In this document: positions 1-64,000 of the stretch, piece after piece
How positions within the stretch are numbered: the stretch's first letter is position 1
Layout of the letters: every line of letters begins with the position of its first letter
Assembly: GCA_001872725.1 (NCBI GenBank)
Contig: MNWR01000017.1
Location: 1,982-65,981 of the forward strand
Length of the DNA stretch: 64,000 nucleotides
Direction of reading: 5' to 3'
Source: Proteobacteria bacterium CG1_02_64_396
GTDB taxonomy: Bacteria > Pseudomonadota > MNWR01 > CG1-02-64-396
The notes under the pieces: generated by a model
Told to the model about the DNA's origin: nothing
What the model saw: the letters and a program-made list of their open reading frames with translations, nothing else
Database searches by the model: none
Position numbers and translations under genes: made by a program

Positions 1-1
1 C

Positions 2-652
2 TTGCTCGACGACCTGACCCCCGAGGCGCAGCGGCTGGGGGCGGTCAACACCCTGATCCGCACCGAGAAGGGGTGGCGCGGCGACAACACCGATGGGCTG
101 GGTCTGCGTTGGAGCCTGCGCCACGAGGGGCCGGACCGTTTGCCGGAGCAAGCGCTGCTCTTCGGCGCCGGGGGGGCAAGCCGTGGGGTGCTGTCGGCGC
201 TGGCCCAGGAGGGGGTGCGCCGGGTCGAAATCATCAACCGCGATCCCAAGCGGGGCTCACACTTAGCCGCTTGGGCTAAGGCGGCACTGGGTCTCGACGT
301 AACCGTGGGGATGTGGGAGTCTGCACACCTGCGTCGTCGTCTGCCCGAAACCACCCTGATGCTCAACGCCACCGCCTTGGGGTTGCACGGCGAGGTGTTG
401 CCCGAGATCGATTGGACCCTGCTGCCCTCGCAGGCCTGGGTCGTCGACATCGTTTACCATCGCCAGGGGACCCCGCTGGTCCGTGATGCCAGGATGCGGG
501 GCTTGAGGGCCATCGACGGCCTGGGAATGCTGGTCGGCCAAGGGGCCGCCTCGTTCGAGCGCTGGACCGGCGTCACCCCCAACCCTACCCCCACCTTGGA
601 TTGGCTGCGTGCCGAACTTGCATCGACACCGAAGGAGGCAACACCGTCGTGA
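2..652 (+). CDS. aroE: Shikimate dehydrogenase (NADP+), C-terminal part; 5' end lies outside the window
   Basis: ORF 2..652. It has the AroE-type motifs LGAVNTL, GDNTDGLG and a GAGGASRG Rossmann loop, and runs off the left edge. Confidence 0.85.
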   Translation: MLDDLTPEAQRLGAVNTLIRTEKGWRGDNTDGLGLRWSLRHEGPDRLPEQALLFGAGGASRGVLSALAQEGVRRVEIINRDPKRGSHLAAWAKAALGLDVTVGMWESAHLRRRLPETTLMLNATALGLHGEVLPEIDWTLLPSQAWVVDIVYHRQGTPLVRDARMRGLRAIDGLGMLVGQGAASFERWTGVTPNPTPTLDWLRAELASTPKEATPS

Positions 653-2349
653 ACGAGCGTTTAGGACAAGTTTTCGTCCGCGGCAAGCTGATCTCCGACG
701 AGCAGCTGATCGAGGCGATTAAAGAGGCCAAACTGGGGGGCGAGGGGCTGATGGCGGCCATCGCCAAACTCGGCTATGCCACTGAAGATACGATGGTGCA
801 GTTTTTATCGAAGATCTCCCGTCGCCCCCTGGTCGAACTGAGCAGCTTTGACCCCCCTTCCGAAACCTTGGCTTTGATTAAGCCCGAGATCGTCCGCAAG
901 TACACCCTGATCCCCTTCGCCCGGCAGGGCTCGACCCTGGTGGTCGCCACCGCCGACCCCTACAACCTGGCGGCGCTCGACGACCTGAAATTCGCGACCG
1001 GCTTCAATATTCAGGTGGTGCTGGCCAAAGAGGGGGAGATCAACGCCACCATTTCACGGCTTTACGGCGATCAAAACGCCTTGCTCGACGACGTGGTGGC
1101 CGAATTGGGGGCCGAGGATGTCCAAGTGGTCGATACCACTCAGGAGTTCTCAGTCGACGAGCTGGCCCGGGCTACCGATCAGGCTCCGGTGGTCAAGATC
1201 ACCCAGTTCATTCTGCTCGACGCCATCAAGCGGGGCGCCTCAGATATTCACATCGAGCCCTACGAGAAGGTGCTGCGGGTGCGGTACCGGATCGACGGGG
1301 TGATGCACGAGATGATCCGCCCCCCGCTGCAACTCAAGGACGGCATCATCTCCCGCATCAAGATTTTGGCGAAACTCGACATTTCTGAGCGCCGCTTGCC
1401 CCAGGATGGTCGTATTAAACTCAAGATTTCGGCCAAAAAGACGGTCGACTTCCGCGTTTCCATTTTGCCGACCCTCTTCGGCGAGAAAGCGGTGCTGCGC
1501 CTGCTCGATCCGAGCAACCTGATGCTCGACATGGCCAAGCTCGGCTACGACCCCGAGCCGCTGGCCTACCTGCAAAAAGCGATTCACGAGCCCTACGGCA
1601 TGGTGCTGGTCACCGGCCCCACCGGCTCGGGTAAGACGGTGGCCCTCTACTCGGCCCTGTCGGAACTCAACTCCCCCGACGTGAACATCTCCACCGCCGA
1701 GGATCCGGTCGAGTTCAACTTCATGGGGATCAACCAGGTCAACGTCCACGCCGACATCGGTCTAACCTTCTCGGCCGCGCTGCGCTCCTTCCTGCGCCAG
1801 GATCCCGACATCATCCTCATCGGTGAGATCCGCGACCTCGAAACCGCCGAAATTGGCGTCAAAGCGGCATTGACCGGCCACATGGTCCTCTCCACCCTGC
1901 ACACCAACGACGCCCCCTCGACCATCACCCGTTTGCAAAACATGGGGATCGAATCCTTCTTGGTCGCCTCGGCGGTCAACCTGATCACCGCACAACGTTT
2001 GGGACGACGCATTTGCAGTGAATGCAAGGAGCTCGTCGAAATCCCAGCGGCGGCGCTGATCAACGCCGGGGTCAAGGAGGATGAGGTCGAGGCGTTCAAA
2101 GCCTGGCACGGTAAGGGATGCCCCAGGTGCAACGGCACCGGGTATAAAGGGCGGGTCGGCTTCTACCAGGTGATGCCGATGTTTCCGCAAATCCGCGAGG
2201 CGGTCCTTAGAGGCGCCAACGCCGACGAGATCGGCAAGATTTCTCAGAGCCTCGGAATTCCCACTTTGCGACAAGCGGCACTGCGCAAGGTCACCGAAGG
2301 GGTGACAACCCTGGAAGAGGCCTTGCGTGTGACCTTGGCCGACGATTGA
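649..2349 (+). CDS. pilB: Type IV pilus assembly ATPase PilB (GspE family)
   Basis: ORF 601..2349. It has an N-terminal MshEN-like region, Walker A GPTGSGKT and a tetracysteine motif CSEC...CPRCNGTG. The likely start is GTG 649, preceded by GAAGGAGG (631-638) and overlapping the aroE stop (GTGA). Confidence 0.9.
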   Translation: MNERLGQVFVRGKLISDEQLIEAIKEAKLGGEGLMAAIAKLGYATEDTMVQFLSKISRRPLVELSSFDPPSETLALIKPEIVRKYTLIPFARQGSTLVVATADPYNLAALDDLKFATGFNIQVVLAKEGEINATISRLYGDQNALLDDVVAELGAEDVQVVDTTQEFSVDELARATDQAPVVKITQFILLDAIKRGASDIHIEPYEKVLRVRYRIDGVMHEMIRPPLQLKDGIISRIKILAKLDISERRLPQDGRIKLKISAKKTVDFRVSILPTLFGEKAVLRLLDPSNLMLDMAKLGYDPEPLAYLQKAIHEPYGMVLVTGPTGSGKTVALYSALSELNSPDVNISTAEDPVEFNFMGINQVNVHADIGLTFSAALRSFLRQDPDIILIGEIRDLETAEIGVKAALTGHMVLSTLHTNDAPSTITRLQNMGIESFLVASAVNLITAQRLGRRICSECKELVEIPAAALINAGVKEDEVEAFKAWHGKGCPRCNGTGYKGRVGFYQVMPMFPQIREAVLRGANADEIGKISQSLGIPTLRQAALRKVTEGVTTLEEALRVTLADD

Positions 2350-2354
2350 CGCCT

Positions 2355-2561
2355 TATTAAGGAAACGCTGAAAAACCAAAAGTAGGCGCCCCGAGGCGGC
2401 GGTGGCTTTTGCTTCGCGTGCAAAATCAGAAGCGCTTCGGCGACGGGGTCGCCTCCTACGACAGATTCGGCGACGGGGTCGCCTCCCACGACAGCGCGCC
2501 ACTTTGGCAGCCCATCCCTGGGCTGCTTGCAAGCGCTTCATCAATCGGCGCTTACCTTAAG
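2355..2561. mobile_element. MITE-like repeat family 1, copy A (reverse orientation, internal 30-bp module duplicated at 2435-2494)
   Basis: Ends TTAAGGAAACGCTG... and ...CAATCGGCGCTTACCTTAAG match the termini of copies B-G. The internal GGCGAC-GGG-GTCGCC hairpin module is present twice. The copy lies in the pilB-pilC spacer. Confidence 0.75.
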
Positions 2562-2614
2562 CAACCAAAGGGGTGGCCCGTCGCCTAGCGCGACCACCCA
2601 AAGGGGAGTTGAAC

Positions 2615-3820
2615 ATGGCAATGTACGAATGGCAGGGCAAAGACCGCAGCGGATCGGTGGTGAAGGGGGAGCTTGAGTCGGTCTCCGAGACCGCCATCCG
2701 TGCGACCTTGCGTCGTCAGGGCATCAACCCAACCAAGGTGAAGAAGAAGCCCAAGGAGATCGTGCTGTTCGGCGGCGGCGATAAGGTCTCTGCAGAAGAG
2801 TTGGTGATTTTCACCCGCCAGCTGGCCACCATGATCAACGCGGGCCTGCCTTTGATTCAGGGGCTCGAACTGGTGGCGGGGGGAACCCCGGGCAAAGGGA
2901 TGCAAAACGTTTTGCTCAGCCTTAAGCGCGACATCGAAGAGGGGATGACCTTCTCCGAGGCGCTGCGCAAAAAACCTGACGTCTTCGATAACCTCTTCGT
3001 CAACCTGGTCGCCGCCGGTGAGAAGGGGGGTATTCTCGACAACATCCTCAATCGGCTGGCGGTCTACAAAGAAAAGGCGGCCAAGCTTAAAAAGAAGATC
3101 AAATCGGCGATGTTCTACCCCATCGCGGTGATCGTGGTCGCCTTCATCGTTACCGCCGTGCTGCTGATTTTCGTGATCCCCAAGTTCGGGGAGATGTTCA
3201 AGGACTTCGGCGCCGCGCTGCCCGCCCCCACCCAGTTCGTCATGAACCTCTCCGATATGATGGTGGAATACTGGTACGTCGTCTTCGGTGCCCCCGTCCT
3301 GCTTGTTTTTGCCGTCAAAGCCATCGTCAAAACCCCCAAGGGGCGCTACAAGGCGGACAAACTGATGCTCAATGCCCCGGTATTGGGCGACATCATCCGC
3401 AAGGCAGCGATTGCCCGTTTCTCATCCACCATGTCGACCATGCTGGCGGCCGGCGTCCCCATGCTCGAAACCCTTGAGACGGTCGCCGTCACCTCCGGCA
3501 ACCTGATCCTCGAAGAGGCGATTTTCAAGGCACGGGCCGCCATCAGCGAAGGGAAAACCCTGACCGACCCCCTGCGCGACACTGGGGTCTTCCCCCCGAT
3601 GGTCATTCAGATGATTCAGATCGGCGAGCAGACCGGCGCCATCGATTCGATGCTGGGCAAGGTGGCCGACTTCTACGAAGAGGAGGTCGACACCGCGGTC
3701 GACGGTCTGACCTCGCTGCTCGAACCGCTGATTATGGCCTTCCTCGGCGTGGTCATCGGCGGCTTGGTCGTCGCCATGTACCTCCCCGTCTTCCAGATGG
3801 GCGCGATCGTCGGCGATTGA
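2615..3820 (+). CDS. pilC: Type IV pilus platform protein PilC (GspF family)
   Basis: ORF 2573..3820, about 400 aa, with two GspF-type repeats and three TM segments. ATG 2615 gives the usual N-terminus MAMYEWQGKD. Confidence 0.9.
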   Translation: MAMYEWQGKDRSGSVVKGELESVSETAIRATLRRQGINPTKVKKKPKEIVLFGGGDKVSAEELVIFTRQLATMINAGLPLIQGLELVAGGTPGKGMQNVLLSLKRDIEEGMTFSEALRKKPDVFDNLFVNLVAAGEKGGILDNILNRLAVYKEKAAKLKKKIKSAMFYPIAVIVVAFIVTAVLLIFVIPKFGEMFKDFGAALPAPTQFVMNLSDMMVEYWYVVFGAPVLLVFAVKAIVKTPKGRYKADKLMLNAPVLGDIIRKAAIARFSSTMSTMLAAGVPMLETLETVAVTSGNLILEEAIFKARAAISEGKTLTDPLRDTGVFPPMVIQMIQIGEQTGAIDSMLGKVADFYEEEVDTAVDGLTSLLEPLIMAFLGVVIGGLVVAMYLPVFQMGAIVGD

Positions 3821-3833
3821 TCGTCACCCAGCC

Positions 3834-5450
3834 TTGAGCCCCGGAGTGCGTCCCCACCCCAACGAGTCCGGCGGCGATCTCATCGCCGCCGGACTCGTTC
3901 CGCGTCTGAAACGGCTGGTCCTCTACCGACTGATTTTGGGCATCGCCCTGCTGGCGATCTCAAGGAATGCCCCCCAAGAGATCCCTGCGCTGGGGTGGCT
4001 GAGCACCTACAGCGCCCTGGCGGTGGCGCTGTTCCTCTTCACCATCATGCACGCCTTCTGGCTCAACCAGGGGCGCTCCCCCCAGCTGAACGCCATCGTG
4101 CAGGTCGCGGGCGACCTGGTCTTTATCGCCCTGTTGCAAATCGTCAGCGGCCAAGTTGATTCTTATTACCGCTTTCTTTTCGGCCTGGAGGTCGCGGTTG
4201 CCGCCTTCCTTGGCGGACGTAGGCTGGCGTTATGGGCCGCCCTGGGGGCGGGGGTCGCCCTGGTCGGGATCATCTGGGCCGACCTCGCCGGGGCCGACTG
4301 GATCAGCGTTTCGTTCGTGCGTGGCCTGCTGATTCAATTGCTGGGGCTGGTCTTGATCGCCCTGCTGGCCGGCACTTTGTCGGAGCGAGCCAACAAAGCC
4401 GAATGGGAGGCGCGCCAGGCGCTACGCGAACAAGACCGCCTGGTGAGCATTCAGGCGGCCATTCTCGACCACTCCCCCCAGGCGACCCTGGCCATCGACG
4501 CGCAAGGCGTCATCCGCTTTGCCAATCCCGCCGCCTTGGCCCTTTTTCCCTCCCCCATCGGTCAATCCCTCTTCAACCTCGACCCCCAGTTGGCCGCCAT
4601 GTGCGACCACCATTCCAGCGGACGCAATTGGTTGGAGGAGGAGCGGGGCCGTTTTGTGGGCGACAACCTCTTCGAGGAGCGGATCGTCATTGCCCCGGTG
4701 TTGCAGGGTTGGCGATTGATCCTGATTTTCGATCTGACCTTGCAGCGGCAGCAGACCGCCCTGCTCAAACGCAGCGAACAACTGGCTTGGCTGGGGCAGA
4801 TGTCGGCGGCATTGGCCCACGAAATCCGCAATCCCCTGGCCACCATCGACCAAGGGGCGCACCTCATTCAACACACCGATACCGAGGAGGAACGGCTGGA
4901 GCTGTCGCAAATCATCCACGCCGAGGTCGCCCGCCTCAGCCGCCTGGTCGATCAATACCTCTTCCTCTCGCGCCCCCATCGCGGCCACCCCTTTGAACCG
5001 GCAGGACCACTGTTGACCCGAACGCTGGAGTCGATTCGCCAAGCCTTCGGCGCCCGCATGACCCTGCATGCCGAGATCGACCCAGAACTGTCGCTACCGC
5101 TCAACGAAGACAGCGCCGCCCAGATCTTGTGGAACATGGCCCGCAATGCCCGCGAGCTCACCCCCGAACTGCACAATCTGTGGATCCGGGCCGAAATGGG
5201 GGCGGAGGGGCCAACCTTGATCGTCGAAGACGACGGCCCCGGGATTCCCCCCAAGGTGCGTTCCAAGGTCTTCGAGCCCTTCGTCTCGGGCCGCACCAGC
5301 GGTACCGGCCTGGGATTATCGGTGGTTGCCAGCATCGTCGAAGCGGGGCATGGCAGGATTGAGGCCACCGACCGTCCCGGTGGCGGCGCCCGTTTTATCA
5401 TGACCTGGCCCCCTCCCCCCCCATCAGCGACAACGCCGGTTGTCTCCTGA
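3834..5450 (+). CDS. pilS: PilS-like membrane sensor histidine kinase
   Basis: It has a multi-TM N-terminus, H-box LAHEIRNPLATI, and N/G boxes (DDGPGIP, GTGLGLS). It sits directly upstream of pilR. Confidence 0.8.
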   Translation: MSPGVRPHPNESGGDLIAAGLVPRLKRLVLYRLILGIALLAISRNAPQEIPALGWLSTYSALAVALFLFTIMHAFWLNQGRSPQLNAIVQVAGDLVFIALLQIVSGQVDSYYRFLFGLEVAVAAFLGGRRLALWAALGAGVALVGIIWADLAGADWISVSFVRGLLIQLLGLVLIALLAGTLSERANKAEWEARQALREQDRLVSIQAAILDHSPQATLAIDAQGVIRFANPAALALFPSPIGQSLFNLDPQLAAMCDHHSSGRNWLEEERGRFVGDNLFEERIVIAPVLQGWRLILIFDLTLQRQQTALLKRSEQLAWLGQMSAALAHEIRNPLATIDQGAHLIQHTDTEEERLELSQIIHAEVARLSRLVDQYLFLSRPHRGHPFEPAGPLLTRTLESIRQAFGARMTLHAEIDPELSLPLNEDSAAQILWNMARNARELTPELHNLWIRAEMGAEGPTLIVEDDGPGIPPKVRSKVFEPFVSGRTSGTGLGLSVVASIVEAGHGRIEATDRPGGGARFIMTWPPPPPSATTPVVS

Positions 5451-5474
5451 GCCGACCCTAACCACAATCGAGCC

Positions 5475-6806
5475 ATGGCCGATCTCATTCTCGTCGACGA
5501 CGAACCCAACCTGCGCAAACTCCTCACCCGTTCCCTGCAACGGGCGGGGCACGAGGTGCGCGAAGCCGGGACGCTGGCCCAGGCCCGCGAACTGTGGCAC
5601 CACCACCCCGCCGGAGCGGTCATCACCGACCTGCGCCTGCCCGACGGCGAGGGGTTGGAGCTGCTCAACATCGTCCCCGCCGACCAAATGATCCTGATGA
5701 CCGCCTACGCCTCGCCCGAGATTCTCAACCGAGCTTATGAGGTCGGGTGCCGCGCCTGCCTGATCAAACCGCTCGATCCCGGTTCACTCCTCTCGGCCTT
5801 GGATCAGATCGAAAGCAGCGGCGGTGATATCCCCCAAGAAACGGTCGACGATTCAGACCGCTTCGGCCCCTTGATCGGGCGCAGCCCCGCCATGCGGGGG
5901 CTGTTCAACGCCATGGTTCCGGCGGCTCGGGGACAAACGGCGCTGTTGATTACCGGCCCCACCGGCTCGGGCAAAGAGCTGGTCGCCCAAACCCTGCATG
6001 CCATCTCACCACGCAACAAAGGGCCGTTTATCCCCATCAACTGCGGCGCCATTCCCTCGGAGCTGGTCGAATCGGAGCTCTTCGGCCACATGCGCGGTGC
6101 CTTCTCGGGGGCCGACCGGGACCGCCCCGGTTTGGTCGCCGCCGCCGAGGGGGGGACCCTCTTCCTCGACGAAATCGGCGATCTGCCCCTACCGGCCCAG
6201 GTCAAAATGCTGCGGCTGTTGCAAGAGCGGACCATCCGCCCGGTCGGCGGCACCAAGGATCGCTTGGTCGACGTGCGCATCATCGCCGCCACCCACCGCA
6301 ACCTGGGCGAACTGGTGCGGCAGGGACGCTTCCGCGAAGACCTCTTCTTCCGGCTCAACGTCATCGAACTGCATCTACCCCCGTTGAGCGAGCGGCGCGA
6401 CGACATCCCGCTGCTGGTCCATCACATCCTGCAAAAAATCAGGGACCGGGGTGGCCCCGACCGTATCGCCTCCCCCGAACTGATGGCTCAGCTGCAAAAT
6501 CGCCCCTGGCCCGGCAACGTGCGCGAGCTCGAAAACACCCTGGAGCGGCTGGCCGCCATGACCCCCGGTCGCCTGATCCCCCCGATGGGGGAAGGGCTCG
6601 ATCCGGTGCAGGCCGGGGAGTTGGGGCTCCCCCCCCTGAAAGAGGAGGGGATGGATCTCGAAAAGCTGCTCGACCGCATCGAATACCACTACCTCTCCGA
6701 GGCGCTGAAAATCACCGGCGGCCACAAGCAAAACGCCGCCGCTCTGCTGGGGCTGACCTTCCGCTCCTTCCGCTATCGCCTGAAAAAATTCGAGGATCAA
6801 GACTGA
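5475..6806 (+). CDS. pilR: Sigma-54-dependent response regulator PilR (REC-AAA+-Fis HTH)
   Basis: It has a REC domain, Walker A GPTGSGKE, the GAFSGA sigma-54 contact motif and a C-terminal HTH (QNAAALLGLTFRSFRYRLKK). Confidence 0.9.
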   Translation: MADLILVDDEPNLRKLLTRSLQRAGHEVREAGTLAQARELWHHHPAGAVITDLRLPDGEGLELLNIVPADQMILMTAYASPEILNRAYEVGCRACLIKPLDPGSLLSALDQIESSGGDIPQETVDDSDRFGPLIGRSPAMRGLFNAMVPAARGQTALLITGPTGSGKELVAQTLHAISPRNKGPFIPINCGAIPSELVESELFGHMRGAFSGADRDRPGLVAAAEGGTLFLDEIGDLPLPAQVKMLRLLQERTIRPVGGTKDRLVDVRIIAATHRNLGELVRQGRFREDLFFRLNVIELHLPPLSERRDDIPLLVHHILQKIRDRGGPDRIASPELMAQLQNRPWPGNVRELENTLERLAAMTPGRLIPPMGEGLDPVQAGELGLPPLKEEGMDLEKLLDRIEYHYLSEALKITGGHKQNAAALLGLTFRSFRYRLKKFEDQD

Positions 6807-6807
6807 A

Positions 6808-7581
6808 GTGGCCCAACTCGATTTGATCTTCGTCTTCCCGGTGTTTGGTCTGCTGATCGGCAGCTTCCTCAACGTGGTGATCTACCGTCTGCCCGAGGGG
6901 ATCTCCATCGTCACCCCCCCCTCGCGCTGTCCCAGCTGCGCCAATCGAATCGCCTGGTACGACAACATTCCGATCCTGAGCTGGTTGATTTTGCGGGGCA
7001 AATGCCGCAACTGCGGCCACCCCATCGCCTGGCGCTATCCACTGGTCGAGGGGCTTAACGGGCTGCTTTGGGCCGCTGCGGCGCTGCGTTTCGGCGATCC
7101 CTGGGTGGCGTTGATGATGGCGATGCTGTTCAGCTCCTTGGTGGTTCTGACCTTCATCGACCTGGATCACATGATCCTGCCCAATGTCATCACCTATCCC
7201 GGCATCGTGGTTGCGGCGATTGCGCCTTGGCTGACCGACTGGATCGAATGGCAACAATGTCTGCTCGGCATCCTCATCGGAGGCGGCGTCCCCGCCTTCA
7301 TCCGCTGGCTCTACGGGGTAATCCGCAAACAGGAGGGGATGGGGCTGGGCGACATCAAATTGCTGGGGATGCTGGGGGGATTTCTCGGGCCGATGGGGGC
7401 GATCTGGGCTTTGATGGCCGGCTCCATCGCCGGATCGGTGATCGCCATCGGCATCATGGCCGCTACCAAGGGCGAAAAGGGGCGGATGATCCCCTTCGGA
7501 CCCTTCCTCGCCCTGGGGGCCTTGATTGTGCTGCTGGTCGACGGTCCTTGGTCACCCTGGATGCCGGGCTTCGGATCATGA
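6808..7581 (+). CDS. pilD: Prepilin peptidase / N-methyltransferase PilD (A24 family)
   Basis: GTG start at 6808. It has the Cys motif CPSC...CRNCGH and the catalytic Asp context GMGLGDIKLLG. It is polytopic. Confidence 0.9.
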   Translation: MAQLDLIFVFPVFGLLIGSFLNVVIYRLPEGISIVTPPSRCPSCANRIAWYDNIPILSWLILRGKCRNCGHPIAWRYPLVEGLNGLLWAAAALRFGDPWVALMMAMLFSSLVVLTFIDLDHMILPNVITYPGIVVAAIAPWLTDWIEWQQCLLGILIGGGVPAFIRWLYGVIRKQEGMGLGDIKLLGMLGGFLGPMGAIWALMAGSIAGSVIAIGIMAATKGEKGRMIPFGPFLALGALIVLLVDGPWSPWMPGFGS

Positions 7582-8276
7582 ATTCCGCTCTGCGCTCATG
7601 GGCCCTGCTGCTCGCCTTGCTTGGATTGGGGCTGAACACCCCCTTCGCTCCGGCCCGCGCCGACAGCGTCGAAAACATGCACCTGCTGCACCGGGCGATG
7701 ATGCACCAGCGCACCCATCCCACCGTCGCCACCGACCTGCCCGAACCGTTTAAGGTGTTGCTCGGCCAGGGGGATTGGGGGGGCTGGATGGGGCTGCTCG
7801 ACAGCTGGGGGATGGATTTCAATGCCGCCTTTCGCGACTTCGACCCCAGCGACGGCGAGGTGCTCATCATCGGCGGAACGCTGTGGGATGAGCACCGGCC
7901 GGTGCTGGTGCTGCGCGCCTCCGACTACCGGCTGCTGGCGCTGCGTTACCCGCTGGAGAGTGCCCCTGAACCAACGCCCACCCCTTCCGACGATTCAGTC
8001 CCCTTCCCTCTTGCCCTTGAGGACAACCCGCCCCAGAACGACCCTGGAACGAACGCGGAAACCGACATCCCCCCGGCAAACCAAGAGGAGTCGCCGACTT
8101 GGCATTGGGCCACGGTCGAGATCCATTACAACGCCGAGGGGCGGGCCGACGGCTTGACCCCTGGCTGGTGGCCCCCCAAGCCGGTGATCGAGGAACCGCC
8201 CCCCGCAATCCCCGACCCCCTCCCTGGCGACGCCGACCCGACTCCACCCCCCACCCCGAACGAGAAAGCCCCCTGA
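7578..8276 (+). CDS. Secreted proline-rich hypothetical protein
   Basis: In-frame ATG 7578 inside ORF 7068..8276. It has a signal-peptide-like N-terminus MNSALRSWALLLALLGLGLNTPFAPARA. Its start overlaps the pilD stop (ATGA) and its stop overlaps the coaE start (TGATG). Confidence 0.6.
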   Translation: MNSALRSWALLLALLGLGLNTPFAPARADSVENMHLLHRAMMHQRTHPTVATDLPEPFKVLLGQGDWGGWMGLLDSWGMDFNAAFRDFDPSDGEVLIIGGTLWDEHRPVLVLRASDYRLLALRYPLESAPEPTPTPSDDSVPFPLALEDNPPQNDPGTNAETDIPPANQEESPTWHWATVEIHYNAEGRADGLTPGWWPPKPVIEEPPPAIPDPLPGDADPTPPPTPNEKAP

Positions 8277-8878
8277 TGGCGGTCACCGTCGTCGGCCTGA
8301 CCGGAGGGCTCGCCTCGGGCAAAAGCACGGTGGAGCGGATGCTGGCCGAGGCGGGATGGGTGGTCTGCGACGCCGATCGGGCGGCCCGCGCCGTGGTTGC
8401 GCCAGGCAGCGCAGGCTTGGCGGCGCTGGTCGCCGCCTTCGGGGCGGACATCCTGCACCCCGATGGCGGATTGGATCGGGCCAAGTTACGAGAAATGCTG
8501 ATCCAATCCCCCCAGGTTCAAGCCCAGGTCGAGGCAATCCTTCACCCCTTGATTTTCGCTTTTGAAGAGGCGCTCATCGCCGCCGCCGCAAAAGCCAACC
8601 CCGACACCCTCGTGGTCCGCAGCGCCCCCTTGATGATCGAGGCGGGCAGCCACACCCGTTGCCATACCTTGGTGGTGGTCGATGTGGATGAAGAGCGCGC
8701 CGTGCGTCGGGCGGTGGCGCGAGGGATGGATGAAACCCAGGCGCGGGGACTGCTGGCGCGGCAGATGGGGCTGGCCGAAAAACGGCTGCATGCCGACTTG
8801 GTCATCGACAATCGGGGGGGGCTTGAGGCTTTGCGACGGCAGGTTGAGGGGTTGATCGCCCGGTTTGCGCCGGATTGA
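8276..8878 (+). CDS. coaE: Dephospho-CoA kinase
   Basis: In-frame ATG 8276 of ORF 8099..8878. It has the P-loop GLTGGLASGKST and occupies the classical pilBCD-coaE position. Confidence 0.9.
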   Translation: MAVTVVGLTGGLASGKSTVERMLAEAGWVVCDADRAARAVVAPGSAGLAALVAAFGADILHPDGGLDRAKLREMLIQSPQVQAQVEAILHPLIFAFEEALIAAAAKANPDTLVVRSAPLMIEAGSHTRCHTLVVVDVDEERAVRRAVARGMDETQARGLLARQMGLAEKRLHADLVIDNRGGLEALRRQVEGLIARFAPD

Positions 8879-8910
8879 GTCCCCCATTGAAGACCCACAC
8901 GCCCCACATA

Positions 8911-8941
8911 AAAAAAGGCCGGGATCGCTCCCGGCCTTTTT
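8911..8941. terminator. Bidirectional rho-independent terminator between coaE and typA
   Basis: The sequence reads AAAAAA-GGCCGGGA-TCGC-TCCCGGCC-TTTTT. The stem is 8917-8936 and is flanked by an A-run and a T-run. Confidence 0.8.
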
Positions 8942-8966
8942 CATTGCGGCGCTAAACCCGGCGACC

Positions 8967-10784
<1,818 letters not shown>

Positions 10785-11199
10785 GACGGCCTAAATCCTA
10801 AGAAAATCGGGGGGTCGGACGTGGGGTCCGGCAAAATGGGGCGGGATCATAGTCGAAGAGGCGGGCAAATGCTTGTGAAGATTGGGAAAGGTGGAATCTG
10901 GTTTGTGTACGACGGCATTCACCTGACACCGTACCCTGGCCGCAGTTTTCTTCCCCCCTCCCCTTATGACTCTAACCCGACCTTCTCATAAATTTCATCC
11001 CGCCCTCGCTTGTTCTCGGGCCGCACCGGAGTTTTTGATCGCTTGAACGTAAGCACGGCTACGCCACTCGCTCACTAACCAGAAACGGAACATGGTCGCG
11101 TCTTGACATGCCACTTTTCCGGTCCGCCCCAGTTGAATTCCCACCCTCGCAGCCCTAAGGTCGCGACATTCCATCCCCTTCATGCCGGAGGTGCAAACC

Positions 11200-11421
11200 A
11201 TGCAAATCGCCACGGGTAAGGTTGTCGGAGGTAAGGTGGTGGTCGAGGGGCTGTCGTTAAGCGAGGGCGAGGTGGTCACGATCATCTCCCACGAAGACGA
11301 GTCGGCCATCACCCTCTCCCCTGCCGAGGAGGCGGAATTGCTTGAAGCCATCGCCGAAGCGGAGCGGGGCGATACCATCTCCGCCGAGGAACTGCTCGCC
11401 CGCCTGAGACGCGCCGGTTAA
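11200..11421 (+). CDS. Type II antitoxin (small, AbrB/SpoVT-like N-terminus, acidic C-terminus)
   Basis: ATG 11200 is preceded by GGAGGTG. The product is 73 aa and the gene ends 4 nt before the ParE-like toxin gene. Confidence 0.65.
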   Translation: MQIATGKVVGGKVVVEGLSLSEGEVVTIISHEDESAITLSPAEEAELLEAIAEAERGDTISAEELLARLRRAG

Positions 11422-11425
11422 AGCC

Positions 11426-11725
11426 GTGTCGCTTCGGCTGCGAATCACCCGACGTGCCGCCGCGCAGATCGAAACGGCGGCGGCTTGGTGGATGCAGCAC
11501 CGTCCCCTCGCCCCCCACGCCTTCACCGACGACCTTGAAGCCGCATTCGACCTTCTGCTGCGCCAGCCTGGAGCCGGAACACCCATCGCCAACGTCCCAC
11601 TGGTCGGGGTACGACGGCTGAATCTGGGACGCATCCGTTACTACCTCTACTACCGCGCCCAACAAAAGGAATTGGTGGTGCTTGCCCTTTGGCACACCTC
11701 GCGTCGCGGTCTGCCCCCCTTGTAA
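11426..11725 (+). CDS. parE: RelE/ParE-family toxin
   Basis: 99 aa with a typical ParE layout (RITRRAAAQIE...YYLYYRAQQKELVVLALWHTSR). GTG start. Confidence 0.75.
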   Translation: MSLRLRITRRAAAQIETAAAWWMQHRPLAPHAFTDDLEAAFDLLLRQPGAGTPIANVPLVGVRRLNLGRIRYYLYYRAQQKELVVLALWHTSRRGLPPL

Positions 11726-11728
11726 GCC

Positions 11729-13051
11729 ATGTCCGAATCCACCATCACCGCTCAGACCATCCGCACCCTCTATACCCCCCTCGACCCCATCGGATTCCTG
11801 GGCGCGGGCAGGGGGTACCGCCGTCCCGGTTATTCCCCCGAGGAGAGCGCCGCCATGCGGGCGGTCGAGCGGTTGGCGCAAGAGGGGGGGCTGGCGACGC
11901 GGTGGGACGGGGTGGGTAATCTGATCGTCGAGCTGCCGGGCACTGCCGAACAAGAGGGATGGGTCGAGACCGGCTCCCACCTCGACACCGTGCCGGGGGG
12001 TGGGAATTACGACGGGGCGGCGGGGGTGGTGGCGGGATTGGCGATGTTGCTCGCCGTCCGGCGGGCCGGATTGCGCTTGGACCGAGGGCTGCGGCTGCGG
12101 GTGTGGCGGGGGGAGGAGTCCGCCACCTTCGGGGCGGTGTCGCTGGGCAGCCGCGCCGCCTTCGGTTTGCTCCCGCCCGAAACCTTGGATGCGACCTACC
12201 AAGGGCAAACCCTGCGCGAGGCGATGGCGCGGGAGGAGGGGCATCCCGACTGGGTGGCAGCGGGGCATCCCGCTATCGACGCAGCCGAACGGGACGGGAT
12301 CGCCGCCTATGTCGAGCTGCACATTGAGCAGGGGCGGGTGCTCGAACAAGCCGGGATCGACCTGGGGATCGTCACCGGGATTCGCGGTTCTGTGCGCTCT
12401 TGGGTGCGGGTGCGGGGGCGCTTCGACCACTCTGGGGCGACCCCGATGGGGACGGCGTACCGCAACGATGTGAATCTGGCCATCGCCCACATGCAGGTGG
12501 CGCTCGACGAATTGCTGCAGCGCCAGGGGGCGGTCGATCTGGTGCAAACCGTCGGGGTGGTCAACAGCCATCCCGACCAGAGCGCCCTGATGGCCGAGGT
12601 CGGCGACAACGCCATCGCCAAGGTGAGCGGTGCGGGGTATTTCTCGCATGAGGTGCGCAGTTGCTCAGGCGCGTTGGCCGAGGATTTCGCCCAGGCCGCC
12701 TTCGGGGTGATCCGTCAGGTGGCCGAACGATTCGGGGTCGCGGTCGAGATCGAGACCTTCAGCCGTTTGCCGGGAATCGAAACGCTCGACCGGTCGGTGC
12801 AGTCGATTTTGGAGGCCGCTTGCAGGGGGTCAGGGGCAAACTGCCAAAAACTTTCCAGCGGGGCGTGGCACGACGCGGCGGTGGTGGCGGGGGTGCGGCG
12901 CTCGGATGGTTCGCCCATCCCGGTCGGGATGCTCTTCATCCCTTGCCGGGATGGGATCAGCCACAACCCAGCGGAATTGGCCTCGGACCGGCAGATTGCG
13001 GTGGGGGCGAATGTGTTGCTACGGGCGATGGTGGGGTTGGCGCAGGGGTGA
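11729..13051 (+). CDS. M20-family Zn-dependent amidohydrolase (N-carbamoyl-amino-acid / allantoate amidohydrolase type)
   Basis: 440 aa. The motifs GSHLDTVPGGGNYDGAAG, EEGG-type region and SGAWHDA are typical of the hydantoinase/carbamoylase amidase family. Confidence 0.8.
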   Translation: MSESTITAQTIRTLYTPLDPIGFLGAGRGYRRPGYSPEESAAMRAVERLAQEGGLATRWDGVGNLIVELPGTAEQEGWVETGSHLDTVPGGGNYDGAAGVVAGLAMLLAVRRAGLRLDRGLRLRVWRGEESATFGAVSLGSRAAFGLLPPETLDATYQGQTLREAMAREEGHPDWVAAGHPAIDAAERDGIAAYVELHIEQGRVLEQAGIDLGIVTGIRGSVRSWVRVRGRFDHSGATPMGTAYRNDVNLAIAHMQVALDELLQRQGAVDLVQTVGVVNSHPDQSALMAEVGDNAIAKVSGAGYFSHEVRSCSGALAEDFAQAAFGVIRQVAERFGVAVEIETFSRLPGIETLDRSVQSILEAACRGSGANCQKLSSGAWHDAAVVAGVRRSDGSPIPVGMLFIPCRDGISHNPAELASDRQIAVGANVLLRAMVGLAQG

Positions 13052-13092
13052 CCCTCGGCCCAAATCCAACCGCCCTCCTCCGCCCAACCACC

Positions 13093-13200
13093 CTTCACCC
13101 TAACCCCCTCCCCAGGCCTGGGGAGAGGGGATATTCGCGCCACCGGATCGAGGCCCCCCCTCGCCCCCTCAGGGGGAGAGGGTCGGGGTGAGGGGGCCAC
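13093..13200. repeat. Pair of GC-rich imperfect hairpins (CCCTC.CCCC..GGGGAGAGGG type)
   Basis: CCCCTCCCCAGGCCTGGGGAGAGGGG and CCCTCGCCCCCTCAGGGGGAGAGGG lie in a 330-bp non-coding gap. Confidence 0.6.
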
Positions 13201-13383
13201 CCTACCGGGAAGACTGGTGGTTTCGGGTGGGCTTTGGGGGCCGTATGCCCCCTTCGGGCGGCTTGCTCCGTCGTCTGCGCCGTTCTTCCCCGACCAAAAG
13301 GCGGCCACGACGGAGCGTGGCCCTCCAAAAGCCTCCGACCCTGCTACCATCGCCGCCCCGCCCCCCAACCCAAGGCCCAGCGC

Positions 13384-13617
13384 ATGAACGACAACCCCCA
13401 ACCCAACAACCCGCTGCACGGCGTCACCCTGGAGCAGATTGTCGTCGCCCTGGTCGTGTATTACGGCTGGGAGGGGCTGGGGCGGCGGATCGACATTCGC
13501 TGCTTCAACGACAACCCCTCGGTGCAGTCGAGCCTGAAGTTTTTGCGCAAAACCCCGTGGGCCCGCACCAAGGTCGAGGGGCTTTACATCGCCATGTTGG
13601 GGCACGGCAAACGGTAG
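13384..13617 (+). CDS. VF530/DUF2132-like small protein
   Basis: In-frame ATG 13384 of ORF 13234..13617. The sequence [25 protein letters not shown]...[16 protein letters not shown] matches the DUF2132 pattern as I recall it. Confidence 0.65.
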
Positions 13618-13682
13618 AAGGTGCATGGCGGTGTTCTGAGGAGACGCGCCGCATCCCATCCCCACCTCCCTCGCCCCCAAAA

Positions 13683-13712
13683 AAGAAGGGCCACGACACA
13701 GCGTGGCCCTCC
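13683..13712 (-). terminator. Rho-independent terminator of the OYE reductase gene
   Basis: The minus strand reads GGGCCACG-CTGTG-CGTGGCCC followed by TTCTTTTTT, about 30 nt after the stop at 13741. Confidence 0.7.
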
Positions 13713-13740
13713 AACCCTCCACCCCACATCCCGCACGCTT

Positions 13741-14805
13741 TCAGTCCAAATACCCCTCCTTCCCCGGTGCATAGAAGGTGCTCGGATCGGCCTGGGCCAA
13801 CTCAGCCCCGCTTTGCAGCTTGACGACCAAGTCGGCGTTGGCGATGAAGGGGCGGCCAAAGGCGACCAGATCCCCTTTGCCCGCGTCGAGGTCGGCGTTG
13901 GCCCGCACGGCGTCGTACCCCCCCGAAAGGATGTAACGGCCTTTGAAACGGTCCCGAATCATCGCCGTGACGGCCGGATCAAGCGGCGGCGCCCCCATCG
14001 AGCTGTGATCGACCACGTGGATGTAGACCAACCCCAACGCGCTCAGCTCGGCGACCAACGCCTCGTACATCGCCACCATCTCGGGGTCGGGGGTCATGCC
14101 GTTGAAAACCCCGAAGGGGGAGATCCGCATCCCGACCTTGTCGGCGCCGATGGCGGCGACGCAGCCCTTGGCGACCGCCACCGCAAAGCGGATGCGGTTT
14201 TCGATGCTACCGCCCCAGCGGTCGTCGCGCCGGTTCGAGGCGGTGTTGAGAAACTGGTCGATCAAATAGCCGTTGGCGCCGTGCAGCTCGACCCCATCCA
14301 GCCCCGCCTCGACGGCGCAGCGGGCGGCGTGGGCGTACTCCTCGACGGTAGCCAGTATTTGCGCCTCACTCATCGCCTCGGGGGTGGCGTTGGGCTGCAT
14401 CCCGGCGCCGTCGGTCCACATCTCGCCCGGCGCCGGAAGCGCCGAGGGGGCAACCAGCTTGGCCCCCTCGGGCAGGTTGGTCGCATGGCCGACCCGACCC
14501 GAGTGCATCAACTGCACAAACATCCGCCCCCCCGCGCCGTGCACCGCCTCGGCCACCTGCCGCCACCCCTCCACTTGCTCGGGGGAATAGATCCCCGGCA
14601 CTCGGGCGTAGCCCAGACCGTTGGGCGACGGCGAGGCCCCCTCGGTGACGATCAACCCGGCATCGGCGCGGCGCCGGTAGTGCTCGGCAATCATGGCGTT
14701 GGGGGTGTTGCCGAGGGCGCGGCAGCGGGTCATGGGGGCCATGACGACGCGGTTTTTTAGCTCGATGGCCCCCAGTTGAATCGGAGTGAAGAGGGTGTTG
14801 GACAT
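13741..14805 (-). CDS. Old Yellow Enzyme family alkene reductase / NADH:flavin oxidoreductase (NemA-like)
   Basis: 354 aa, with LKNRVVMAPMTR, HSGR, HGANGYL and RWGGS motifs. Confidence 0.9.
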   Translation of the reverse strand: MSNTLFTPIQLGAIELKNRVVMAPMTRCRALGNTPNAMIAEHYRRRADAGLIVTEGASPSPNGLGYARVPGIYSPEQVEGWRQVAEAVHGAGGRMFVQLMHSGRVGHATNLPEGAKLVAPSALPAPGEMWTDGAGMQPNATPEAMSEAQILATVEEYAHAARCAVEAGLDGVELHGANGYLIDQFLNTASNRRDDRWGGSIENRIRFAVAVAKGCVAAIGADKVGMRISPFGVFNGMTPDPEMVAMYEALVAELSALGLVYIHVVDHSSMGAPPLDPAVTAMIRDRFKGRYILSGGYDAVRANADLDAGKGDLVAFGRPFIANADLVVKLQSGAELAQADPSTFYAPGKEGYLD

Positions 14806-14922
14806 GGACGACTCCTTGTGGGCAAACGGTGGCGGCCCGAAACGGGCAAAAACTGGGGGACGAGCATAGACAACCGGGCAAGCGTCGGCACCCCCTACCC
14901 CCCGCCTCGCCCAGCCGTTAGC

Positions 14923-15104
14923 CTAAGGAAGCGCTGATTTAATAGCGCTTCCGAGCGGCCCAGGGATGGGCCGCCAAAATCAGGAACGTAAGCGACCGAT
15001 TTTGAAAGCGCAGCCAAAACGACGCCGCCTCAAGGCGCCTACTTTTGGTTTTGGCGAAGCGTGCCGATTCATAGGCAGGAGGCCTTGAATCAGCATTTCC
15101 CTAA
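14923..15104. mobile_element. MITE-like repeat family 1, copy B
   Basis: The left end is CTAAGGAAGCGCTGATTTAATAGCGCTTCC and the right end is CTTGAATCAGCATTTCCCTAA. The shared core is GGCCCAGGGATGGGCCGCCAAAATCAGGAACGTAAG. Confidence 0.75.
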
Positions 15105-15137
15105 TCGCTCCCGAGGAATCTGCCTAAGGAGGCACGT

Positions 15138-16178
15138 ATGGAATCGCACCGCCGCTCCCCCCTGTTCGCCGCCGCCGCCCTGGTGATCGTCATCGCCGGG
15201 ATGAAGGCGGCCGCTCCGCTGCTCATCCCCTTTTTGCTCGCCCTGGCGCTGGCCATCGTCGCCGCCCCCGCCCTCTTTGCCCTGGAGCGCAAGGGGCTGG
15301 GGACCGGATCGGCGCTATCGCTGGTGATCCTGGGGATCCTGCTGGCGGGGGGATTGGTGACGGCGCTGGCGGGCAGCTCCCTCGACAACCTAATCCGCGA
15401 CCTGCCGACCTACCAGGAGCGACTGCGCCACGATACCGGAGGGCTGATCGACTGGGCGGCGGGGATGGGGATCGAGGTCTCCAAGGCGCGGATGTTGGAG
15501 CTGCTCGATCCGGGGGCGGCGATGAAGCTGGCGACCTCGATGCTCTCGGGATTGGGCGGCGTGCTCACCAACGCCTTTTTGATTTTGCTCACCGTCATCT
15601 TCTTGCTGCTGGAGGCGGCCCATCTTCCCGCCAAGCTACGGGCCGGCATGTCGGATGCCCAGGGGTCGCTCGACCGCTTCGAAACCATCGCCGCCCAGGT
15701 GCAGCATTACGTGGCGCTCAAGACCGCCACCAGCCTGGCGACCGGGGTGCTGGTCACCGGATTTCTGGCGCTGCTCGGGGTCGACTACGCGGTGCTCTGG
15801 GGGGTGCTGGCTTTCCTGCTCAATTTCGTCCCCAACATCGGCTCGATCCTCGCCGCCGTCCCCGCCATCCTCATCGCCTACCTGCAACTCGGCCCCAGCA
15901 CCGCCCTGGGGGCGACGGCCGGATACCTGGCGATCAACACCGTGATCGGCAACGTGGTCGAACCCAAGGTGATGGGTCAGGGGCTGGGGCTTTCGACCCT
16001 GGTGGTGTTTTTGTCGTTGGTCTTCTGGGGCTGGGTGCTGGGACCGGTGGGGATGCTGCTCTCGGTGCCGCTGACCATGGTGGTCAAGATCGCCCTGGAT
16101 GCCGGGGAATCGACCCGCTGGTTGGCGATTGCATTGGGGGCGGGGGTGGCGGCGCAGAAATCGGAGCCGCAGGGGTGA
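15138..16178 (+). CDS. AI-2E family transporter (PerM/YhhT-like)
   Basis: 346 aa and polytopic, with the LNFVPNIGSILA motif. An AGGAGG SD lies upstream. Confidence 0.85.
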   Translation: MESHRRSPLFAAAALVIVIAGMKAAAPLLIPFLLALALAIVAAPALFALERKGLGTGSALSLVILGILLAGGLVTALAGSSLDNLIRDLPTYQERLRHDTGGLIDWAAGMGIEVSKARMLELLDPGAAMKLATSMLSGLGGVLTNAFLILLTVIFLLLEAAHLPAKLRAGMSDAQGSLDRFETIAAQVQHYVALKTATSLATGVLVTGFLALLGVDYAVLWGVLAFLLNFVPNIGSILAAVPAILIAYLQLGPSTALGATAGYLAINTVIGNVVEPKVMGQGLGLSTLVVFLSLVFWGWVLGPVGMLLSVPLTMVVKIALDAGESTRWLAIALGAGVAAQKSEPQG

Positions 16179-16244
16179 GCGCCTGCTTCAATCGGATGGA
16201 TTCGGCTGTTGTGCTTGCCAACCCTCCCCCCAACCCCGCCTGAC

Positions 16245-18794
16245 ATGCCCACCCTCTCCTTCCCCGGTTTCGACCCCCAGCAGACCCCCGGCCTGAGCCG
16301 GGCCGAGGCGGCCGCCCGGCTGACGCGACACGGTCCCAATGAACTCCCCTCCGCCAAGCCCCGCGCCACTCTGATCATCGCCCTGGCGGTGGTGCGCGAA
16401 CCGATGTTTGTGCTGCTGGTTGCCTGCGGCCTGCTTTATCTGGCCCTGGGCGATCCCGGCGAGGCGGCGATGCTGCTCGGCTTCGTCGTCGTCGTGGTCG
16501 CCATCACCCTGATCCAAGAACGCAAAACCGAACGGGCGCTGGCGGCGCTGCGCGATCTGGCCTCCCCCCGCGCCCTGGTCATTCGGGACGGGGAGGCGCT
16601 GCGTATTCCGGGGCGGGAGGTGGTCCCCGGCGATTGGGTGGTGCTGGCCGAGGGGGATCGCATCCCCGCCGACGGGGTGATGCGCTGGGGGCTGAATCTG
16701 AGCGTCGACGAATCGCTGCTCACCGGCGAATCGGTGCCGGTGCGCAAACAGGCGACCCGGGACGACCCGCCCCCACAAGCGCCGGGGGGGGACGACCTGC
16801 CCTTCGTCTATTCGGGGGGGCTGGTGGTGCAGGGGCTGGGGATCGCCGAAGTCGCCGCCACCGGCCTTGAGACCGCCATGGGGAAGATCGGGGTGCAGTT
16901 GCAAACCCTGAGCGAGGAGCCGACCCCGCTGCAAAAAGAGATTGGACGGGTGGTGCGGCTGCTCGCCAGCGCCGGGGCGCTGCTCTGCCTGGCCCTGACC
17001 CTGGGCTACGGCTGGGTCCGGGGCGATCTGCTCCAGGGGCTGCTGGCGGGGCTGACCCTGGCGATGGCGATCCTCCCCGAGGAGTTCCCGGTGGTCCTCA
17101 CCGTCTTTCTCGCCCTGGGGGCGTGGCGGATTTCGAAAAGCCGGGTGCTGACCCGGCGGATGCCGGCGGTCGAAACCCTGGGGGCCGCCACGGTGCTGTG
17201 CGTCGACAAAACCGGCACCCTGACCGAAAACCGGATGCGGCTCGCCGCTCTAGAGGTCGAGGGGGAGCGCTGCGACCCGACGGGCGACGGCCTGCCCGAG
17301 CGCTTCCACCCGCTGGTCGAGTTCGCCGTCCTCGCCAGCCTGCGCGACCCCTTCGACCCGATGGAGCGGGCGATCCGCAGCCAAGGGGAAGAATGGCTGG
17401 CCGCCAGCGAGCACCTGCACCACAGCTGGGAGATGGTGCAGGAGTACCCACTGACCCCCGAATTGCTGGCGCTCTCGCGGGTGTGGCGGGCACAGGGGGG
17501 GGCGTTGACCGTGGCGGCCAAGGGGGCCCCCGAGGCGGTCGCCGACCTGTGCCACCTGTCGGCCGAGGCGCGCAGCGCCCTCGACGCACGGGTCGAAACC
17601 CTGGCCCGCGAGGGCCTGCGGGTGCTGGGGGTGGCGCGCGCCGCCATCGCGGGGTGCGACCTACCGGAGCATCAACACGCCTTCGATTTTGAATTCTTGG
17701 GATTGATCGCCCTGGCTGACCCGCTGCGCGACTCGGTGCCCGCAGCGGTCGCCGCCTGTTTAGAGGCGGGGGTGCGGGTGGTGATGATCACCGGCGACTA
17801 CCCCGCCACCGCCAAGGCAATCGCCCAGGGGGCGGGACTTCCCCATGAGGCGAAGATCCTCACCGGCCCCGAGATCGAAACCCTCGACGCGGCCCAGTTG
17901 CAGGCCCGAATGTCGACGGTCGGCATCGTCGCCCGGGCCGTCCCCGAACATAAACTGCGCATCGTCCGGGCGCTCCAGGGGGCGGGGGAGGTGGTCGCCA
18001 TGACGGGGGACGGGGTCAACGACGCCCCGGCCCTGAAGGCGGCCCACATCGGGGTGGCGATGGGAGGACGGGGGAGCGATGTGGCCCGCGAAAGCGCCGG
18101 GCTGGTGCTGCTCGACGACGACTTTGCATCCATCGTCCGGGCGGTGGCGCTCGGACGGCGGATCCACGCCAACCTGCGCAAGGCGATGGCCTTCATCCTG
18201 GCGGTCCACGTCCCCATCGTCGGGCTGTCGTTGCTGCCGGTGGCGCTGGGTTGGCCGCTGCTGCTGGCTCCGGTCCACATCCTGTTTTTGGAGCTGATCA
18301 TCGACCCGGCCTGCTCGATCGCCTTCGAGGCGGAGCCGGGCAGCCGCGCCTTGATGCGACGCCCCCCCCGCGATCCCAACGCCCCCCTCTTCGACCGGCG
18401 CATGGTCCTCATCGCCCTGTTGCAGGGGTTGGGGGTGTTGGCGGTGGCGCTGGGACTCTTCGCCTGGGGCTGGCTCCAGGGCCGCCCCGAGGACGAGGCG
18501 AGAACGCTGGCCTTCACCGCCCTGGTGGCGGGCAACCTGGGGCTGATCCTCACCAACCGCTCCTGGTCGGGGAGCTTCTGGACGGCGCTGCGTCGGCCCA
18601 ACCCCGCCCTGTGGTGGGTGGTGGGGGGAACCCTGACGGCGCTGGGAGTGGTGCTTTTCATCCCCCCGGTCACCGCCCTGTTCCACCTGGCCCCCCTGAC
18701 CCTCCCCGAGCTGATGTTGTCTGTGGCTGCGGGAGGCGGCTCCCTGCTCTGGTTCGAACTCTACAAACCACTGCGTCGCACCCACTTCGTTTAA
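16245..18794 (+). CDS. Cation-transporting P-type ATPase (type II, Ca2+/Mg2+-like)
   Basis: It has TGES, the DKTGTLT phosphorylation site, MITGD and TGDGVNDAPAL. ATG 16245 is preferred over TTG 16209. The stop TAA lies inside the terminus of MITE copy C. Confidence 0.9.
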   Translation: MPTLSFPGFDPQQTPGLSRAEAAARLTRHGPNELPSAKPRATLIIALAVVREPMFVLLVACGLLYLALGDPGEAAMLLGFVVVVVAITLIQERKTERALAALRDLASPRALVIRDGEALRIPGREVVPGDWVVLAEGDRIPADGVMRWGLNLSVDESLLTGESVPVRKQATRDDPPPQAPGGDDLPFVYSGGLVVQGLGIAEVAATGLETAMGKIGVQLQTLSEEPTPLQKEIGRVVRLLASAGALLCLALTLGYGWVRGDLLQGLLAGLTLAMAILPEEFPVVLTVFLALGAWRISKSRVLTRRMPAVETLGAATVLCVDKTGTLTENRMRLAALEVEGERCDPTGDGLPERFHPLVEFAVLASLRDPFDPMERAIRSQGEEWLAASEHLHHSWEMVQEYPLTPELLALSRVWRAQGGALTVAAKGAPEAVADLCHLSAEARSALDARVETLAREGLRVLGVARAAIAGCDLPEHQHAFDFEFLGLIALADPLRDSVPAAVAACLEAGVRVVMITGDYPATAKAIAQGAGLPHEAKILTGPEIETLDAAQLQARMSTVGIVARAVPEHKLRIVRALQGAGEVVAMTGDGVNDAPALKAAHIGVAMGGRGSDVARESAGLVLLDDDFASIVRAVALGRRIHANLRKAMAFILAVHVPIVGLSLLPVALGWPLLLAPVHILFLELIIDPACSIAFEAEPGSRALMRRPPRDPNAPLFDRRMVLIALLQGLGVLAVALGLFAWGWLQGRPEDEARTLAFTALVAGNLGLILTNRSWSGSFWTALRRPNPALWWVVGGTLTALGVVLFIPPVTALFHLAPLTLPELMLSVAAGGGSLLWFELYKPLRRTHFV

Positions 18795-18995
18795 GGAAGC
18801 GCCGATTGATTAGCGCTTCCGGGCGGCCCACGGATGGGCCGCCAAAATGGTGCACCGTCGTAGGAGGCGACCCGTCGCCGAAGCTCTGCCGATGTTGCAA
18901 ACGAAGCAAAAACCATCGCCGCCTCATGGCGCCTACTTTTGGTTTTTGCGTAGCGTCGCTGAAAAAGGCAGGAGGCCTTTAATCAGCGTTTCCTT
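18791..18995. mobile_element. MITE-like repeat family 1, copy C (full-length archetype, one hairpin module)
   Basis: TTAAGGAAGCGCCGATTGATTAGCGCTTCC ... GTAGGAGGCGACCCGTCGCCGAAG ... TTAATCAGCGTTTCCTTT. Confidence 0.8.
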
Positions 18996-19046
18996 TGTGA
19001 TATTTGACGTAGACCCAATGGTCCCATGCTCGGCTGAGGTGGAAGT

Positions 19047-21104
19047 TTACCTCGGACTGGCCCCGATATTCCCACCATCGACCGGAATCGTCGCCCCAGT
19101 GGTTTTGAGGGCGGTGGCCAAATAGAGGAAGGCCTCGGCCACATCCCCCGCCGTCACCTCGCGGCTGAGCATGTTGCCCCGGAAGTACTGATCCTCGCTT
19201 AAACCCCGCGCCTTCAAGCGCTCCTCCAGCACCCCGCCGCCGAAGAGCTGAGTGCGCACCCGGTCGGCGTTGACCGCCCCGGTGCGAATGCCATCGGCGG
19301 CGTAGTCGACCGCGTACTGCTTCATCAAGGTCACCACCGCCCCCTTGGGAACCGAGTAGGGGCCGAAGTCGGGGCCGGGGGTGAAGGAGGACTTGCTGGC
19401 GTTGAAGAGCAAAAAGCCCCCCGTCCCCTGCCCCTTCATCACCCGGGTGGCGGCGGCGGCGACCCATTGGTGGGAGAGCCAGTTGAGCTCCAGCGATTGG
19501 CGGATCAGCGCCTCGCTCGCCTCGGCCAGCGGAGCGCTCCAGGCTTTTCCTGCATTTGAAATCACCCCGTCGATGCCGCCATAGCGGCGCACAATCTGCT
19601 CCACCTCCCCCTCGACCGCGCCCCGTTCAGTGACGTCAACCCGTTCGACCCAGGCGACGCCGGGCGACCTGAGCGAAAGCCGGGTGCGCTCCAGCCCCTC
19701 GGGGTCGATGTCCCACAGCGCCACCACCGCCCCCTGCGCCTCGAAAACCCTCGCCGTCTCGGCGCCGATGCCGCTCCCCGCTCCGGTCACCAACACCACC
19801 TGACCCGCCAAAGGCTTGGGCGGATTTTTGCCCAGCTTGGCCTGTTCCAGCGACCAGTACTCCATGTCGAACAGATCGAGCTCCCCCAACGGTTCATAGC
19901 GCCCGACCGACTCGGCAGCGGTGATGACCTCGATGGTGTGGCGGTAAAGGTCGGCGGCGATGGCGGCATCCTTTGGGGTCGCCCCCACCGTCACCATCCC
20001 GACCTCGGGAATCAAAATCACCCTTGGAATCACATCCAGCATGGTCCGCTCCACCCCACGAGCGGCGGCGCAGCGCTCGAAGCGGGCGCGGTACTCGGCC
20101 CCATAGGCGGCGACCGTCTCCTCCACCCGGCTTTCGATCCCGTTATCGAAGGCCCAGGGCAAATCGTCGAGGATCAGCGGCAACGGCTTGGTGCGGATGA
20201 CGTGGTCGGGGGTGATGGGGCCGCGCTGGCCGATCTGTTTGAGATCGGGGCGATGGATGAAAGCCAGCGTCGCTTCGCTGTCGTCGAGCGCCAAAGCCCA
20301 GCGGCGATAACTGCCCTCCTCGTCGCCCGGAAGCGACAGGGCGCCGCGCAGGATGGGGAGCAGGCGGTGGATCCGCTCGGGGGCGGCATGGGGCACCCCG
20401 TTGGTTGCCGCCGGTTTACGCACCTCAAGGTAGACCTCGGCCCGACCGATGGCGGTCGCCATCCGCTCAAAGCTCTGCCGGGCGCTATCGCCGAAGGTGA
20501 AAATGCCGTGTTTGAGCAGGATCAACCCCTCAACCTCGGGGTTGGCATCGAAAACCTCGGCAGCCCGTTTGGCGAGCGCAAAACCGGGCATGATGTAGTC
20601 GACGATTCCAAAGCGATCCCCGAACAAATCGCGGATGAGCGCTTCGCCGTTGGGTTGATCGACCAGGGCGAGGATGGCGTCGGCGTGGGTGTGGTCGATG
20701 AAGCGGTGGGGCAAAAAGGCGTGGAGCAGGGTTTCAACCGAGGGATTGGGGGCGGTGGCGTCGAGCAGGTTGATCCGCTGCTGGTTGACCATCGCCTCGT
20801 CGCTTAAGCCCCCGAGCGCCCGAAGTTTGCGCAGCGGATTCAGCCGCACCGCCGGATGCCCTTGGGGTTCGATGGTGGCCAGATCCCAGCCCGACCCTTT
20901 GACGTAGAGCACCTCGACCTCATCCCCGGTCAGGTCGTGCGCCACCCCCTTGACCGAGGTGTTGCCGCCACCGTGCAGCACCCAGCTCGGATCGCGCCCC
21001 AAAAGCCGGGCAGAGTAGGTGCGCAGCGCCAGATCGGCGGGAATATCTTGGGCGCCATACTGGGCCACCAGGGCCTGGGCGTCGTCTTCGGACCAAGTCG
21101 TCAC
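19047..21104 (-). CDS. Bifunctional class II aldolase/adducin-domain + short-chain dehydrogenase (rhamnulose-1-phosphate aldolase/alcohol dehydrogenase type)
   Basis: 685 aa, with an N-terminal aldolase_II region and a C-terminal SDR (TGAGSGIG, YSVPK). Confidence 0.85.
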   Translation of the reverse strand: MTTWSEDDAQALVAQYGAQDIPADLALRTYSARLLGRDPSWVLHGGGNTSVKGVAHDLTGDEVEVLYVKGSGWDLATIEPQGHPAVRLNPLRKLRALGGLSDEAMVNQQRINLLDATAPNPSVETLLHAFLPHRFIDHTHADAILALVDQPNGEALIRDLFGDRFGIVDYIMPGFALAKRAAEVFDANPEVEGLILLKHGIFTFGDSARQSFERMATAIGRAEVYLEVRKPAATNGVPHAAPERIHRLLPILRGALSLPGDEEGSYRRWALALDDSEATLAFIHRPDLKQIGQRGPITPDHVIRTKPLPLILDDLPWAFDNGIESRVEETVAAYGAEYRARFERCAAARGVERTMLDVIPRVILIPEVGMVTVGATPKDAAIAADLYRHTIEVITAAESVGRYEPLGELDLFDMEYWSLEQAKLGKNPPKPLAGQVVLVTGAGSGIGAETARVFEAQGAVVALWDIDPEGLERTRLSLRSPGVAWVERVDVTERGAVEGEVEQIVRRYGGIDGVISNAGKAWSAPLAEASEALIRQSLELNWLSHQWVAAAATRVMKGQGTGGFLLFNASKSSFTPGPDFGPYSVPKGAVVTLMKQYAVDYAADGIRTGAVNADRVRTQLFGGGVLEERLKARGLSEDQYFRGNMLSREVTAGDVAEAFLYLATALKTTGATIPVDGGNIGASPR

Positions 21105-21224
21105 GTCGGGTCACCTTGGGGTCGAAAGGGGCAAGCAAAAGCGGGGGGCAAGGATAGGGGCAACCGGGCACTTCGGGGAGGTCGAACGGCACAACAACAG
21201 GGGGGCTTACCGCCCCCCTTCAAA

Positions 21225-23492
21225 CTACGCCACAGGAAACAACGTCGCCAACGGCTGGGGCCGCCCCAAAAAGAACCCTTGGGCGGCGTCGACCCCCAGG
21301 TCGTGCAGATCCTCGAACACCCCCTGCTCCTCGACAAACTCGGCAATGGTCAAAATCCCCATCGCGCGGGCGATGCGGCAGGCGGCGTCGACCATGGTGC
21401 GGTCGACCGGGTCGGTCAGAATCCCCTGCACAAACGAGCCGTCGATCTTCAAAAAATCGACCGGCAGGTTTTTGAGGTAGGCGAACGAGGCCATTCCGGC
21501 GCCGAAATCGTCCAGGGCGAACTTGCAACCCAGCCGCTTGATTTCGGCGATCAACTGCCGGGTTTGCTTGAGGTTGGCCACCGCCTGGGTTTCGGTGATT
21601 TCGAAACACACTCGCCGAGGCGCAACCCCGCTCTCAAACAAGGCGCTGCGGATCTCTTCGAGCAACCCCGGATCGTCCAGGGCGTTGCCCGACAGGTTGA
21701 TCGAGCACGACTTCAGGTCGCTTTCGGGGATTTTGGCCAGCCACAACAAGGCGTTGCGGATAACCCAGCGGTCGATGGCCGACATGACGTGGTAGCGCTC
21801 GGCGGCAGGAATGAAGGCGGCGGGGAGCAGCAGGTGCCCGGCGGTGTCGAGCATCCGCACCAGCACCTCGATGCGCGAAAACCGACCGGTCTTGCCCTCC
21901 TCCAGCGAAAAGATCGGCTGCCCATAGAGTAGGAATCGCCCCTCGCGCAGCGCCTGATGCAGCGAGGCGGCCCGGTCGAGTTCTTCAAAGCGGCGCATCA
22001 CCTCGGCATCGGAGTCGCGGTAGAGGTGGATGCGATTGCGACCGCTGTCCTTGGCCAAGAAACAGGCGATATCGACCCGGCGCATCACCTCCTCGGCGCC
22101 GGAGCAGGCCGCATCGAGATCGGCAATCCCCATGCTGCATCCAATCTGGAAGGTGCGATTGCCCCAAATAAATTGAAAGTCGGCGATCCGCCCCAGCAAC
22201 CGCTCCCCCCGACGCAGCGACTCTTCAAGGTCGGCGCCCGGAAAGAGCACCCCAAACTCGTCCCCCCCCAAGCGGGCCAGCATCCCCCGCCGCTCCATCG
22301 CCCCTTCCAAATGCTGCCCGAGCTCGCGCAGCAGCTCATCCCCCGCCACATGGCCGCAGGTGTCGTTGATAACCTTGAACTGATCCAGATCGAGGTAGGC
22401 GACCCCGGCGGGGATGGCGGATTCGATGGCCTGACTTAAGGCCTCGTCGATCAGGTTGGAAAAACTGCGGCGATTGAGCAAACCGGTCAGGGCATCGTGG
22501 CTCTCTTGGTAAGAGAGGCGGTCGGCCATACGACGGGCCTCCCCCACATCTTGAAGGACCATCACCATCCCCAACACCGCCCCGTCGTCGCTGCGGATGG
22601 GGGCGACGGTCCCCTCGACGGTGTTGTAGTTGCCGTAACGGTCGCCGATCAGCCAGCCCTCCGACAGGGCAATCGGCTGCCCTCCACTCAGGGGCTGATC
22701 CAGAATATGGGCGACATCGTCCCCCTCCTCGTCCCAGCTCAACCGCACCACCTCGCCGAAGGGGCGCCCTTGCGCCTCGGCCAGCGTCCAGCCGGTCAGC
22801 CGTTCGGCCTCCCGGTTCATTTGCCGAATCGTGCCGTCGCCATGGGTGGTAATCACCCCCTCGACAATCGATTGCAGCGTGACCTCGGACCACTCTCGGG
22901 CCTCCAGCAATTCGCGCCGATTCTGGGCATGTTCCACCGCCACCGCCGCCAGGGCGGCTGCGGTCACCATCACCTGGCGTTCGAAGGGGGTGGGGGTGCG
23001 GGGGCGGTCGTGGGAGACGGCGAAGGTGCCGAGCAGCCTACGCTGACTCGACATGAAGGGGACCGACCAACAGGCGCGGATGTTGTAGTCCAGCGCCAGA
23101 TCGCGGAAAGGGGCCCAGAGGGGATCGGTGGCGATGTCGGTGACAATCACCGCCTCGCCCCGAAAGGCGGCGGTGCCGCAGGATCCGGCGCATTCGCCCA
23201 CCACCAAGCCGTTGAGGGCGGCGGCGTAATCGGCGGGCAGCTTGGGGGCCAGGCCACGCCCCAGGGTTTTGCCCTCCCGGTCGGCCAGCAGCACCGAGGA
23301 CATCCCCCCCTCGATGTGCTCGTCGATCAGCGCACACAATTCCCACAAGGTTTTCTCAACCGTTTGCCCCTGGGCCAGGGCGGCGAGCAGGCGGTTTTGC
23401 CCGGCCAGCAATTCGGCTATTTGGGTCGAATCGTGGCAGGCATCGGGGGCATCGGAGAGAAAACTGGTCAGCGGGTGTGTGGGAGGGGCCAT
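21225..23492 (-). CDS. GAF-PAS-GGDEF-EAL c-di-GMP turnover protein
   Basis: ATG 23492 within ORF 21225..23648. It has a GGDEF site RLGGDEFGVLF and EAL-domain motifs (EVLVRM, DDFGAG, KIDGSF). Confidence 0.9.
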   Translation of the reverse strand: MAPPTHPLTSFLSDAPDACHDSTQIAELLAGQNRLLAALAQGQTVEKTLWELCALIDEHIEGGMSSVLLADREGKTLGRGLAPKLPADYAAALNGLVVGECAGSCGTAAFRGEAVIVTDIATDPLWAPFRDLALDYNIRACWSVPFMSSQRRLLGTFAVSHDRPRTPTPFERQVMVTAAALAAVAVEHAQNRRELLEAREWSEVTLQSIVEGVITTHGDGTIRQMNREAERLTGWTLAEAQGRPFGEVVRLSWDEEGDDVAHILDQPLSGGQPIALSEGWLIGDRYGNYNTVEGTVAPIRSDDGAVLGMVMVLQDVGEARRMADRLSYQESHDALTGLLNRRSFSNLIDEALSQAIESAIPAGVAYLDLDQFKVINDTCGHVAGDELLRELGQHLEGAMERRGMLARLGGDEFGVLFPGADLEESLRRGERLLGRIADFQFIWGNRTFQIGCSMGIADLDAACSGAEEVMRRVDIACFLAKDSGRNRIHLYRDSDAEVMRRFEELDRAASLHQALREGRFLLYGQPIFSLEEGKTGRFSRIEVLVRMLDTAGHLLLPAAFIPAAERYHVMSAIDRWVIRNALLWLAKIPESDLKSCSINLSGNALDDPGLLEEIRSALFESGVAPRRVCFEITETQAVANLKQTRQLIAEIKRLGCKFALDDFGAGMASFAYLKNLPVDFLKIDGSFVQGILTDPVDRTMVDAACRIARAMGILTIAEFVEEQGVFEDLHDLGVDAAQGFFLGRPQPLATLFPVA

Positions 23493-23560
23493 GGGGCGAT
23501 CTACCTTTGATCGAAGATTCGAATCCAGCCGAATAGTCCGGAGAAATTCAGGTTCTGCGG

Positions 23561-24010
23561 TTAACCGTACCCCGGAGGAAGCCTTGAAATCCAGCGCTCC
23601 ACCGCCCAAGGCGCCACCTCGGCCAATCGTCCGGCGCTCACCCCCCAAAATCTCGCCTTAACTTGGGCAAAACGGGGGTCGGCAAGCCGCACCAGCCCCC
23701 AGGCGGTTAAGGGGTCCAGCCCATGGGCCGAATCGCCCAACCGCCCCCCGAAGCGGTGCAGTGCGGCGGCGGGCAGGGGGTGGATCCGCCCGGCGGGGCG
23801 GGTAGGGTCGAGCAGCGCGTCGACGATCCACAACCGCTTGGGAACCACCGGTTCGGCCAAAAGCCGGGTGAGGTCGCTCCAGGCCAGCCGCACCCAAAGG
23901 TCGGGGCGACGGCTTCGCGCCAACCGCGCCAGTTCGATCCCCACCGCGTCGTGTTCGGTCAGATCGTTGCCCAGCCCCACAAGACCAAAGCAGGGGGACT
24001 CACCCCTCAT
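23561..24010 (-). CDS. [NiFe]-hydrogenase maturation endopeptidase (HoxW/HycI/HybD family)
   Basis: It has GLGNDLTEHDAVG, IVDAL and SAHGL metal-ligand motifs. It overlaps the stop of the large-subunit gene. Confidence 0.8.
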   Translation of the reverse strand: MRGESPCFGLVGLGNDLTEHDAVGIELARLARSRRPDLWVRLAWSDLTRLLAEPVVPKRLWIVDALLDPTRPAGRIHPLPAAALHRFGGRLGDSAHGLDPLTAWGLVRLADPRFAQVKARFWGVSAGRLAEVAPWAVERWISRLPPGYG

Positions 24011-25316
24011 GGCGCACGCGCAGGTCGATCAGGTGGGTTGCACACGAAATACAGGGGTCGTAGGCGCGGGCGAGCATCTCAAGTTCACGGCGCAGCGGCG
24101 CCTGATCCCCGGTTCCCCCTGCCCCAGCCCCCCCCCACCAACGTCCGGTCAAACGCTCAATATCTTGCTCCAGCGAGGCCAGATTTTGGGCGGTGGGGGT
24201 GACGATGTCGCAATCGGTCACCACCCCGTTTTCAACCGTATAGGCGTGAAAGAGGGTGCCACGGGGGACTTCAAGGGCGGCAACCCCTTGCCCCGACGGG
24301 CGCGTTCTCAGAACCGGGTCGGGACGGCGCCCGGCGTGCAGGGCGATCTGTTCGATCAAGGTCAGCGCCCGCTCCAACGCCCAAACCAACTCGATGTACT
24401 GCCCAGCGTGGTTGGCCCCCGATCCGGCCTGCTCCCACATCGGCTGCCAACGGCGCCACAGCGCCCCGGCCGCCCCATCGAGCCGTGCGCCGCTGTGAAA
24501 ACAGCGGGCCGCCGCCCCCACCATGAAGGGCTGTTTGGCGTAGAGCGACTGTTTGGCGGTGGAGTGGCCCACCACATGTTCGTGCACCCGGCTGCGAAAA
24601 TCGGCCAGCCCGACCGGCTCGAATCCGGTGGCGAGCAACCGCTTGCCCCGCAAGCCGTAGCCCGCCCCTTCAGGCTCTAGGGCGACCCAAAGTTTAGGGC
24701 CGGGTTGGGGGGTCGCCTCGATCAGGGTTTCGACCAGCCCCAGCAGGGCATCGGCATCCTCTCGGGCCTGGGCCACTTCGGAGGTCAGCGCGGTGAGCAC
24801 CTCCCGGTCAGGGAACAGCCCCGCCCCCCCCACGGTGATGTTCATCGGATGGATCGCCCGCCCTCCGATCCGCTCCTGAATCAAATTGCCGACCCGCTTG
24901 ATGTTCAGCCCCTTGACCACCGCGTCATGGTGGGTTTGGGCCATCGCCAAAATCCCGGTCGCCCCCACCGCGTCGGGGGCGGCCAGGGCGAACAGGTGCA
25001 GGGCGTGGGATTCGATGGTTTCCCCCACATTGAGCAGATCGCGCAGCGCCTGCACCTCGGTGTCGACCTCGATCCCCAGGGCATCCTCCAGGGCGGCAAC
25101 CGAGGTCAGGGTGTGGGCCGCCGAGCATATCGAACAGACCCGGCTAACGATTCCCGGCACCGCCTCGACCGGTTGACCAACCAACAGCACCTCGAAAAAC
25201 CGGGAGCCCTCGAAGATGTCGCTTTGGACTTGGGTGGCGCCGTCGGGGCCGACCTCGACCCGAATGCCGCCGTGCCCTTCGACACGGTACAGATGGGGGA
25301 TGGCGATGGTGGTCAT
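24000..25316 (-). CDS. [NiFe]-hydrogenase large (catalytic) subunit, short group-3-like form
   Basis: 438 aa from ATG 25316, with RVEGHG, the N-terminal RVCSICSAAH motif and the C-terminal DPCISCATH motif followed by a short cleavable tail. Confidence 0.9.
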   Translation of the reverse strand: MTTIAIPHLYRVEGHGGIRVEVGPDGATQVQSDIFEGSRFFEVLLVGQPVEAVPGIVSRVCSICSAAHTLTSVAALEDALGIEVDTEVQALRDLLNVGETIESHALHLFALAAPDAVGATGILAMAQTHHDAVVKGLNIKRVGNLIQERIGGRAIHPMNITVGGAGLFPDREVLTALTSEVAQAREDADALLGLVETLIEATPQPGPKLWVALEPEGAGYGLRGKRLLATGFEPVGLADFRSRVHEHVVGHSTAKQSLYAKQPFMVGAAARCFHSGARLDGAAGALWRRWQPMWEQAGSGANHAGQYIELVWALERALTLIEQIALHAGRRPDPVLRTRPSGQGVAALEVPRGTLFHAYTVENGVVTDCDIVTPTAQNLASLEQDIERLTGRWWGGAGAGGTGDQAPLRRELEMLARAYDPCISCATHLIDLRVRHEG

Positions 25317-25424
25317 GGGATCTCTGGGGGGGGTGAGTGGGCAAAGATCAATCGTTCGGCCTACGTCAAACACCGGCATCGCCTACCAGCACGGCGCGGT
25401 GATGGAGCATAACCTCTCGGTCAA

Positions 25425-25445
25425 TTTATACCGGAGTTTATACCG
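25425..25445. promoter_or_regulatory. AT-rich direct repeat TTTATACCG x2 (12-bp phasing) upstream of the hydrogenase large-subunit gene
   Basis: The copies are at 25425-25433 and 25437-25445. The minus strand reads GGTATAAA..GGTATAAAT, which is -10-like, about 110-130 nt upstream of ATG 25316. Confidence 0.35.
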
Positions 25446-25508
25446 CCCCAGTGGCACAAAAATGTCGAAACCACCGTTGGTGGTTGTCTTACTTAAGGAA
25501 GCGCCGCT

Positions 25509-27131
25509 TCAGGCGTCGGTTGCGGCCAAACGCCGCGCACCCGACCCGTCATACCCCCCGCCCTCGCCCCCCATCCCCTGCCGATAAACCCGGACGCAAT
25601 CCCGCCCCTCGCCTTTGGCGTGGTACATGGCCCGGTCGGCGCATTGGATCAACTGCTCCTCCGATTGGGCGTGATCGGGATAGAGCGCCACCCCGAGACT
25701 GGAGGAGATGTTGAGATTCTGCCCCTCGACCTGAAAGGGCCGACTCAGCGACAGCCAGATGTGCTCGGCAACCGCCACCGCCCCCTGTTCATCCTTGATC
25801 GCGGGGAGCAACACCACGAACTCGTCGCCGCCGATGCGAGACACCGAATCGGTTTTGCGATTCAGACAATTGCGAATTCGCTCCGCCGCCGTCTTGAGCA
25901 AATCATCACCGATGTTGTGACCGTAACGGTCGTTGACCGGCTTAAATGCGTCGAGGTCGACGAAGATCAGCGCCACCGACCCCTTGATCTGAGCGGCACG
26001 GGCGATCTCTTGTTGCAGGCGATCAAGAAACAGCGAGCGATTCGGCAGGCCGGTCAAGGGATCGTGGTAGGCCAGGTGCTCGACCCGGTCCTCCTTGAGC
26101 TTGCGGTCGGTGATGTCGTAAAACCAACCCAAAACCGTCGGTCGATTTTGATACTCCATCGAAAAGTAGGAGGCCAGCACCCACTTGCGCCAGTGCTCCC
26201 CTTTGGGGGCCCGAATCTCGATCAGTTTGTTGACCACCTGCCCCCCTTTGGCCAACACCACCTGTACATCGAAATAATCCTGGGCTTGGGCGTAATACTG
26301 AACGGGGACCGTCCCGATGGCCTCTTCCGGGGTCGATTCGATCAACTGGGCATAACTGGCGTTGGCAAAAATCACCTTGAAGGTATCGGCATCGGCGATC
26401 CGGGTGGCCACGGGGCTGGTTTCGAGCATTTGGTGCAACTGCCGCTCGTTCTCGGTCGCCTTGAGCCGCAGATGTTGGTTCTCCTCCATCCGACGGCGCG
26501 ATTGGCGGGCGCTGGAGAGCAGGAACACCAAAAACAGGGCCGTCATCGCCCCCATGCCGAGCGAAATCGAGTCCCCCTCGCTCGAAAGAAACCCAATTTG
26601 CGGCAGCAAAACCGGAAAAAGAAAACCTCGGGTTGAAATCGGATCGATGGCCAAGGTTGTGGCGGCCCCGGCACACAAACCGGCCAACACAAAGGCGACG
26701 TAGATTTTGTGGGCGATGTCGCCGGAAGGGGCGAGCAAAACCCCGCCAATCCCCCAGACGATGCCGGTGGCAATGGCGGCCATGCGGAAGCGGCGCAGAC
26801 GCCGACTCGCATCCGACGGGCTGGCGGAATCGTTTTGTCGTTTCCAGGGAAGGTACAAAACCGTGCGGATCAACAACACCGCAGCGAGGGCGGCGGACCA
26901 ACCCAGCAGCAACGTCGGGTCGATCACCGACGCCTGAACGAACACCAAAATCACAGCAAGGAGGGCGCTGATGGCGATGGAGGCGGGCAGATGGGCGTAC
27001 AGCAGATCGATCTGCTCACCCCGATACGGGCCGGAGGAGGAATCGTTCGGGAAGGGGGGATTGAGGCCGGGCAGCGCCATCGCTTCGGCGAGGGGGATGG
27101 CGTTTTTTTCGGATGCTCGTGGGTGCGCCAC
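25509..27131 (-). CDS. Membrane-anchored PAS-GGDEF diguanylate cyclase
   Basis: 540 aa with about 6 TM helices, a PAS region and an active-site-type RIGGDEFVVLL. Confidence 0.9.
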   Translation of the reverse strand: MAHPRASEKNAIPLAEAMALPGLNPPFPNDSSSGPYRGEQIDLLYAHLPASIAISALLAVILVFVQASVIDPTLLLGWSAALAAVLLIRTVLYLPWKRQNDSASPSDASRRLRRFRMAAIATGIVWGIGGVLLAPSGDIAHKIYVAFVLAGLCAGAATTLAIDPISTRGFLFPVLLPQIGFLSSEGDSISLGMGAMTALFLVFLLSSARQSRRRMEENQHLRLKATENERQLHQMLETSPVATRIADADTFKVIFANASYAQLIESTPEEAIGTVPVQYYAQAQDYFDVQVVLAKGGQVVNKLIEIRAPKGEHWRKWVLASYFSMEYQNRPTVLGWFYDITDRKLKEDRVEHLAYHDPLTGLPNRSLFLDRLQQEIARAAQIKGSVALIFVDLDAFKPVNDRYGHNIGDDLLKTAAERIRNCLNRKTDSVSRIGGDEFVVLLPAIKDEQGAVAVAEHIWLSLSRPFQVEGQNLNISSSLGVALYPDHAQSEEQLIQCADRAMYHAKGEGRDCVRVYRQGMGGEGGGYDGSGARRLAATDA

Positions 27132-27163
27132 CGGGCGACTCCTTTGGCAGGACTTTCTTCGAT

Positions 27164-27636
27164 CTAAGGAAGCGCCGATTGATTCGGCGTTTCCCTGGGA
27201 GTATGTCGGACCTGAGGTTCGGCCACGGGGTGGCCTCCTGCGCGCAATGGCCCCTGCGTCGGTCCAGGCCTAACCTGAAAACCCCCATCCCGGCGTCATC
27301 CCAGAGCAGGCGGGGATCCAGCAGTCGCGGGGGCGACAGCGTTGGGGGGAATGGGGACGCGGCGGGGGGGGACGCAATCGCGCCGGGGGCGGCGCTCCTA
27401 CCGCGTCGCATCAGGGCAATCGCGCCGGGGGCGGCGCTCCTACCGCGTCGCATCAGGGCAATCGCGCCGGGGGCGGCGCTCCTACCGCGTCGCATCAGAG
27501 CAATCGCGCCGGGGGCGGCGGCTCCTACCTCGTCGCATCAGAGCAATCGCGCCGGGGGCGGCGCTCCTACCGCGTCGCATCAGGGTGCCTACTAAGCTTC
27601 ATGGCGGAGTTTTGCCTTGAATCAGCGCTTCCCTAA
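27164..27636. mobile_element. MITE-like repeat family 1, copy D (expanded, 473 bp)
   Basis: The termini are CTAAGGAAGCGCCGATTGATTCGGCG and CCTTGAATCAGCGCTTCCCTAA. It contains a five-unit 42-bp tandem array. Confidence 0.7.
27374..27584. repeat. Tandem repeat, 42 bp x 5 (one unit 43 bp)
   Basis: The unit is GCAATCGCGCCGGGGGCGGCGCTCCTACCGCGTCGCATCAGG. Each unit carries a GCGCCG-GGGG-CGGCGC hairpin. There are no spacers. Confidence 0.9.
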
Positions 27637-27795
27637 AAAATGCCCTCCCGTCGTGAGGGATGGGTCGACGGGAGGGCAAAGTGGGGGCGGCGGCGATGGT
27701 GGGGGGATGCCGCCACCCCCGGTCGACCCATCGAATCCGTCGACGGGCCGATCTATGGCTTTCGTATGTAAGGGCGCCGCTGGGGGCAATCCGCT

Positions 27796-28242
27796 TCAAA
27801 TCCCCCGCAGCCGGGTCAACCGCTTTCCAACCTCGTCGGCCACGCTGCGGGTGACGGTCAGCACGACCCCCAGCGCCGTGGCATGGGCGCTCACCATCAA
27901 CAGCAGGTAGGAATCCAAACACGGCACCTTGATACAGACCGTGGTGAGGGAGCCCGATTGCAGGGTGAGCAGATCGAGTTGTTCGGCCGACGCTGCGTCG
28001 GTGTGCACCGCACTGGCGGTGGCCTCGCCGATGGCGATCAACGAGCTGGCCAGGGCCGCCATCTTGCCGATTTGGTCGCTGGTCACCCCAACCGAACACA
28101 GGTTGAAACCGTCGGGCGAGCAGAGCACCGCCGACCCTTTGTGGGTCAACCGCTGCGGCAACCCCTCCAGGGCGGGCTGAACAAAACGGCCAAAGGCGAC
28201 GGAATCGGTTTTCCACCCCAGAACTGGGCCGGACGAACTCAT
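27796..28242 (-). CDS. Roadblock/LC7 (MglB-like) domain protein
   Basis: 148 aa with the pattern GSAVLCSPDGFNL...LLTLQSGSLTTVCIKV typical of the Roadblock fold. The start overlaps the GTPase stop (ATGA). Confidence 0.7.
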   Translation of the reverse strand: MSSSGPVLGWKTDSVAFGRFVQPALEGLPQRLTHKGSAVLCSPDGFNLCSVGVTSDQIGKMAALASSLIAIGEATASAVHTDAASAEQLDLLTLQSGSLTTVCIKVPCLDSYLLLMVSAHATALGVVLTVTRSVADEVGKRLTRLRGI

Positions 28243-28823
28243 GCACTGATCTCCAAATCGGGAACACTGATGGCCGAAAGGGCCATGGCCACGGCGGAGC
28301 GCACATCCTCGGGGCGTCGAGGATCGGCGCAGATCAAAGGGGCCAAGGGGTTGAACTGGGCAAGCACGTTGTAAAAACCTTCAAGCTGCTCCTCCTCCAC
28401 CGGCTCGGTCATACGGGTCACCGCCACCGAGAGAACCTCGGGGGCGATGTAGCGGCGCAGAACCTCAAGCCAGATTCCCAAGTCGCGTTCGGCCTGGGGG
28501 GCATCGCCGTAGACCCACAACACCACGGCAACGGCGCTGGGCAGGAAGGTTTGCCACATGGCGTCGAAGCGGTATTGCCCCGGTAGACCGAAGAGGGCAA
28601 TACGCTGTTTTTCATCGAGCTTGATCTCACCGTAATCGAACCCGACGGTGGTCCTGGCTTTTTCGGGGTTGGCCTTGTGGCGCTCGGCGGTGAAAACGTC
28701 GGTATCGACCACGGCAATATCTGAAATCGCACGCAGGGCGGTGGTTTTGCCCACCCCAAAGGGGCCGACGAAGACAACCCGGCGCTCGTGGTTATGGCCT
28801 AACTGCACGGTATCGATGGTCAT
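28239..28823 (-). CDS. MglA-like small Ras-superfamily GTPase (COG2229-type ATP/GTP-binding protein)
   Basis: 194 aa with P-loop GPFGVGKTT and switch II LFGLPGQYRF (PGQ as in MglA). There is no canonical NKxD. It has ATGA overlaps with both neighbours. Confidence 0.75.
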   Translation of the reverse strand: MTIDTVQLGHNHERRVVFVGPFGVGKTTALRAISDIAVVDTDVFTAERHKANPEKARTTVGFDYGEIKLDEKQRIALFGLPGQYRFDAMWQTFLPSAVAVVLWVYGDAPQAERDLGIWLEVLRRYIAPEVLSVAVTRMTEPVEEEQLEGFYNVLAQFNPLAPLICADPRRPEDVRSAVAMALSAISVPDLEISA

Positions 28824-29569
28824 TGGAATTTGTTGAGAAAGCGTTGGAAGAGACTGGGACCGGCCGAGTCGGAACGCACCACGCCCCCGGAGGCCCCGCC
28901 CCCATCCGAGCGAATCTGCAACGTGCCCCCCTTATGGGTGTCGGCGAGCAGGCGGTCGAGCATCTGGGCATCCCCCACGAATGCGGTCAGCTCCTCGTGC
29001 GGGACATACCCCATCAGCATTTTTCGGGTGGCCGCCAGCAAACGCATTTGCGGGTCTTGGTAGCGGCTGAGATTCGGCCAGCGTTTCAGCCGTAGGTAGT
29101 TCCCCCTCCACGGCGCCCCTTGGCGCTCCGGGAGGCTCTGCGCCGGGGGGGTATCGCCCCGACTCTGAACCTGCGGCTCCGACGGGGCGGCCTGCGCACG
29201 GGGGAGGTGCTGCGTTGGGGCAGCGGTTTGGCGGCCCACATCGACACGCATCCTCAGTAGGTGCTTCACAATGAGGGTCACCCCGTTCGCGGTGACCGGT
29301 TGTTGGCAAAACACCCAGCTGCCGTCGGGAAGATCGGTCAGCTTGTGGGCCAACGCGATCTTCCTTGCCTTAAATCCCGCTGAAGGCAAAGCCTCCAGCG
29401 CCTGCCCCAGGGCCATAGTCGCATCGATCACGATCCACCCCGCCCCTTGCGGCTCACTCACCCAAACCCAAACCCCGGCGCACTGTTCCAGCAAGGTTTT
29501 GAACCGCTGGACCTGGGCCGACTCCGGATGCGGTGTCCATAAGGTTTGAATGGATGATGGGGCTGTCAT
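28820..29569 (-). CDS. Hypothetical protein (two domains joined by a Pro/Gln-rich linker)
   Basis: 249 aa with no motif I recognise. It is translationally coupled to the GTPase gene and occupies the position that DUF742/CvnC holds in conservons. Confidence 0.55.
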   Translation of the reverse strand: MTAPSSIQTLWTPHPESAQVQRFKTLLEQCAGVWVWVSEPQGAGWIVIDATMALGQALEALPSAGFKARKIALAHKLTDLPDGSWVFCQQPVTANGVTLIVKHLLRMRVDVGRQTAAPTQHLPRAQAAPSEPQVQSRGDTPPAQSLPERQGAPWRGNYLRLKRWPNLSRYQDPQMRLLAATRKMLMGYVPHEELTAFVGDAQMLDRLLADTHKGGTLQIRSDGGGASGGVVRSDSAGPSLFQRFLNKFQ

Positions 29570-29581
29570 GTCGCTTTCCCT

Positions 29582-29962
29582 TTACCGACAAGCCTTGGCT
29601 ACATCATCGAGCGCACGGGGCAGAACCACCGAAAGCAACATGCCCAGATTGGTCTTGGTGGTATCGAGCATGATCCCCTGCAACATCTCCTTGCTGTGGC
29701 GGATGATGAGCATGGTCTTGTCGGTTTCGAGGTCGAGCATGTAGAAGCGGTTGAGCGGGGGGAATTCAGTAGCCCTGTAGGCCTCTTCAAGCGCGTCGGT
29801 GATCTGGTTGAACAGGGCGACAGCGGCGGGCTGTTGGTTGATACCGGCCAACGACAGACCGTCGCGACGATTCCAAATATCGGTGGTGATGAGCCCCTCT
29901 TTAAGGAAGGACCGTACCGATTCGACGGATCGATCGAGGGCCGCAATATCGATATCGTTCAT
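29582..29962 (-). CDS. Small Roadblock/LC7-like protein (paralog 1)
   Basis: 126 aa, with DIWNRRDGLSLAG...MLIIRH...LGMLLSVVLPRA. By eye it is about 40-45% identical to the 30108..30491 product. Confidence 0.55.
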   Translation of the reverse strand: MNDIDIAALDRSVESVRSFLKEGLITTDIWNRRDGLSLAGINQQPAAVALFNQITDALEEAYRATEFPPLNRFYMLDLETDKTMLIIRHSKEMLQGIMLDTTKTNLGMLLSVVLPRALDDVAKACR

Positions 29963-29988
29963 GGCTCAAGGGCTCCTATTGGGCGGGG

Positions 29989-30102
29989 TAAAGGAAGCGC
30001 TGATTGAATGGCGCTTCCGAGCGGTCCACAGATGGGCCGCCAAAATCAGGAACGTAAGCGTGCCGATTCAGGGCAGGAGCCTTGAATCGGCACTTCCCTA
30101 AA
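29989..30102. mobile_element. MITE-like repeat family 1, copy E (minimal 114-bp form, no hairpin module)
   Basis: TAAAGGAAGCGCTGATTGAATGGCGCTTCC...CCTTGAATCGGCACTTCCCTAAAG. It lies between the two paralogous small genes. Confidence 0.75.
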
Positions 30103-30107
30103 GAGAT

Positions 30108-30491
30108 TCAGCGGCGGGCCTTGGCGACCATGGCAAGAGCGCGGGGCACGACCACCGCAAGCAGCACGCCAAGGTTCACCTTCTTGCTGTTCAGCAACAG
30201 ACCTTGCTGAATGTCCTCGCCATGAAGAATCACCATGGCAATGTGGTCATGATCGAGATCGCTCAGGTAATAGCGGCTCAGCCCGGGGAACCCGGAATGG
30301 TGCAGGGTCTCGCGCAACTCCCCGGTGATTCGGGTAAACAACGCCACTGCGGGCGACTGTCCGTAATGCCCACCCAGTGAGAGGCCATCGGGCGTCCAGA
30401 GATCGGTGGCGATAAGGGCATCCTTGAGCAGCGATTTCAGCTCCTCGATGCAAGCGTCCAATTGGGCGATATCGATTTGGATGTCCTTCAT
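30108..30491 (-). CDS. Small Roadblock/LC7-like protein (paralog 2)
   Basis: 127 aa, with DLWTPDGLSLGG...MVILHG...LGVLLAVVVPRA. Confidence 0.55.
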   Translation of the reverse strand: MKDIQIDIAQLDACIEELKSLLKDALIATDLWTPDGLSLGGHYGQSPAVALFTRITGELRETLHHSGFPGLSRYYLSDLDHDHIAMVILHGEDIQQGLLLNSKKVNLGVLLAVVVPRALAMVAKARR

Positions 30492-30933
30492 ACGCGGGTG
30501 CCTTTCCGATCATTCGGGGTGCTATGGGGTGCGACCGTCAACAACGGTCGAGTGCGCCGGAATTCGTCGATGCGTTTGGTATGGATGAACGCTGCCGACG
30601 TGGGGGAATGCTAAGAATCGAACCGCCCCGCCAACATTCGTACGAATACCTATTACCCTCTCCCCGCCGGGAAAATCCCCACCCCCCTCCGATCAAGCCG
30701 CCCGACACAGCGGCCATGGCCGCTGGACGACCTCATGGCCACTCAAACGCCTCGAAATCCGCTGGCGCCGACTACGTAGAAATACGTATTGCGCCGCCAC
30801 GCCACCGCCCGGCAGTCTTCCCCCCAACGTGATCGGAACGTATTCAACCGCGCGCACGCACGAGAACCGCCAAGGCCCCCCGCCCAGCCGAGGCGATCGG
30901 CCCAATCCTTTTCCCATGGAGGGTTTAGAACCC

Positions 30934-33900
30934 ATGCCCGCTGTTGTGACCGACCCTGCGCAGCCTGCCTCGGGCGTTCTTCCGGACGACACCTCGTTCC
31001 GCCGTCTGGTGGAAAACTCGCCCGACAACATCATCCGTTACGACACCGACGGACGGGTCTGCTACCTGAATCGAAGGCTGGCCGATTTGTTGGGGATAGA
31101 TCCCAAGGCGCATTTCGGCAAACGGATCGCCGAGATCTGGCCGGATGGACGGTATGCCGCCCTGGAGCGGGCGGTGCGGCTGGCCGCTCAAAGCGGCGAG
31201 GAATCGACCCTTGAGATCGACCACAAGGTTGGCGCGCAACACTGGGTCTATTCCGAAATTCGGGTGGTGGCCGAACGGGATGAAACGGGGGGCATCGTCG
31301 GGGTGTTGGCTTTTGGCCGGGATATCTCCGCCCCCAACCCGACCCGCTGGCGGCTGCACCATCTACTCGAAAAGATGCCCGGCATCGTCTGCGTTCTGCG
31401 CCGCTCGCCCGAGGGGCACGACAGCCTCCCTTACGTCAGTCCGGGGATCGAACCCCTCTTCGACCTCGGCGCCGAGGCGGTCCGTGAGGATGCAACGCCG
31501 TTGTACGCACGGATCCACCCCGACGACCGCCCCCTGCTGGTCGACGCCCTCACCGAGTCGCTCCAATCCCTGGCCCCTTTTCAGCTCGAATTGCGTGTCC
31601 ACGAAGCGCGCCAAGCCGAACGCTGGGTCGAGCTGCGGGCGTTGCCAACCCGAGAGGCGGACGGGGCATTCCTGTGGTACGGCATCTTGCTCGACATCAC
31701 CGAGCGCAAACGGATGAAGGGGGCGCTGGAGCGGCGCGAACGCGAATTTCGCACCCTGGCCGAGAACAACCCCGATCCCATCTTCCGCTACGACCGGGAG
31801 GGGCGGCGTCTGTACGCCAACGCGGCGGCATGCCGGATCGCGGGGCGTCCCGCCGAGACGCTGCTGGGCAAAACGCCCGAAGACGGCGCCTTACTGAACG
31901 AGGGGGAGGCGGTCAAGCTGGCGCGGGCCATCGATGGGGTGGTGCACAGTGGCACCGAGGGGCGCCTGGATCTGCACATCCCCGATGTCGGCGGTCATGG
32001 GCAAGATTTCGACGCCCTGTTGGTTCCCGAGCGGGGTCCGGGGGGGGCGGTGGAAACGGTGCTGTGCATCGGTCGCAACATCACCACCTTGCGCGAGTCC
32101 GAGCGCCAGGCGACCCGTTTTTTTACCAACATGCCGGGCTTTGCCTACACCCTGCACCGCCCCCATCAGGGGCCGCCCCGCCTCACCTACGCCAGCCCCG
32201 GCATCGAAGCGCTTACCGGCCTGAAACCGGAAGAGGTTCGCGCCGACATGGCGCCGCTGCTCGCCCTGGCCCACCCCGACGACCGATCCCGCCTCGAAGC
32301 GGCCATGGCCGAATCGGCCCGGTCCCCCGGCTCTTTTCACATTGAGGTCCGCGTGCTGCATCCGGGCCAGCCGGAGCGGTGGATCGAGGTCCGTTCCAAA
32401 GCCGAACCCCAGAGCGACGGCAGCGCCGCATGGCACGGCATCATGCTCGACATTACGCCGCGCAAAGCGGCCCAACGACAGATGGAGTTGCTGAAGCGGG
32501 CCATTGAGCAATCGGGGGAGGCGCTGTTCGTCAACGACGAGACGCTGCGCTTCGTCGAGGTCAACGAGACCGCCTGTCGCGCCCTCGGCTACACCCGCGA
32601 GGAGCTCCTCGGACTCACCCCCCTCGACATCGACCCCGACGTCACCCGTGAGGCCTGCATGGCCATGATGCGCACGGACAACCATTCCACCCAAACCCTC
32701 GAAACCCGTCACCGCACCAAAGAGGGGCGCCTCTTCCCGGTCGAGTTGAATTGCAGCGTCTTCCTCCACGATGGGGTGTGGCTCCACCTTGCCATGGCAC
32801 GCGACATCGGCGAACGCAAGGCGGCCCAGCAGCGCATGGCGTTGTTGGAGCGAGCCATCGACCAGTCGAGCGAAGCCTTTTTTTTAAGCGACGAGCATCT
32901 GCGTTTCGTCGAGGTCAACGAGGCGGCCTGCCGCGCCCTCGGCTACACCCGCGAAGAGTTGCTGGGCATGACCCCCCCCGACATCGACCCCGACATCACC
33001 CTTGAAGCCTGCTTCGCGCTCCGAGACGAGTACCAAAAAGGGTCCAAAACCTTCGAAACCCGCCATCGCAACAAAGAGGGGCATATCTTCCCGGTCGAGG
33101 TGATCGGCTCGGCTTTTATGCACGAGGGGAAGCGGTACGGCCTCACCATGGTGCGCGACATCCGCGAGCGTAAAGACCTTCAAGATCGTCTGGCCCGCAG
33201 CGAGCAGGCGTTCCGCTCCCTGACCGAAAACCTGCCCGACCACGTGGCGCGCTGGGACTGTGAGGGGCGCTACCTCTACATCAACCCCGCCCTGGAACGG
33301 CTGGTGGGAATCTCCAACGCGGCGGTGGTGGGCAAGCGGCCCTGCGAACTGGTCCCGGAAGCGGCAGAGGCCGACGGCAACATCGCCAGGGTGGTGACCC
33401 GTCGCGCACCCGAGCTGCTGACACGGGTCGCCATACCCGCGCCGGATGGCGGCTTGCGTCTGCACGATCTCAAGATGGTGCCGGAATTCGGGCCGGATGG
33501 GTCGGTGGTCAGCGTGCTGGGGTTGGGGCGCGACATGACCGAGCTCTACCGTCTGCAAGAGGAGGTCTCGGCTCGCGAGCAGGATTTTCGCAGCCTGGCC
33601 GAGAGCTCCCCCGACCACATCATCCGCTACGACCTGGAGCACCGCATTCGCTACCTCAATCGGCAGCTCATGCAACTGCTTGGGGTGAATCGTTTGGAGG
33701 AGGTGATCGGCAAACGTCCCGACGAGGTCTGGACCGACGGTCGCTTTTCCATCCTTAGCCAGGCCACCAACCGCGCCGTGGCACGGGGTAAGCTGCTCAC
33801 CCTGGAGCTACCCGTCCCCGCTGAAAACGGGTTGAAATATCATCAGATCATCGTCGTGCCGGAACGGGACGAACACGGCGCCCCGATCAGCACCCTCGTC

Positions 33901-35040
33901 TTCGGGCGCGACATCACCGCCATCCGCGAAACCGAGCGCCGCCTGCAACATTTCATCAACACCCTGCCCGGTTTGGCGTTCGCCCTGCGTATGACCCCCG
34001 ATGGCCACAGGAGTATGCCCTTCGCCAGCCCCGGCACCTTGAACCTCGGTGGCCTGACTCCCGAGGAGGTGCGCGACGATGCGGCGATCCTGTTCGATCT
34101 GATCCACCCCGACGACCGACCGCTCGTCGATCGGGCCATCGCCGCATCGGCCCAGACCTTGGGTCCGCTCTACGTCGAATTCCGCATCTGCCGTTCGGGG
34201 TTGCCCGACACTTGGGTCGAGTGTCGCTCCCTGCCCGACTTGCAACCCGACGGCGCCACCCTTTGGCACGGCATCATGCTCGACATCGACGCCCGCAAGC
34301 AGGCCGAGGCGCAGGCCCGAGCGGGGCTGGAGGAGTCCTCTCGCTTGCAGCGTCTACAAACCGCCAATGAAATGGCCACCCTTCTGGCCCACGAGATCAA
34401 TCAGCCGCTGGCCGCCATCGCCGCCTACGCCGAGGCCAGCCTGAAACAACTGAGCCGTCCCGGATCGATCCCCCATCGTCTGACCACCAACCTTGAAAAA
34501 ATCGGCCAGCAGGCTTTGCGGGCGGGCGACAGCATCCGCCACATGCGCAGCTTCATCCGTCGCGGCCACATCGACCCGGCCCCCATGAACCTGAGGACAT
34601 CCCTTAGCCGGGTCTGCGACCTGATCGCCTCCTATCCCCTGGGCGACGACATCCGGCTGGCGGTCGAGATCGAGGGGAGGCTTGTGCCGGTGTTGGGGGT
34701 GGAGGTTCAGGTAGAGCAGGTGCTGCTCAACCTGCTGCGCAATGCCTACGATGCCATTCACGGCTCGGGGGTGGCGCAGGGGACGATCCGGATACGCATC
34801 CGGCAGACCGAGCCGATGGTGCAGGTGACGGTTCAGGACAGCGGTCCCGGGGTCGACGCCCCGACCGCCGCACGACTGTTCGAGCCGTTTGCCAGCACCA
34901 AGGCGCACGGACTGGGGATGGGGCTGCGCATCAGCCGGGGTCTGATCGAGGCCCACGGCGGGCAACTCTGGGTCGAACCGCGCACCCCCGGCGGCTGTTT
35001 TCATTTCACCTTGCCGATGGTTCCCACCGATGCCGACTGA
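30934..35040 (+). CDS. Multi-PAS (about 9 PAS/PAC units) cytoplasmic sensor histidine kinase
   Basis: ORF 30829..35040. ATG 30934 has GGAGGG 10 nt upstream. WHGI(M/L)LDIT PAC signatures recur. It has H-box LAHEINQPLAAI and an ATPase domain (DSGPGV, GLGMGL). Confidence 0.9.
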   Translation: MPAVVTDPAQPASGVLPDDTSFRRLVENSPDNIIRYDTDGRVCYLNRRLADLLGIDPKAHFGKRIAEIWPDGRYAALERAVRLAAQSGEESTLEIDHKVGAQHWVYSEIRVVAERDETGGIVGVLAFGRDISAPNPTRWRLHHLLEKMPGIVCVLRRSPEGHDSLPYVSPGIEPLFDLGAEAVREDATPLYARIHPDDRPLLVDALTESLQSLAPFQLELRVHEARQAERWVELRALPTREADGAFLWYGILLDITERKRMKGALERREREFRTLAENNPDPIFRYDREGRRLYANAAACRIAGRPAETLLGKTPEDGALLNEGEAVKLARAIDGVVHSGTEGRLDLHIPDVGGHGQDFDALLVPERGPGGAVETVLCIGRNITTLRESERQATRFFTNMPGFAYTLHRPHQGPPRLTYASPGIEALTGLKPEEVRADMAPLLALAHPDDRSRLEAAMAESARSPGSFHIEVRVLHPGQPERWIEVRSKAEPQSDGSAAWHGIMLDITPRKAAQRQMELLKRAIEQSGEALFVNDETLRFVEVNETACRALGYTREELLGLTPLDIDPDVTREACMAMMRTDNHSTQTLETRHRTKEGRLFPVELNCSVFLHDGVWLHLAMARDIGERKAAQQRMALLERAIDQSSEAFFLSDEHLRFVEVNEAACRALGYTREELLGMTPPDIDPDITLEACFALRDEYQKGSKTFETRHRNKEGHIFPVEVIGSAFMHEGKRYGLTMVRDIRERKDLQDRLARSEQAFRSLTENLPDHVARWDCEGRYLYINPALERLVGISNAAVVGKRPCELVPEAAEADGNIARVVTRRAPELLTRVAIPAPDGGLRLHDLKMVPEFGPDGSVVSVLGLGRDMTELYRLQEEVSAREQDFRSLAESSPDHIIRYDLEHRIRYLNRQLMQLLGVNRLEEVIGKRPDEVWTDGRFSILSQATNRAVARGKLLTLELPVPAENGLKYHQIIVVPERDEHGAPISTLVFGRDITAIRETERRLQHFINTLPGLAFALRMTPDGHRSMPFASPGTLNLGGLTPEEVRDDAAILFDLIHPDDRPLVDRAIAASAQTLGPLYVEFRICRSGLPDTWVECRSLPDLQPDGATLWHGIMLDIDARKQAEAQARAGLEESSRLQRLQTANEMATLLAHEINQPLAAIAAYAEASLKQLSRPGSIPHRLTTNLEKIGQQALRAGDSIRHMRSFIRRGHIDPAPMNLRTSLSRVCDLIASYPLGDDIRLAVEIEGRLVPVLGVEVQVEQVLLNLLRNAYDAIHGSGVAQGTIRIRIRQTEPMVQVTVQDSGPGVDAPTAARLFEPFASTKAHGLGMGLRISRGLIEAHGGQLWVEPRTPGGCFHFTLPMVPTDAD

Positions 35041-35638
35041 ACCCTTGATTTACGTCGTGGACGACGACGACCCCCTGCGCGACGCCCTGTGCCAACTGCT
35101 CGAAATGGAGGGATTCGTGGTGCGGGACTTCGCCGACGGCCCCTCATTTTTGGCCCATGTTCAACCCGACGATACGGGCTGCCTGTTGCTGGATGTGGCC
35201 ATGCCGGGGATGGATGGCATAAGGGTCCAGCGCATCCTCAAGGAGCGGGGGTGCGATATCCCCATCCTCTTTCTCAGCGGCCACGGCGACATCCCCATGG
35301 CGGTGGAGGCGGTGCACGAGGGGGCGCTGGATTTTCTTGAAAAACCGGTCCCCGGCTTGGTGCTGATCGCACAGGTGCGCCGCGCCCTGACCTCGGATCG
35401 AAAACAACGCGTCACCCAGGCCGAAGCCCAAAAGGCGCGGCAGAGACTCGGCCTGCTCAGCCCGCGAGAACGCGAGGTCTTCGACCAGGTGGTGGAGGGG
35501 CTGTCCAACAAGGAGGTCGCCTTGCGGTTGGGCATCAGCCACCGCACGGTGGAGGTTCACCGCAACAACCTGATGCGCAAATTGCAGGCCGATAGTCTGG
35601 CGGATCTCGTCAAACTGGCGGTGCTTGGCCAAGGCTGA
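35030..35638 (+). CDS. FixJ/LuxR-family response regulator (REC + LuxR HTH)
   Basis: It has VVDDDD...LLDVAMPGMDG and a C-terminal LSPREREVF...SNKEVALRLGISHRTVEVHR. It overlaps the kinase stop by 11 nt. Confidence 0.9.
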   Translation: MPTEPLIYVVDDDDPLRDALCQLLEMEGFVVRDFADGPSFLAHVQPDDTGCLLLDVAMPGMDGIRVQRILKERGCDIPILFLSGHGDIPMAVEAVHEGALDFLEKPVPGLVLIAQVRRALTSDRKQRVTQAEAQKARQRLGLLSPREREVFDQVVEGLSNKEVALRLGISHRTVEVHRNNLMRKLQADSLADLVKLAVLGQG

Positions 35639-35683
35639 ATGGCTGTTTCTGCGAGGGCTGCCAAGGGTCGTCCAGGGTGAGGT

Positions 35684-38600
35684 TCAAACCCGGTTCGGCT
35701 TTGGCTTCGGCGCCGTGTAGTCGCCCGCCAAGTGGTATCGATTTTTGCCCAGCGCCTTGGCGCGGTACATGGCCAGGTCGGCGGCTTGGATCAATGCAGG
35801 TCCGGTGTCGCCGTCGCCGGGATAAAACGCAACGCCGATGCTGGCGGTTAGATGTTGCTCCCCCACCTCGGTGGGGATCGGTTGGGCCAAGGCGACCAGG
35901 ATTTTCTCGGCGACCTGTTGCCCCCCGAGCCCCCCTCGACCTCCCCCAACAACACGGTGAACTCGTCCCCCCCCAGGCGGCAGACGGTGTCGCTTTGGCG
36001 CACGATGCCGGTCAGTCGCCGTGCGACCTCGATCAGCACCTCGTCGCCAACCCGGTGGCCAAGGCGATCGTTGATCCCCTTGAAACCGTCCAGATCGAGA
36101 AAGAGCAGGGCGAAGGGCTCCGCGCTGCGCCGGGTGCGCTGCATCGCCTGTTCAAGCCGGTCGAGAAAAAGCCCCCGGTTGGGCAGACCGGTCAGGTGGT
36201 CGCGGTGGGCCATACGGTGCAAGGTCTCTTCGCGCGCCTTGGCCTGGGTGATGTCGGTGAAGATCCCGACATAGTGGGTGACCGCTCCGCTCTCCCCCCG
36301 CACGGCGTCGATCACCAGGTGTTTGGGGTACTCCCGCCCATCCTTGCGCCGGTCCCAGATCTCCCCCTCCCACCGCCCCTCCTCCAGCAGGGCACGCCAC
36401 ATCTTCTGGTAGAAGGTCGCGTCATGCCTGCCTGAGCGCATGATCCGCGGGTTTTGGCCCACGACCTCTTCGCGGCGGTAGCCGGTAACCCGCTCCCAGG
36501 CGGCATTGACGTCGACGATGTTGGCATCACCATCGGTAATCACCACCGCCTCGCTGGTCCGCTCGAAAACCTTGGCTGCCAGAATCGCCTGATCGACCCG
36601 CTTGCGCTGACTCAAATCGGAGGCGAAGGCGACGTAACCCTCCAGCCGCCCCTCCTGGTGCAACGGCGAAATACTCAGCAGCAGCTCGACCGTATGGCCT
36701 TGTCGGTGCCAGGCGGTCATCTCGATCTCGCGCTGCGGAATTTGGTCGGGGTGGCGGCGCCAGTACCGCAAGAGCCCCCAGTGTTCCTTGGCCGTATACC
36801 GAATCGCCCGCTTCCCCAGCACCTCATGGCGGCGATAGCCCAGGATGCGCAGCATGGCGTCGTTGACCTCGACGATGCGCAGCCCCGGATCAACCACCAC
36901 GAACCCCTCGTTGCTGGTGGCGATGATGTTGCGGTAGCGGGCCTCGGCCTGTTCCAACGCCTGGGCCATCTCTTTCTGGGTGGTGATGTCCTCGATCAAA
37001 GCCAACACCACCCCCTCCCCCTCCTCGCGCAGCCTACGCACCACCAGCCTGGCCCACACGGTACGACCGTCCCGGCCCAGGTACCTTTTTTCAAGGGTGT
37101 AATCGTCGATCTCCCCGGCAATGAAACGGCGGTAGAGCTCGAAATTCATGGCACTGTCTTCGGGGTGGGTGATCGCCAGGAAGGTCCAGCCCACCATCTG
37201 CTGCGGGGTGTAGCCGAGCATTCCGGCAAAGGCGGGGTTCACTGCCAAAAAGCGCCCATCCCGGGCCGTCACCACCATGCCGATGCCGCTTTGTTCGAAA
37301 ACGGCGCGGAAGCGGTTTTCGCTGTGGGCCAGATCGCGGGTGGCGTCGTGGCGGGCCACCACCGCCCCGATCAACCCGGCATGGGCCTGAAGCGCCTCGA
37401 TCTCCCCGGCGCGCCAACGGCGGGGGGCACCACTGGCCAGGCCGAGGAAGCCCCACCACCCTTGTGCGGTGGCGATGGGGACCAGCAGCAGCGATTCGAT
37501 CCCATGGGGTTCGAGCACCGCCCACTCCGAGGGGGTGAAGTGGATCCGGTCGCGGATCAACACCCCTTCGTGGCACAGCGCCCCCTTCCACCAGCGCAGC
37601 CCTAAGCCATCCAGGGCGACATGGCGGCTCGACATCCCCTCGCCCATGCGCCAGAAGTGCATCAAGGGGGGAGCCTCGCTGTAGAGGTAAACCTGGGGAG
37701 CCTCGGCCGCCTGCCCCAGGTGTTCGAGCACCACGGCCACCCTCGCGCCCCAAGGGTCGGCCAGCAGGAATTGCTCGGCGGTGAAGGCCAGACAGGCGAG
37801 CAACTCGTCCTTGCGGTGCAGCTCCCCCTCCAGGCTCAGTCGCCGGGTGATGTCGGTCCCGACCCCCCCCAACCGCGCACCCCCCTCCCGGTCGCCGTCG
37901 AGCGGAAAACGGACCGTCAGGTAGGTGCGGCGCCCGCCGTTGTGGCCCAGCACCTCTTCGAACACCTGGGGCGATCCGGCCGCCAGGGTTTGCCGGTCGT
38001 GCTCCTCCAACACCTGCCACACCGATTGAGACCACAACTGACGGTCCACCTTACCGATCAACGCCCCCGGTTCGATTCCCGCCTGTTCGGCAAGCACCCG
38101 ATTGCCGAGCAGATACCTCCCCTGTTCGTCCTTCAAAAAGACCATGATCGGGCTGTGTTCCAGGATCGTGACCAGCAGATCCTCCTGCTCCTGGGCGCGG
38201 GCCCGCTCACGTCCCAAATGCTCGACCAGAACATCGAAGGCCCGCCCCATCCGGGCCAGCTCGTCCTGCCCCGACAGCTTGAGTTGCACCGAATAATCAC
38301 CCGCCGCCAACTGCGCCTCGGCGGAGCGAAGCAGGTTCATACGTGGGGCGACGGCGCGGTGGAGCAACCACCACATCCCCCAACCGAGCAGCAACAAGGG
38401 GATCGATCCGTACAACACCTGGCGTTCAACCTCGGACAACACCGTGCCACGTACCGTGCTTAGATCCTCGACCACCAGCAGCCGTCCCACGCTCGAATCG
38501 CCGAGGGAAACCGCCAGAGCACCCAACAGATAGGGGGAGGAGAACCGGGTTTGCAGAAGATCGGGACCGAGGGGAGGAAACGCGGTTGAGGGTACCGGCA

Positions 38601-38940
38601 ACGCCGCCTCGATCCGCTGACCGAGCAAGGGGGTGTGGAGCGACAGCAGGATGCGCCCCGAGGGATCGACCACCACCGCCTCGCGCCAACGCGACGAGCC
38701 GGCCATCCCTTTGAGGTTCCATTCGAGCAGACGCAAAGGGGCGACCTGGGGACCGGCCTGGTGGAGTTCGTCGTTCAGGGCGGCTAAATCGCGCAGCAGG
38801 GCGGTTTGGGAATCATACTCAAGTCGGTCGAGGGCCGACTGCCTGAACACAATCAGGGCCACCACCATCACCAGAAGCAGACCCCCGTTCAAGAACAGGG
38901 GCAACGTCCAACGCATGGGCCATCGGGTTAGTAGGTTCAT
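35684..38940 (-). pseudogene. TM-HAMP-PAS-GAF-PAS(x3)-GGDEF protein, reading frame broken inside the GGDEF domain
   Basis: ORF 35848..38985 ends just after RLGGDEFTVLLGEVEGG. The rest of the domain (QVAEKILVALAQPIPTEVGEQHLTASIGVAFYP...AMYRAK) continues in another frame (ORF 35684..35890). The switch lies in C/G homopolymer runs at 35921-35946. Confidence 0.75.
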
Positions 38941-39214
38941 AGCACCCCCCATAGGACTTGGGAGCACCGCGCACCACACTCTCAAGCCCCATTCCCCAGG
39001 TCTGGCAGGGTTCGAACATCAACCCCGCACCAAAATCCCGAGTTTAATACTCGGAATTGGAGTCTGCGCCGCATGAGAACGACTTGCAATATTTTGGTGG
39101 CTTAGATCACACAACAGAGGGGACTGGAGGCGGCCGCCCAAGGGGAGGCCTGTCCCCGAATGGGGCCACCTCCCGGGGACCCGACGAGGGGCGCACGGGA
39201 TCACCCCCCTCAAC

Positions 39215-40018
39215 TTACCCCCGGCCCAAATGTTGGGGGTCGGCGGCGTAACGTTCGGCCAGTTGCTCCCCCACCCAGGCGGGGGCCGAGTAGCGTTTGA
39301 GGGCGGCGACCACCGCCTCTTTGCTCAAACCCTTGCCGGCAAAGAGCTCGGCGGTGGCGTCGATGGCCGGATCGTCCACCGGCCCCCGACAGCCGGTACA
39401 GGGTTGACCGAAGGTGGTGCAGACCGCATCGCAACCGGCGCGGCTCAGGGGGCCGCAGCAGACGACCGCTTTTTGCTCGACCAGACAGGGGGTTTGGTTG
39501 ATGCGGCACTCGGTGCAGACGGTGCGATCCTCGGTTGGAATCGGCAAGCCGTTGAGCAGGTTGCCCAGGGCGCTCAACAGGTCGGTGCGGGTGACCGGAC
39601 AGCCGGGGATGGCGCCGTCGACCGCCACAAAGGCCGACAGCGGCAGCGCCTTGGTTTCATCCTGGTTGATGGCGGGCAGGGTGTGGCCGTAGACCTGGGC
39701 CTTGAGCACCTCGACCGGGATGGTGTTGCGCATGGCGGGGATCCCTCCCCAGACGGCGCAGGTCCCCAGGGCGATCAGGTGTCCGGCCCTAGCCCGAATC
39801 GCCTTGAGTTTGCGCTCTTCGGCCTCGGTGCAGACGCTCCCCTCGACGAAGGCGATGTCGAGCGGACCACCGTCGTCGAGGCGGGAATCGGCCATGCCGA
39901 AGGTGACCACCTGAATGTGGGCAACCAGTTCGAGGATCTCTTGCTCAAGGTTGAGCAGCGCCAGTTGATCCCCGGCGCAACCGGTGAGGCTGAAGATGCC
40001 GACGCGGGGCAGGGTCAT
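39215..40018 (-). CDS. [NiFe]-hydrogenase small subunit (NuoB-fold, three FeS cluster motifs, no Tat signal)
   Basis: ATG 40018 within ORF 39215..40147. It has SLTGCAGDQ, GTCAVWGGIP, PGCP and a C-terminal Cys-rich CTEC..C..CC..C...C..C..C region. Confidence 0.85.
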   Translation of the reverse strand: MTLPRVGIFSLTGCAGDQLALLNLEQEILELVAHIQVVTFGMADSRLDDGGPLDIAFVEGSVCTEAEERKLKAIRARAGHLIALGTCAVWGGIPAMRNTIPVEVLKAQVYGHTLPAINQDETKALPLSAFVAVDGAIPGCPVTRTDLLSALGNLLNGLPIPTEDRTVCTECRINQTPCLVEQKAVVCCGPLSRAGCDAVCTTFGQPCTGCRGPVDDPAIDATAELFAGKGLSKEAVVAALKRYSAPAWVGEQLAERYAADPQHLGRG

Positions 40019-40084
40019 GGGGGGCTCCTTCGGGGGAGGGTCGTTGGGCAAGCCCGACCTGTCGGGCCAAGCCGACCGACGGTT

Positions 40085-40152
40085 GGTGGATGCGCTGCGC
40101 TTATCCACCCTACATGCGGCGGGGTAGGGTGGATAAGCGCAGCGCATCCACC
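40085..40152. repeat. REP-like inverted doublet (REPIN-like), 29-bp perfect arms, 10-nt loop
   Basis: GGTGGATGCGCTGCGCTTATCCACCCTAC - ATGCGGCGGG - GTAGGGTGGATAAGCGCAGCGCATCCACC, followed by TTTTT. Confidence 0.85.
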
Positions 40153-40169
40153 TTTTTACGCCACGAAAC

Positions 40170-41432
40170 TCAATGCCGCGCCAGCGGCAAATCGACCGGA
40201 CTGCCGGGGATCGAGCGGACCAACCGGCCCACCGTCAGCCCCTGCACCAAAATCGAGAAGACCACGATGCCGTAGGTGATGGCCAAAATCGTGTCGCGCT
40301 CGGGGCCGGGGGGGAGCGACAGCGCCAGCGCCACCGAAATCCCGCCCCGCAGCCCCCCCCAGGTGAGCACCTGCACCGCCTTGGGGGTGAAGCGGCGCCA
40401 GCGGCCCATCAAGCCGATGGGGATGCCGACGCTGATCCAGCGGGCCAGCAACACCGCCGGAATCAACAGCGCCACCGCCAGCAGGTGGGCCGAGGTCACG
40501 GCGACCAGCAGCATCTCCAGGCCGATCAACACAAACAGCACCCCGTTGAGCGCCTCGTCCATCAGCTCCCAAAAGCGGTCGAGGTTTTCGCGGGTGGTGT
40601 CGGACATCGCCAGCGCCCGCCCGTGGTTGCCGATGAACAGCCCCGCCACCACGATGGCGATGGGGCCGGAGGTATGCAGCGCCGTGGCCAGGGAATACCC
40701 CCCCATGGTCAGCGCCAGGGTCAACATCACCTCGACCTTGTATTCGTCGACGCTGCGCAGTAGCACAAAGGTAACCCAGCCCAGAAGCAATCCCAGGACG
40801 ATCCCCCCCAGCGCCTCCTCGACCAGCAACATCGCCACCCCCCCCACCGTCGCCTCGTGACCGCCGCTGGCCACACCCAGCAGGATCACAAAAACCACCA
40901 CCCCGACCCCGTCGTTGAAGAGCGACTCCCCAGCGATTTTGATCTCAAGCGATTTGGGGGCGTTTGCTGTTTTGAGGATGCCGAGCACCGCGATGGGATC
41001 GGTGGGGGAGATCAGCGCCCCGAAGAGCAGGCAGTAGATCAATGGGATGCCAATGCCGAGCAGACCGAGGACCCACCACGTGAGCAGGCCGACCAGTACG
41101 GTCGAGAGGAGCACCCCCACCGTGGCCAGGACCGAGACCACCCAGCGCTGCTTGTACAGGTCGTCCAAATTGACGTGCAGGGCGCCGGCGAAGAGCAAGA
41201 AGCTGAGCATCCCTTGCAGCAAGAAGGTGTCGAAATCGATCCCCCGCAGCATCGCTGCGGCCGCCTCCCGCCCCCCCGGCCACCAATGGCCCACCGCTAT
41301 CAGCAGCAGCGACATCCCCAGCGACAGGGCCATCAAGCCGATGGTGGTGGGGAGCTGGAGCCAGCGATGGTTGAGGTAGCCGAACAGGGCCGAAAGGACC
41401 ACCAGCAGCGCCAACAGATCGATCAAATGCAT
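40170..41432 (-). CDS. nhaP: Na+/H+ antiporter, CPA1 (NhaP-type)
   Basis: ATG 41432 within ORF 40170..41489. It is polytopic, with GALISPTDPIAV and ESLFNDG motifs. Confidence 0.85.
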   Translation of the reverse strand: MHLIDLLALLVVLSALFGYLNHRWLQLPTTIGLMALSLGMSLLLIAVGHWWPGGREAAAAMLRGIDFDTFLLQGMLSFLLFAGALHVNLDDLYKQRWVVSVLATVGVLLSTVLVGLLTWWVLGLLGIGIPLIYCLLFGALISPTDPIAVLGILKTANAPKSLEIKIAGESLFNDGVGVVVFVILLGVASGGHEATVGGVAMLLVEEALGGIVLGLLLGWVTFVLLRSVDEYKVEVMLTLALTMGGYSLATALHTSGPIAIVVAGLFIGNHGRALAMSDTTRENLDRFWELMDEALNGVLFVLIGLEMLLVAVTSAHLLAVALLIPAVLLARWISVGIPIGLMGRWRRFTPKAVQVLTWGGLRGGISVALALSLPPGPERDTILAITYGIVVFSILVQGLTVGRLVRSIPGSPVDLPLARH

Positions 41433-41436
41433 GCCA

Positions 41437-43017
41437 TCAACCCCGCCAGAAATCGCGGTTGAGCAAGACCACCAGGGTGAAGATCTCAAGCCGCCCCAGC
41501 ACCATTCCCACCATCAGCGCCAGTTTGGCAAAGGGTTCGAAACCGGCGTAATTGCCCGCCGGCCCCACGTCGCCCAGCCCAACGGCGGCGTTGGTCAGGC
41601 AAGCCGAGGAGGCGGTGACCGCGGTGATGAGGTCGGCGCCGCTGGCCGCCACCAGGGCGGCAATGATCAAAAAGGCCGAAATAAACAGGGCGTAGAACCC
41701 CCATACCCCCTGCACCAGAGCGTTGTCGAGCACCCGCCCTTCCACCCGCACCGTGATCAGGGCGCGGGGATGGATGACCCGCCGGATCTCCATCAGCCCC
41801 TGTTTGACAATCAGCACCAGTCGCAAAACCTTCATCCCCCCCGACGTCGAACCGGCCATCCCGCCGACGAAGCTGGAACAGACCATCAAGAGGAGAATGA
41901 GGGAGGGCCAGGTGCTGAAATCGGTGGAGGCGTAACCGGTGGTGGTCGCCAAAGAGACCACGTTGAGCGCCGCTTGGCGCATCGCCAGATGCCATTCCAC
42001 CCCGGAGTTCCAGAGCCACAGGGTGGCGATGGCGACCAAGGAGGCCAGCAGGAGGATGTAGACCCGGAATTCCAAACTCTGCCAATAGTGGGCGAAGCGC
42101 AAACCGGGAATGTAGATGTAGCGGATGACCCCTTGCCGATCGTGGGTCGGGTTGTGTTTGACCCAGCGGGGGACGATGAAGGCGAGGAATTGCAGCCACA
42201 CCCGGCGCCGCCCCCGCTGAATACGGACCGGCACCGTTTCGACCCGGAAGGTCATGAAGTGCTGGGCGAAGCTGATGCCGGCCAGAACCATAAAAGCGAC
42301 CAGCAGCCAGTGGATCCAGGGGTTGTCGAAGTAGCCTACCGAGGCGTCGTGGGTCGAAAAGCCCCCCAGCGACACCGTGGTGAAGGCATGGCAGATGGCA
42401 TCAAACCATCCCACACCCAGGGCCATGAGTAGCCCCGCTTCGGCCAGGGTCAGGCCGAGGTAGATCATCCACAGGATCTTGGCGGTGGCGGCGATGCGCG
42501 AGCCGATCTTGTCTTTTTTGACCCCCGGCATCTCGGCCTTGAAGAGCTGCATGCCGCCGATGCCGAGCAGGGGGAGGATCGCCACCGCCAGCACGATGAT
42601 CCCCATCCCCCCCAGCCATTGCTCCATGCAGCGCCAGAAGTTGATTGCGCGGGGGAGTTGATCCAGCCCCGAGAGGACGGTCGCCCCGGTGGTGGTTAAT
42701 CCCGAAACCGACTCGAACAGGGCATCGACCACCCCTGCGGTATGGGCGAGGTAGAACGGTAGGCTCCCTGCAACCGAGAGGATGCCCCAAATCAGGGCGA
42801 CCAACATAAAGCCATCGCGGTGGGTCAACTCGGCGCCGCGCTGAAAGAAGAAGTGGGCCAGCGTCGCCCCGCCGATCAGGGTGATCGACATTGAGATTAG
42901 AAAGGGGACAAAGGTGCCGTCGTCATCCAGCCAACCCAGCAGCAGACTGGGGATCATGGTCATCGCGAAGAACATCAAACACAGACCGCTGACCCCGAAG
43001 AGAATCCTAGGATGCAT
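41437..43017 (-). CDS. trkH: TrkH/KtrB-family potassium uptake protein
   Basis: 526 aa with repeated MPM pore motifs (LTTTGATV, SLGGFST, TTGYAS, VGLG). Confidence 0.85.
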   Translation of the reverse strand: MHPRILFGVSGLCLMFFAMTMIPSLLLGWLDDDGTFVPFLISMSITLIGGATLAHFFFQRGAELTHRDGFMLVALIWGILSVAGSLPFYLAHTAGVVDALFESVSGLTTTGATVLSGLDQLPRAINFWRCMEQWLGGMGIIVLAVAILPLLGIGGMQLFKAEMPGVKKDKIGSRIAATAKILWMIYLGLTLAEAGLLMALGVGWFDAICHAFTTVSLGGFSTHDASVGYFDNPWIHWLLVAFMVLAGISFAQHFMTFRVETVPVRIQRGRRRVWLQFLAFIVPRWVKHNPTHDRQGVIRYIYIPGLRFAHYWQSLEFRVYILLLASLVAIATLWLWNSGVEWHLAMRQAALNVVSLATTTGYASTDFSTWPSLILLLMVCSSFVGGMAGSTSGGMKVLRLVLIVKQGLMEIRRVIHPRALITVRVEGRVLDNALVQGVWGFYALFISAFLIIAALVAASGADLITAVTASSACLTNAAVGLGDVGPAGNYAGFEPFAKLALMVGMVLGRLEIFTLVVLLNRDFWRG

Positions 43018-43132
43018 ATACCCTCGCCCGTTGGGGAGTAGTGGGAGGGCCGATGGCCCACTGGCGGGATCCTAGCAGCATGAGGGGATTTGGAGGAGCG
43101 GGGGGGGCTGCCTCATCGCCGTCTTGGTAGAC

Positions 43133-43347
43133 CAAGAGCCTGTCGAACTTGATGCTGTCCTACTCGGCGACGGCTCCTGCGTCGCGCGACCTCCTGCATC
43201 CATGCCGTCGTACGTCGGCGGTCAATCACTCCATTTTCTCGCCCTTTTTCGTCACATCGTCGCAACTCAGATCCTCAAAAAGGCGAAAAACCGACCTCGA
43301 TTCCCCACTCAACTCGCTACGGACGCTCAAATCCGACTGGCTCCTGG
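43133..43347. mobile_element. MITE family 2, degenerate copy (reverse orientation relative to 56712-56880)
   Basis: Shared blocks are CTGTCGAACTTGA..TCCTACT, TTTTTCGTCACAT, GATCCTCAAAA and CCTCGATTCCCCACTCAACTCGCTACGGACGCTCAAATCCGAC. Confidence 0.65.
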
Positions 43348-43378
43348 GAAGCGCTGATTTGATCGGCGCTTCCTTAAG
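43347..43378. repeat. Solo terminal hairpin of MITE family 1 (copy F)
   Basis: GGAAGCGCTGATTTGATCGGCGCTTCCTTAAG. The stop codon (TAA, 43374-43376 reverse) of the adjacent channel gene lies inside it. Confidence 0.65.
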
Positions 43379-43982
43379 CCCTCGGCAAATGGATGTCGTA
43401 CCGCCAGGTCACCACCCGCAAGCCGGTCGTGGTCACAATCGTCCCCCACATCAGCCATGCCATCCCCAGTCCCCCATCGGCCAGCAGCAGGTAGACCGCC
43501 GCCCCCGCCAGGCAGGCCGAGGCGTAAACCTCTTTTTTCAGAATAAAGGGGATCTCGCGGACCATCATCGCCCGCAGCACCCCGCCCCCTGTGCCGGTCA
43601 GGGTGGCAATGAAGAGAATCCCGACCCAACCGAGCCCCGCCTGATCGGCCACCGCCGCCCCCACGGCGGTAAAAACCCCCAACCCCAGGGCGTCGAAACC
43701 GATCAGCCACCCCTCCTGCTCGTCCAGGCGCCGCCCCCAAAAAAAGGTGAGCGTTCCGGTCAGCACCGCCAGAATCAGGTAGGTCTGGTCGGCAAAGGCG
43801 GCTGGGGGATGCCGCCCCAGCAGGGCGTCGCGCATCATGCCGCCCCCCAGGGCGGTGACCACCGCCAGCACCACGGCGCCGAGCAGATCGAGTTTGTGGG
43901 TAACCGCCCGCAGCGCCCCGGTCAGGGCGAAGACGACGGTGCCGAAGAGGTCGAGCAGGTGGATAGCGGTAGGCATGTACAC
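43374..43982 (-). CDS. Trimeric intracellular cation channel-like membrane protein (UPF0126/YadS family)
   Basis: 202 aa with two repeats of GTVVFALTGAL / TAVGGG-type glycine-rich TM motifs. Confidence 0.75.
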   Translation of the reverse strand: MYMPTAIHLLDLFGTVVFALTGALRAVTHKLDLLGAVVLAVVTALGGGMMRDALLGRHPPAAFADQTYLILAVLTGTLTFFWGRRLDEQEGWLIGFDALGLGVFTAVGAAVADQAGLGWVGILFIATLTGTGGGVLRAMMVREIPFILKKEVYASACLAGAAVYLLLADGGLGMAWLMWGTIVTTTGLRVVTWRYDIHLPRA

Positions 43983-44177
43983 ATCCGGTCATCGAACGCC
44001 GCGCCACGATGAAGGCGCCGAACCATGTCGAGGGATTATCCCCGCAATGGGCCCAAATGGCATGGGATCGCTCGCTCGCCCTGCCGCACCCCCAAACCAC
44101 CTCAAAAAACAAGGGGCAAGGCGATCGAACGCCTTGCCCCCAGTTCCCTTCGCCGTTCCGTTCGGGGCACGTCCCGC

Positions 44178-44741
44178 TTACCCCATTTCGGCCATGGCCT
44201 TGGTGGTTGCATTCAAGGTATTGACCAGGGTGTTGAGCACGGGCGACTTGCGATCCAGCACCTCCTTCGAGGCGATCATTTTCTCTTCGCCGTCGGAGCC
44301 GGTCAGTTTCACAGTGTAGTGAAGACGATTGCAGCCGTTGGGAACAGCATCGTCCAAACCCAGCACACCGTTGATGTCGCAGTCCAACTCGACCGACACC
44401 TCGATCCCCTGCAACTTGGTGTTGAACAGGGCGGCGTTGGTCGCGATCCCCGCCGTCAGACAGCCGCATAACCCGGCCGCCAGGTACTCGACGGGATTGG
44501 GTGCCTCGTCCGTGCCTCCCAACTGGGGCGGCTCGTCAACGGTCAAAGTGAACTGGCGGTCCGGACGGGCGATGTTCTGACCACCGGCTGTGATCTTCGA
44601 AATACTGACCTCGGTTTTGGTCCCGTTTTTCCACTGGGACTCCGCGAAAAACCGGACCTTTCCAAGCCCTTTATCCGCTTTGACGGCCTCGACCAATTGA
44701 CCGATGTTCCCCATGTTGACGCCATTCGTTGCTTCGAACAT
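44178..44741 (-). CDS. OsmC-family (peroxiredoxin-like) protein
   Basis: 187 aa, with PNPVEYLAAGLCGCL characteristic of OsmC/Ohr-fold proteins. Confidence 0.75.
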   Translation of the reverse strand: MFEATNGVNMGNIGQLVEAVKADKGLGKVRFFAESQWKNGTKTEVSISKITAGGQNIARPDRQFTLTVDEPPQLGGTDEAPNPVEYLAAGLCGCLTAGIATNAALFNTKLQGIEVSVELDCDINGVLGLDDAVPNGCNRLHYTVKLTGSDGEEKMIASKEVLDRKSPVLNTLVNTLNATTKAMAEMG

Positions 44742-44772
44742 GTCTCTTCTCCCCTGTTTGTTGAAAACATAA

Positions 44773-45309
44773 TTATGAAGGTACTGCCTGAACGGCCAGC
44801 AGTTGGGTCGATACGTTCAACGGCAATTTCAGGATGGATCCGACCGGAGAGGTGCGAACCACCTTTTCGTGGAGCTCTTCCACACGTTTTGGATCGGCAT
44901 TGGAGCGCAGATAAACCTTTGCCGTGATGTTGCTGAAACCGGCCGGAACGTTGGGATCGATGTCCAAGAAGCCCGCCAGATCCAAATCGCCGTCGATTTC
45001 GACCCGCAGATCGTCGATGACGATGCCTGCCAGAGAGGCATTGAGGGTATAGCCGACGATCAAACACGACCCGTAAGCACCTAAAACGACCTCCACCATA
45101 TTGGGCGCCGAGTCGCTCCCGCCCAATGCGTTGGGTTCATCCATCGACAAAGTGTGCTGACGGATCGTGGTCCCGCAGTCGAACCCCCCCCGCCATACCG
45201 ATTCCGCCCGCCAACTTGTTTGCCCCTTCAACCCGTCGCACCGCACCGCCTCGATCAAACCCTTAACCTGGGACACCTCGATTCCGTTGATTTTCTCCGA
45301 CACGTTCAT
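44773..45309 (-). CDS. OsmC-family protein (paralog, single Cys)
   Basis: 178 aa, with PNMVEVVLGAYGSCL. It is in tandem with 44178..44741. Confidence 0.7.
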   Translation of the reverse strand: MNVSEKINGIEVSQVKGLIEAVRCDGLKGQTSWRAESVWRGGFDCGTTIRQHTLSMDEPNALGGSDSAPNMVEVVLGAYGSCLIVGYTLNASLAGIVIDDLRVEIDGDLDLAGFLDIDPNVPAGFSNITAKVYLRSNADPKRVEELHEKVVRTSPVGSILKLPLNVSTQLLAVQAVPS

Positions 45310-45486
45310 GCTTTCTCCTTTCTGTGTGAAACACGCGATGAATATCCGTCTTTAACTCAACTGCACATCGGCCGCCTCCGGCAGCAGCCCCGATTTGGGG
45401 TCGGCCACCGGGCGGCATAGCGCCCGCCCCTCTTGTCCTCGTTCGTCGCATCGGCGCCGCCACGGGGGCTCAAGTCCGACAGGCTT

Positions 45487-48400
45487 TCATTCCAACAACG
45501 CGGCGAACACCTTCTGGATCGCTTGGGGAATATGGGTCAAATTGACCTCAATCCGACCATCCTCGCCCAACCGCATGACCTTGGCGTACACCGCCTCGTC
45601 GGGAGAGGGGTTGGATTCCAAGAAGAATTTGATGTTGGCGCGAACCTCGAACGCCGAGGGGAGCTCCAGGACGCAGTCTTTCGCCGCCAATGCGCACAGG
45701 TTTCCTGGCAGAAATTCACCCGCCGAGGTCTTGCCGCTAAGGGGTTCGTAGCGAATCGCGAGGGGAGAGATCAACGATTTAAAAACCACCTTCCTTGGTG
45801 GAAGCCGAACATTGAAAGCCCCCGAGATCCCCGATATCTCGTACATCGTCACCGGCTCCGCGATCCCTTTGAAAGGTGCACTGAACGAAGCCGCCGCCTC
45901 CAATTGAGAGGAGACGGCATCCCTGGTGGCTTGAGTCACGAGAACCTGCCCCCCCACGGTGTACGACTCCACCCTCGCGGTGAGGTTGACATTTCGCCCC
46001 ACCACCGCGTACTTCGTGCGCATGTCGGACCCGATATTGCCGGCGACCACGTTGCCGGTATGGATGCCGATGCCCATCGACAGCTCGGGGTAGCCACGCT
46101 CCCGGTTCAGGGCATTGACCCGCGACATCGCCAGTTGCATCTCCAGGGCGCAAGCCACCGCGCGATCGGCATCGTCCTGCCGCATGGTGGGGGCTCCGAA
46201 GAGGATCAGAATCCCATCGCCCATGAACTCGTTGATAGTCCCCGAATACTTGAAGATCACCTCGGTCATCTCTTTCAGATACAGATTCAACATCTCGACC
46301 ACGGTCTCGGCCGACAGGGCTTCCGAAATCGCCGAGAAACCCCGCAAGTCGGTGAACATCACCGAAACCGAGAGGGTCTTCCCACCCAGATCCAATCCCT
46401 CAGGCGCCTCTAGGATCTGCTCCACCACCTCGTTGGACATGTAGCGTCCGAAGATCCTTTTGATGAACCGATTCTTGACCTCCAACTGATCCAAGGCCTC
46501 GCGCAGGTCGGCGGTTCGCTCCCGCACCTTCTGCTCCAAGGTTCGATTGAGCTCCTCTAGGTTTTCGCGTTGGCGATTGAGCTGATGGGTGGCCGACAGA
46601 AACCCCGATATCGCCAAGAAGGTGTCGATATCCCCCGATTCGAGGGGAGGGAAAAAGGGCTTGGCCTCCTTGAGACGCCCCGACAACAGCAAACCGATCG
46701 TTCGGTCGCCCTCGCGAATGGGTACGCCCACGAAAAAGGGGATGGGGATACGCTCCTTGATCGCCAGGGCCATTGCCGCTTTCCCCCCCCTGCGGTTGGC
46801 CAGAAGATGGCCCTCCTCCATCCAGGCGGGATCGTGCTCGATGCTGGCCCCCCTGAGGATATCGTGCTCATCCAGGACAAAGCCGTTCCAGAACACCGCT
46901 CGGTACTGATCCCCCTCCCGGACCAGCACGACGGTGCGATCCATGTTCAACGTAGCGTTGATTTCGTGGATCGTGGAGAGGCACAAATCCTCGAACGTCT
47001 GGCGGGTGTGGATCTTGGCTTGAAGATTGGCGAGAACCGCGAAACCCTGCCGTTTCAATCGCAGTTCGTTGTTCAAGACCGTGATGTTGGAGTCGTGCCG
47101 GACGTTCAATCCCGCCAGCTCGTCGGTCAAGGCGGCGTAATAGTCGACCGCCTTGCTCAGCTCCCCCACCTGCGTCTGGGCGTTGGCGACAAGCGCCCGC
47201 AATTGCCCCTCGGAGGCGTCGCCGGGGATGTCGGCAACCGCCGCGGATGCCCTGACCTCTTCGGTACGCGCCGCCGTCGCAACGGCATCGACCTGTGGGG
47301 GCGCCTCTTCGACGACCGCCTCGCTGACGATCGCCAACACCCCGGTCCAATCCAGGGGGGTTGGCACTCCGGCAATCTCGCCGATCTCGACCCCGGAGTA
47401 GAAGCCCAGCAGCGGGATCTCCCCCAGGGCCTTTTGGACCTCCACCGCCTCCTCTTTGTCGAACCCCGAGTAGGAGGCGGCACGCCCCGCGCAATCGATG
47501 TAAAAGGCAAAAATCGGTTTGCGCCCCCCCAATCCCGCCAACAGATGGGCGACCTTCTCGCCGATGTAGCCGAAATCGAGATCGCGGCGCATCAACTGGA
47601 TCTCCGAACCCGGCATCAGATCCGGTTCGAACATCACCAAACCTTTGCGCTTTTCGTCGACCCCCATGCACAAACGGTTGGCGTAACGGTCCTCGTCAAA
47701 CGGACCGAATTTCTCGCCGCGATTGACCCCAAAGGTGACGAAAAAACTGTAGTCCTTCCAGGTTTTGCCCGATTCCCGCCCAAGGAGGTCGGCGATTTTG
47801 TCCAACGCCGGAACGCCGTCGATTTCGAGCACGACGTTGCCCTCGGTCTTGGTGATGCGGTGGTAGCTGCTGGCGGGACGGCAACCGTGCATGACGGTGG
47901 AGTCGATACGCAGCGCGCCCGAAAAAACCAAGGCCATAGCGCTTTGCTGCAAGACTTCGTCGCCATGCCATTGGTATGTCTCCCGGCACTGCATGTCGCC
48001 CACCAAGCCCGCCCCAACCAGCCGGGGCCAAGAGGCGAGTTCGCGGTAGATCCCCGCAAGCAGGTAGGTGGCCATGTTCATCTGAAAAGAACCCTTCAGA
48101 CGATTGACCGAGTCGTACAGGAGGATGACCGAGGGGTCTTCTTCGTAGCCCCCGTCGCGAATGGCGGCGCCGAGTTGGCGACCGACTTCGGTCTCGTTGT
48201 CGGCCAAACCCCGTGCCAACAACACATCGAATTTGGATGGCGACGAGAAAGAAACCAGGAGCACGCCAACCTGGAAGCCGTCGTAGGCGAGATCGGTGTT
48301 GGTGATGACGCCAACACCGTAGCCGCCGACCACGGTACACGCAGCTCCGACCACGGCCCGAACCCCATCGCGTAAAAGGGCCGGATCGTGGCGGGAGGTA

Positions 48401-48549
48401 GAAATCAGGATCGCCAGATGCCAATCGGGAACGTCCTGCCCCCGAGTCGAGGCTTGCCTGGCTGCCTCATAACCCGCTTGAAAGGACTCCTGTTGATCGC
48501 TGAACCCAACGCGACCGATCGAGTGCGTCATATCCATGGAAGTGTTCAT
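45487..48549 (-). CDS. FIST(N/C)-GAF-coiled coil-class III adenylate/guanylate cyclase with an uncharacterised C-terminal extension
   Basis: ATG 48549 within ORF 45487..48765. It has a FIST-like N-terminal half. The cyclase core is VMFTDLRGFS...FMGDGILILFGAP...GIHTGNVVAGNIGS...YAVVGRNVNLTARVES. About 150 aa follow the cyclase domain. Confidence 0.85.
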   Translation of the reverse strand: MNTSMDMTHSIGRVGFSDQQESFQAGYEAARQASTRGQDVPDWHLAILISTSRHDPALLRDGVRAVVGAACTVVGGYGVGVITNTDLAYDGFQVGVLLVSFSSPSKFDVLLARGLADNETEVGRQLGAAIRDGGYEEDPSVILLYDSVNRLKGSFQMNMATYLLAGIYRELASWPRLVGAGLVGDMQCRETYQWHGDEVLQQSAMALVFSGALRIDSTVMHGCRPASSYHRITKTEGNVVLEIDGVPALDKIADLLGRESGKTWKDYSFFVTFGVNRGEKFGPFDEDRYANRLCMGVDEKRKGLVMFEPDLMPGSEIQLMRRDLDFGYIGEKVAHLLAGLGGRKPIFAFYIDCAGRAASYSGFDKEEAVEVQKALGEIPLLGFYSGVEIGEIAGVPTPLDWTGVLAIVSEAVVEEAPPQVDAVATAARTEEVRASAAVADIPGDASEGQLRALVANAQTQVGELSKAVDYYAALTDELAGLNVRHDSNITVLNNELRLKRQGFAVLANLQAKIHTRQTFEDLCLSTIHEINATLNMDRTVVLVREGDQYRAVFWNGFVLDEHDILRGASIEHDPAWMEEGHLLANRRGGKAAMALAIKERIPIPFFVGVPIREGDRTIGLLLSGRLKEAKPFFPPLESGDIDTFLAISGFLSATHQLNRQRENLEELNRTLEQKVRERTADLREALDQLEVKNRFIKRIFGRYMSNEVVEQILEAPEGLDLGGKTLSVSVMFTDLRGFSAISEALSAETVVEMLNLYLKEMTEVIFKYSGTINEFMGDGILILFGAPTMRQDDADRAVACALEMQLAMSRVNALNRERGYPELSMGIGIHTGNVVAGNIGSDMRTKYAVVGRNVNLTARVESYTVGGQVLVTQATRDAVSSQLEAAASFSAPFKGIAEPVTMYEISGISGAFNVRLPPRKVVFKSLISPLAIRYEPLSGKTSAGEFLPGNLCALAAKDCVLELPSAFEVRANIKFFLESNPSPDEAVYAKVMRLGEDGRIEVNLTHIPQAIQKVFAALLE

Positions 48550-48601
48550 ACCTGACGTTGCGCGAACGCGGCGGCGGAATTCCCGCCGCCGCAGAAGAGG
48601 C

Positions 48602-50095
48602 TTACTGCAAGCGCTTGCGGATGTATTGCGGAATACCTTCCCGTCCGCTTTTTTCCCTGTTGTAGATGTGGTCAAACTCATGGGCGGGATTGAGCATTTT
48701 GGTGGCAATGTTGCGGGCAGCTTCCCAGCACTCCTCCTGCAAACCGGTTCCGCAGGTATATCCACCGACCAGCCACACTCGGTTCTGGCCCTGAACGCCA
48801 GGAATCGTCACATCCTGACAATACTGGGCCCGCATCCCCAATATGGTGTGGTAGAAGTTGAACATCGTGCATCCGGGCGGCAGAAACGAACTTTGGGGCC
48901 CCAACAGATACGCATCGGGCGGAATGGGATTCCGGGGGTTCAGGGTGCAAAAATAGAGGGGATCGTTGGCGTTGTTGATGATGGGATTCTTGCTGGCCGA
49001 ATCGTTCTGATGCCGGTTGACGACGTAGCTCATCCGATAGGGCTGGCCCTGGTTGGGATGGTCGTACATGTTGACGTTGTAGGTACGCCACGCACTGACG
49101 TTGGCAGGGAGCTCGCCCGTGCTGGCATGCACCACGACCTCGTCGCTGGAGTAGGTGATTGCGTTGACAATTTCGTCGATGTAAGGGGGAACGGCTCTTT
49201 GATTGGCGAAGATCGACCGCAATTGCCACGCCTGAACCCCCAAAACCACGGCATCGAACGTCCCGCCGGGGGAATTCCCGTCCGTCGTAACGACGACGCC
49301 CCCCCCGGTGTACTCGAACTGAGCCTTGGTGCCGGTGAAGATCCGCACCCCTTTGTCGGTCAAATCTTGCGCCAACGCCGCAATCCAGCTGTGGGCGCCA
49401 TTGACCCAATACATTCGGTCGGCGCCCCGTCCCGTCCCGTATCCCTCTTGTAGATTGAAATAATGGATGACCATCCGCGCCGGCATATCGGAGGGCGCGA
49501 TGCCGGTCGCGAAGTACATGGCGTTGATGTGCGGGAACAGGTTGTAGTTGACGAAATCGGAGCCGAATCTGAGTTCGGGGTAGTTGGCCGAGACGGTGGG
49601 ATCCGACAAGAACTGCCCCATCGTGGCGTTGAAGAACTTCCCGCTCGGCTGAAGGAACTCGTTGATATTGGCGCTCACATAGGCGGCAAATTGATTGTTC
49701 CCGGCCTGAATGGTCGCGGGAATGATGTTGGCCCACGTGGTATCCATGGTGTAACCGCTGCCTGGGATGGTGCCTCCATTGCCGACGCCGAAGAAGCTGA
49801 TGGTGTCTTCCAGGGGGGCATAAGGGACGCCCAGCCTATCGAGCATCCCGACGATTTCGGTATAACTGTTCTTGTTGAAATCGTTGACCCCGAGGTCGAC
49901 CCACCGCTTGAACCATGGATTGGTTCCACCCGGTATGGCCTGCCCAACGCTGGGGACCGGCACGGTTCTGCAATTGCCTCCCACATGGTGAACCGCCTCG
50001 TAGACCGTAACGTTGACCCCTTTCTGATTTAAGAAGTAGGCCACCCCTAGGCCGCTAACCCCGCCACCGATCACTGCCACGTTCCGTACCGACAT
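48602..50095 (-). CDS. FAD-dependent amine-oxidase-like flavoprotein (NAD(P)/FAD-binding)
   Basis: ATG 50095 within ORF 48602..50284. It has the dinucleotide fold VAVIGGGVSGLGVAYFL...YEA..HVGGN, and later GGYTCGTGLQEEC. Confidence 0.7.
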   Translation of the reverse strand: MSVRNVAVIGGGVSGLGVAYFLNQKGVNVTVYEAVHHVGGNCRTVPVPSVGQAIPGGTNPWFKRWVDLGVNDFNKNSYTEIVGMLDRLGVPYAPLEDTISFFGVGNGGTIPGSGYTMDTTWANIIPATIQAGNNQFAAYVSANINEFLQPSGKFFNATMGQFLSDPTVSANYPELRFGSDFVNYNLFPHINAMYFATGIAPSDMPARMVIHYFNLQEGYGTGRGADRMYWVNGAHSWIAALAQDLTDKGVRIFTGTKAQFEYTGGGVVVTTDGNSPGGTFDAVVLGVQAWQLRSIFANQRAVPPYIDEIVNAITYSSDEVVVHASTGELPANVSAWRTYNVNMYDHPNQGQPYRMSYVVNRHQNDSASKNPIINNANDPLYFCTLNPRNPIPPDAYLLGPQSSFLPPGCTMFNFYHTILGMRAQYCQDVTIPGVQGQNRVWLVGGYTCGTGLQEECWEAARNIATKMLNPAHEFDHIYNREKSGREGIPQYIRKRLQ

Positions 50096-50502
50096 ACACT
50101 CCGCCCCTTTATGGTTGTTGGTTTTATTGGGTGTATTGCACTTATCGACACCCCATGCGCGTCCGACGGTCGTTTCCATAATACACTTGCGATATATCAA
50201 ACCATGTTGATGGTAACGGCGTGTAGTCCATCTAACCCACAGACAACCTCTGCCGTTGCTGCTTTGAGACGCGCGGACGGGCAAGGGCCATGTGGGCCGA
50301 CCACGAAAACCCTTACCTTATATGACCCTACGGAGTAACCCCGGAAAGAGACGAGGTCTTTTTCTGGATTGAGAAGAGTCGATTGAGGCATCCATCCTAC
50401 GTCACACGACGTGATGCCTAACACGACGTTTCCTTACAAAACCATACCGAATCGTGATGATCCCGGCCGTAGCTCCATCGAAGACCGATCCCATCGCTTT
50501 TC

Positions 50503-52980
50503 TTGTTTCCTTCCATGTTCGCTCAGGTCTTGCCCATGGCATCGGAATTGCCGCACGTCGACATCGCCATCGTCGGTTCTGGCCCCGGCGGGTTGAGCGC
50601 CGCCGCCCGCGCCGCCGCCCGCGGCATGAGCCATGTGGTGCTCGAACGCCAGGGACATCTGGCCGACACGCTACAAAGCTTCCAGGCGGGCAAACCGGTC
50701 ATGGCGACCCCCGAACGGTTGCCGCTGCGCTCCGACTTTCTCTTCGAGGCAGGACGCAAAGAGATCGTGCTGGAGAGCTGGCGCTGGCAGGCCGACAAGC
50801 TGGGGGTCCACATCCGTTTTAATGCCGAGGTCCGTGCCATCGCGCCGCGGGAGGGGGGGGGCTTTCACATTGCGTTGGAGGGGGGCGACGAACTGCTCGC
50901 CGACAAGGTGGTGCTGGCCATCGGCCTGCAAGGCAACCAGCGCAAACTGACCATTCCCGGCGCCCATCTCCCCCACATCCAATACCGGCTCGACGATCCC
51001 CAGTCATTTCAAGACCAGGACATCCTGGTGATCGGGGGGGGCGATTCGGCCATCGAAACCGCACTGGCCCTGATTCCCCACAACCGGGTCACCCTTTGCT
51101 ACCGGGGCAGCGAGTTCGCCCGGGCCAAGACGGGCAACCTCCAGGCGTTGGAGCAGGCCGCCGTGCAAGGGCTGCTCTACGTCATGCTCGATTCAAATCC
51201 TAAGGAGATCGCGCCCGGAACGGTTCACATCGAAACAGCCAAGGGCAACGCCGTTCTCCCCTGCTCGGCCATCATCGCGCGGCTTGGCGCGATTCCCCCC
51301 CGACGGTTTCTTGAGAGCATAGGCATTCGCTTCCACGGCGCCGACGCCACCGCCCTGCCCGAGCTGAGCCCCACCCTGGAATCAAACGTGCCGGGGCTCT
51401 ACATCGTCGGAGCCTTGGCGGGATACCCCCTCATCAAGCAGGCGCTCAACCAGGGTTACGAGGTGGTCGAGGCGATTGCCGGCAACCCGCTCCCCCCCAC
51501 CGACGAGCCGCTGCTGCTCGAAAAACTCACGGCGGGCCACGTCGAGTCGACGGTCGACGCCTTCATCGACAAGACCCGCCGGATGATCCCCCTCTTCGCC
51601 GGATTGACCCATCTGCAAATGCGCGAGCTGCTGGCCAAAAGCATCGTCCACACCCTCAAACCGGGGGAGCCAGCCTTCCACGCCGGCGACTATTCCAACA
51701 CCTTCTGGTCGATCGTCTCGGGCTCGATGGCGGTGCTGATCGACCCGAACGATCCGGGGCGCAGGGTTTTTCTCAACGCGGGCGACTTCTTCGGGGAGAT
51801 GGGGCTGATCTCGGGACGACGGCGCAACGCCACCGTGGTCGCCCAAACCACCAGCGTCCTGATCGAGACCTCTCGCCGTTCGATGCTCAAATTGATCACC
51901 TCCTCCGAGGCGGTGCAGCGGGCCCTCGACCGGGCCTTCATCGTGCGGCAGATCCACCGCATGTTCGGGGTTTCCCTCGGCGATGATCGTTTCGCCCCCC
52001 TGCTCGACAAGATGCGCATCGAGCATTACCGCCCCGGCCAAACCATCTACGCCGAAGGGGACGACGGCGACTGTATGCATCTGATCCGGCGCGGATCGGT
52101 CACGGTCGAGCGCCGGGTCGGAGGGAAAAACATCGTGCAGGCCTACTTGCAGGCAGGCAGCTACATGGGGGAGATCGCCCTACTGGGGAAAGTCCCCCGT
52201 ACCGCCACGGTACGGGCGGCGGTCGCCACCGAGACGGTCCGCATCGACAGCGAACACTTCCACCAGCTCGGCGAGCTGTTCCCCGACCTCAAGCGCCAGG
52301 TCTACAAGACCTATCGGGAGCGGCTGGCCGCCGACAGCAAAAACAACACAGACAATGCCAGCGACGCCATCCGGTTTTTGATTGCCCAGGGGATCGGCGA
52401 GGGGACCGACATCTTGACCATCGACGCGTCGCTGTGCGTGCGCTGCGGCAACTGCGAAACCGCCTGCGCCCGGATGCACGGCGGGGTTTCCCGGCTCAAG
52501 CGCGATTCGGGCAGCACGGTGGGCAACCTGCATCTGCCGATCTCCTGCCGCCACTGCGAACACCCCCATTGCATGGCCGAATGCCCCCCCGACGCCATCC
52601 ACCGAGAAAAAGGGGGCGAGGTCTGGATCGACGCCGCCCAGTGCATCGGCTGCGGTCAGTGCGAGAGCAACTGCCCCCACGGGGTCATTCGCATCATCGA
52701 GGAGGCCCCTGCGCCCCCCGAGGGTTTTCTGCCCAAGATCCGGGGCTGGAGCAAAAACTCCCGTCGGCTCTGGCACCGGCTGCTCTTTTTGCAAAAACAG
52801 GACGATCTCCACCCCGAATCGGGCCTGGGGATGGTGGGAGAAAAAAACAAGCTCGCGGTGAAGTGCGACATGTGCCGCAACATCGCCGGAGGCCCCTCCT
52901 GCGTCCGCTTCTGCCCCACCGGAGCGGCCCTGCGTACCCGCCCCGAAGCCCTGCTCGACCGGCTGCGTCGGCCCCGCTGA
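50503..52980 (+). CDS. Fusion protein: pyridine-nucleotide-disulfide oxidoreductase + two cyclic-nucleotide-binding domains + 4Fe-4S dicluster domains
   Basis: The domains read IAIVGSGPGG and VIGGGDSAIE (FAD/NAD), two cNMP motifs ([19 protein letters not shown]; GSYMGEIALLGKVPRTATV), and CVRCGNCETAC, CRHCEHPHCMAECP, CIGCGQCESNCP, CDMC...CVRFCP. The start is possibly ATG 50536. Confidence 0.85.
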   Translation: MFPSMFAQVLPMASELPHVDIAIVGSGPGGLSAAARAAARGMSHVVLERQGHLADTLQSFQAGKPVMATPERLPLRSDFLFEAGRKEIVLESWRWQADKLGVHIRFNAEVRAIAPREGGGFHIALEGGDELLADKVVLAIGLQGNQRKLTIPGAHLPHIQYRLDDPQSFQDQDILVIGGGDSAIETALALIPHNRVTLCYRGSEFARAKTGNLQALEQAAVQGLLYVMLDSNPKEIAPGTVHIETAKGNAVLPCSAIIARLGAIPPRRFLESIGIRFHGADATALPELSPTLESNVPGLYIVGALAGYPLIKQALNQGYEVVEAIAGNPLPPTDEPLLLEKLTAGHVESTVDAFIDKTRRMIPLFAGLTHLQMRELLAKSIVHTLKPGEPAFHAGDYSNTFWSIVSGSMAVLIDPNDPGRRVFLNAGDFFGEMGLISGRRRNATVVAQTTSVLIETSRRSMLKLITSSEAVQRALDRAFIVRQIHRMFGVSLGDDRFAPLLDKMRIEHYRPGQTIYAEGDDGDCMHLIRRGSVTVERRVGGKNIVQAYLQAGSYMGEIALLGKVPRTATVRAAVATETVRIDSEHFHQLGELFPDLKRQVYKTYRERLAADSKNNTDNASDAIRFLIAQGIGEGTDILTIDASLCVRCGNCETACARMHGGVSRLKRDSGSTVGNLHLPISCRHCEHPHCMAECPPDAIHREKGGEVWIDAAQCIGCGQCESNCPHGVIRIIEEAPAPPEGFLPKIRGWSKNSRRLWHRLLFLQKQDDLHPESGLGMVGEKNKLAVKCDMCRNIAGGPSCVRFCPTGAALRTRPEALLDRLRRPR

Positions 52981-53177
52981 GGAAAGCGCCATGGATGGAT
53001 CGATCCTGAGCCACCGACGCTTCCGCCACTTACAACGGACCCTGCTGGCCGTGGCCGTAGCGGTTGCCTTCACCCCGGCCCGTGGGCTGAACGGCGGCAC
53101 GACAACCGGGTACGTTTTGGACATTACGGCGACTGTACCGGCTGCCACCGCTACCATGGAGAGTGGGACGAAGGGAC

Positions 53178-53621
53178 TTAATCCGATCGATCGATCGACG
53201 CGCCTGGAGGGCGCAACACCCCCTCGCGGATGAAATAGCCCGCATCGACCTTGATGCAGCGGTTTTCGACATAGTCCACCCCCGCCGCCCGGCACATCGC
53301 CATAGCCTCGGGGCTTCGCGCTCCGGGCTGCACCCAAACCCCCTTCACCCCCCGTTCGAGCGCCCGCGCCACCACCGGGGCGATTTTATCCTCCCCCAAA
53401 AACACGTTGAGCAGATCGACCCCCTCGGGCAGTTCATCCACATCGCGCAGCACCGGTTCCCCCAGGATTTGATCCCCCCTCGGGTAGATCGGGATCAAAC
53501 GCCAGCCCCAGCGCTGCATCCGAGCCGCCACCTGATGGCTGATCCGGTCGGGTTTGGGGGAGAGCCCGACCACGGCGATGGTGCGGCTGCGGGCGAGCAT
53601 CGAAAGGGCGGGGTCGGACAT
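53178..53621 (-). CDS. CoA-binding domain protein (YccU/YneT-like)
   Basis: 147 aa, with TIAVVGLSPKPDR.S..V and VNVF-type layout. Confidence 0.75.
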   Translation of the reverse strand: MSDPALSMLARSRTIAVVGLSPKPDRISHQVAARMQRWGWRLIPIYPRGDQILGEPVLRDVDELPEGVDLLNVFLGEDKIAPVVARALERGVKGVWVQPGARSPEAMAMCRAAGVDYVENRCIKVDAGYFIREGVLRPPGASIDRSD

Positions 53622-53633
53622 GGCAAACCTGCG

Positions 53634-54278
53634 TCAATCGAAAAGAAGAAAGCCGGCCAACATCAAACCGGCATTGGCTCCGGCATGCAGTACAAAGGGG
53701 GCCATCACGTGCCCCGCCCGCAGCATTACCCAGCCCAGCAGCAGCCCCCCAATCAGGGGAATCAGCGGCACCTCTTGGGTCGGCAGGTGGGCGGCAGCAA
53801 AAACCAGGGCGGTCACCACCACCGCCCAACGTCCCCCCAGCACCTGGGCCAGGGCCGGTTGCAGCGCCCCGCGAAAGAGAAGCTCCTCCACCCAGGGGCC
53901 GACCAGAACCGCCAAGGGGAGGAACAAAACCCAGCCCAGCCCCGAGACCTCGGGCAAATAGGTCGGGATGTCGCGCAGATTGAAGGTCAGCCCCACCCCA
54001 ATGACGGCAATGCCAAGCCACCCCAGCCCAAAAACCCACGGGGCGATGCGGCGTAGCGCCAAACGCCAGTCGCCCGTTCCGACCGGCCACCCCCCCCAGA
54101 TCCAGCGGATGACGAGCAAATCGATGCATCGCACCCCCAATACCCAGGCCGACTGACTCAACGCCTGCTCGTCGCCGATCTCAAGCTTGCCCGGAATCCA
54201 GCTGCCCAGACTGGCTTCGATTCCCACCAGCACCGCCAGCAGCAGCAGCCCCTTTTTCAAATCGGTGGGGATCGTCAC
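53634..54278 (-). CDS. CPBP-family intramembrane glutamic endopeptidase (CAAX protease-like)
   Basis: In-frame GTG 54278 of ORF 53634..54974 overlaps the upstream stop (GTGA). It has EELLFRG and FAAAH motifs. Confidence 0.7.
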   Translation of the reverse strand: MTIPTDLKKGLLLLAVLVGIEASLGSWIPGKLEIGDEQALSQSAWVLGVRCIDLLVIRWIWGGWPVGTGDWRLALRRIAPWVFGLGWLGIAVIGVGLTFNLRDIPTYLPEVSGLGWVLFLPLAVLVGPWVEELLFRGALQPALAQVLGGRWAVVVTALVFAAAHLPTQEVPLIPLIGGLLLGWVMLRAGHVMAPFVLHAGANAGLMLAGFLLFD

Positions 54279-55756
54279 GGCGTCCACCCCCGCTGGCGCA
54301 GCGCCCGGTAGGCGTACCCCTGCAAATACCAGGGGAAGATCTCGGAACGCACCAACGTGTCGAGCACCCCGGCCCCGACATCGCCGGGGATGCGGACCAT
54401 GGCGTCGGCCACCTTGCACGAAACGATCAGGGCCGGTTCTCGATCGGGGGCGAGCATAGGGAGCAGCAGCGCCAACAGATCGCGACGACCGCTTTCGGCC
54501 GCCCCCTTGGCCCCGTAAAGCCGCACCGGGGCCGAGGTGTCGCCCAGCCAGGTTTGCCATTGCTGCATGGTGAGCGCCCGCCCATCGGCCACCTCTTCGG
54601 CCAGCTTTCTCGCCAGGGCGATCCGCTGCCAGCCGCCGCCAGAATCCGCGTTTAGGTTTTCCCACACATCCCCTGCGGGGGGGGGCGCCGCGCCGCTGGC
54701 GATCAGCAGCAGTGCCAAACCACCGCTGCCCGTCACCCCCACGGGGCGCATCCCCCAATGGGCGACCGATCGCCCCCCCAGCCAAACCAACCCCATCAAA
54801 CCTAGCACCCCCCAACCGAGCAAAAGTCCCCACCCCAGCAGTTGGCGAACGCTGTTTTTTGTATCGCTTTGAGCCGAAAGGGTTTGGATGGCGTGCAGCC
54901 AGGCGTCGCGCCCCAGCACCGAAACCTCCAGTCGGATCTGCTCCCCCGAACCTGCCCGATTGCCGATGAGCCACCCTTTGCCCTCCGCCGGCGCCGGAGC
55001 GATGGTGAAGTCACCCATAGTGCCGGATGCATCGACGATCACCGCCACCCCGATGCCGCGCAGCAGGGGGGTCAGCGCTCGGGGGATTGGCTCAGGGGCG
55101 ATCCAGGCGCCCACCGGCTGACCGTGGTCGATCAGCGGTTCAAAAGGGCGGCTGGCCAAGGGGGAGACACGGTAGTAGCCATCGACCAGCGCCGCCCCCC
55201 CCGGCAAACCGAGCAGCACATCGCGCCCCCACAGCGCGGTCGAGCCCTGGGGCAGGGCGGACAGCAGCGCAAGGCCCACCGCCAATCCGGCCAGCGCTCC
55301 GCGACGATTGCCAAACCCGTGAAAGGGGGCGGGGATGAGGATCGCTCCGGCGGCGATGGCGCCACCCCACCACCCCCCCCAACCTTGACCGGCCAAACCG
55401 CAAAGCAGCAGCGCAAGCAGCGCCGCCAGCCCTCGTCCCCAGCGCGGCAGCCACCCCGTCAGCCCCGCAATAAGCATCAGCCAGGGGAGCCAAGCCAGGG
55501 CCGGCAGCAGGGCGGCGCCCCAGACCGGGATCGCCTCGACCGCCTGCGCCTGGGGATGGGGGACGATCCCCGCCTGCCCCACCGCCTGCATGGTGGCGGC
55601 CAAATGGGGCGCCACAGGCGCCACCCAAGCCCAGCCCCAAACCCAGGCGGCCAGCAGCAGCAAGGCGATCCGCCCCCACCGGGCGCCGGGTGGCTGCGCC
55701 CACGTTTGCCCCTTTGCCGGACCGTTTGGTTGTTCCATGCTTTTGGCTTCTCCCAC
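54275..55756 (-). CDS. Hypothetical polytopic membrane protein with a soluble C-terminal domain
   Basis: 493 aa with a Trp/Gly/Ala-rich TM region and no recognisable motif. It is coupled to the CPBP gene. Confidence 0.5.
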   Translation of the reverse strand: MGEAKSMEQPNGPAKGQTWAQPPGARWGRIALLLLAAWVWGWAWVAPVAPHLAATMQAVGQAGIVPHPQAQAVEAIPVWGAALLPALAWLPWLMLIAGLTGWLPRWGRGLAALLALLLCGLAGQGWGGWWGGAIAAGAILIPAPFHGFGNRRGALAGLAVGLALLSALPQGSTALWGRDVLLGLPGGAALVDGYYRVSPLASRPFEPLIDHGQPVGAWIAPEPIPRALTPLLRGIGVAVIVDASGTMGDFTIAPAPAEGKGWLIGNRAGSGEQIRLEVSVLGRDAWLHAIQTLSAQSDTKNSVRQLLGWGLLLGWGVLGLMGLVWLGGRSVAHWGMRPVGVTGSGGLALLLIASGAAPPPAGDVWENLNADSGGGWQRIALARKLAEEVADGRALTMQQWQTWLGDTSAPVRLYGAKGAAESGRRDLLALLLPMLAPDREPALIVSCKVADAMVRIPGDVGAGVLDTLVRSEIFPWYLQGYAYRALRQRGWTP

Positions 55757-55775
55757 GAATAATCAGGAACCTGAA

Positions 55776-56513
55776 ATGATCCCGAGACTTTACCTGCCCC
55801 CCGACAGCGGGGCCACGACCGACCCAACCCTGACCGGCGCTAGCCTGCCCTTGAGCAAGGAGCAGAGCCATTACCTGGCCCGGGTGCTGCGGCTGGAAGA
55901 GGGGGCGGCGCTGGTGGTGTTCGATGGCTGCGGCGGCGAGTGGGAGGCGACCTTTTTGCCCCCCGCCACGGCCCACATCGGCACCCCGACCGGGCGCAAT
56001 CCCGAATCGCCCCTCGATCTGACCTTGGCCTGCGCCATCGGCAAAGGGGATCGCTTCGACTGGGTGCTGCAAAAGGCGACCGAGGCGGGGGTCACCCGCA
56101 TCGTTCCCCTGCTGACCCGCCGTACTCAGGTGAAGATCGAGGCGGGCCAAAAAGAGGAACGCAAACTGGAGCGCTGGCAGGCCATCGTCATGGAGGCGGC
56201 CGAACAGTCGGAGCGCACCGTCATCCCCGAGATCGCCCCCCCCATCACCCCCAGCCGCCTCGATTTGAGCATCCCCACCCTGGTCGCCTTTGAGCGCGGG
56301 GGGCGCCCGATGGAGCAACTGCTCGCCGACATCCCCACAGGTCCGCTGCAAATCGCCATTGGTCCGGAGGGGGGGTGGGATCCCGAAGAGGTGGCCGACT
56401 TGAGTGGTCGCGGCGCCCATCTGCTGAGCCTGGGGCCGCGCATCCTGCGGATGGAAACCGCCGCGCTGGCTGTGGTGGCACTGGCCCAAGCGCTACGGGG
56501 GGATTGGCGGTAG
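55776..56513 (+). CDS. rsmE: 16S rRNA (uracil1498-N3)-methyltransferase
   Basis: In-frame ATG 55776 of ORF 55590..56513. It has MIPRLYL...HYLARVLRL and a C-terminal GPEGGW...LGPRILR(M)ETA. Confidence 0.85.
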   Translation: MIPRLYLPPDSGATTDPTLTGASLPLSKEQSHYLARVLRLEEGAALVVFDGCGGEWEATFLPPATAHIGTPTGRNPESPLDLTLACAIGKGDRFDWVLQKATEAGVTRIVPLLTRRTQVKIEAGQKEERKLERWQAIVMEAAEQSERTVIPEIAPPITPSRLDLSIPTLVAFERGGRPMEQLLADIPTGPLQIAIGPEGGWDPEEVADLSGRGAHLLSLGPRILRMETAALAVVALAQALRGDWR

Positions 56514-56526
56514 CGCTCATCCACCC

Positions 56527-56689
56527 TTAGTGGAAGCGCTGATTGAATCGCGCTTCCGAGCAGCCCAGGGATGGGCCGCCAAAATCAGGAACGTAAGTAG
56601 GAGGCGACCCCGTCGCCGAAGCTCTGCTTTTGGTTTTTGGCAAGCGTCGCTGATTCAAGACAGGATGCCTTTAATCAGCGCTTCCTTAG
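56527..56689. mobile_element. MITE-like repeat family 1, copy G (one hairpin module)
   Basis: TTAGTGGAAGCGCTGATTGAATCGCGCTTCC ... GTAGGAGGCGACCCCGTCGCCGAAG ... TTAATCAGCGCTTCCTTAGG. Confidence 0.8.
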
Positions 56690-56711
56690 GAAAACGCTAC
56701 GCAGGCGGCTC

Positions 56712-56880
56712 CTAGGAGTCTGTCGGGCTTGAGCGTCCGTAGCGAGCTGAGTGGGGAATCGAGGCCAAATTTTCACGGTTTTGAGGATCATAGTGGTGGC
56801 TATGTGACGAAAAACCGGGGAAATTTGGACCGATTACCCGCCGGCGCAGTAGGACGATCTCAAGCCCGACAGACTCCTAG
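56712..56880. mobile_element. MITE family 2, intact copy with perfect 22-bp terminal inverted repeats
   Basis: CTAGGAGTCTGTCGGGCTTGAG (56712-56733) and CTCAAGCCCGACAGACTCCTAG (56859-56880). The element is 169 bp with no ORF. Confidence 0.8.
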
Positions 56881-56988
56881 AACAACGGGGCCGACTTGTT
56901 CGCACCCCCAAACCCAAGCAGGATGTTGAACACTGGCTTTTGCGTTGTCCCGTAGCTTCCTTTCGATTGGCCTGCAAGGAGACCGCCG

Positions 56989-58344
56989 ATGACCGTGACC
57001 CGTGTGACCCTCGACGAAAACGAAATCCCCAGCCACTGGTACAACGTGGTGGCCGACATGCCCAATCCCCCCAGCCCGCCGCTGGGGCCGGACGGCAACC
57101 CGGTCAGCCCCGAGCAGATGCTGGCGATCTTCCCCGGTAACCTGCTTGAGCAAGAGATGAGCGCCGAGCGCTGGATCCCCATCCCCGAGCCGGTGCGCGA
57201 GGCCTACAAGATCTGGCGTCCCACCCCTTTGATGCGGGCGGTGCGGCTGGAACGTGCGCTCGGGACCCCGGCCAAGATCTACTTCAAATACGAGGGGGTA
57301 TCCCCTTCAGGCTCGCACAAACCCAATACCTCGATCCCCCAGGCCTACTACAACAAACAGGCGGGGATCCACCGTCTGACCACCGAGACCGGCGCCGGGC
57401 AGTGGGGCAGCTCGATCGCCTTTGCCGGTCAGCTTTTCGGGGTCGACGTGCGGGTCTATATGGTTAAGGTGAGTTACCACCAAAAACCCTACCGCCGCTC
57501 GATGATGCAAACCTGGGGGGCCGAAGTGTTCGCCAGCCCCAGCAACATGACCCAAACCGGCCGCGCCATCCTCGAAAAGGATCCCGACAACCAAGGCTCT
57601 TTGGGCATCGCCATCTCAGAGGCGGTGGAGGAGGCGGCGGGACGGGCCGACACCAATTACTCGCTCGGTTCGGTGCTCAACCATGTGCTGCTGCACCAAA
57701 CCGTCATTGGGCTGGAGGCCAAGAAGCAGTTCGAAAAGATCGGCGCCTACCCCGACATGATCTTCGCCCCCTGCGGCGGCGGCTCGAATTTCGCGGGGAT
57801 CGGCTTTCCCTTCTTGGCCGACAAAGCGGCGGGGAAACAGGTGCGGCTGGTGGCGGTCGAGCCGACCTCGTGTCCGACCCTGACCAAGGGGGTCTATGCC
57901 TACGACTACGGCGACGCCTCCGGCTTCACTCCGCTGATGCAGATGTACACCCTCGGGCACGACTTCATGCCGCCCGGCATCCACGCAGGGGGACTGCGCT
58001 ACCACGGCGACTCCCCCCTGGTGTCTCAGCTCTACCACGAAAAGCTCATTGAGGCGGTGGCGGTGCCGCAACTGGCCACCTTCGAAGCGGGGGTGCAGTT
58101 CGCCCGCACCGAGGGGATCATCCCCGCCCCCGAGTCGTGCCACGCCATCCGCGCCTGCATTGACGAAGCGCTGCGCTGCAAGCAGAGCGGCGAGCCCAAA
58201 ACCCTGCTCTTCAACCTATCGGGGCACGGCCACTTCGATATGTCCTCATACGACCGTTACTTCGCAGGGGAGCTTGAGGATTTCGAATACCCTGCCGAGG
58301 CGATTGCCGAGTCGTTGAACCATTTGCCCAAAGTGGGGGGGTAA
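56989..58344 (+). CDS. trpB: TrpB-like PLP-dependent enzyme (TrpB2-type tryptophan synthase beta)
   Basis: 451 aa with the PLP lysine context [16 protein letters not shown], and the long N-terminal extension typical of TrpB2. Confidence 0.85.
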
Positions 58345-58408
58345 AGATCGGTTGCGCTGGTGGCTCCAGCTTTCGCTGGTCCAGCTTCCCCCCCCAAAAA
58401 ACAAAAAA

Positions 58409-58436
58409 GCCCCCGGAGCGATCCGGGGGCTTTTTT
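58409..58436. terminator. Bidirectional rho-independent terminator (trpB2 / SDR convergent pair)
   Basis: AAAAAA-GCCCCCGGA-GCGA-TCCGGGGGC-TTTTTT. Confidence 0.85.
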
Positions 58437-58461
58437 GTTTTCTTGCCTAAAACCAAGCGGG

Positions 58462-59454
58462 TCAAGCTTTGGTGCGATCCAACCCCAGCTCTTTGACCTC
58501 ATGCTGATCGAGGGCGTGCAGCATGCGGTCACGATGGTAGGGGTCGAACTGGCCGATGTAGGTCGGCAGCACCCAGGTCATGCCGCGAGGTTTGAGACCG
58601 AAGACCGAGGTCATGGCGTTGTCGGAACAAACGGAATCCACCCGCGCCCCATCGACCATCTCGCTGGTGAGGATCTTGCCGGGCAGGAACGAAACCGCCC
58701 CGGCCAGCAGATCGGCCATGCCGAGGGGAATGGGGAGGATCGGACGCTGTTTGCCGATGGCCGCCGCCATGGTCATGGTCAGGATTTGACGCATGGTGAA
58801 GACCTCGGGGCCACCCAGATCATAGGTCTGGCCGAAGGTCTTGCGCTGATCGAGGCATTGGATCATCGGGGTGACCACATCCTCGGCCCAGATCGGCTGC
58901 ATCTTGACCGTGCCGCAACCGATCATCGGCATTACCGGCAGCATGCGGGCCATACGGGCAAAACGGGTGATGGTGCTGTCGCCGCTACCGAAAATCAGGG
59001 AGGGGCGCAGAACGGTAACGTCGAGATCGTCAACCAGAGCGGCCCGCTCCCCCATCCCTTTGGATTGGAAATAGCGGCTTTCGGAGTTGCTGTCGGCCCC
59101 AAGTGCCGAAACGTGCACCAGCCGCTTCACCCCGGTTTGGCGCATGGCTGCCACAATGTTGGCTGGCCCCATGGCGTTCACCTTGTCGAGGTGGTTGCGC
59201 TTGGAATCGACCAGGGCACCAGACAGGTTGATCACCGCATCGACCCCAGCAAAGGCCTCGGCCAACCCTTCGCCGGTGACCACATTGCCGTGGCACCAAT
59301 CGACCAGCCCCAAATACAGGGATTGACGTTTGACCAAATCGGGGCGACGGCTGATCGCACGGACCTTGATGCCGTTGTTGACCAGTTCCGAGAGCAGGTG
59401 GCGACCGACGAAGCCGGAGGCTCCGACCACAGCAATGCGACGGAAAATCATCAA
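58462..59454 (-). CDS. NAD(P)H-binding SDR, NDUFA9/complex I 39-kDa-like (NmrA/epimerase fold)
   Basis: 330 aa with VVGASGFVGRHL and an extended SDR architecture. Confidence 0.75.
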   Translation of the reverse strand: MMIFRRIAVVGASGFVGRHLLSELVNNGIKVRAISRRPDLVKRQSLYLGLVDWCHGNVVTGEGLAEAFAGVDAVINLSGALVDSKRNHLDKVNAMGPANIVAAMRQTGVKRLVHVSALGADSNSESRYFQSKGMGERAALVDDLDVTVLRPSLIFGSGDSTITRFARMARMLPVMPMIGCGTVKMQPIWAEDVVTPMIQCLDQRKTFGQTYDLGGPEVFTMRQILTMTMAAAIGKQRPILPIPLGMADLLAGAVSFLPGKILTSEMVDGARVDSVCSDNAMTSVFGLKPRGMTWVLPTYIGQFDPYHRDRMLHALDQHEVKELGLDRTKA

Positions 59455-59490
59455 CCGTTCCTCTTGGGTTCCGGGATTGTAAAATCAGAG

Positions 59491-59519
59491 ACGGGCTTGT
59501 TGAAAAAGCCCGTTTTTTT
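59491..59519. terminator. Hairpin with flanking A/T runs between rho and the SDR gene
   Basis: ACGGGCTT-GTTGAAA-AAGCCCGT-TTTTTT. The T-run is on the plus strand and the A-run faces the minus-strand rho transcript, so its function as the rho terminator is uncertain. Confidence 0.4.
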
Positions 59520-59539
59520 AATGGATTGAGCCGTCCAGG

Positions 59540-61036
59540 TCAACGCTGGGCCATGCTGTCGAAGAAGTCGTCGTTGTTCTTCGTGCCCGAAAGCTTGTCA
59601 AGCAGGAACTCCATCGCCCCGATCGCCCCCATGTCGTGCAGGATCTTGCGCAGCACCCACATTTTTTGCAGATGGGCCGGGGAGACCAGCAACTCCTCTT
59701 TGCGGGTACCCGACTTGGCGATGTCGATGGCGGGGAAGATCCGCTTGTCGGCCAGTTTGCGGTCGAGCACCACCTCTTGGTTACCGGTCCCCTTGAATTC
59801 TTCGAAGATGACCTCATCCATGCGCGAGCCGGTGTCGATCAGGGCGGTGGCCAGGATGGTCAGACTCCCCCCCTCCTCGATGTTGCGGGCCGCACCGAAG
59901 AAGCGTTTGGGTTTGTGCAGGGCGTGGGCGTCGACACCACCGGTGAGGATCTTGCCCGAGGCGGGAACCACCGTGTTGTAGGCGCGGGCCAGACGGGTGA
60001 TCGAATCGAGCAGAATGACCACATCGACACCACACTCCACCAACCGCTTGGCCTTCTCGATCACCATCTCGGCGACCTGAACGTGCCGGGTGGCCGGTTC
60101 GTCGAAGGTCGAGGAGACCACCTCCCCCTTCACCGAACGGGCCATGTCGGTCACCTCCTCGGGCCGCTCGTCGATGAGCAACACGATCAGGAAGATCTCC
60201 GGATGGTTGGTGGTGATGGCGTGGGCGATTTCTTGCAGCAGCACCGTCTTACCGGTGCGGGGGGGGGCGACGATCAAGCCGCGCTGCCCTTTGCCGATGG
60301 GGGCGGCCAGGTCGATGACCCGGGTGGTGATCGGTCCCACTTCGTATTCAAGGCTGAGCCGCTCGTCGGGGTACAGGGGGGTCAGATCGTCGAAGTGGAC
60401 CCGCTCGCGCGCCTTTTCGACCGAGCGGAAGTTAATCGCCTCGACCTTGAGCAGTGCAAAATAACGCTCCCCCTCTTTGGGCGGGCGGATCTTGCCGGTG
60501 ACGGTGTCGCCAGTCTTGAGGTTGAAACGGCGGATCTGCGAGGGCGACACATAGATATCGTCGGGCCCGGCCAGGTAACTGGCGTCGGGGGCGCGCAAAA
60601 AACCGTACCCCTCTTGCACGATCTCAAGCACCCCTTCGGCCTGAATCGAGCCGTGGTTGCGCGAGTGCACCCGCAGCACCTCGTAGACCAGATCCTGGCG
60701 CCGCATCCCCGAGGCCCCCTCGATCTTGTAATTGCGGGCCAACGCCCCCAGCTCGGTGATCGGGGTGCGCTTGAGGTCGTTGAGGTTGATTTCGGGACCG
60801 GCGGGGGGGGCGGTGGGCCGGGGAGGGCGACGGCTGGCGCGGGCCAATCGGCCCGTCTCGCCCCCTTCCGAAGAGGTGCCGTTGCCGTTGCTCCCCACCC
60901 CCCGCCGCTTGAGCGACGGTACCATCGGGAGGGAACCTCCATCCCCTTCGAGGCTGGAGGTGGAGGAGGATTCAGAGGCGGCTTCGGAATCGGTATCGTC
61001 GAACTGCTCTTCGGACCCGCTAGACGTGGATGACAT
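59540..61036 (-). CDS. rho: Transcription termination factor Rho with an ~80-aa low-complexity N-terminal extension
   Basis: ATG 61036 within ORF 59540..61225. It has the RNA-binding domain (GYGFLR), Walker A PPRTGKT and Q/R loops. Confidence 0.95.
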
Positions 61037-61400
61037 CCGGTACCCTTTGACTGGTCGAACTTGAGGAGAGGCGCTACGGCATACGATTCGGGCACAAAAC
61101 CCGAGTGTGGTGCGATGCGAAGGGAATGATTCCAGCAATCGAACTGGAACTGGGGCGGGAACGGGGAACCTATCGTGGATGCCGCGAGCACCCGGCAAGA
61201 TCCGGTGGTCGAGCGGCCAATTCAAAAAGGGGAACGGGTATCGGCAGGATTCCTGAAGGCTTCCTTCCCCGCGACGTCCCAGCGAGGAGGTGGGAACGCT
61301 AGTCCTTGGTCACTCGGGTTGTCAACCGGACTTTGCCGGTCCGGTCGGGGTCCGGTGGCATCCGTTTCCCCCTTCCCTGGTGGACTCTTCTGGACACAGG

Positions 61401-63194
61401 TTACCCCGCCTCGGGTTGTCCCCCCCTGGATGAGGTGGATTGTTTATTCCCCGTACACTCCCCAAAGACCGAATGGGGGCAGGCGGCGCAGATGTTCAGA
61501 TCGAGGTTGGGCACGATAGCGGCCAGGGCGCCGGTTTTGGAATCGAAGACGTGGTCCTCCCCAATCGCCTTCAGGGCGCCGCTCTTGCGCAACAAATCCA
61601 TTACCTGCGGCTTAACGTCGTAGAGGTAGAGATCGCCACCCGCCTTGCGCCGCTCCTCGGCCAGACGGGTCAACACGTCGACCCCCGAGACATCGACATG
61701 GTTGATCCCCTGACAAACCACCATGGTTTTGGTCTGGCCCGGCAGCAGAGCGCTCACCTTGGCGAGCTGCTCCTCCACATGGTTGACCGCCCCAAAGTAG
61801 AGGGAGCCGTCGATGCGCACGATGCCGAACTGGGGGCACTGGGGCAGGTAGGGGTTGGTGGTGAATTTACGGGTTACGGGATCGGGAACCCGTAGCAACA
61901 CCTGGGGGCGCGAAGTGCGATTGAGGTAGAGCAGCAGCGAGAGCATCACCCCGAGGAAGATCGCGAACTCCAACTCTAAAAACAGGGCGCTGAAGAAGGT
62001 GGTCGCCATGATCGCGGTTTCGGGGCGGCTGGCGTGCAGGATGTGTTTGATCTCTTTGAAATCAATCAGTCCGTAAGCGACCAAAAAGAGCAGCCCCCCC
62101 ATCGCCGCCTTGGGCAGATAGGCGGCCAGCGGCGCGACCATCACCACGATCATCATCAGCAGCAGCCCGGCAAAGATCGCCGCCAGCGGGGTTTTGGCCC
62201 CCGCTGAGTAGTTGATGCCGCTGCGGTTGAACGAGCCGGTGGCCACATAGCCCGAGAAGAAGGAACCCGCCAGGTTGGAGAGTCCCTGACCGATGAACTC
62301 CTGGTTGCCGTCGATCCGCTGTCCGGTGCGCTGCGCCAGCGACCGCCCAATCGAAACCGCCTCGGTCAAGGCGAACAGGGTCACCGCCAAGGCGGCCGGG
62401 GCCAGCTCTTTGATGGTGGCCAGGCTCAGGTCGGGGGCCGACAGTGGCGGTAGGGTGTCGGGTAGGGCGCCGACCGTGACGATGCCGGTGACGTCGAAGC
62501 CGTACATCCGATTGAGCAGGAGCGACACCAAGCTGCCAACCACCATTGCCACCAGCAGGAAGGGGAGCTTGGGCCAGAGCTTCTTGACCAACACCCCCGA
62601 AATCAGGGTCGCCGCCCCCACCGCCGTGATGTAAGGGTTCACGTGCGGCAATCCCGCAACGGTGAGCTGGAAGACCTCGACCAGATCGGCGTCCCGTGGG
62701 ATATCAATGCCGAAAAAATTCTTGATCTGCTTGGCGGCGATCCACACCGCCGCCCCCGCCGTGAACCCCACCACCACCGAATGGGAGATGAAGTTGACCA
62801 GCGTCCCGGCCCGAGCGAGCCCGAGTACCAGTTCGATTACCCCAACCATGAAGGTCAGGGTCAGCGCCAGGGTGACGTATTGGGCACTTCCCGGTTCGGC
62901 AAAGGCGGAGAGCGAGGAAAACAGCACAATCGAAGCGGCGGTGGTCGGCCCCGAAACCAATAAGCGCGACGAGCCGAAGAAGGCGGCGATGATCGCCGGA
63001 ACCATCCCGGCGTAGAGGCCGTATTCGGGGGGCATGCCGGCGATGACGGCAAAGGCGACCCCCTGCGGCAGCACCACCACCGCCCCGGTGAGACCGGCAA
63101 TAAAATCGGCTTTCCAGGTCTTGCGGGTTTCGGGAAGCCAGCGCAGGAACGGCGTCCATGGCTTAAGCCACGGGTGAAAATCGGGATGACTCAT
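61401..63194 (-). CDS. SulP-family anion permease with C-terminal STAS domain
   Basis: 597 aa, with GLTGAVVVLPQGVAFA and a STAS domain (VRIDGSLYFGAV). Confidence 0.9.
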   Translation of the reverse strand: MSHPDFHPWLKPWTPFLRWLPETRKTWKADFIAGLTGAVVVLPQGVAFAVIAGMPPEYGLYAGMVPAIIAAFFGSSRLLVSGPTTAASIVLFSSLSAFAEPGSAQYVTLALTLTFMVGVIELVLGLARAGTLVNFISHSVVVGFTAGAAVWIAAKQIKNFFGIDIPRDADLVEVFQLTVAGLPHVNPYITAVGAATLISGVLVKKLWPKLPFLLVAMVVGSLVSLLLNRMYGFDVTGIVTVGALPDTLPPLSAPDLSLATIKELAPAALAVTLFALTEAVSIGRSLAQRTGQRIDGNQEFIGQGLSNLAGSFFSGYVATGSFNRSGINYSAGAKTPLAAIFAGLLLMMIVVMVAPLAAYLPKAAMGGLLFLVAYGLIDFKEIKHILHASRPETAIMATTFFSALFLELEFAIFLGVMLSLLLYLNRTSRPQVLLRVPDPVTRKFTTNPYLPQCPQFGIVRIDGSLYFGAVNHVEEQLAKVSALLPGQTKTMVVCQGINHVDVSGVDVLTRLAEERRKAGGDLYLYDVKPQVMDLLRKSGALKAIGEDHVFDSKTGALAAIVPNLDLNICAACPHSVFGECTGNKQSTSSRGGQPEAG

Positions 63195-63469
63195 GAACGA
63201 TACGTCGCGCCCATAGAAGGGATTGATGGCAACTTATGCAATGCTGCCACCGAGCGAAGCCGGTTGGACGGTAGAGGCTTCGCTGTCAAAACGGTTGTTC
63301 GGATGCGGAGTGGGGCCTGCTTGTTGTTCGTCGCAATGCCCGCAATGGCGGATGCGCCGCGCCGATTCACCCTACGACTTGCCGACCCGACCCTTTCGGG
63401 TTCATCGATTCGCGGACGGGGTCCGCTCCTACAGTGGATCCGCAGCGCACCCTCCTTCCCCAAACATCC

Positions 63470-64000
63470 TCAGCGCACCACCATGACCGAGTTTTCGGCC
63501 ATCTGGACCACGTTGAAGGCGGTCCCCCCCATGAAGAAGCGGCCCAGCCCTTTGTTGGTTTCGGCTGCCAGAACGATCACCGAGTAGGCCCGCCCCAACT
63601 TGACCAATTCCTCGACCGGATGGCCGACGGCGGTCAGGGTTTCAAGCACCTCCAACCCCGCCTCCTCCATGCGGCGGCGCCCCTCGTCGACGATGGCCTG
63701 GGCTTTGTCGACATCCCCTTCGTTGGCCGCCACCGAGATCAGCGACACCGGGCACTTGCAGCGCAGCGCCACGGTGGCGTCTTTAATCATCGCCTCATAA
63801 GCCTTGTCGCTGCCGTCGATGCCGATGAGGTGGCCGTGCCCCTCCTCCAGCTCCCGGGCGACCAGCACCGAGCAGGGGGCATGGATCACCACCTTTTGCG
63901 CCACCGACGACATCAGGAATTTCGACAAACCCCTGCGCTGCCCGGTCGCCCCCAGGATCACCAGGTCGTACCCCTCAGCCACCGCCTCACCCAGCACCAC
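63470..64000 (-). CDS. Tandem universal stress protein (UspA family); 5' end outside the window
   Basis: Two USP C-terminal signatures are present (LVILGATGQRG.S.F.MSSVAQKV; VLAAETNKGLGRFFMGGTAFNV). The gene runs off the right edge. Confidence 0.8.
   Translation of the reverse strand: MVLGEAVAEGYDLVILGATGQRRGLSKFLMSSVAQKVVIHAPCSVLVARELEEGHGHLIGIDGSDKAYEAMIKDATVALRCKCPVSLISVAANEGDVDKAQAIVDEGRRRMEEAGLEVLETLTAVGHPVEELVKLGRAYSVIVLAAETNKGLGRFFMGGTAFNVVQMAENSVMVVR

Follow-up and report, generated by a model that had tools for sequence, protein, structure and literature searches.

Hydrogenase and signaling genes at the locus

The 64-kb stretch of DNA that we analyzed (the window) comes from "Proteobacteria bacterium CG1_02_64_396," an uncultured bacterium from the Crystal Geyser aquifer that is assigned to the Zetaproteobacteria. 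It encodes the small (delta) and large (alpha) subunits of a hydrogenase, HyhS and HyhL, and a maturation endopeptidase, with signaling genes between and beside them (Table 1). The hyhS and hyhL genes are 13.9 kb apart, with delta still preceding alpha on the same strand and within 14 kb. They are parted by four other transcription units, including two genes on the opposite strand.

Table 1. Genes, repeats, and other features of the locus, by position in the window.
Feature	Position	Strand	Details
Terminator-like hairpin	21199-21219	minus	consensus scan; strongest of the region; immediately downstream of the GGDEF-EAL gene
GAF-PAS-GGDEF-EAL protein	21225-23492	minus	755 aa; GGDEF, EVL, and DDFGAG motifs intact
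Maturation endopeptidase, divergent HycI/HybD type	23561-24010	minus	11-nt overlap with hyhL
hyhL, large (alpha) subunit	24000-25316	minus	438 aa; PF00374 (E = 4.6e-25); NCBIfam sulfhydrogenase HydA, 299 bits
Membrane PAS-GGDEF diguanylate cyclase	25509-27131	minus	5 predicted TM; GGDEF motif intact
42-bp tandem repeat	27374-27585		5 copies; between GTPase operon and PAS-GGDEF gene
Five-gene operon	27796-30491	minus	two ~126-aa proteins, 249-aa protein, GTPase, Roadblock-like protein
Roadblock/LC7-like protein	27796-28242	minus	PDB 3kye, E = 1.7e-4
Ras-like small GTPase	28239-28823	minus	identity supported
Multi-PAS histidine kinase	30934-35040	plus	1368 aa; strand opposite to hydrogenase genes
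REC + LuxR/GerE (FixJ/NarL-type) response regulator	35030-35638	plus	
HAMP-PAS-GAF-PAS-GGDEF gene, frameshifted	35684-38916	minus	298 nt after hyhS
hyhS, small (delta) subunit	39215-40018	minus	267 aa; PF01058; NCBIfam HydD, 171 bits
Perfect 29-nt inverted repeat, 10-nt loop	40085-40152		between Na+/H+ exchanger gene and hyhS

The translation of hyhL contains the L1 motif RVCSICSAAH and the L2 motif DPCISCATH, so the Ni-Fe ligands are present, and it ends with a tail of 10 residues after the histidine, whose cleavage is predicted. None of the 59 positions that are invariant in the other 17 aligned sequences is changed. HyhS begins with MTLPRVGIFSLTGC and so has no twin-arginine (Tat) signal. 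In the alignment, every FeS-ligand cysteine for the three FeS clusters of the small subunit is retained and lines up with a cysteine in the relatives, and the proximal-cluster motif is CAGD, as in the rest of its clade. The endopeptidase gave weak but consistent matches: to TIGR00072 (E = 4.5e-7, under the model's cutoff), to HycI of a related locus, L001 (tblastn, 2.7e-8), and to PDB 5ija (E = 0.011), where the D/D/H positions line up (GN..DD, DA, and SAH). Its gene occupies the same position as the protease gene of the relatives. The lack of a Tat signal fits a cytosolic enzyme, and the tail and the adjoining endopeptidase homolog fit maturation of the large subunit by C-terminal cleavage.

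The GAF-PAS-GGDEF-EAL gene starts 68 nt after the protease gene, and no terminator was predicted between the two; the hairpin that follows the GGDEF-EAL gene is the probable end of a hyhL-protease-GGDEF/EAL transcript. Upstream of hyhL, the PAS-GGDEF gene lies 192 nt away. The HAMP-PAS-GAF-PAS-GGDEF gene is broken inside its GGDEF domain, at G-runs near 35900: profile positions 1-92 are in one frame and positions 100-161 are in another, in every independent assembly. Thus, one of the four GGDEF genes that are linked to the hydrogenase is a fixed pseudogene, and at least that link is dispensable. More generally, the stretch from 21 to 53 kb is dense in signaling genes.

Repeats mark several of the junctions, both intergenic hairpins and an element that resembles a MITE. 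The assemblies part exactly at a MITE end, and the copy number of the 42-bp tandem repeat differs between assemblies.

Most of what had been read from the letters of this DNA holds up. Every gene of the original prediction is present, at most a few codons from where it had been placed: the small and large subunit genes and the endopeptidase gene are real, the frameshift in the GGDEF gene is genuine, and the small subunit lacks a Tat signal, as had been said. Linked hyp, cytochrome, or other electron-acceptor genes had been described as missing, and we found no beta, gamma, hyp, or cytochrome gene anywhere in the 64-kb window. For the putative GTPase/Roadblock operon, the GTPase stands and the Roadblock assignment stands for just one protein; the other three (two of ~126 aa and one of 249 aa) had no match. 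Two of the proposed repeats are something else. The supposed REP doublet is the perfect inverted repeat at 40085-40152, which occurs once in the sequence examined, and what had been called a MITE terminus (14 nt, 25492-25505) is half of a copy of the common intergenic hairpin repeat and not a MITE.

A divergent group 3b enzyme

Both subunits belong firmly, by sequence, to group 3b (the sulfhydrogenase or Hyh type). The best NCBIfam models for the large and small subunits, HydA and HydD, are both 3b models, with scores that are far under the equivalog cutoffs (299 vs. 880 bits and 171 vs. 500 bits), and no known sequence is more than 55% identical. Among solved structures, the large subunit matches the 3b alpha subunits of Thermococcus kodakarensis and Pyrococcus furiosus at 294 and 285 bits, as compared to at most 150 bits for all other classes (3c, 3a, and 3d) and at most 80 bits for group 1. 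Similarly, the small subunit matches the delta subunit of P. furiosus SHI at 174 bits, and other classes reach at most 87 bits. Homologs carry names such as "sulfhydrogenase subunit alpha" in their source records. The subunit sizes, which had been called group-3-like, are indeed 3b-like.

Membership in group 2c was considered and rejected: the L2 motif reads AYDPCISCATH here and SFDxCLVCTVH in the 2c consensus (PMC4853749), and the best solved relatives of the large subunit are all from group 3.

The beta and gamma subunits are on another contig

Although the window lacks beta and gamma genes, a search beyond it turned up the partner subunits on a second contig from the same samples (L099-L104). 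The beta subunit (P0286) has a Fer4_22 domain (PF17179), and the gamma subunit has NAD_binding_1 (PF00175) and DHODB_Fe-S_bind (PF10418) domains. The original prediction that no such partners are linked is right for the 64 kb. All four subunits are at the same distance from their counterparts in L001 (53-55% identity for beta, 48% for gamma, 52% for delta, and 55% for alpha).

There is strong but indirect evidence that this contig belongs to the same organism as the window. Its tetranucleotide frequencies correlate with those of the window at r = 0.957-0.960, as compared to r = 0.961 between the two halves of the window and at most 0.876 for unrelated loci (at most 0.82 for those with GC above 0.6). 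The two contigs also have in common a 170-bp repeat (97% identical), and they come from the same samples and show equal divergence of the subunits.

On this contig, beta and gamma overlap by 4 nt (ATGA), and gamma overlaps the next gene in the same way. That next gene encodes a PleD-like protein of 436 aa; its domains, two REC and a GGEEF-type GGDEF, were confirmed. The overlap falls exactly where delta sits in canonical operons.

Fragmentation of the operon and linkage to c-di-GMP genes

The genes of the closest relatives (L001, L002, L011, L105, and L106; 49-55% identity) run without interruption in the order beta-gamma-delta-alpha, in many cases with a protease gene next in line, and nearly every other 3b locus that we examined is contiguous too. 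Delta is directly upstream of alpha in every other 3b locus with upstream sequence except for L027, where a 3b alpha that lacks the C-terminal tail stands alone beside a PAS histidine kinase. Here, there is no single hyhBGSL operon, as beta and gamma are outside the 64 kb and delta is 13.9 kb from alpha. These comparisons support an ancestor with a four-gene operon (plus protease).

Two readings had been offered originally, and both need revision. A sensory enzyme of the group 2c kind, without partners, does not fit: the class is firmly 3b by PDB scores and the L2 motif, genes for the partner subunits are found on another contig of this genome, the large subunit retains its tail and protease, and in the relatives the small and large genes adjoin each other, beta and gamma partners are present, and GGDEF or other signaling genes are not linked. 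A split of an ancestral operon by an inserted island is right as history, except that the ancestor had four genes plus a protease instead of two, and the intervening 13.9 kb contains no mobile-element genes and no anomaly in composition. The suspected connection to c-di-GMP is strengthened, because the separately located beta-gamma pair is also translationally coupled to a GGDEF gene.

Of the 6 genes that flank the three hydrogenase fragments, 4 are GGDEF genes, as compared to 0 of ~61 other genes that we examined from this organism (Fisher p ~ 2e-5, post hoc); given that the stretch is dense in signaling genes and that iron-oxidizer genomes are rich in regulators, the test is in part an after-the-fact one, and the junctions do not count as entirely separate cases. 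(Regulatory genes make up ~9-12% of the genes in iron oxidizers; PMC3179512.) In the type strain of the Zetaproteobacteria, signaling genes are abundant and widely dispersed. The four GGDEF domains are just 30-40% identical to each other, so these neighbors are not recent duplicates. In a survey of 82 other 3b loci, GGDEF genes adjoin the hydrogenase no more often than background: L056 is the sole adjacent case, and in L034 a GGDEF gene lies on the opposite strand at a distance of ~7.5 kb. No promoter or operator motif common to the regions upstream of beta, delta, and alpha was found.

The hydrogenase genes themselves appear to be sound. All five reading frames (four subunits and the protease) are intact in every assembly, in a population that is nearly clonal. 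In alignments, the Ni/Fe and FeS ligands are retained in all four subunits, and each subunit departs from the invariant residues at 0-4 positions, which is not above the relative L002. We saw no marked rate acceleration, with the alpha and gamma subunits slightly farther from outgroups than their sister sequences are. Each subunit is free of fusions and novel domains.

A probable metabolic enzyme in a signaling context

We lean toward the explanation that this organism has a complete and probably functional group 3b enzyme whose operon was fragmented and became embedded in c-di-GMP transcription units, with which it may be co-regulated. HyhBGSL, along with the endopeptidase, would probably form a cytoplasmic NAD(P)-linked hydrogenase, with predicted H2:NAD(P)+ activity. 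A single ancestral operon would have broken into three transcription units: beta, gamma, and the REC-REC-GGDEF gene on the other contig; delta and then the now-frameshifted HAMP-PAS-GGDEF gene; and the PAS-GGDEF gene, alpha, the protease, and the GAF-PAS-GGDEF-EAL gene. The four subunits would still assemble in trans, as happens in cyanobacteria with split Hox enzymes. Each fragment shares or adjoins a transcription unit with a gene for a c-di-GMP enzyme that bears PAS, GAF, or REC domains, and from this we infer that hydrogenase expression and c-di-GMP turnover are regulated together, probably by redox or O2 status. This would tie H2/NAD(P)H redox balancing to the decision between motile and attached life; the hydrogenase would be a metabolic enzyme wired into a signaling regulon and not a dedicated sensor itself. 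A scattered 3b operon beside c-di-GMP genes hints at such a link between H2 or redox metabolism and lifestyle signaling.

It is less probable, but a serious alternative, that repeat-mediated rearrangement split an ordinary 3b operon and that the GGDEF neighbors are a by-product with no tie to c-di-GMP. The hairpin repeats and MITE-like element at the junctions, the parting of the assemblies at a MITE end, and the lack of a common upstream motif are what such scattering would leave. A region full of signaling genes, a type strain in which they are abundant and dispersed, a pseudogene among the GGDEF neighbors, and 3b loci of other lineages without GGDEF enrichment also fit it. Chance does not so easily account for GGDEF genes at 4 of 6 flanks as compared to none of ~61 other genes, for a separately found beta-gamma locus that is again linked to a GGDEF gene, by a 4-nt overlap at delta's canonical place, or for the interval without a predicted terminator that separates the protease gene from the GGDEF-EAL gene. 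We consider it very unlikely that the genes are decaying remnants which lost their function after the operon broke up and are becoming pseudogenes. The intact frames, the retained ligands, the few changes at invariant positions, and the equal divergence of the four subunits argue against decay, even though operon structure and translational coupling have been lost, the adjoining gene is already frameshifted, the protease is very divergent, and alpha and gamma have drifted slightly from the outgroups.

Redox cofactors can occur in PAS and GAF domains, and an improbable alternative is that a 3b-derived sensor of H2 or redox state (the hydrogenase, with or without beta-gamma) signals directly, by electron transfer or a change in conformation, to the PAS, GAF, or REC diguanylate cyclases and the phosphodiesterase, so that the level of H2 or NAD(P)H would set c-di-GMP, by analogy with the regulatory group 2b and the proposed group 2c. 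This capacity of the domains, the GGDEF enrichment, the translational coupling of gamma to REC-REC-GGDEF, the loss of the usual gamma/delta and delta/alpha coupling, and the parallel oddity of L027 are consistent with a sensor. Yet the enzyme is unrelated to group 2 and retains all of the catalytic 3b features (an NAD(P)/FAD gamma, an FeS beta, the tail, and a dedicated protease), its subunits are neither fused to other proteins nor equipped with novel domains, a frameshift interrupts one of the partner GGDEF genes, and our literature search found no sensory 3b enzyme. We likewise give little weight to the idea that the 3b enzyme was recruited as an input to the c-di-GMP network and directly informs the PleD-like, PAS-GGDEF, and GAF-PAS-GGDEF-EAL proteins encoded alongside it of H2 and/or the NAD(P)H/NAD(P)+ ratio. 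If true, a sensory hydrogenase would have arisen in an iron-oxidizer lineage of redox gradients, with an origin separate from that of groups 2b and 2c.

Comparison with known systems

The nearest relatives of all four subunits (48-55% identity) are the 3b operons of Magnetococcales and allied metagenome-assembled genomes (L001, L002, L011, and L106; P0011 of M. marinus MC-1), with which they share the CAGD motif and a delta C-terminal tail, APAWV...DP..RG. In contrast to this locus, those operons are contiguous, beta-gamma-delta-alpha(-HycI), with overlapping genes and no GGDEF neighbors. Known 3b enzymes (HydBGDA, or SHI, of P. furiosus and Hyh of T. kodakarensis and M. smegmatis) include the best matches for alpha and delta and have beta and gamma partners, a C-terminal tail, an endopeptidase, and a cytosolic location without a Tat signal; what differs here is that beta-gamma is elsewhere, delta is far from alpha, and each fragment adjoins a GGDEF gene, with the REC-REC-GGDEF gene overlapping gamma. 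The split is a feature of the gene arrangement and not of the protein family.

The putative sensory enzymes of group 2c are also cytosolic and genetically linked to c-di-GMP enzymes (diguanylate cyclases), and group 2b (HupUV/HoxBC) is cytosolic and linked to a PAS kinase. The enzyme described here is of a different sequence class, with 3b-like sizes and NAD(P)-type beta-gamma partners. The large subunit of group 2b has no C-terminal extension and needs no protease, whereas HyhL has both a tail and a protease.

Split hox clusters of cyanobacteria (group 3d) are functional, with hoxEF and hoxUYH several kb apart and ORFs interspersed (PMC2674450). They resemble this locus in that separate transcription units give rise to a soluble multi-subunit hydrogenase and the genes for the diaphorase part are set apart from those for the hydrogenase part (PMC2674450), but the small and large subunit genes stay together in hoxUYH in that two-cluster pattern (PMC2674450), and the interspersed cyanobacterial genes are not c-di-GMP enzymes. 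Finally, the gene that overlaps gamma has the REC-REC-GGDEF architecture of PleD-type regulators, but here it stands third in an operon, after hydrogenase beta and gamma.

A complete group 3b hydrogenase encoded at three loci

The organism encodes a complete group 3b [NiFe]-hydrogenase, but the operon is broken up among three loci, and every one of these lies within a c-di-GMP transcription unit or directly beside one. The original prediction had described split hydrogenase subunit genes amid signalling genes, and Pfam, NCBIfam and translation bore this out: the genes for the large subunit (hyhL, alpha), the small subunit (hyhS, delta) and the maturation endopeptidase are all present at the positions proposed (see table). 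The RVCSICSAAH and DPCISCATH motifs and the C-terminal tail of the large subunit could be read in the translation, and the translated small subunit, which was predicted to lack a twin-arginine signal, indeed has none. The endopeptidase is divergent. It matches TIGR00072 below the model's cutoff (E = 4.5e-7) and the gene for the endopeptidase HycI from a relative by tblastn (2.7e-8); PDB 5ija also matches (E = 0.011), and the D, D and H that bind the metal line up in that alignment. Elsewhere, the window carries ordinary chromosomal genes (aroE, pilBCSRD, coaE, typA, rho, and rsmE).

Similarity scores place both subunits in group 3b (the sulfhydrogenase or Hyh type). The best NCBIfam models are sulfhydrogenase HydA for hyhL (299 bits) and HydD for hyhS (171 bits). 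Of the solved structures, the best matches to hyhL are the 3b enzymes of T. kodakarensis (294 bits) and P. furiosus (285 bits), versus at most 150 bits for 3c, 3a, and 3d structures and at most 80 bits for group 1; hyhS scores 174 bits against 3b and at most 87 bits against the others. Also, the L2 motif of hyhL does not match the group 2c consensus, SFDxCLVCTVH (PMC4853749). Because of these scores and this motif, we reject membership in group 2c, the proposed diguanylate-cyclase-linked sensory class; group 2b is ruled out on the same grounds.

Coordinates of features in the window and, where prefixed, in other loci
Feature	Position	Strand	Remarks
GAF-PAS-GGDEF-EAL gene	21225-23492		downstream of protease
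Maturation endopeptidase, 149 aa	23561-24010		ORF overlaps end of hyhL
hyhL, large subunit, 438 aa	24000-25316	-	PF00374; RVCSICSAAH on N-terminal side; C-terminal DPCISCATH then LIDLRVRHEG
PAS-GGDEF gene	25509-27131		5 TM
Tandem repeat, 42 bp, 5 copies	27374-27585		96% matches; in 660-bp gap between GTPase operon and PAS-GGDEF gene
Five-gene operon	27796-30491		Ras-like GTPase; one Roadblock-like protein (3kye, E = 1.7e-4)
Multi-PAS histidine kinase (1368 aa) and REC-LuxR regulator	30934-35638		opposite strand to hydrogenase genes
HAMP-PAS-GAF-PAS-GGDEF gene	35684-38916		frameshifted within GGDEF domain at G-runs
Frameshift of that gene	35880-35920		two G6 runs (GAGGGGGGCTCGGGGGGCA)
hyhS, small subunit, 267 aa	39215-40018	-	PF01058; begins at conserved core MTLPRVGIFSLTGC
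Perfect 29-nt inverted repeat, 10-nt loop	40085-40152		between Na+/H+ exchanger gene and hyhS
FIST-domain adenylate/guanylate cyclase	45487-48807	-
FAD/NAD(P) pyridine-nucleotide-disulphide oxidoreductase, 835 aa	50473-52980	+	two cNMP-binding domains and 2x[4Fe-4S] ferredoxin domain
Open frame, 495 codons	54275-55762	-	coding-like GC3; overlaps rsmE-like gene on other strand; no Pfam match; may not be a real gene
Rho factor stop-to-stop frame, 589 codons	59540-61309	-	extends ~175 codons ahead of Rho_N domain, a possible N-terminal extension
MITE-like element, ~170 bp	56711-56880; L099:823-959; L099:13261-13430		terminal inverted repeats; copies 97-98% identical
MITE-like element, partial inverted copy	43213-43354
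Hairpin repeat, full copies	14925-14994; 18793-18862; 29991-30060; 56530-56599; L099:9795-9865
Hairpin repeat, half copies	2531; 25492; 27153; 43365
NuoE-like, NuoF-like and molybdopterin (formate-dehydrogenase-type) genes	L099:17757-21062		4.5 kb downstream of beta-gamma-GGDEF, same strand
Operon of Sediminispirochaeta sp. MAG	L056:7354-13911		fused beta-gamma, delta, alpha, HycI, then same-strand PAS-GAF-GGDEF gene
Lone large-subunit locus of Marinifilum sp. MAG (DYDG01000014.1)	L027:4657-11263		3b-type; ends exactly at ...DPCISCSVH, without C-terminal tail

The electron-transfer subunits are on another contig

The original prediction held that partner subunits and hyp genes were missing. 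The 64-kb window does lack hyp genes, beta and gamma genes, and a cytochrome partner, but beta and gamma are on another contig of the same organism. We searched the protein collection with a profile of five beta subunits, which recovered the partners of the known relatives and one additional beta (P0286) on 17 contigs, and this ruled out an absence of partner subunits. The contigs examined (L099-L104) carry beta and gamma and lack delta and alpha. At NCBI, this beta is named for "Proteobacteria bacterium CG1_02_64_396" and for an "Alphaproteobacteria bacterium CG_4_10..." MAG.

Four lines of evidence assign the beta-gamma contigs to the window's organism. Their tetranucleotide correlation with the window (0.957-0.960) is close to that between the window's own halves (0.961), versus at most 0.876 for unrelated loci and at most 0.82 for those with GC above 0.6. 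They share a 170-bp MITE-like repeat (97% identical to 56711-56880) and a second repeat (88% identity) with the window, and they come from the same samples of the same project. Finally, the four subunits are about equally distant from the same relatives (identity to L001: beta 53-55%; gamma 48%; delta 52%; alpha 55%).

The gene after gamma encodes a 436-aa REC-REC-GGDEF (PleD-like) protein according to Pfam, and it occupies exactly the place of delta in canonical operons. The beta/gamma and gamma/REC-REC-GGDEF junctions are both 4-nt ATGA overlaps.

CG1_02_64_396 is from a subterranean aquifer and has been placed in the Zetaproteobacteria (PMC5714133). This fits with the window's TypA, whose identity to named proteins is no more than 60-63%. 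The organism comes from an aquifer rich in CO2, and its sequencing coverage was very high (about 396x, as encoded in the name).

The ancestral operon and its break-up

In a collection of 5.8 billion proteins, the closest large subunits are 47-55% identical and are mainly from Magnetococcales and unnamed MAGs; the collection holds no relatives at 55-100% identity, which might have had intermediate arrangements. The closest relatives' contigs, Magnetofaba, and another MAG have a contiguous operon of beta (Fer4_22), gamma (NAD_binding_1 and DHODB_Fe-S_bind), delta, and alpha, often with HycI next. For another 80 3b loci, taken from reference genomes among the matches listed, each ORF was typed with queries for beta, gamma, delta, alpha, HycI, GGDEF, and EAL. 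Among these matches, delta is directly upstream of alpha in every locus with upstream sequence except L027, and beta and gamma precede delta almost everywhere. Because this order is so widely kept, comparison of gene order indicates that the 13.9-kb gap between hyhS and hyhL is highly unusual and that the ancestor had all four genes in one operon.

A GGDEF gene adjoins the 3b operon in L056 (Sediminispirochaeta), which is the only other such case among 82 loci (among the matches listed); L034 has a GGDEF gene at a distance of ~7.5 kb, on the other strand. In L027 (Marinifilum), the small, beta, and gamma genes are absent within 10 kb of the large-subunit gene, which directly follows REC-REC, FIST, PIN, PAS-PAS histidine-kinase, and small HTH-like genes. 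As a 3b-derived sensory protein, the L027 protein is a more convincing candidate than the window's hydrogenase.

Delta remains ahead of alpha on the same strand and within 14 kb. This speaks for an insertion or rearrangement that parted adjacent genes, and against their having moved independently. The proposal of an ancestral operon split by an inserted island was right in outline as to the split, but the interval lacks mobility genes and any anomaly in composition. A mobile island is unsupported: transposase, integrase, and phage genes are absent from the interval. Its GC content (0.61-0.66) is that of the rest of the window, there is no tetranucleotide anomaly, and partial copies of the region have the same signature. 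The interval comprises at least four transcription units, and two of its genes are on the opposite strand.

Repeat-mediated rearrangement is a plausible mechanism, because short intergenic hairpin repeats of the D2 family or the MITE-like element lie at, or close to, several of the junctions (ahead of beta, where a full hairpin copy directly precedes the gene; directly after the REC-REC-GGDEF gene, where there is a MITE-like copy; between PAS-GGDEF and hyhL; and ahead of PAS-GGDEF) and because assemblies L099 and L100 part from L101 exactly at the end of the MITE-like element. As a counterpoint, these repeats also occur commonly in other parts of the window. The hairpin family has the form GGAAGCGC...GCGCTTCC then GGCCGCCAAAATCAGGAACGT, and what had been taken for a 14-nt MITE terminus next to hyhL is a half copy of it. 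The inverted repeat upstream of hyhS, described originally as a REP doublet, is REP-like in style but has no second copy in the window or in any of the loci compared.

Association with c-di-GMP genes

Domain searches and comparison of assemblies confirmed the signalling genes predicted around hyhS and hyhL, including the frameshifted GGDEF gene. The frameshift is real: independent samples gave assemblies with the identical shift, which rules out sequencing error. It is fixed across the assemblies and likely of slipped-strand origin. The proposed GTPase/Roadblock operon does encode a Ras-like GTPase and one Roadblock-like protein, but its other three proteins had no matches. The copy number of the nearby tandem repeat varies among assemblies of the organism. 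The FIST cyclase and the cNMP-binding oxidoreductase, a few kb upstream of hyhS, are possibly a cyclic-nucleotide-regulated redox enzyme pair.

GGDEF genes account for 4 of the 6 flanks of the three hydrogenase fragments (beta-gamma, hyhS, and hyhL with the protease), versus 0 of the ~61 other genes examined from this organism (Fisher p = 2e-5). With a GGDEF background of 1-2%, the probability of at least 4 of 6 is 1e-7 to 2e-6. Since three of these four genes prompted the report, the independent test is the beta-gamma locus, where 1 of 2 flanks is a GGDEF gene (p ~0.02-0.04) and is translationally coupled. The four GGDEF domains all retain GG(D/E)EF and are only 30-40% identical to each other, so neither recent duplication nor recombination between copies explains the repeated adjacency. 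Between the protease and the GGDEF-EAL gene, no terminator is predicted. Shuffled sequences fold at least as well as the DNA in this gap and in the one between hyhS and the gene that follows it; the strongest terminator-like hairpin predicted in the region is directly after the GGDEF-EAL gene.

Role of the enzyme

We lean towards a metabolic enzyme that is co-regulated with c-di-GMP turnover. The enzyme most probably still works as a HyhBGSL put together from genes that are transcribed separately, given that in alignments every Ni-Fe and Fe-S ligand is retained; that changes at positions invariant in all others are few (alpha 0/59, delta 2/30, beta 1/18, and gamma 4/40 in 18-sequence alignments) and no worse than in a canonical relative, L002; that on average its identity to outgroups falls below that of sister sequences by 1-4 points at most; and that the hydrogenase frames are whole in all assemblies, in contrast to a neighbouring gene that has decayed. 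Decaying remnants are therefore very improbable. The population is nearly uniform, with contigs 99.9-100% identical.

Direct sensing of H2 or redox state via the cyclases would account for the GGDEF neighbours, yet we consider it unlikely. The original sensory, partner-less reading is refuted by the 3b class, by the partners encoded elsewhere, and by the relatives, which have adjacent small and large genes with beta and gamma and almost no GGDEF neighbours. There is an appreciable chance, less than that of co-regulation but more than that of direct sensing, that the scattering is coincidental, and several observations argue against a necessary link to c-di-GMP. The cyclase gene that follows hyhS has become a fixed pseudogene; all of 21-53 kb is rich in signalling genes, including the FIST cyclase and the cNMP-binding oxidoreductase; other lineages' 3b loci show no GGDEF enrichment (among the matches listed); and a search for sigma-54, FNR, or common k-mer motifs upstream of beta, delta, and alpha found only the genome-wide hairpin repeat in common. 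In the zetaproteobacterial type strain, ~9% of genes are regulatory and these are scattered through the genome (PMC3179512). A literature search on 3b hydrogenases and c-di-GMP found nothing relevant. Against coincidence stand the flank statistics, and co-regulation remains our preferred reading.

Group 3b hydrogenases are widespread and their physiological role is poorly defined; they are thought to act as a redox valve by producing H2, or to regenerate NAD(P)H under hypoxia. For Fe-oxidising Zetaproteobacteria, how c-di-GMP controls attachment is a central question. If the fragmentation reflects integration into c-di-GMP units, it would be a natural coupling of redox or H2 metabolism with the motility/attachment switch. 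If the adjacency is coincidental, this is an unusually scattered but ordinary hydrogenase, and a caution against naming a hydrogenase "partner-less" from a single contig.

Cyanobacterial Hox enzymes, whose hoxEF and hoxUYH genes lie several kb apart, are a precedent for an enzyme from separate gene clusters (PMC2674450). Group 2c is an uncharacterised idea, to which the locus described here offers a concrete and testable counterpart.

Follow-up and report, generated by a model that had tools for sequence, protein, structure and literature searches.

The window, by which we mean the whole 64,000-nucleotide stretch of DNA analyzed here, carries the five minus-strand genes that the original prediction had described. 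In the order of transcription, they encode R127 (127 aa; 30108-30491), the upstream paralog of R126; R126 (126 aa; 29582-29962), like R127 a predicted Roadblock-fold protein, from a family for which Pfam has no model; Y249 (249 aa; 28820-29569), a two-domain partner and the apparent counterpart of the “DUF” protein of Group 3 MglA systems; a small GTPase of the MglA/CvnD type (194 aa; 28239-28823); and R148 (148 aa; 27796-28242), a Roadblock/LC7 protein of the MglB type with a conserved N-terminal extension. The last four genes are tightly coupled, as had been noted, with a 12-nt gap before the Y249 gene, in which a AGGGAAAG ribosome-binding site can be read, and two ATGA stop/start overlaps, one at 28820-28823 and one at 28239-28242. 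A terminator-like hairpin and T-run on the same strand (27633-27659; CCCTCACGACGGGAGGG and then CATTTTTTAG) closes the operon. Homologs of each of the five genes (E values of 1e-20 to 1e-70) occur, with the linkage kept, in some 35 further loci; the genes are genuine rather than chance open reading frames.

The 145-nt spacer between the R127 and R126 genes contains a minus-strand, REP-like palindromic element (30060-30101) that forms a strong hairpin; the folding energy of the spacer is −62.8 kcal/mol (z = −6.1). The 22-nt core of this element is found four times in the window, where 0 copies are expected. A REP-like copy follows the terminator-like hairpin, at 27615-27636. It is possible that the hairpin acts as an attenuator or mRNA-stability element, and because of its strength R127 may be expressed partly on its own. 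The corresponding spacer of locus L048 is 39 nt long and has no REP-like element.

Upstream, the operon shares a divergent control region (30492-30933) with a plus-strand gene for the multi-PAS histidine kinase (30934-35040) that had been recognized previously and is identified by Pfam. A REC-LuxR/GerE response regulator, likewise identified by Pfam, is encoded on the plus strand immediately downstream (35030-35638). The L048 ortholog and the L042 gene call point to M36, at position 30934, as the probable start of the kinase, which gives a divergent region of 442 bp. Two conserved islands stand out when this region is compared with the L048 intergenic region, the palindrome ATTCGTACGAAT at 30636-30647 and TACGTA-N4-TACGTA at 30773-30788. 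The L048 kinase ortholog (57% identity) is also divergently adjacent, while the cassette is not immediately flanked by a histidine kinase in the other loci with readable neighbors; a scan of all loci with the core of the window’s kinase gave matches in L010, L015, L020, and L038 only. Both kinase and response regulator are therefore lineage-specific neighbors. Since the adjacency is confined to the sub-lineage of the window and L048, kinase coupling is no property of the family, and the conservon-like coupling originally suggested does not hold.

Co-conservation of the genes was borne out across many genomes. The four-gene core R126-Y-GTPase-R148 is present in about 25 betaproteobacterial loci whose flanks are unrelated, and the variants include permuted gene orders and an actinobacterial three-gene form that lacks the Y249 gene (e.g., in Nocardioides). 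The 30 genome loci belong mostly to Burkholderiales or Rhodocyclaceae, the exceptions being Nocardioidaceae, Granulicoccus, one Chloroflexi MAG, and Aminicenantes. Cultured carriers are Vitreoscilla filiformis, Comamonas badia DSM 17552, and Granulicoccus phenolivorans DSM 17626, and probably also Leptothrix cholodnii.

GTPase and Roadblock proteins

The 194-aa protein matched Pfam ATP_bind_1 (PF03029) at 4.4e-8 (33.7 bits, with a cut-off of 27) and also Roc, and its sequence matches in the PDB were Rab and MglA. In the family alignment (A6), it displays the G1 P-loop GPFGVGKTT, switch I TTVGFDYG, and a G3/switch II motif, LPGQYRF, with a catalytic-type PGQ. G4 is deviant, reading AVTRM, without Lys or Asp, in the window and AVTR(M/L)x, with no Lys and no conserved Asp, in the family; G5 is ADPR, of which the D and the R are invariant. 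The residue preceding TT is Arg in the window and L048 only and Thr, His, or Gln in the other family members. The matches and motifs together show a predicted MglA/CvnD-family P-loop GTPase, whose guanine specificity is putative because G4 has no Asp.

The two small proteins are paralogs, as the original prediction had claimed (50% identity; E = 6e-41). An R127 ortholog with 59% identity is found in L048, indicating that the R127/R126 duplication is older than the split between the window and L048. The R126 family comprises 22 clusters at 90% identity among 5.8 billion proteins searched, and none of 23 members matched Pfam Robl_LC7. The AlphaFold2 model of R126 (pLDDT 87.9) has the topology alpha-beta-beta-alpha-beta-beta-beta-alpha; its best Foldseek matches were the Asgard Roadblock protein 9jue, MglB (6izw, 6hjm, 3t1r, 1j3w), and LAMTOR, with TM-scores of 0.66 to 0.77 and E values of about 1e-6 to Roadblock structures. 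The modeling shows a predicted Roadblock fold for R126 and R127, although sequence similarity to other Roadblock proteins is not detectable; this assignment is one of predicted fold only, R127 being placed via the R126 family, while that of R148 is made by profile. The R148 family profile matched the PDB Roadblock entries 9jue (5e-8), 7f8m (5e-6), and 3kye (8e-6) as well as CvnB5 (3leq; E = 1.3e-3), and 19 of 23 family members matched Robl_LC7. Alignment to the annotated roadblock protein of Comamonas gave an hhalign probability of 97% (E = 9e-11), and these profile comparisons show R148 as a predicted MglB-type Roadblock protein.

Model, Foldseek, and profile searches thus agree with the proposed parts list of one MglA-like GTPase and three Roadblock-fold proteins. 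What is new is the R126 Roadblock family, which is invisible to Pfam and is duplicated at the window locus. The two unrelated Roadblock families are obligately paired, even in the three-gene actinobacterial form, and in the loci without a Y gene R148 bears repeated WPD motifs.

The partner protein Y249

Sequence searches of Pfam, NCBIfam, and the PDB gave no match for Y249, whose family has 97 representatives among 1.84 billion proteins searched. In the AlphaFold2 model, a receiver-like domain (about residues 8-109) is joined by a disordered, Pro/Gln-rich linker (110-150) to a winged-helix-like domain (about residues 155-222), and the protein ends in a conserved, basic, and amphipathic helix (240-249; LFQRFLNKFQ) whose hydrophobic moment is 0.66, compared with a background value of 0.29. 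This helix, a new feature, resembles a membrane-targeting sequence. Foldseek related the model to receiver domains with a probability of 0.97 to 1.0, at a target-normalized TM-score of about 0.5 and a weak E value of about 1e-2. D49, positioned where a beta strand ends, is conserved in only 76% of the family members, and the acidic pair, Thr/Ser, and Lys of true receivers are missing. With no phospho-acceptor signature, the domain is most likely a protein-binding pseudo-receiver.

None of 83 Y249 family members matched any Pfam family, DUF742 included, and the hhalign probability against the DUF742 profile was only 1.2%; the positive control, Embleya CvnC, matched DUF742 (PF05331) at 3e-37. 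Because Y249 is not a DUF742 protein, the locus is no standard conservon. Of the novel two-domain protein that had been envisaged, the two domains, the Pro/Gln-rich linker, and the distinction from DUF742 stand, but the architecture was already known (PMC4316618).

Relation to Group 3 MglA and other switch systems

Group 3 MglA systems were described computationally from beta- and gammaproteobacteria, among them Comamonas, Delftia, Leptothrix, Neisseria, and Xanthomonas, by Wuichet and Søgaard-Andersen in 2014 (PMC4316618). [quoted passage not shown] The window locus has the same hallmarks: a protein of receiver-like, linker, and winged-helix-like parts, without a Pfam match, is encoded directly before the GTPase; the GTPase, whose G4 has no Lys and whose G5 is of the DxR type, is coupled to at least one Roadblock (MglB) gene; and the hosts are mainly betaproteobacteria. 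Both Y249 and R148 align to the same-position proteins of a Comamonas “hypothetical-GTPase-roadblock” operon. For the Y249 family, the alignment to the Comamonas Group-3-type protein is full length (hhalign E = 2.6e-5 over 206 columns, with a probability of 75% and a single sequence as the target), and Neisseria Group 3 protein fragments align in register, while phmmer found no link from the Y family to canonical Group 3 proteins, so that the two are joined by profile-profile comparison only, not by HMMER.

Placement of the GTPase in Group 3 is based on its motifs, the operon architecture, and a crude neighbor-joining tree. In this tree and by BLAST, the Comamonas Group-3-type GTPase is nearest to the window’s family, at only 28% identity, and when used as the query it found its best matches, among the references compared, in members of that family; a partial Neisseria GTPase clusters apart. 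The R126-type Roadblock family, which comes first in the operon and is duplicated here, sets the locus apart from Group 3. We think it likely that these genes specify a small-G-protein switch that acts in the cytoplasm and belongs to a divergent sub-branch of the Group 3 MglA type. As the architecture was cataloged in 2014 (PMC4316618), the locus is a variant and not a new kind of system, contrary to the novelty first claimed for it; the ratio of one GTPase to three Roadblock genes, noted at the outset, was already reported for Snodgrassella Group 3 systems (PMC11112851).

Group 3 MglA is widespread in beta- and gammaproteobacteria, including Neisseria, Xanthomonas, and Stenotrophomonas, and our literature searches found no biochemical study of any such system. 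One of its sub-branches carries two Roadblock-fold partners that sequence-based annotation has overlooked; censuses that score such GTPases as MglB-less therefore probably undercount. A case in point may be Leptothrix Lcho_2393, which is listed in the 2014 table as “DUF>MglA>” without MglB (PMC4316618). The length of its GTPase, 207 aa, matches that in L013, and it is likely a member of the sub-branch; if so, its Roadblock partners went unrecognized. The pairing of unrelated Roadblock families and the amphipathic tail of the adaptor lead to testable hypotheses on how the switch is assembled and localized.

Conservons and the mfp operon share with the window a PF03029 GTPase whose G4 is deviant and whose G5 is DxR, a Roadblock regulator, and a small helix-turn-helix-like partner encoded beside the GTPase. 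Unlike them, the window’s operon includes neither a CvnA-type kinase nor a DUF742 protein, its genes are ordered differently, it has two Roadblock families where they have one, and its partner protein bears an added pseudo-receiver domain and amphipathic tail. In the mfp operon, the MfpB GTPase is served by an exchange factor, MfpC (DUF742), and a Roadblock GAP, MfpD (PMC9769811, PMC11343762), and we regard this mycobacterial system as the best experimental precedent for the GAP and exchange-factor roles. The Group 1 MglA-MglB systems of Myxococcus and Thermus likewise combine a Ras-like GTPase with MglB-fold partners, there GAP dimers, and provide a precedent in a second, divergent Roadblock protein (the MglB paralog MglC) that modulates MglB; they also include the co-GAP RomY. 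The R126 model superposes on MglB with a TM-score of about 0.75. Group 1, however, has a canonical NKxD, an intrinsic arginine finger, and a linkage to motility and polarity, whereas the window’s family has a deviant G4, no conserved arginine preceding switch I, and no motility context.

The PATAN (DUF4388) modules, found for instance on Thermus plasmids, are also similar in that an adaptor gene is followed by an overlapping GTPase gene, with TRxD and DPR motifs, and then by a Roadblock gene, and an Aminicenantes protein has an R126-type Roadblock domain fused to REC and PATAN. No DUF4388/PATAN was found in Y249, either by Pfam across the family or by hhalign, in a search whose Thermus control matched PF14332. 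With eukaryotic Ragulator (LAMTOR1-5) and the Rag GTPases, the locus has in common a platform of several Roadblock-fold subunits on which a small GTPase sits. The R126 model compares with LAMTOR2/3 and the RagA/C C-terminal domains at a TM-score of about 0.65, with 17 to 20% identity to LAMTOR, and the Y249 tail, if it binds membranes, would be an analog of lipid-anchored LAMTOR1. Yet there is no sequence relationship, and the 194-aa GTPase is a single G domain without a C-terminal Roadblock domain; the likeness to Rag/Ragulator that had been pointed out extends to fold and stoichiometry and no further.

Proposed mode of action and alternatives

As a Group 3-type switch, the GTPase would cycle between GTP and GDP states, and R148 and the R126-type subunits would form a Roadblock platform acting as a GAP and/or as a nucleotide-state-specific scaffold, for which MglB, the MglB/MglC pair, and MfpD are precedents. 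In most species the R126-type subunit may form homodimers, and in the window R127 and R126 may pair as a heterodimer. Y249, whose translational coupling to the GTPase presumably keeps the two at a constant ratio, would be the adaptor that joins the switch to an output or a location. Its winged helix might bind the GTPase as an exchange factor (compare the DUF742 protein MfpC) or bind DNA, and its C-terminal helix might be a MinD-like membrane tether of the complex or dock onto the GTPase.

One tentative alternative is that Y249 is itself the transcriptional output, as was proposed for Group 3 systems in 2014 (PMC4316618): a response-regulator-like protein whose winged helix would act at promoters and whose activity would depend on the nucleotide bound to the GTPase, with the palindromes of the divergent region among the candidate targets. 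Its receiver-like and winged-helix-like architecture, the net positive charge read from the winged-helix region, and the conserved upstream palindromes are consistent with such a role. However, the third helix, as predicted, has an acidic and hydrophobic consensus (LLADA) rather than a basic or polar one, no operator-like motif is common to the upstream regions of 26 cassettes, a conserved basic amphipathic C-terminal helix is unusual in soluble transcription factors, and the fold-related MfpC is an exchange factor and not a DNA binder.

Rather unlikely, in our estimate, is a Ragulator-type platform in which a membrane-anchored Y249 scaffold assembles a hetero-oligomer of R148 and R126 and sets the nucleotide state of the GTPase at the membrane. 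Y249 would then sit on the inner membrane via its MinD-like helix, the R126 part would here be the R127/R126 heterodimer, and docking would occur through a short WPN motif in Y249, an idea that comes from the repeated WPD motifs of R148 in the loci without Y.

That the locus controls polarity or type IV pilus motility, like Myxococcus MglA/MglB, is unlikely. Such a role may apply to some Group 3 systems, as has been proposed for Snodgrassella. The GTPase is of the MglA family and its partners have the MglB fold, and mutation of a Snodgrassella Group 3 mglB altered colonization and pilus-type colony spreading (PMC11112851), but none of the loci examined has linked pilus or motility genes, Group 1 MglA has different G4 and G5 motifs and a conserved intrinsic arginine that is missing here (PMC4316618), and the three-gene form occurs in actinobacterial hosts such as Nocardioides. 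We consider it improbable that the switch is coupled to the two-component system in a conservon-like manner, with the PAS kinase phosphorylating D49 of Y249 or binding Roadblock/GTPase as CvnA does. Although the kinase is kept divergently adjacent in both the window and L048 and D49 is placed as a receiver phospho-acceptor would be, the incomplete conservation of this residue, the missing receiver residues, the cognate REC-LuxR regulator of the kinase, the lack of an adjacent kinase in most loci, and the absence of DUF742 from Y249 argue against it.

An anti-phage defense or other mobile accessory cassette is highly improbable: flanking genes do vary among the loci, but PADLOC matches were P-loop noise only, neither nuclease, toxin, or effector domains nor mobile-element genes were found alongside, and the flanks in several loci are housekeeping-like. 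Hardly credible at all is the acquisition, by a proteobacterium, of a standard conservon (CvnA-D) of the actinobacterial type, since the match to PF03029 that the GTPase shares with CvnD and the presence of a Roadblock protein are outweighed by a gene order that differs from the Embleya conservon, and the lack of DUF742 and of a CvnA-type kinase in the operon rules it out.

For the Group 3-type switch that we favor, the PAS kinase and the LuxR-type regulator are a possible input, and in this lineage only they may control its expression via the conserved palindromes. The sequence TTCGTACGAA is present a single time in the window, where 0 are expected; elsewhere, only L048 and copies of the window’s own locus carry it.

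Operon layout and GTPase

The five minus-strand open reading frames (ORFs) lie exactly where the original prediction placed them and encode, in transcription order, R127 (30108-30491), R126 (29582-29962), the adaptor Y249 (28820-29569), a 194-aa GTPase (28239-28823), and R148 (27796-28242), the numbers in the names being lengths in amino acids. The R127 and R126 genes are separated by a 145-nt spacer, and their products are 50% identical (E=6e-41), as expected of the proposed paralogs. Read from the sequence, the downstream junctions are also those predicted, and the genes are translationally coupled: a 12-nt gap containing a ribosome-binding site precedes the Y249 gene, and ATGA overlaps join the GTPase gene both to the Y249 gene before it and to the R148 gene after it. 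A terminator-like hairpin with a T-run (27659-27643) lies 3' of the last gene. GGDEF/EAL proteins and hydrogenase-subunit-like genes are present in the wider neighborhood, as had been noted, and contig PFQI01000065 of the MAG GCA_002793495.1 matches the window.

The GTPase clears the Pfam threshold for ATP_bind_1 (PF03029), to which CvnD also belongs, and has weak Pfam matches to Roc, Arf, and Ras; among solved structures, Rab proteins and MglA are closest to it in sequence. In the family alignment, the P-loop reads GPFGVGKTT, switch I TTVGFDYG, and switch II LPGQxRF, while G4, AVTR(M/L), lacks both the Lys and the conserved Asp, and G5 is an invariant ADPR.

Searches with defense-system models and Rfam families returned no matches. 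The window holds four copies of a 22-nt REP-like element, TTAGGGAAGYGCYGATTCAAGG, against an expectation of zero, all of them intergenic and on the minus strand (15083-15104, 27615-27636, 30080-30101, and 56668-56689); three of the four copies extend to a palindromic hairpin, and the copy at 27615, after the operon, lacks the second arm. In the stretch separating the operon terminator from the downstream GGDEF gene, a 42-bp GC-rich unit is repeated in tandem (27374-27585; five copies, 96% identity), giving rise to spurious repeat-peptide ORFs on both strands. A 1,045-aa PAS-GGDEF ORF (35848-38985, minus strand) ends at position 92 of the 161 positions of the GGDEF model, and the remaining part (…YPGDGDT…AMYRAK…) is found in a different frame in an adjoining 68-aa ORF (35684-35890, minus strand); the gene is frameshifted, as either a pseudogene or an assembly error.

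Roadblock proteins and the Y249 adaptor

The domain identities of the partner proteins emerge from sequence profiles and from structure prediction. As a single sequence, R148 matches Robl_LC7 weakly (E=0.048) and the Roadblock structure 3kye better (1.7e-4); a 23-sequence profile reaches solved Roadblock proteins at 5e-8, 5e-6, and 8e-6 and CvnB5 at 1e-3, and the Pfam Robl_LC7 model touches 19 of the 23 family members. R126 and R127 have no sequence match in Pfam, NCBIfam, or PDB, and an R126 profile found nothing meaningful in PDB. Built from 23 homologs, the AlphaFold2 model of R126 shows Roadblock topology at high confidence (pLDDT 87.9), and its top 50 Foldseek matches are all Roadblock-fold proteins (TM 0.57-0.77, E 1e-6 to 6e-5), among them an Asgard Roadblock protein, Myxococcus and Thermus MglB, LAMTOR subunits, and Rag C-terminal domains; the Roadblock assignment originally guessed from a residue pattern is therefore correct. 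At the sequence level, R126 showed no detectable relationship to R148, nor to the products of the second MglB-like genes in Comamonas and Neisseria.

Two R126-type genes occur only in the window and in its closest relative, L048. Their orthology is one-to-one (59% and 69% identity, versus ~50% across paralogs), and the duplication is therefore old and retained.

Proteins of these two families also appear in other architectures. In the Aminicenantes genome UBA647 (L038, 7290-8375), an R126-type Roadblock domain is fused to a receiver and a DUF4388/PATAN domain in one 361-aa protein, whose gene neighbors encode a histidine kinase and a response regulator; the fusion ties the cryptic R126-type family to PATAN-type two-component signaling. 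In two proteobacterial MAGs without a Y gene (L025, 9111-10520; L032, 8891-10516), the R148-type protein is lengthened by ~340 aa of acidic repeats in which the motif (A/S/V)WPD recurs; it is reminiscent of the near-invariant WPN motif of Y249, and WPD/WPN may be a short docking motif. Comparison ruled out that the long N-terminal extension of the L025 protein is a fused Y249.

Y249 has no sequence match in Pfam (83 family members), NCBIfam, or PDB, the last also searched by profile. Its AlphaFold2 model (pLDDT 76 overall, >88 in the folded parts) comprises an alpha/beta domain (residues 8-109), a disordered linker (110-150), a strand followed by three helices and a further strand (158-220), and a terminal helix (240-247). 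The Foldseek matches of the first domain are response-regulator receivers, with weak E values (~1e-2), probabilities of 0.97-1.0, and target TM scores of ~0.5. Of the residues typical of true receivers, the acidic pair, the Thr/Ser, and the Lys are all missing, and D49, at the phospho-acceptor-like position, is Asp in only 76% of the 83 members; pseudo-receiver is therefore the most fitting name for this domain. The last ~11 residues form, in nearly all members, a basic amphipathic helix with the consensus GL(L/I/V)(K/R)RL(L/I)x(K/R)F, one family member ending in GFLKRLFAKFS. The tail has a mean hydrophobic moment of 0.66 (background, 0.29) and a net charge of +3, and in 81% of members it falls within the top 5% of the protein's own windows. 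We take this helix to be similar to a MinD-type membrane-targeting sequence, and the tail suggests either membrane tethering or docking onto a partner.

Conservation and relation to Group 3 MglA systems

We surveyed gene neighborhoods and scanned species-representative genomes with an R126 alignment, assigning genes by phmmer. The Y family is rare, with nine clusters at 90% identity among 5.8 billion proteins and 97 representatives at 50% identity among 1.84 billion; the R126 family forms 22 clusters. The order R126-Y-GTPase-R148 is found at about 25 betaproteobacterial loci with unrelated flanking genes, in Vitreoscilla, Comamonas badia, Leptothrix, Rubrivivax, Rhodoferax, Hydrogenophaga, Ottowia, and Rhodocyclaceae. 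Two loci (L013 and L022) have Y-GTPase-R148-R126; Nocardioidaceae and Granulicoccus have GTPase-R148-R126 without Y; and the loci with the acidic R148 extension (L025 and L032) have R126-GTPase-R148, likewise without Y. The genes are thus inherited together, as the original prediction proposed, the core linkage being kept while the flanks differ. Comparison of the arrangements leaves as the invariant core a GTPase plus one member each of two unrelated Roadblock families, which argues that both families are needed; most simply, they would be parts of one regulatory platform. At one further locus (L008), the last gene is R148-like and the 258-aa middle product has no detectable relation to Y249. 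In two Nocardioides-type three-gene loci (L026, 5732-6670; L034, 5728-6660), a same-orientation ORF with, by eye, a LysR-type helix-turn-helix-like N terminus lies immediately upstream, in the position occupied by Y249 in proteobacteria.

The system that matches best is the Group 3 MglA class, described by computation and defined in beta- and gammaproteobacteria by Wuichet and Søgaard-Andersen in 2014 (PMC4316618). Its GTPase has a G4 without Lys and a G5 "DAR," and its upstream protein, which matches no Pfam model, a predicted receiver-like N terminus, a variable linker, and a winged-helix-like C terminus (PMC4316618); all of these features were found independently at the window locus. HMMER alone gave no connection between the Y family and canonical Group 3 proteins. 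The Y profile aligns over 206 columns (E=2.6e-5, probability 75%) with the hypothetical protein encoded ahead of the GTPase in the "hypothetical-GTPase-roadblock" operon of Comamonas odontotermitis, and in register with both fragments of the Neisseria gonorrhoeae counterpart, whose C-terminal end is GLLQRLMKKLLGS. For R148, the profile alignment with the Comamonas roadblock protein reaches E=9e-11, and among the references the Comamonas GTPase finds its best matches in the window's GTPase family, at an identity of only 28%. These alignments support homology of Y249 and R148 to the Group 3-type proteins of Comamonas.

Other known systems fit less well. A canonical conservon from an Embleya replicon, our positive control, returned a kinase, a Roadblock protein (Pfam 5e-25), DUF742 (3e-37), and a GTPase (6e-30), whereas Pfam found no DUF742 in Y249, in nine family members or subsequently in 83. 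The hhalign probability was ~1% against a single CvnC and 1.2% against a 34-sequence DUF742 profile, and the short aligned stretch, a helix-turn-helix plus wing, is consistent only with a generic winged-helix resemblance. Y249 is thus no DUF742/CvnC homolog and the locus no standard conservon, as had been predicted. Likewise, Thermus plasmids carry a PATAN/DUF4388 adaptor before a related GTPase, but Y249 lacks DUF4388, and profile comparison gave no support for a relationship.

By its sequence features, then, the locus appears to be a divergent variant of Group 3 MglA systems; the parts list, the distinction from conservons, and the co-conservation originally proposed stand, and the claim of a new kind of system does not. 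What is new is modest: a Roadblock-fold family without a sequence signature, the kept duplication of its gene, the actinobacterial three-gene form, and the adaptor's terminal helix as a candidate membrane-targeting element. In the 2014 table, the entry for Leptothrix cholodnii Lcho_2393 reads "DUF>MglA>," the GTPase being 207 aa long and MglB absent (PMC4316618). At the Leptothrix locus L013, the GTPase ORF likewise encodes 207 aa, with R148- and R126-type genes behind it, and we infer that the two are the same system; if so, the sub-branch was already seen in 2014 with its Roadblock partners missed. Group 3 systems of Snodgrassella combine one GTPase with three MglB genes, and mutation of mglB changes gut colonization and pilus-type colony spreading (PMC11112851).

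The Group 3 module of the N. gonorrhoeae strain (L046, 2284-4953) looks degraded: the upstream protein is split into ORFs of 209 and 105 aa, and the GTPase ORF lacks the P-loop region. The record, at 2.17 Mb, is chromosome-sized yet filed as a plasmid. On a Ralstonia solanacearum megaplasmid (L040, 4578-8666), a 124-aa protein without Pfam match precedes a related GTPase, which is followed by a 436-aa P-loop ATPase/dual-specificity phosphatase fusion and four small hypothetical proteins, in what looks like another undescribed GTPase module.

Proposed mechanism, control region, and divergent kinase

By analogy with MglB and MfpD, the latter a precedent for a Roadblock role on a GTPase (PMC9769811), Roadblock dimers would bind the switch regions of the GTPase and stimulate hydrolysis or, alternatively, serve as a platform specific for one nucleotide state. 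The two different Roadblock proteins could co-assemble, as do MglB/MglC and LAMTOR2/3. In the mfp system, whose GTPase is related, the DUF742 protein MfpC acts as the exchange factor (PMC11343762), and the winged-helix-like domain of Y249 may similarly act on the GTPase rather than on DNA. A role of Y249 as a DNA-binding output is the alternative, proposed for the Group 3 proteins in 2014 (PMC4316618); against it stand the acidic third helix of Y249, its conserved amphipathic tail, and the upstream regions of 26 cassettes, which have no operator motif in common, only sub-lineage motifs.

The predicted divergent multi-PAS histidine kinase is present in the window, directly followed by a REC-LuxR response regulator; its ortholog and the public gene call place its start at M36 (30934), and the shared control region therefore measures 442 bp. 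The divergent neighbor in L048 is an ortholog of the PAS kinase (57% identity). Two conserved islands are common to the window and L048 intergenic regions only, the palindrome ATTCGTACGAAT (window 30636-30647) and TACGTA-N4-TACGTA (30773-30788), with a counterpart site at about 801-810 in the L048 control region; they are candidate operator sites for the LuxR-type regulator or for Y249.

At the loci with readable neighbors, no kinase lies directly beside the cassette. A phmmer scan of all loci with the window's own kinase, PAS, GGDEF, and REC domains, which would miss divergent kinases, gave kinase-core matches only in L010, L015, L020, and L038, the kinase in the first three lying ~1 kb downstream on the opposite strand. 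The kinase link therefore belongs to the sub-lineage of the window and L048, not to the family. GGDEF proteins also turned up in the phmmer scan, in L002, L028, and L029, where, as in the window, they flank the cassette, and a recurrent link of GTPase cassettes to c-di-GMP signaling is possible. On the Thermus thermophilus plasmid pTthSNM1-7b (L039, 4324-7297), a DUF4388-GTPase-Roadblock operon is directly followed by a protoglobin-domain gene and a GGDEF-like ORF.
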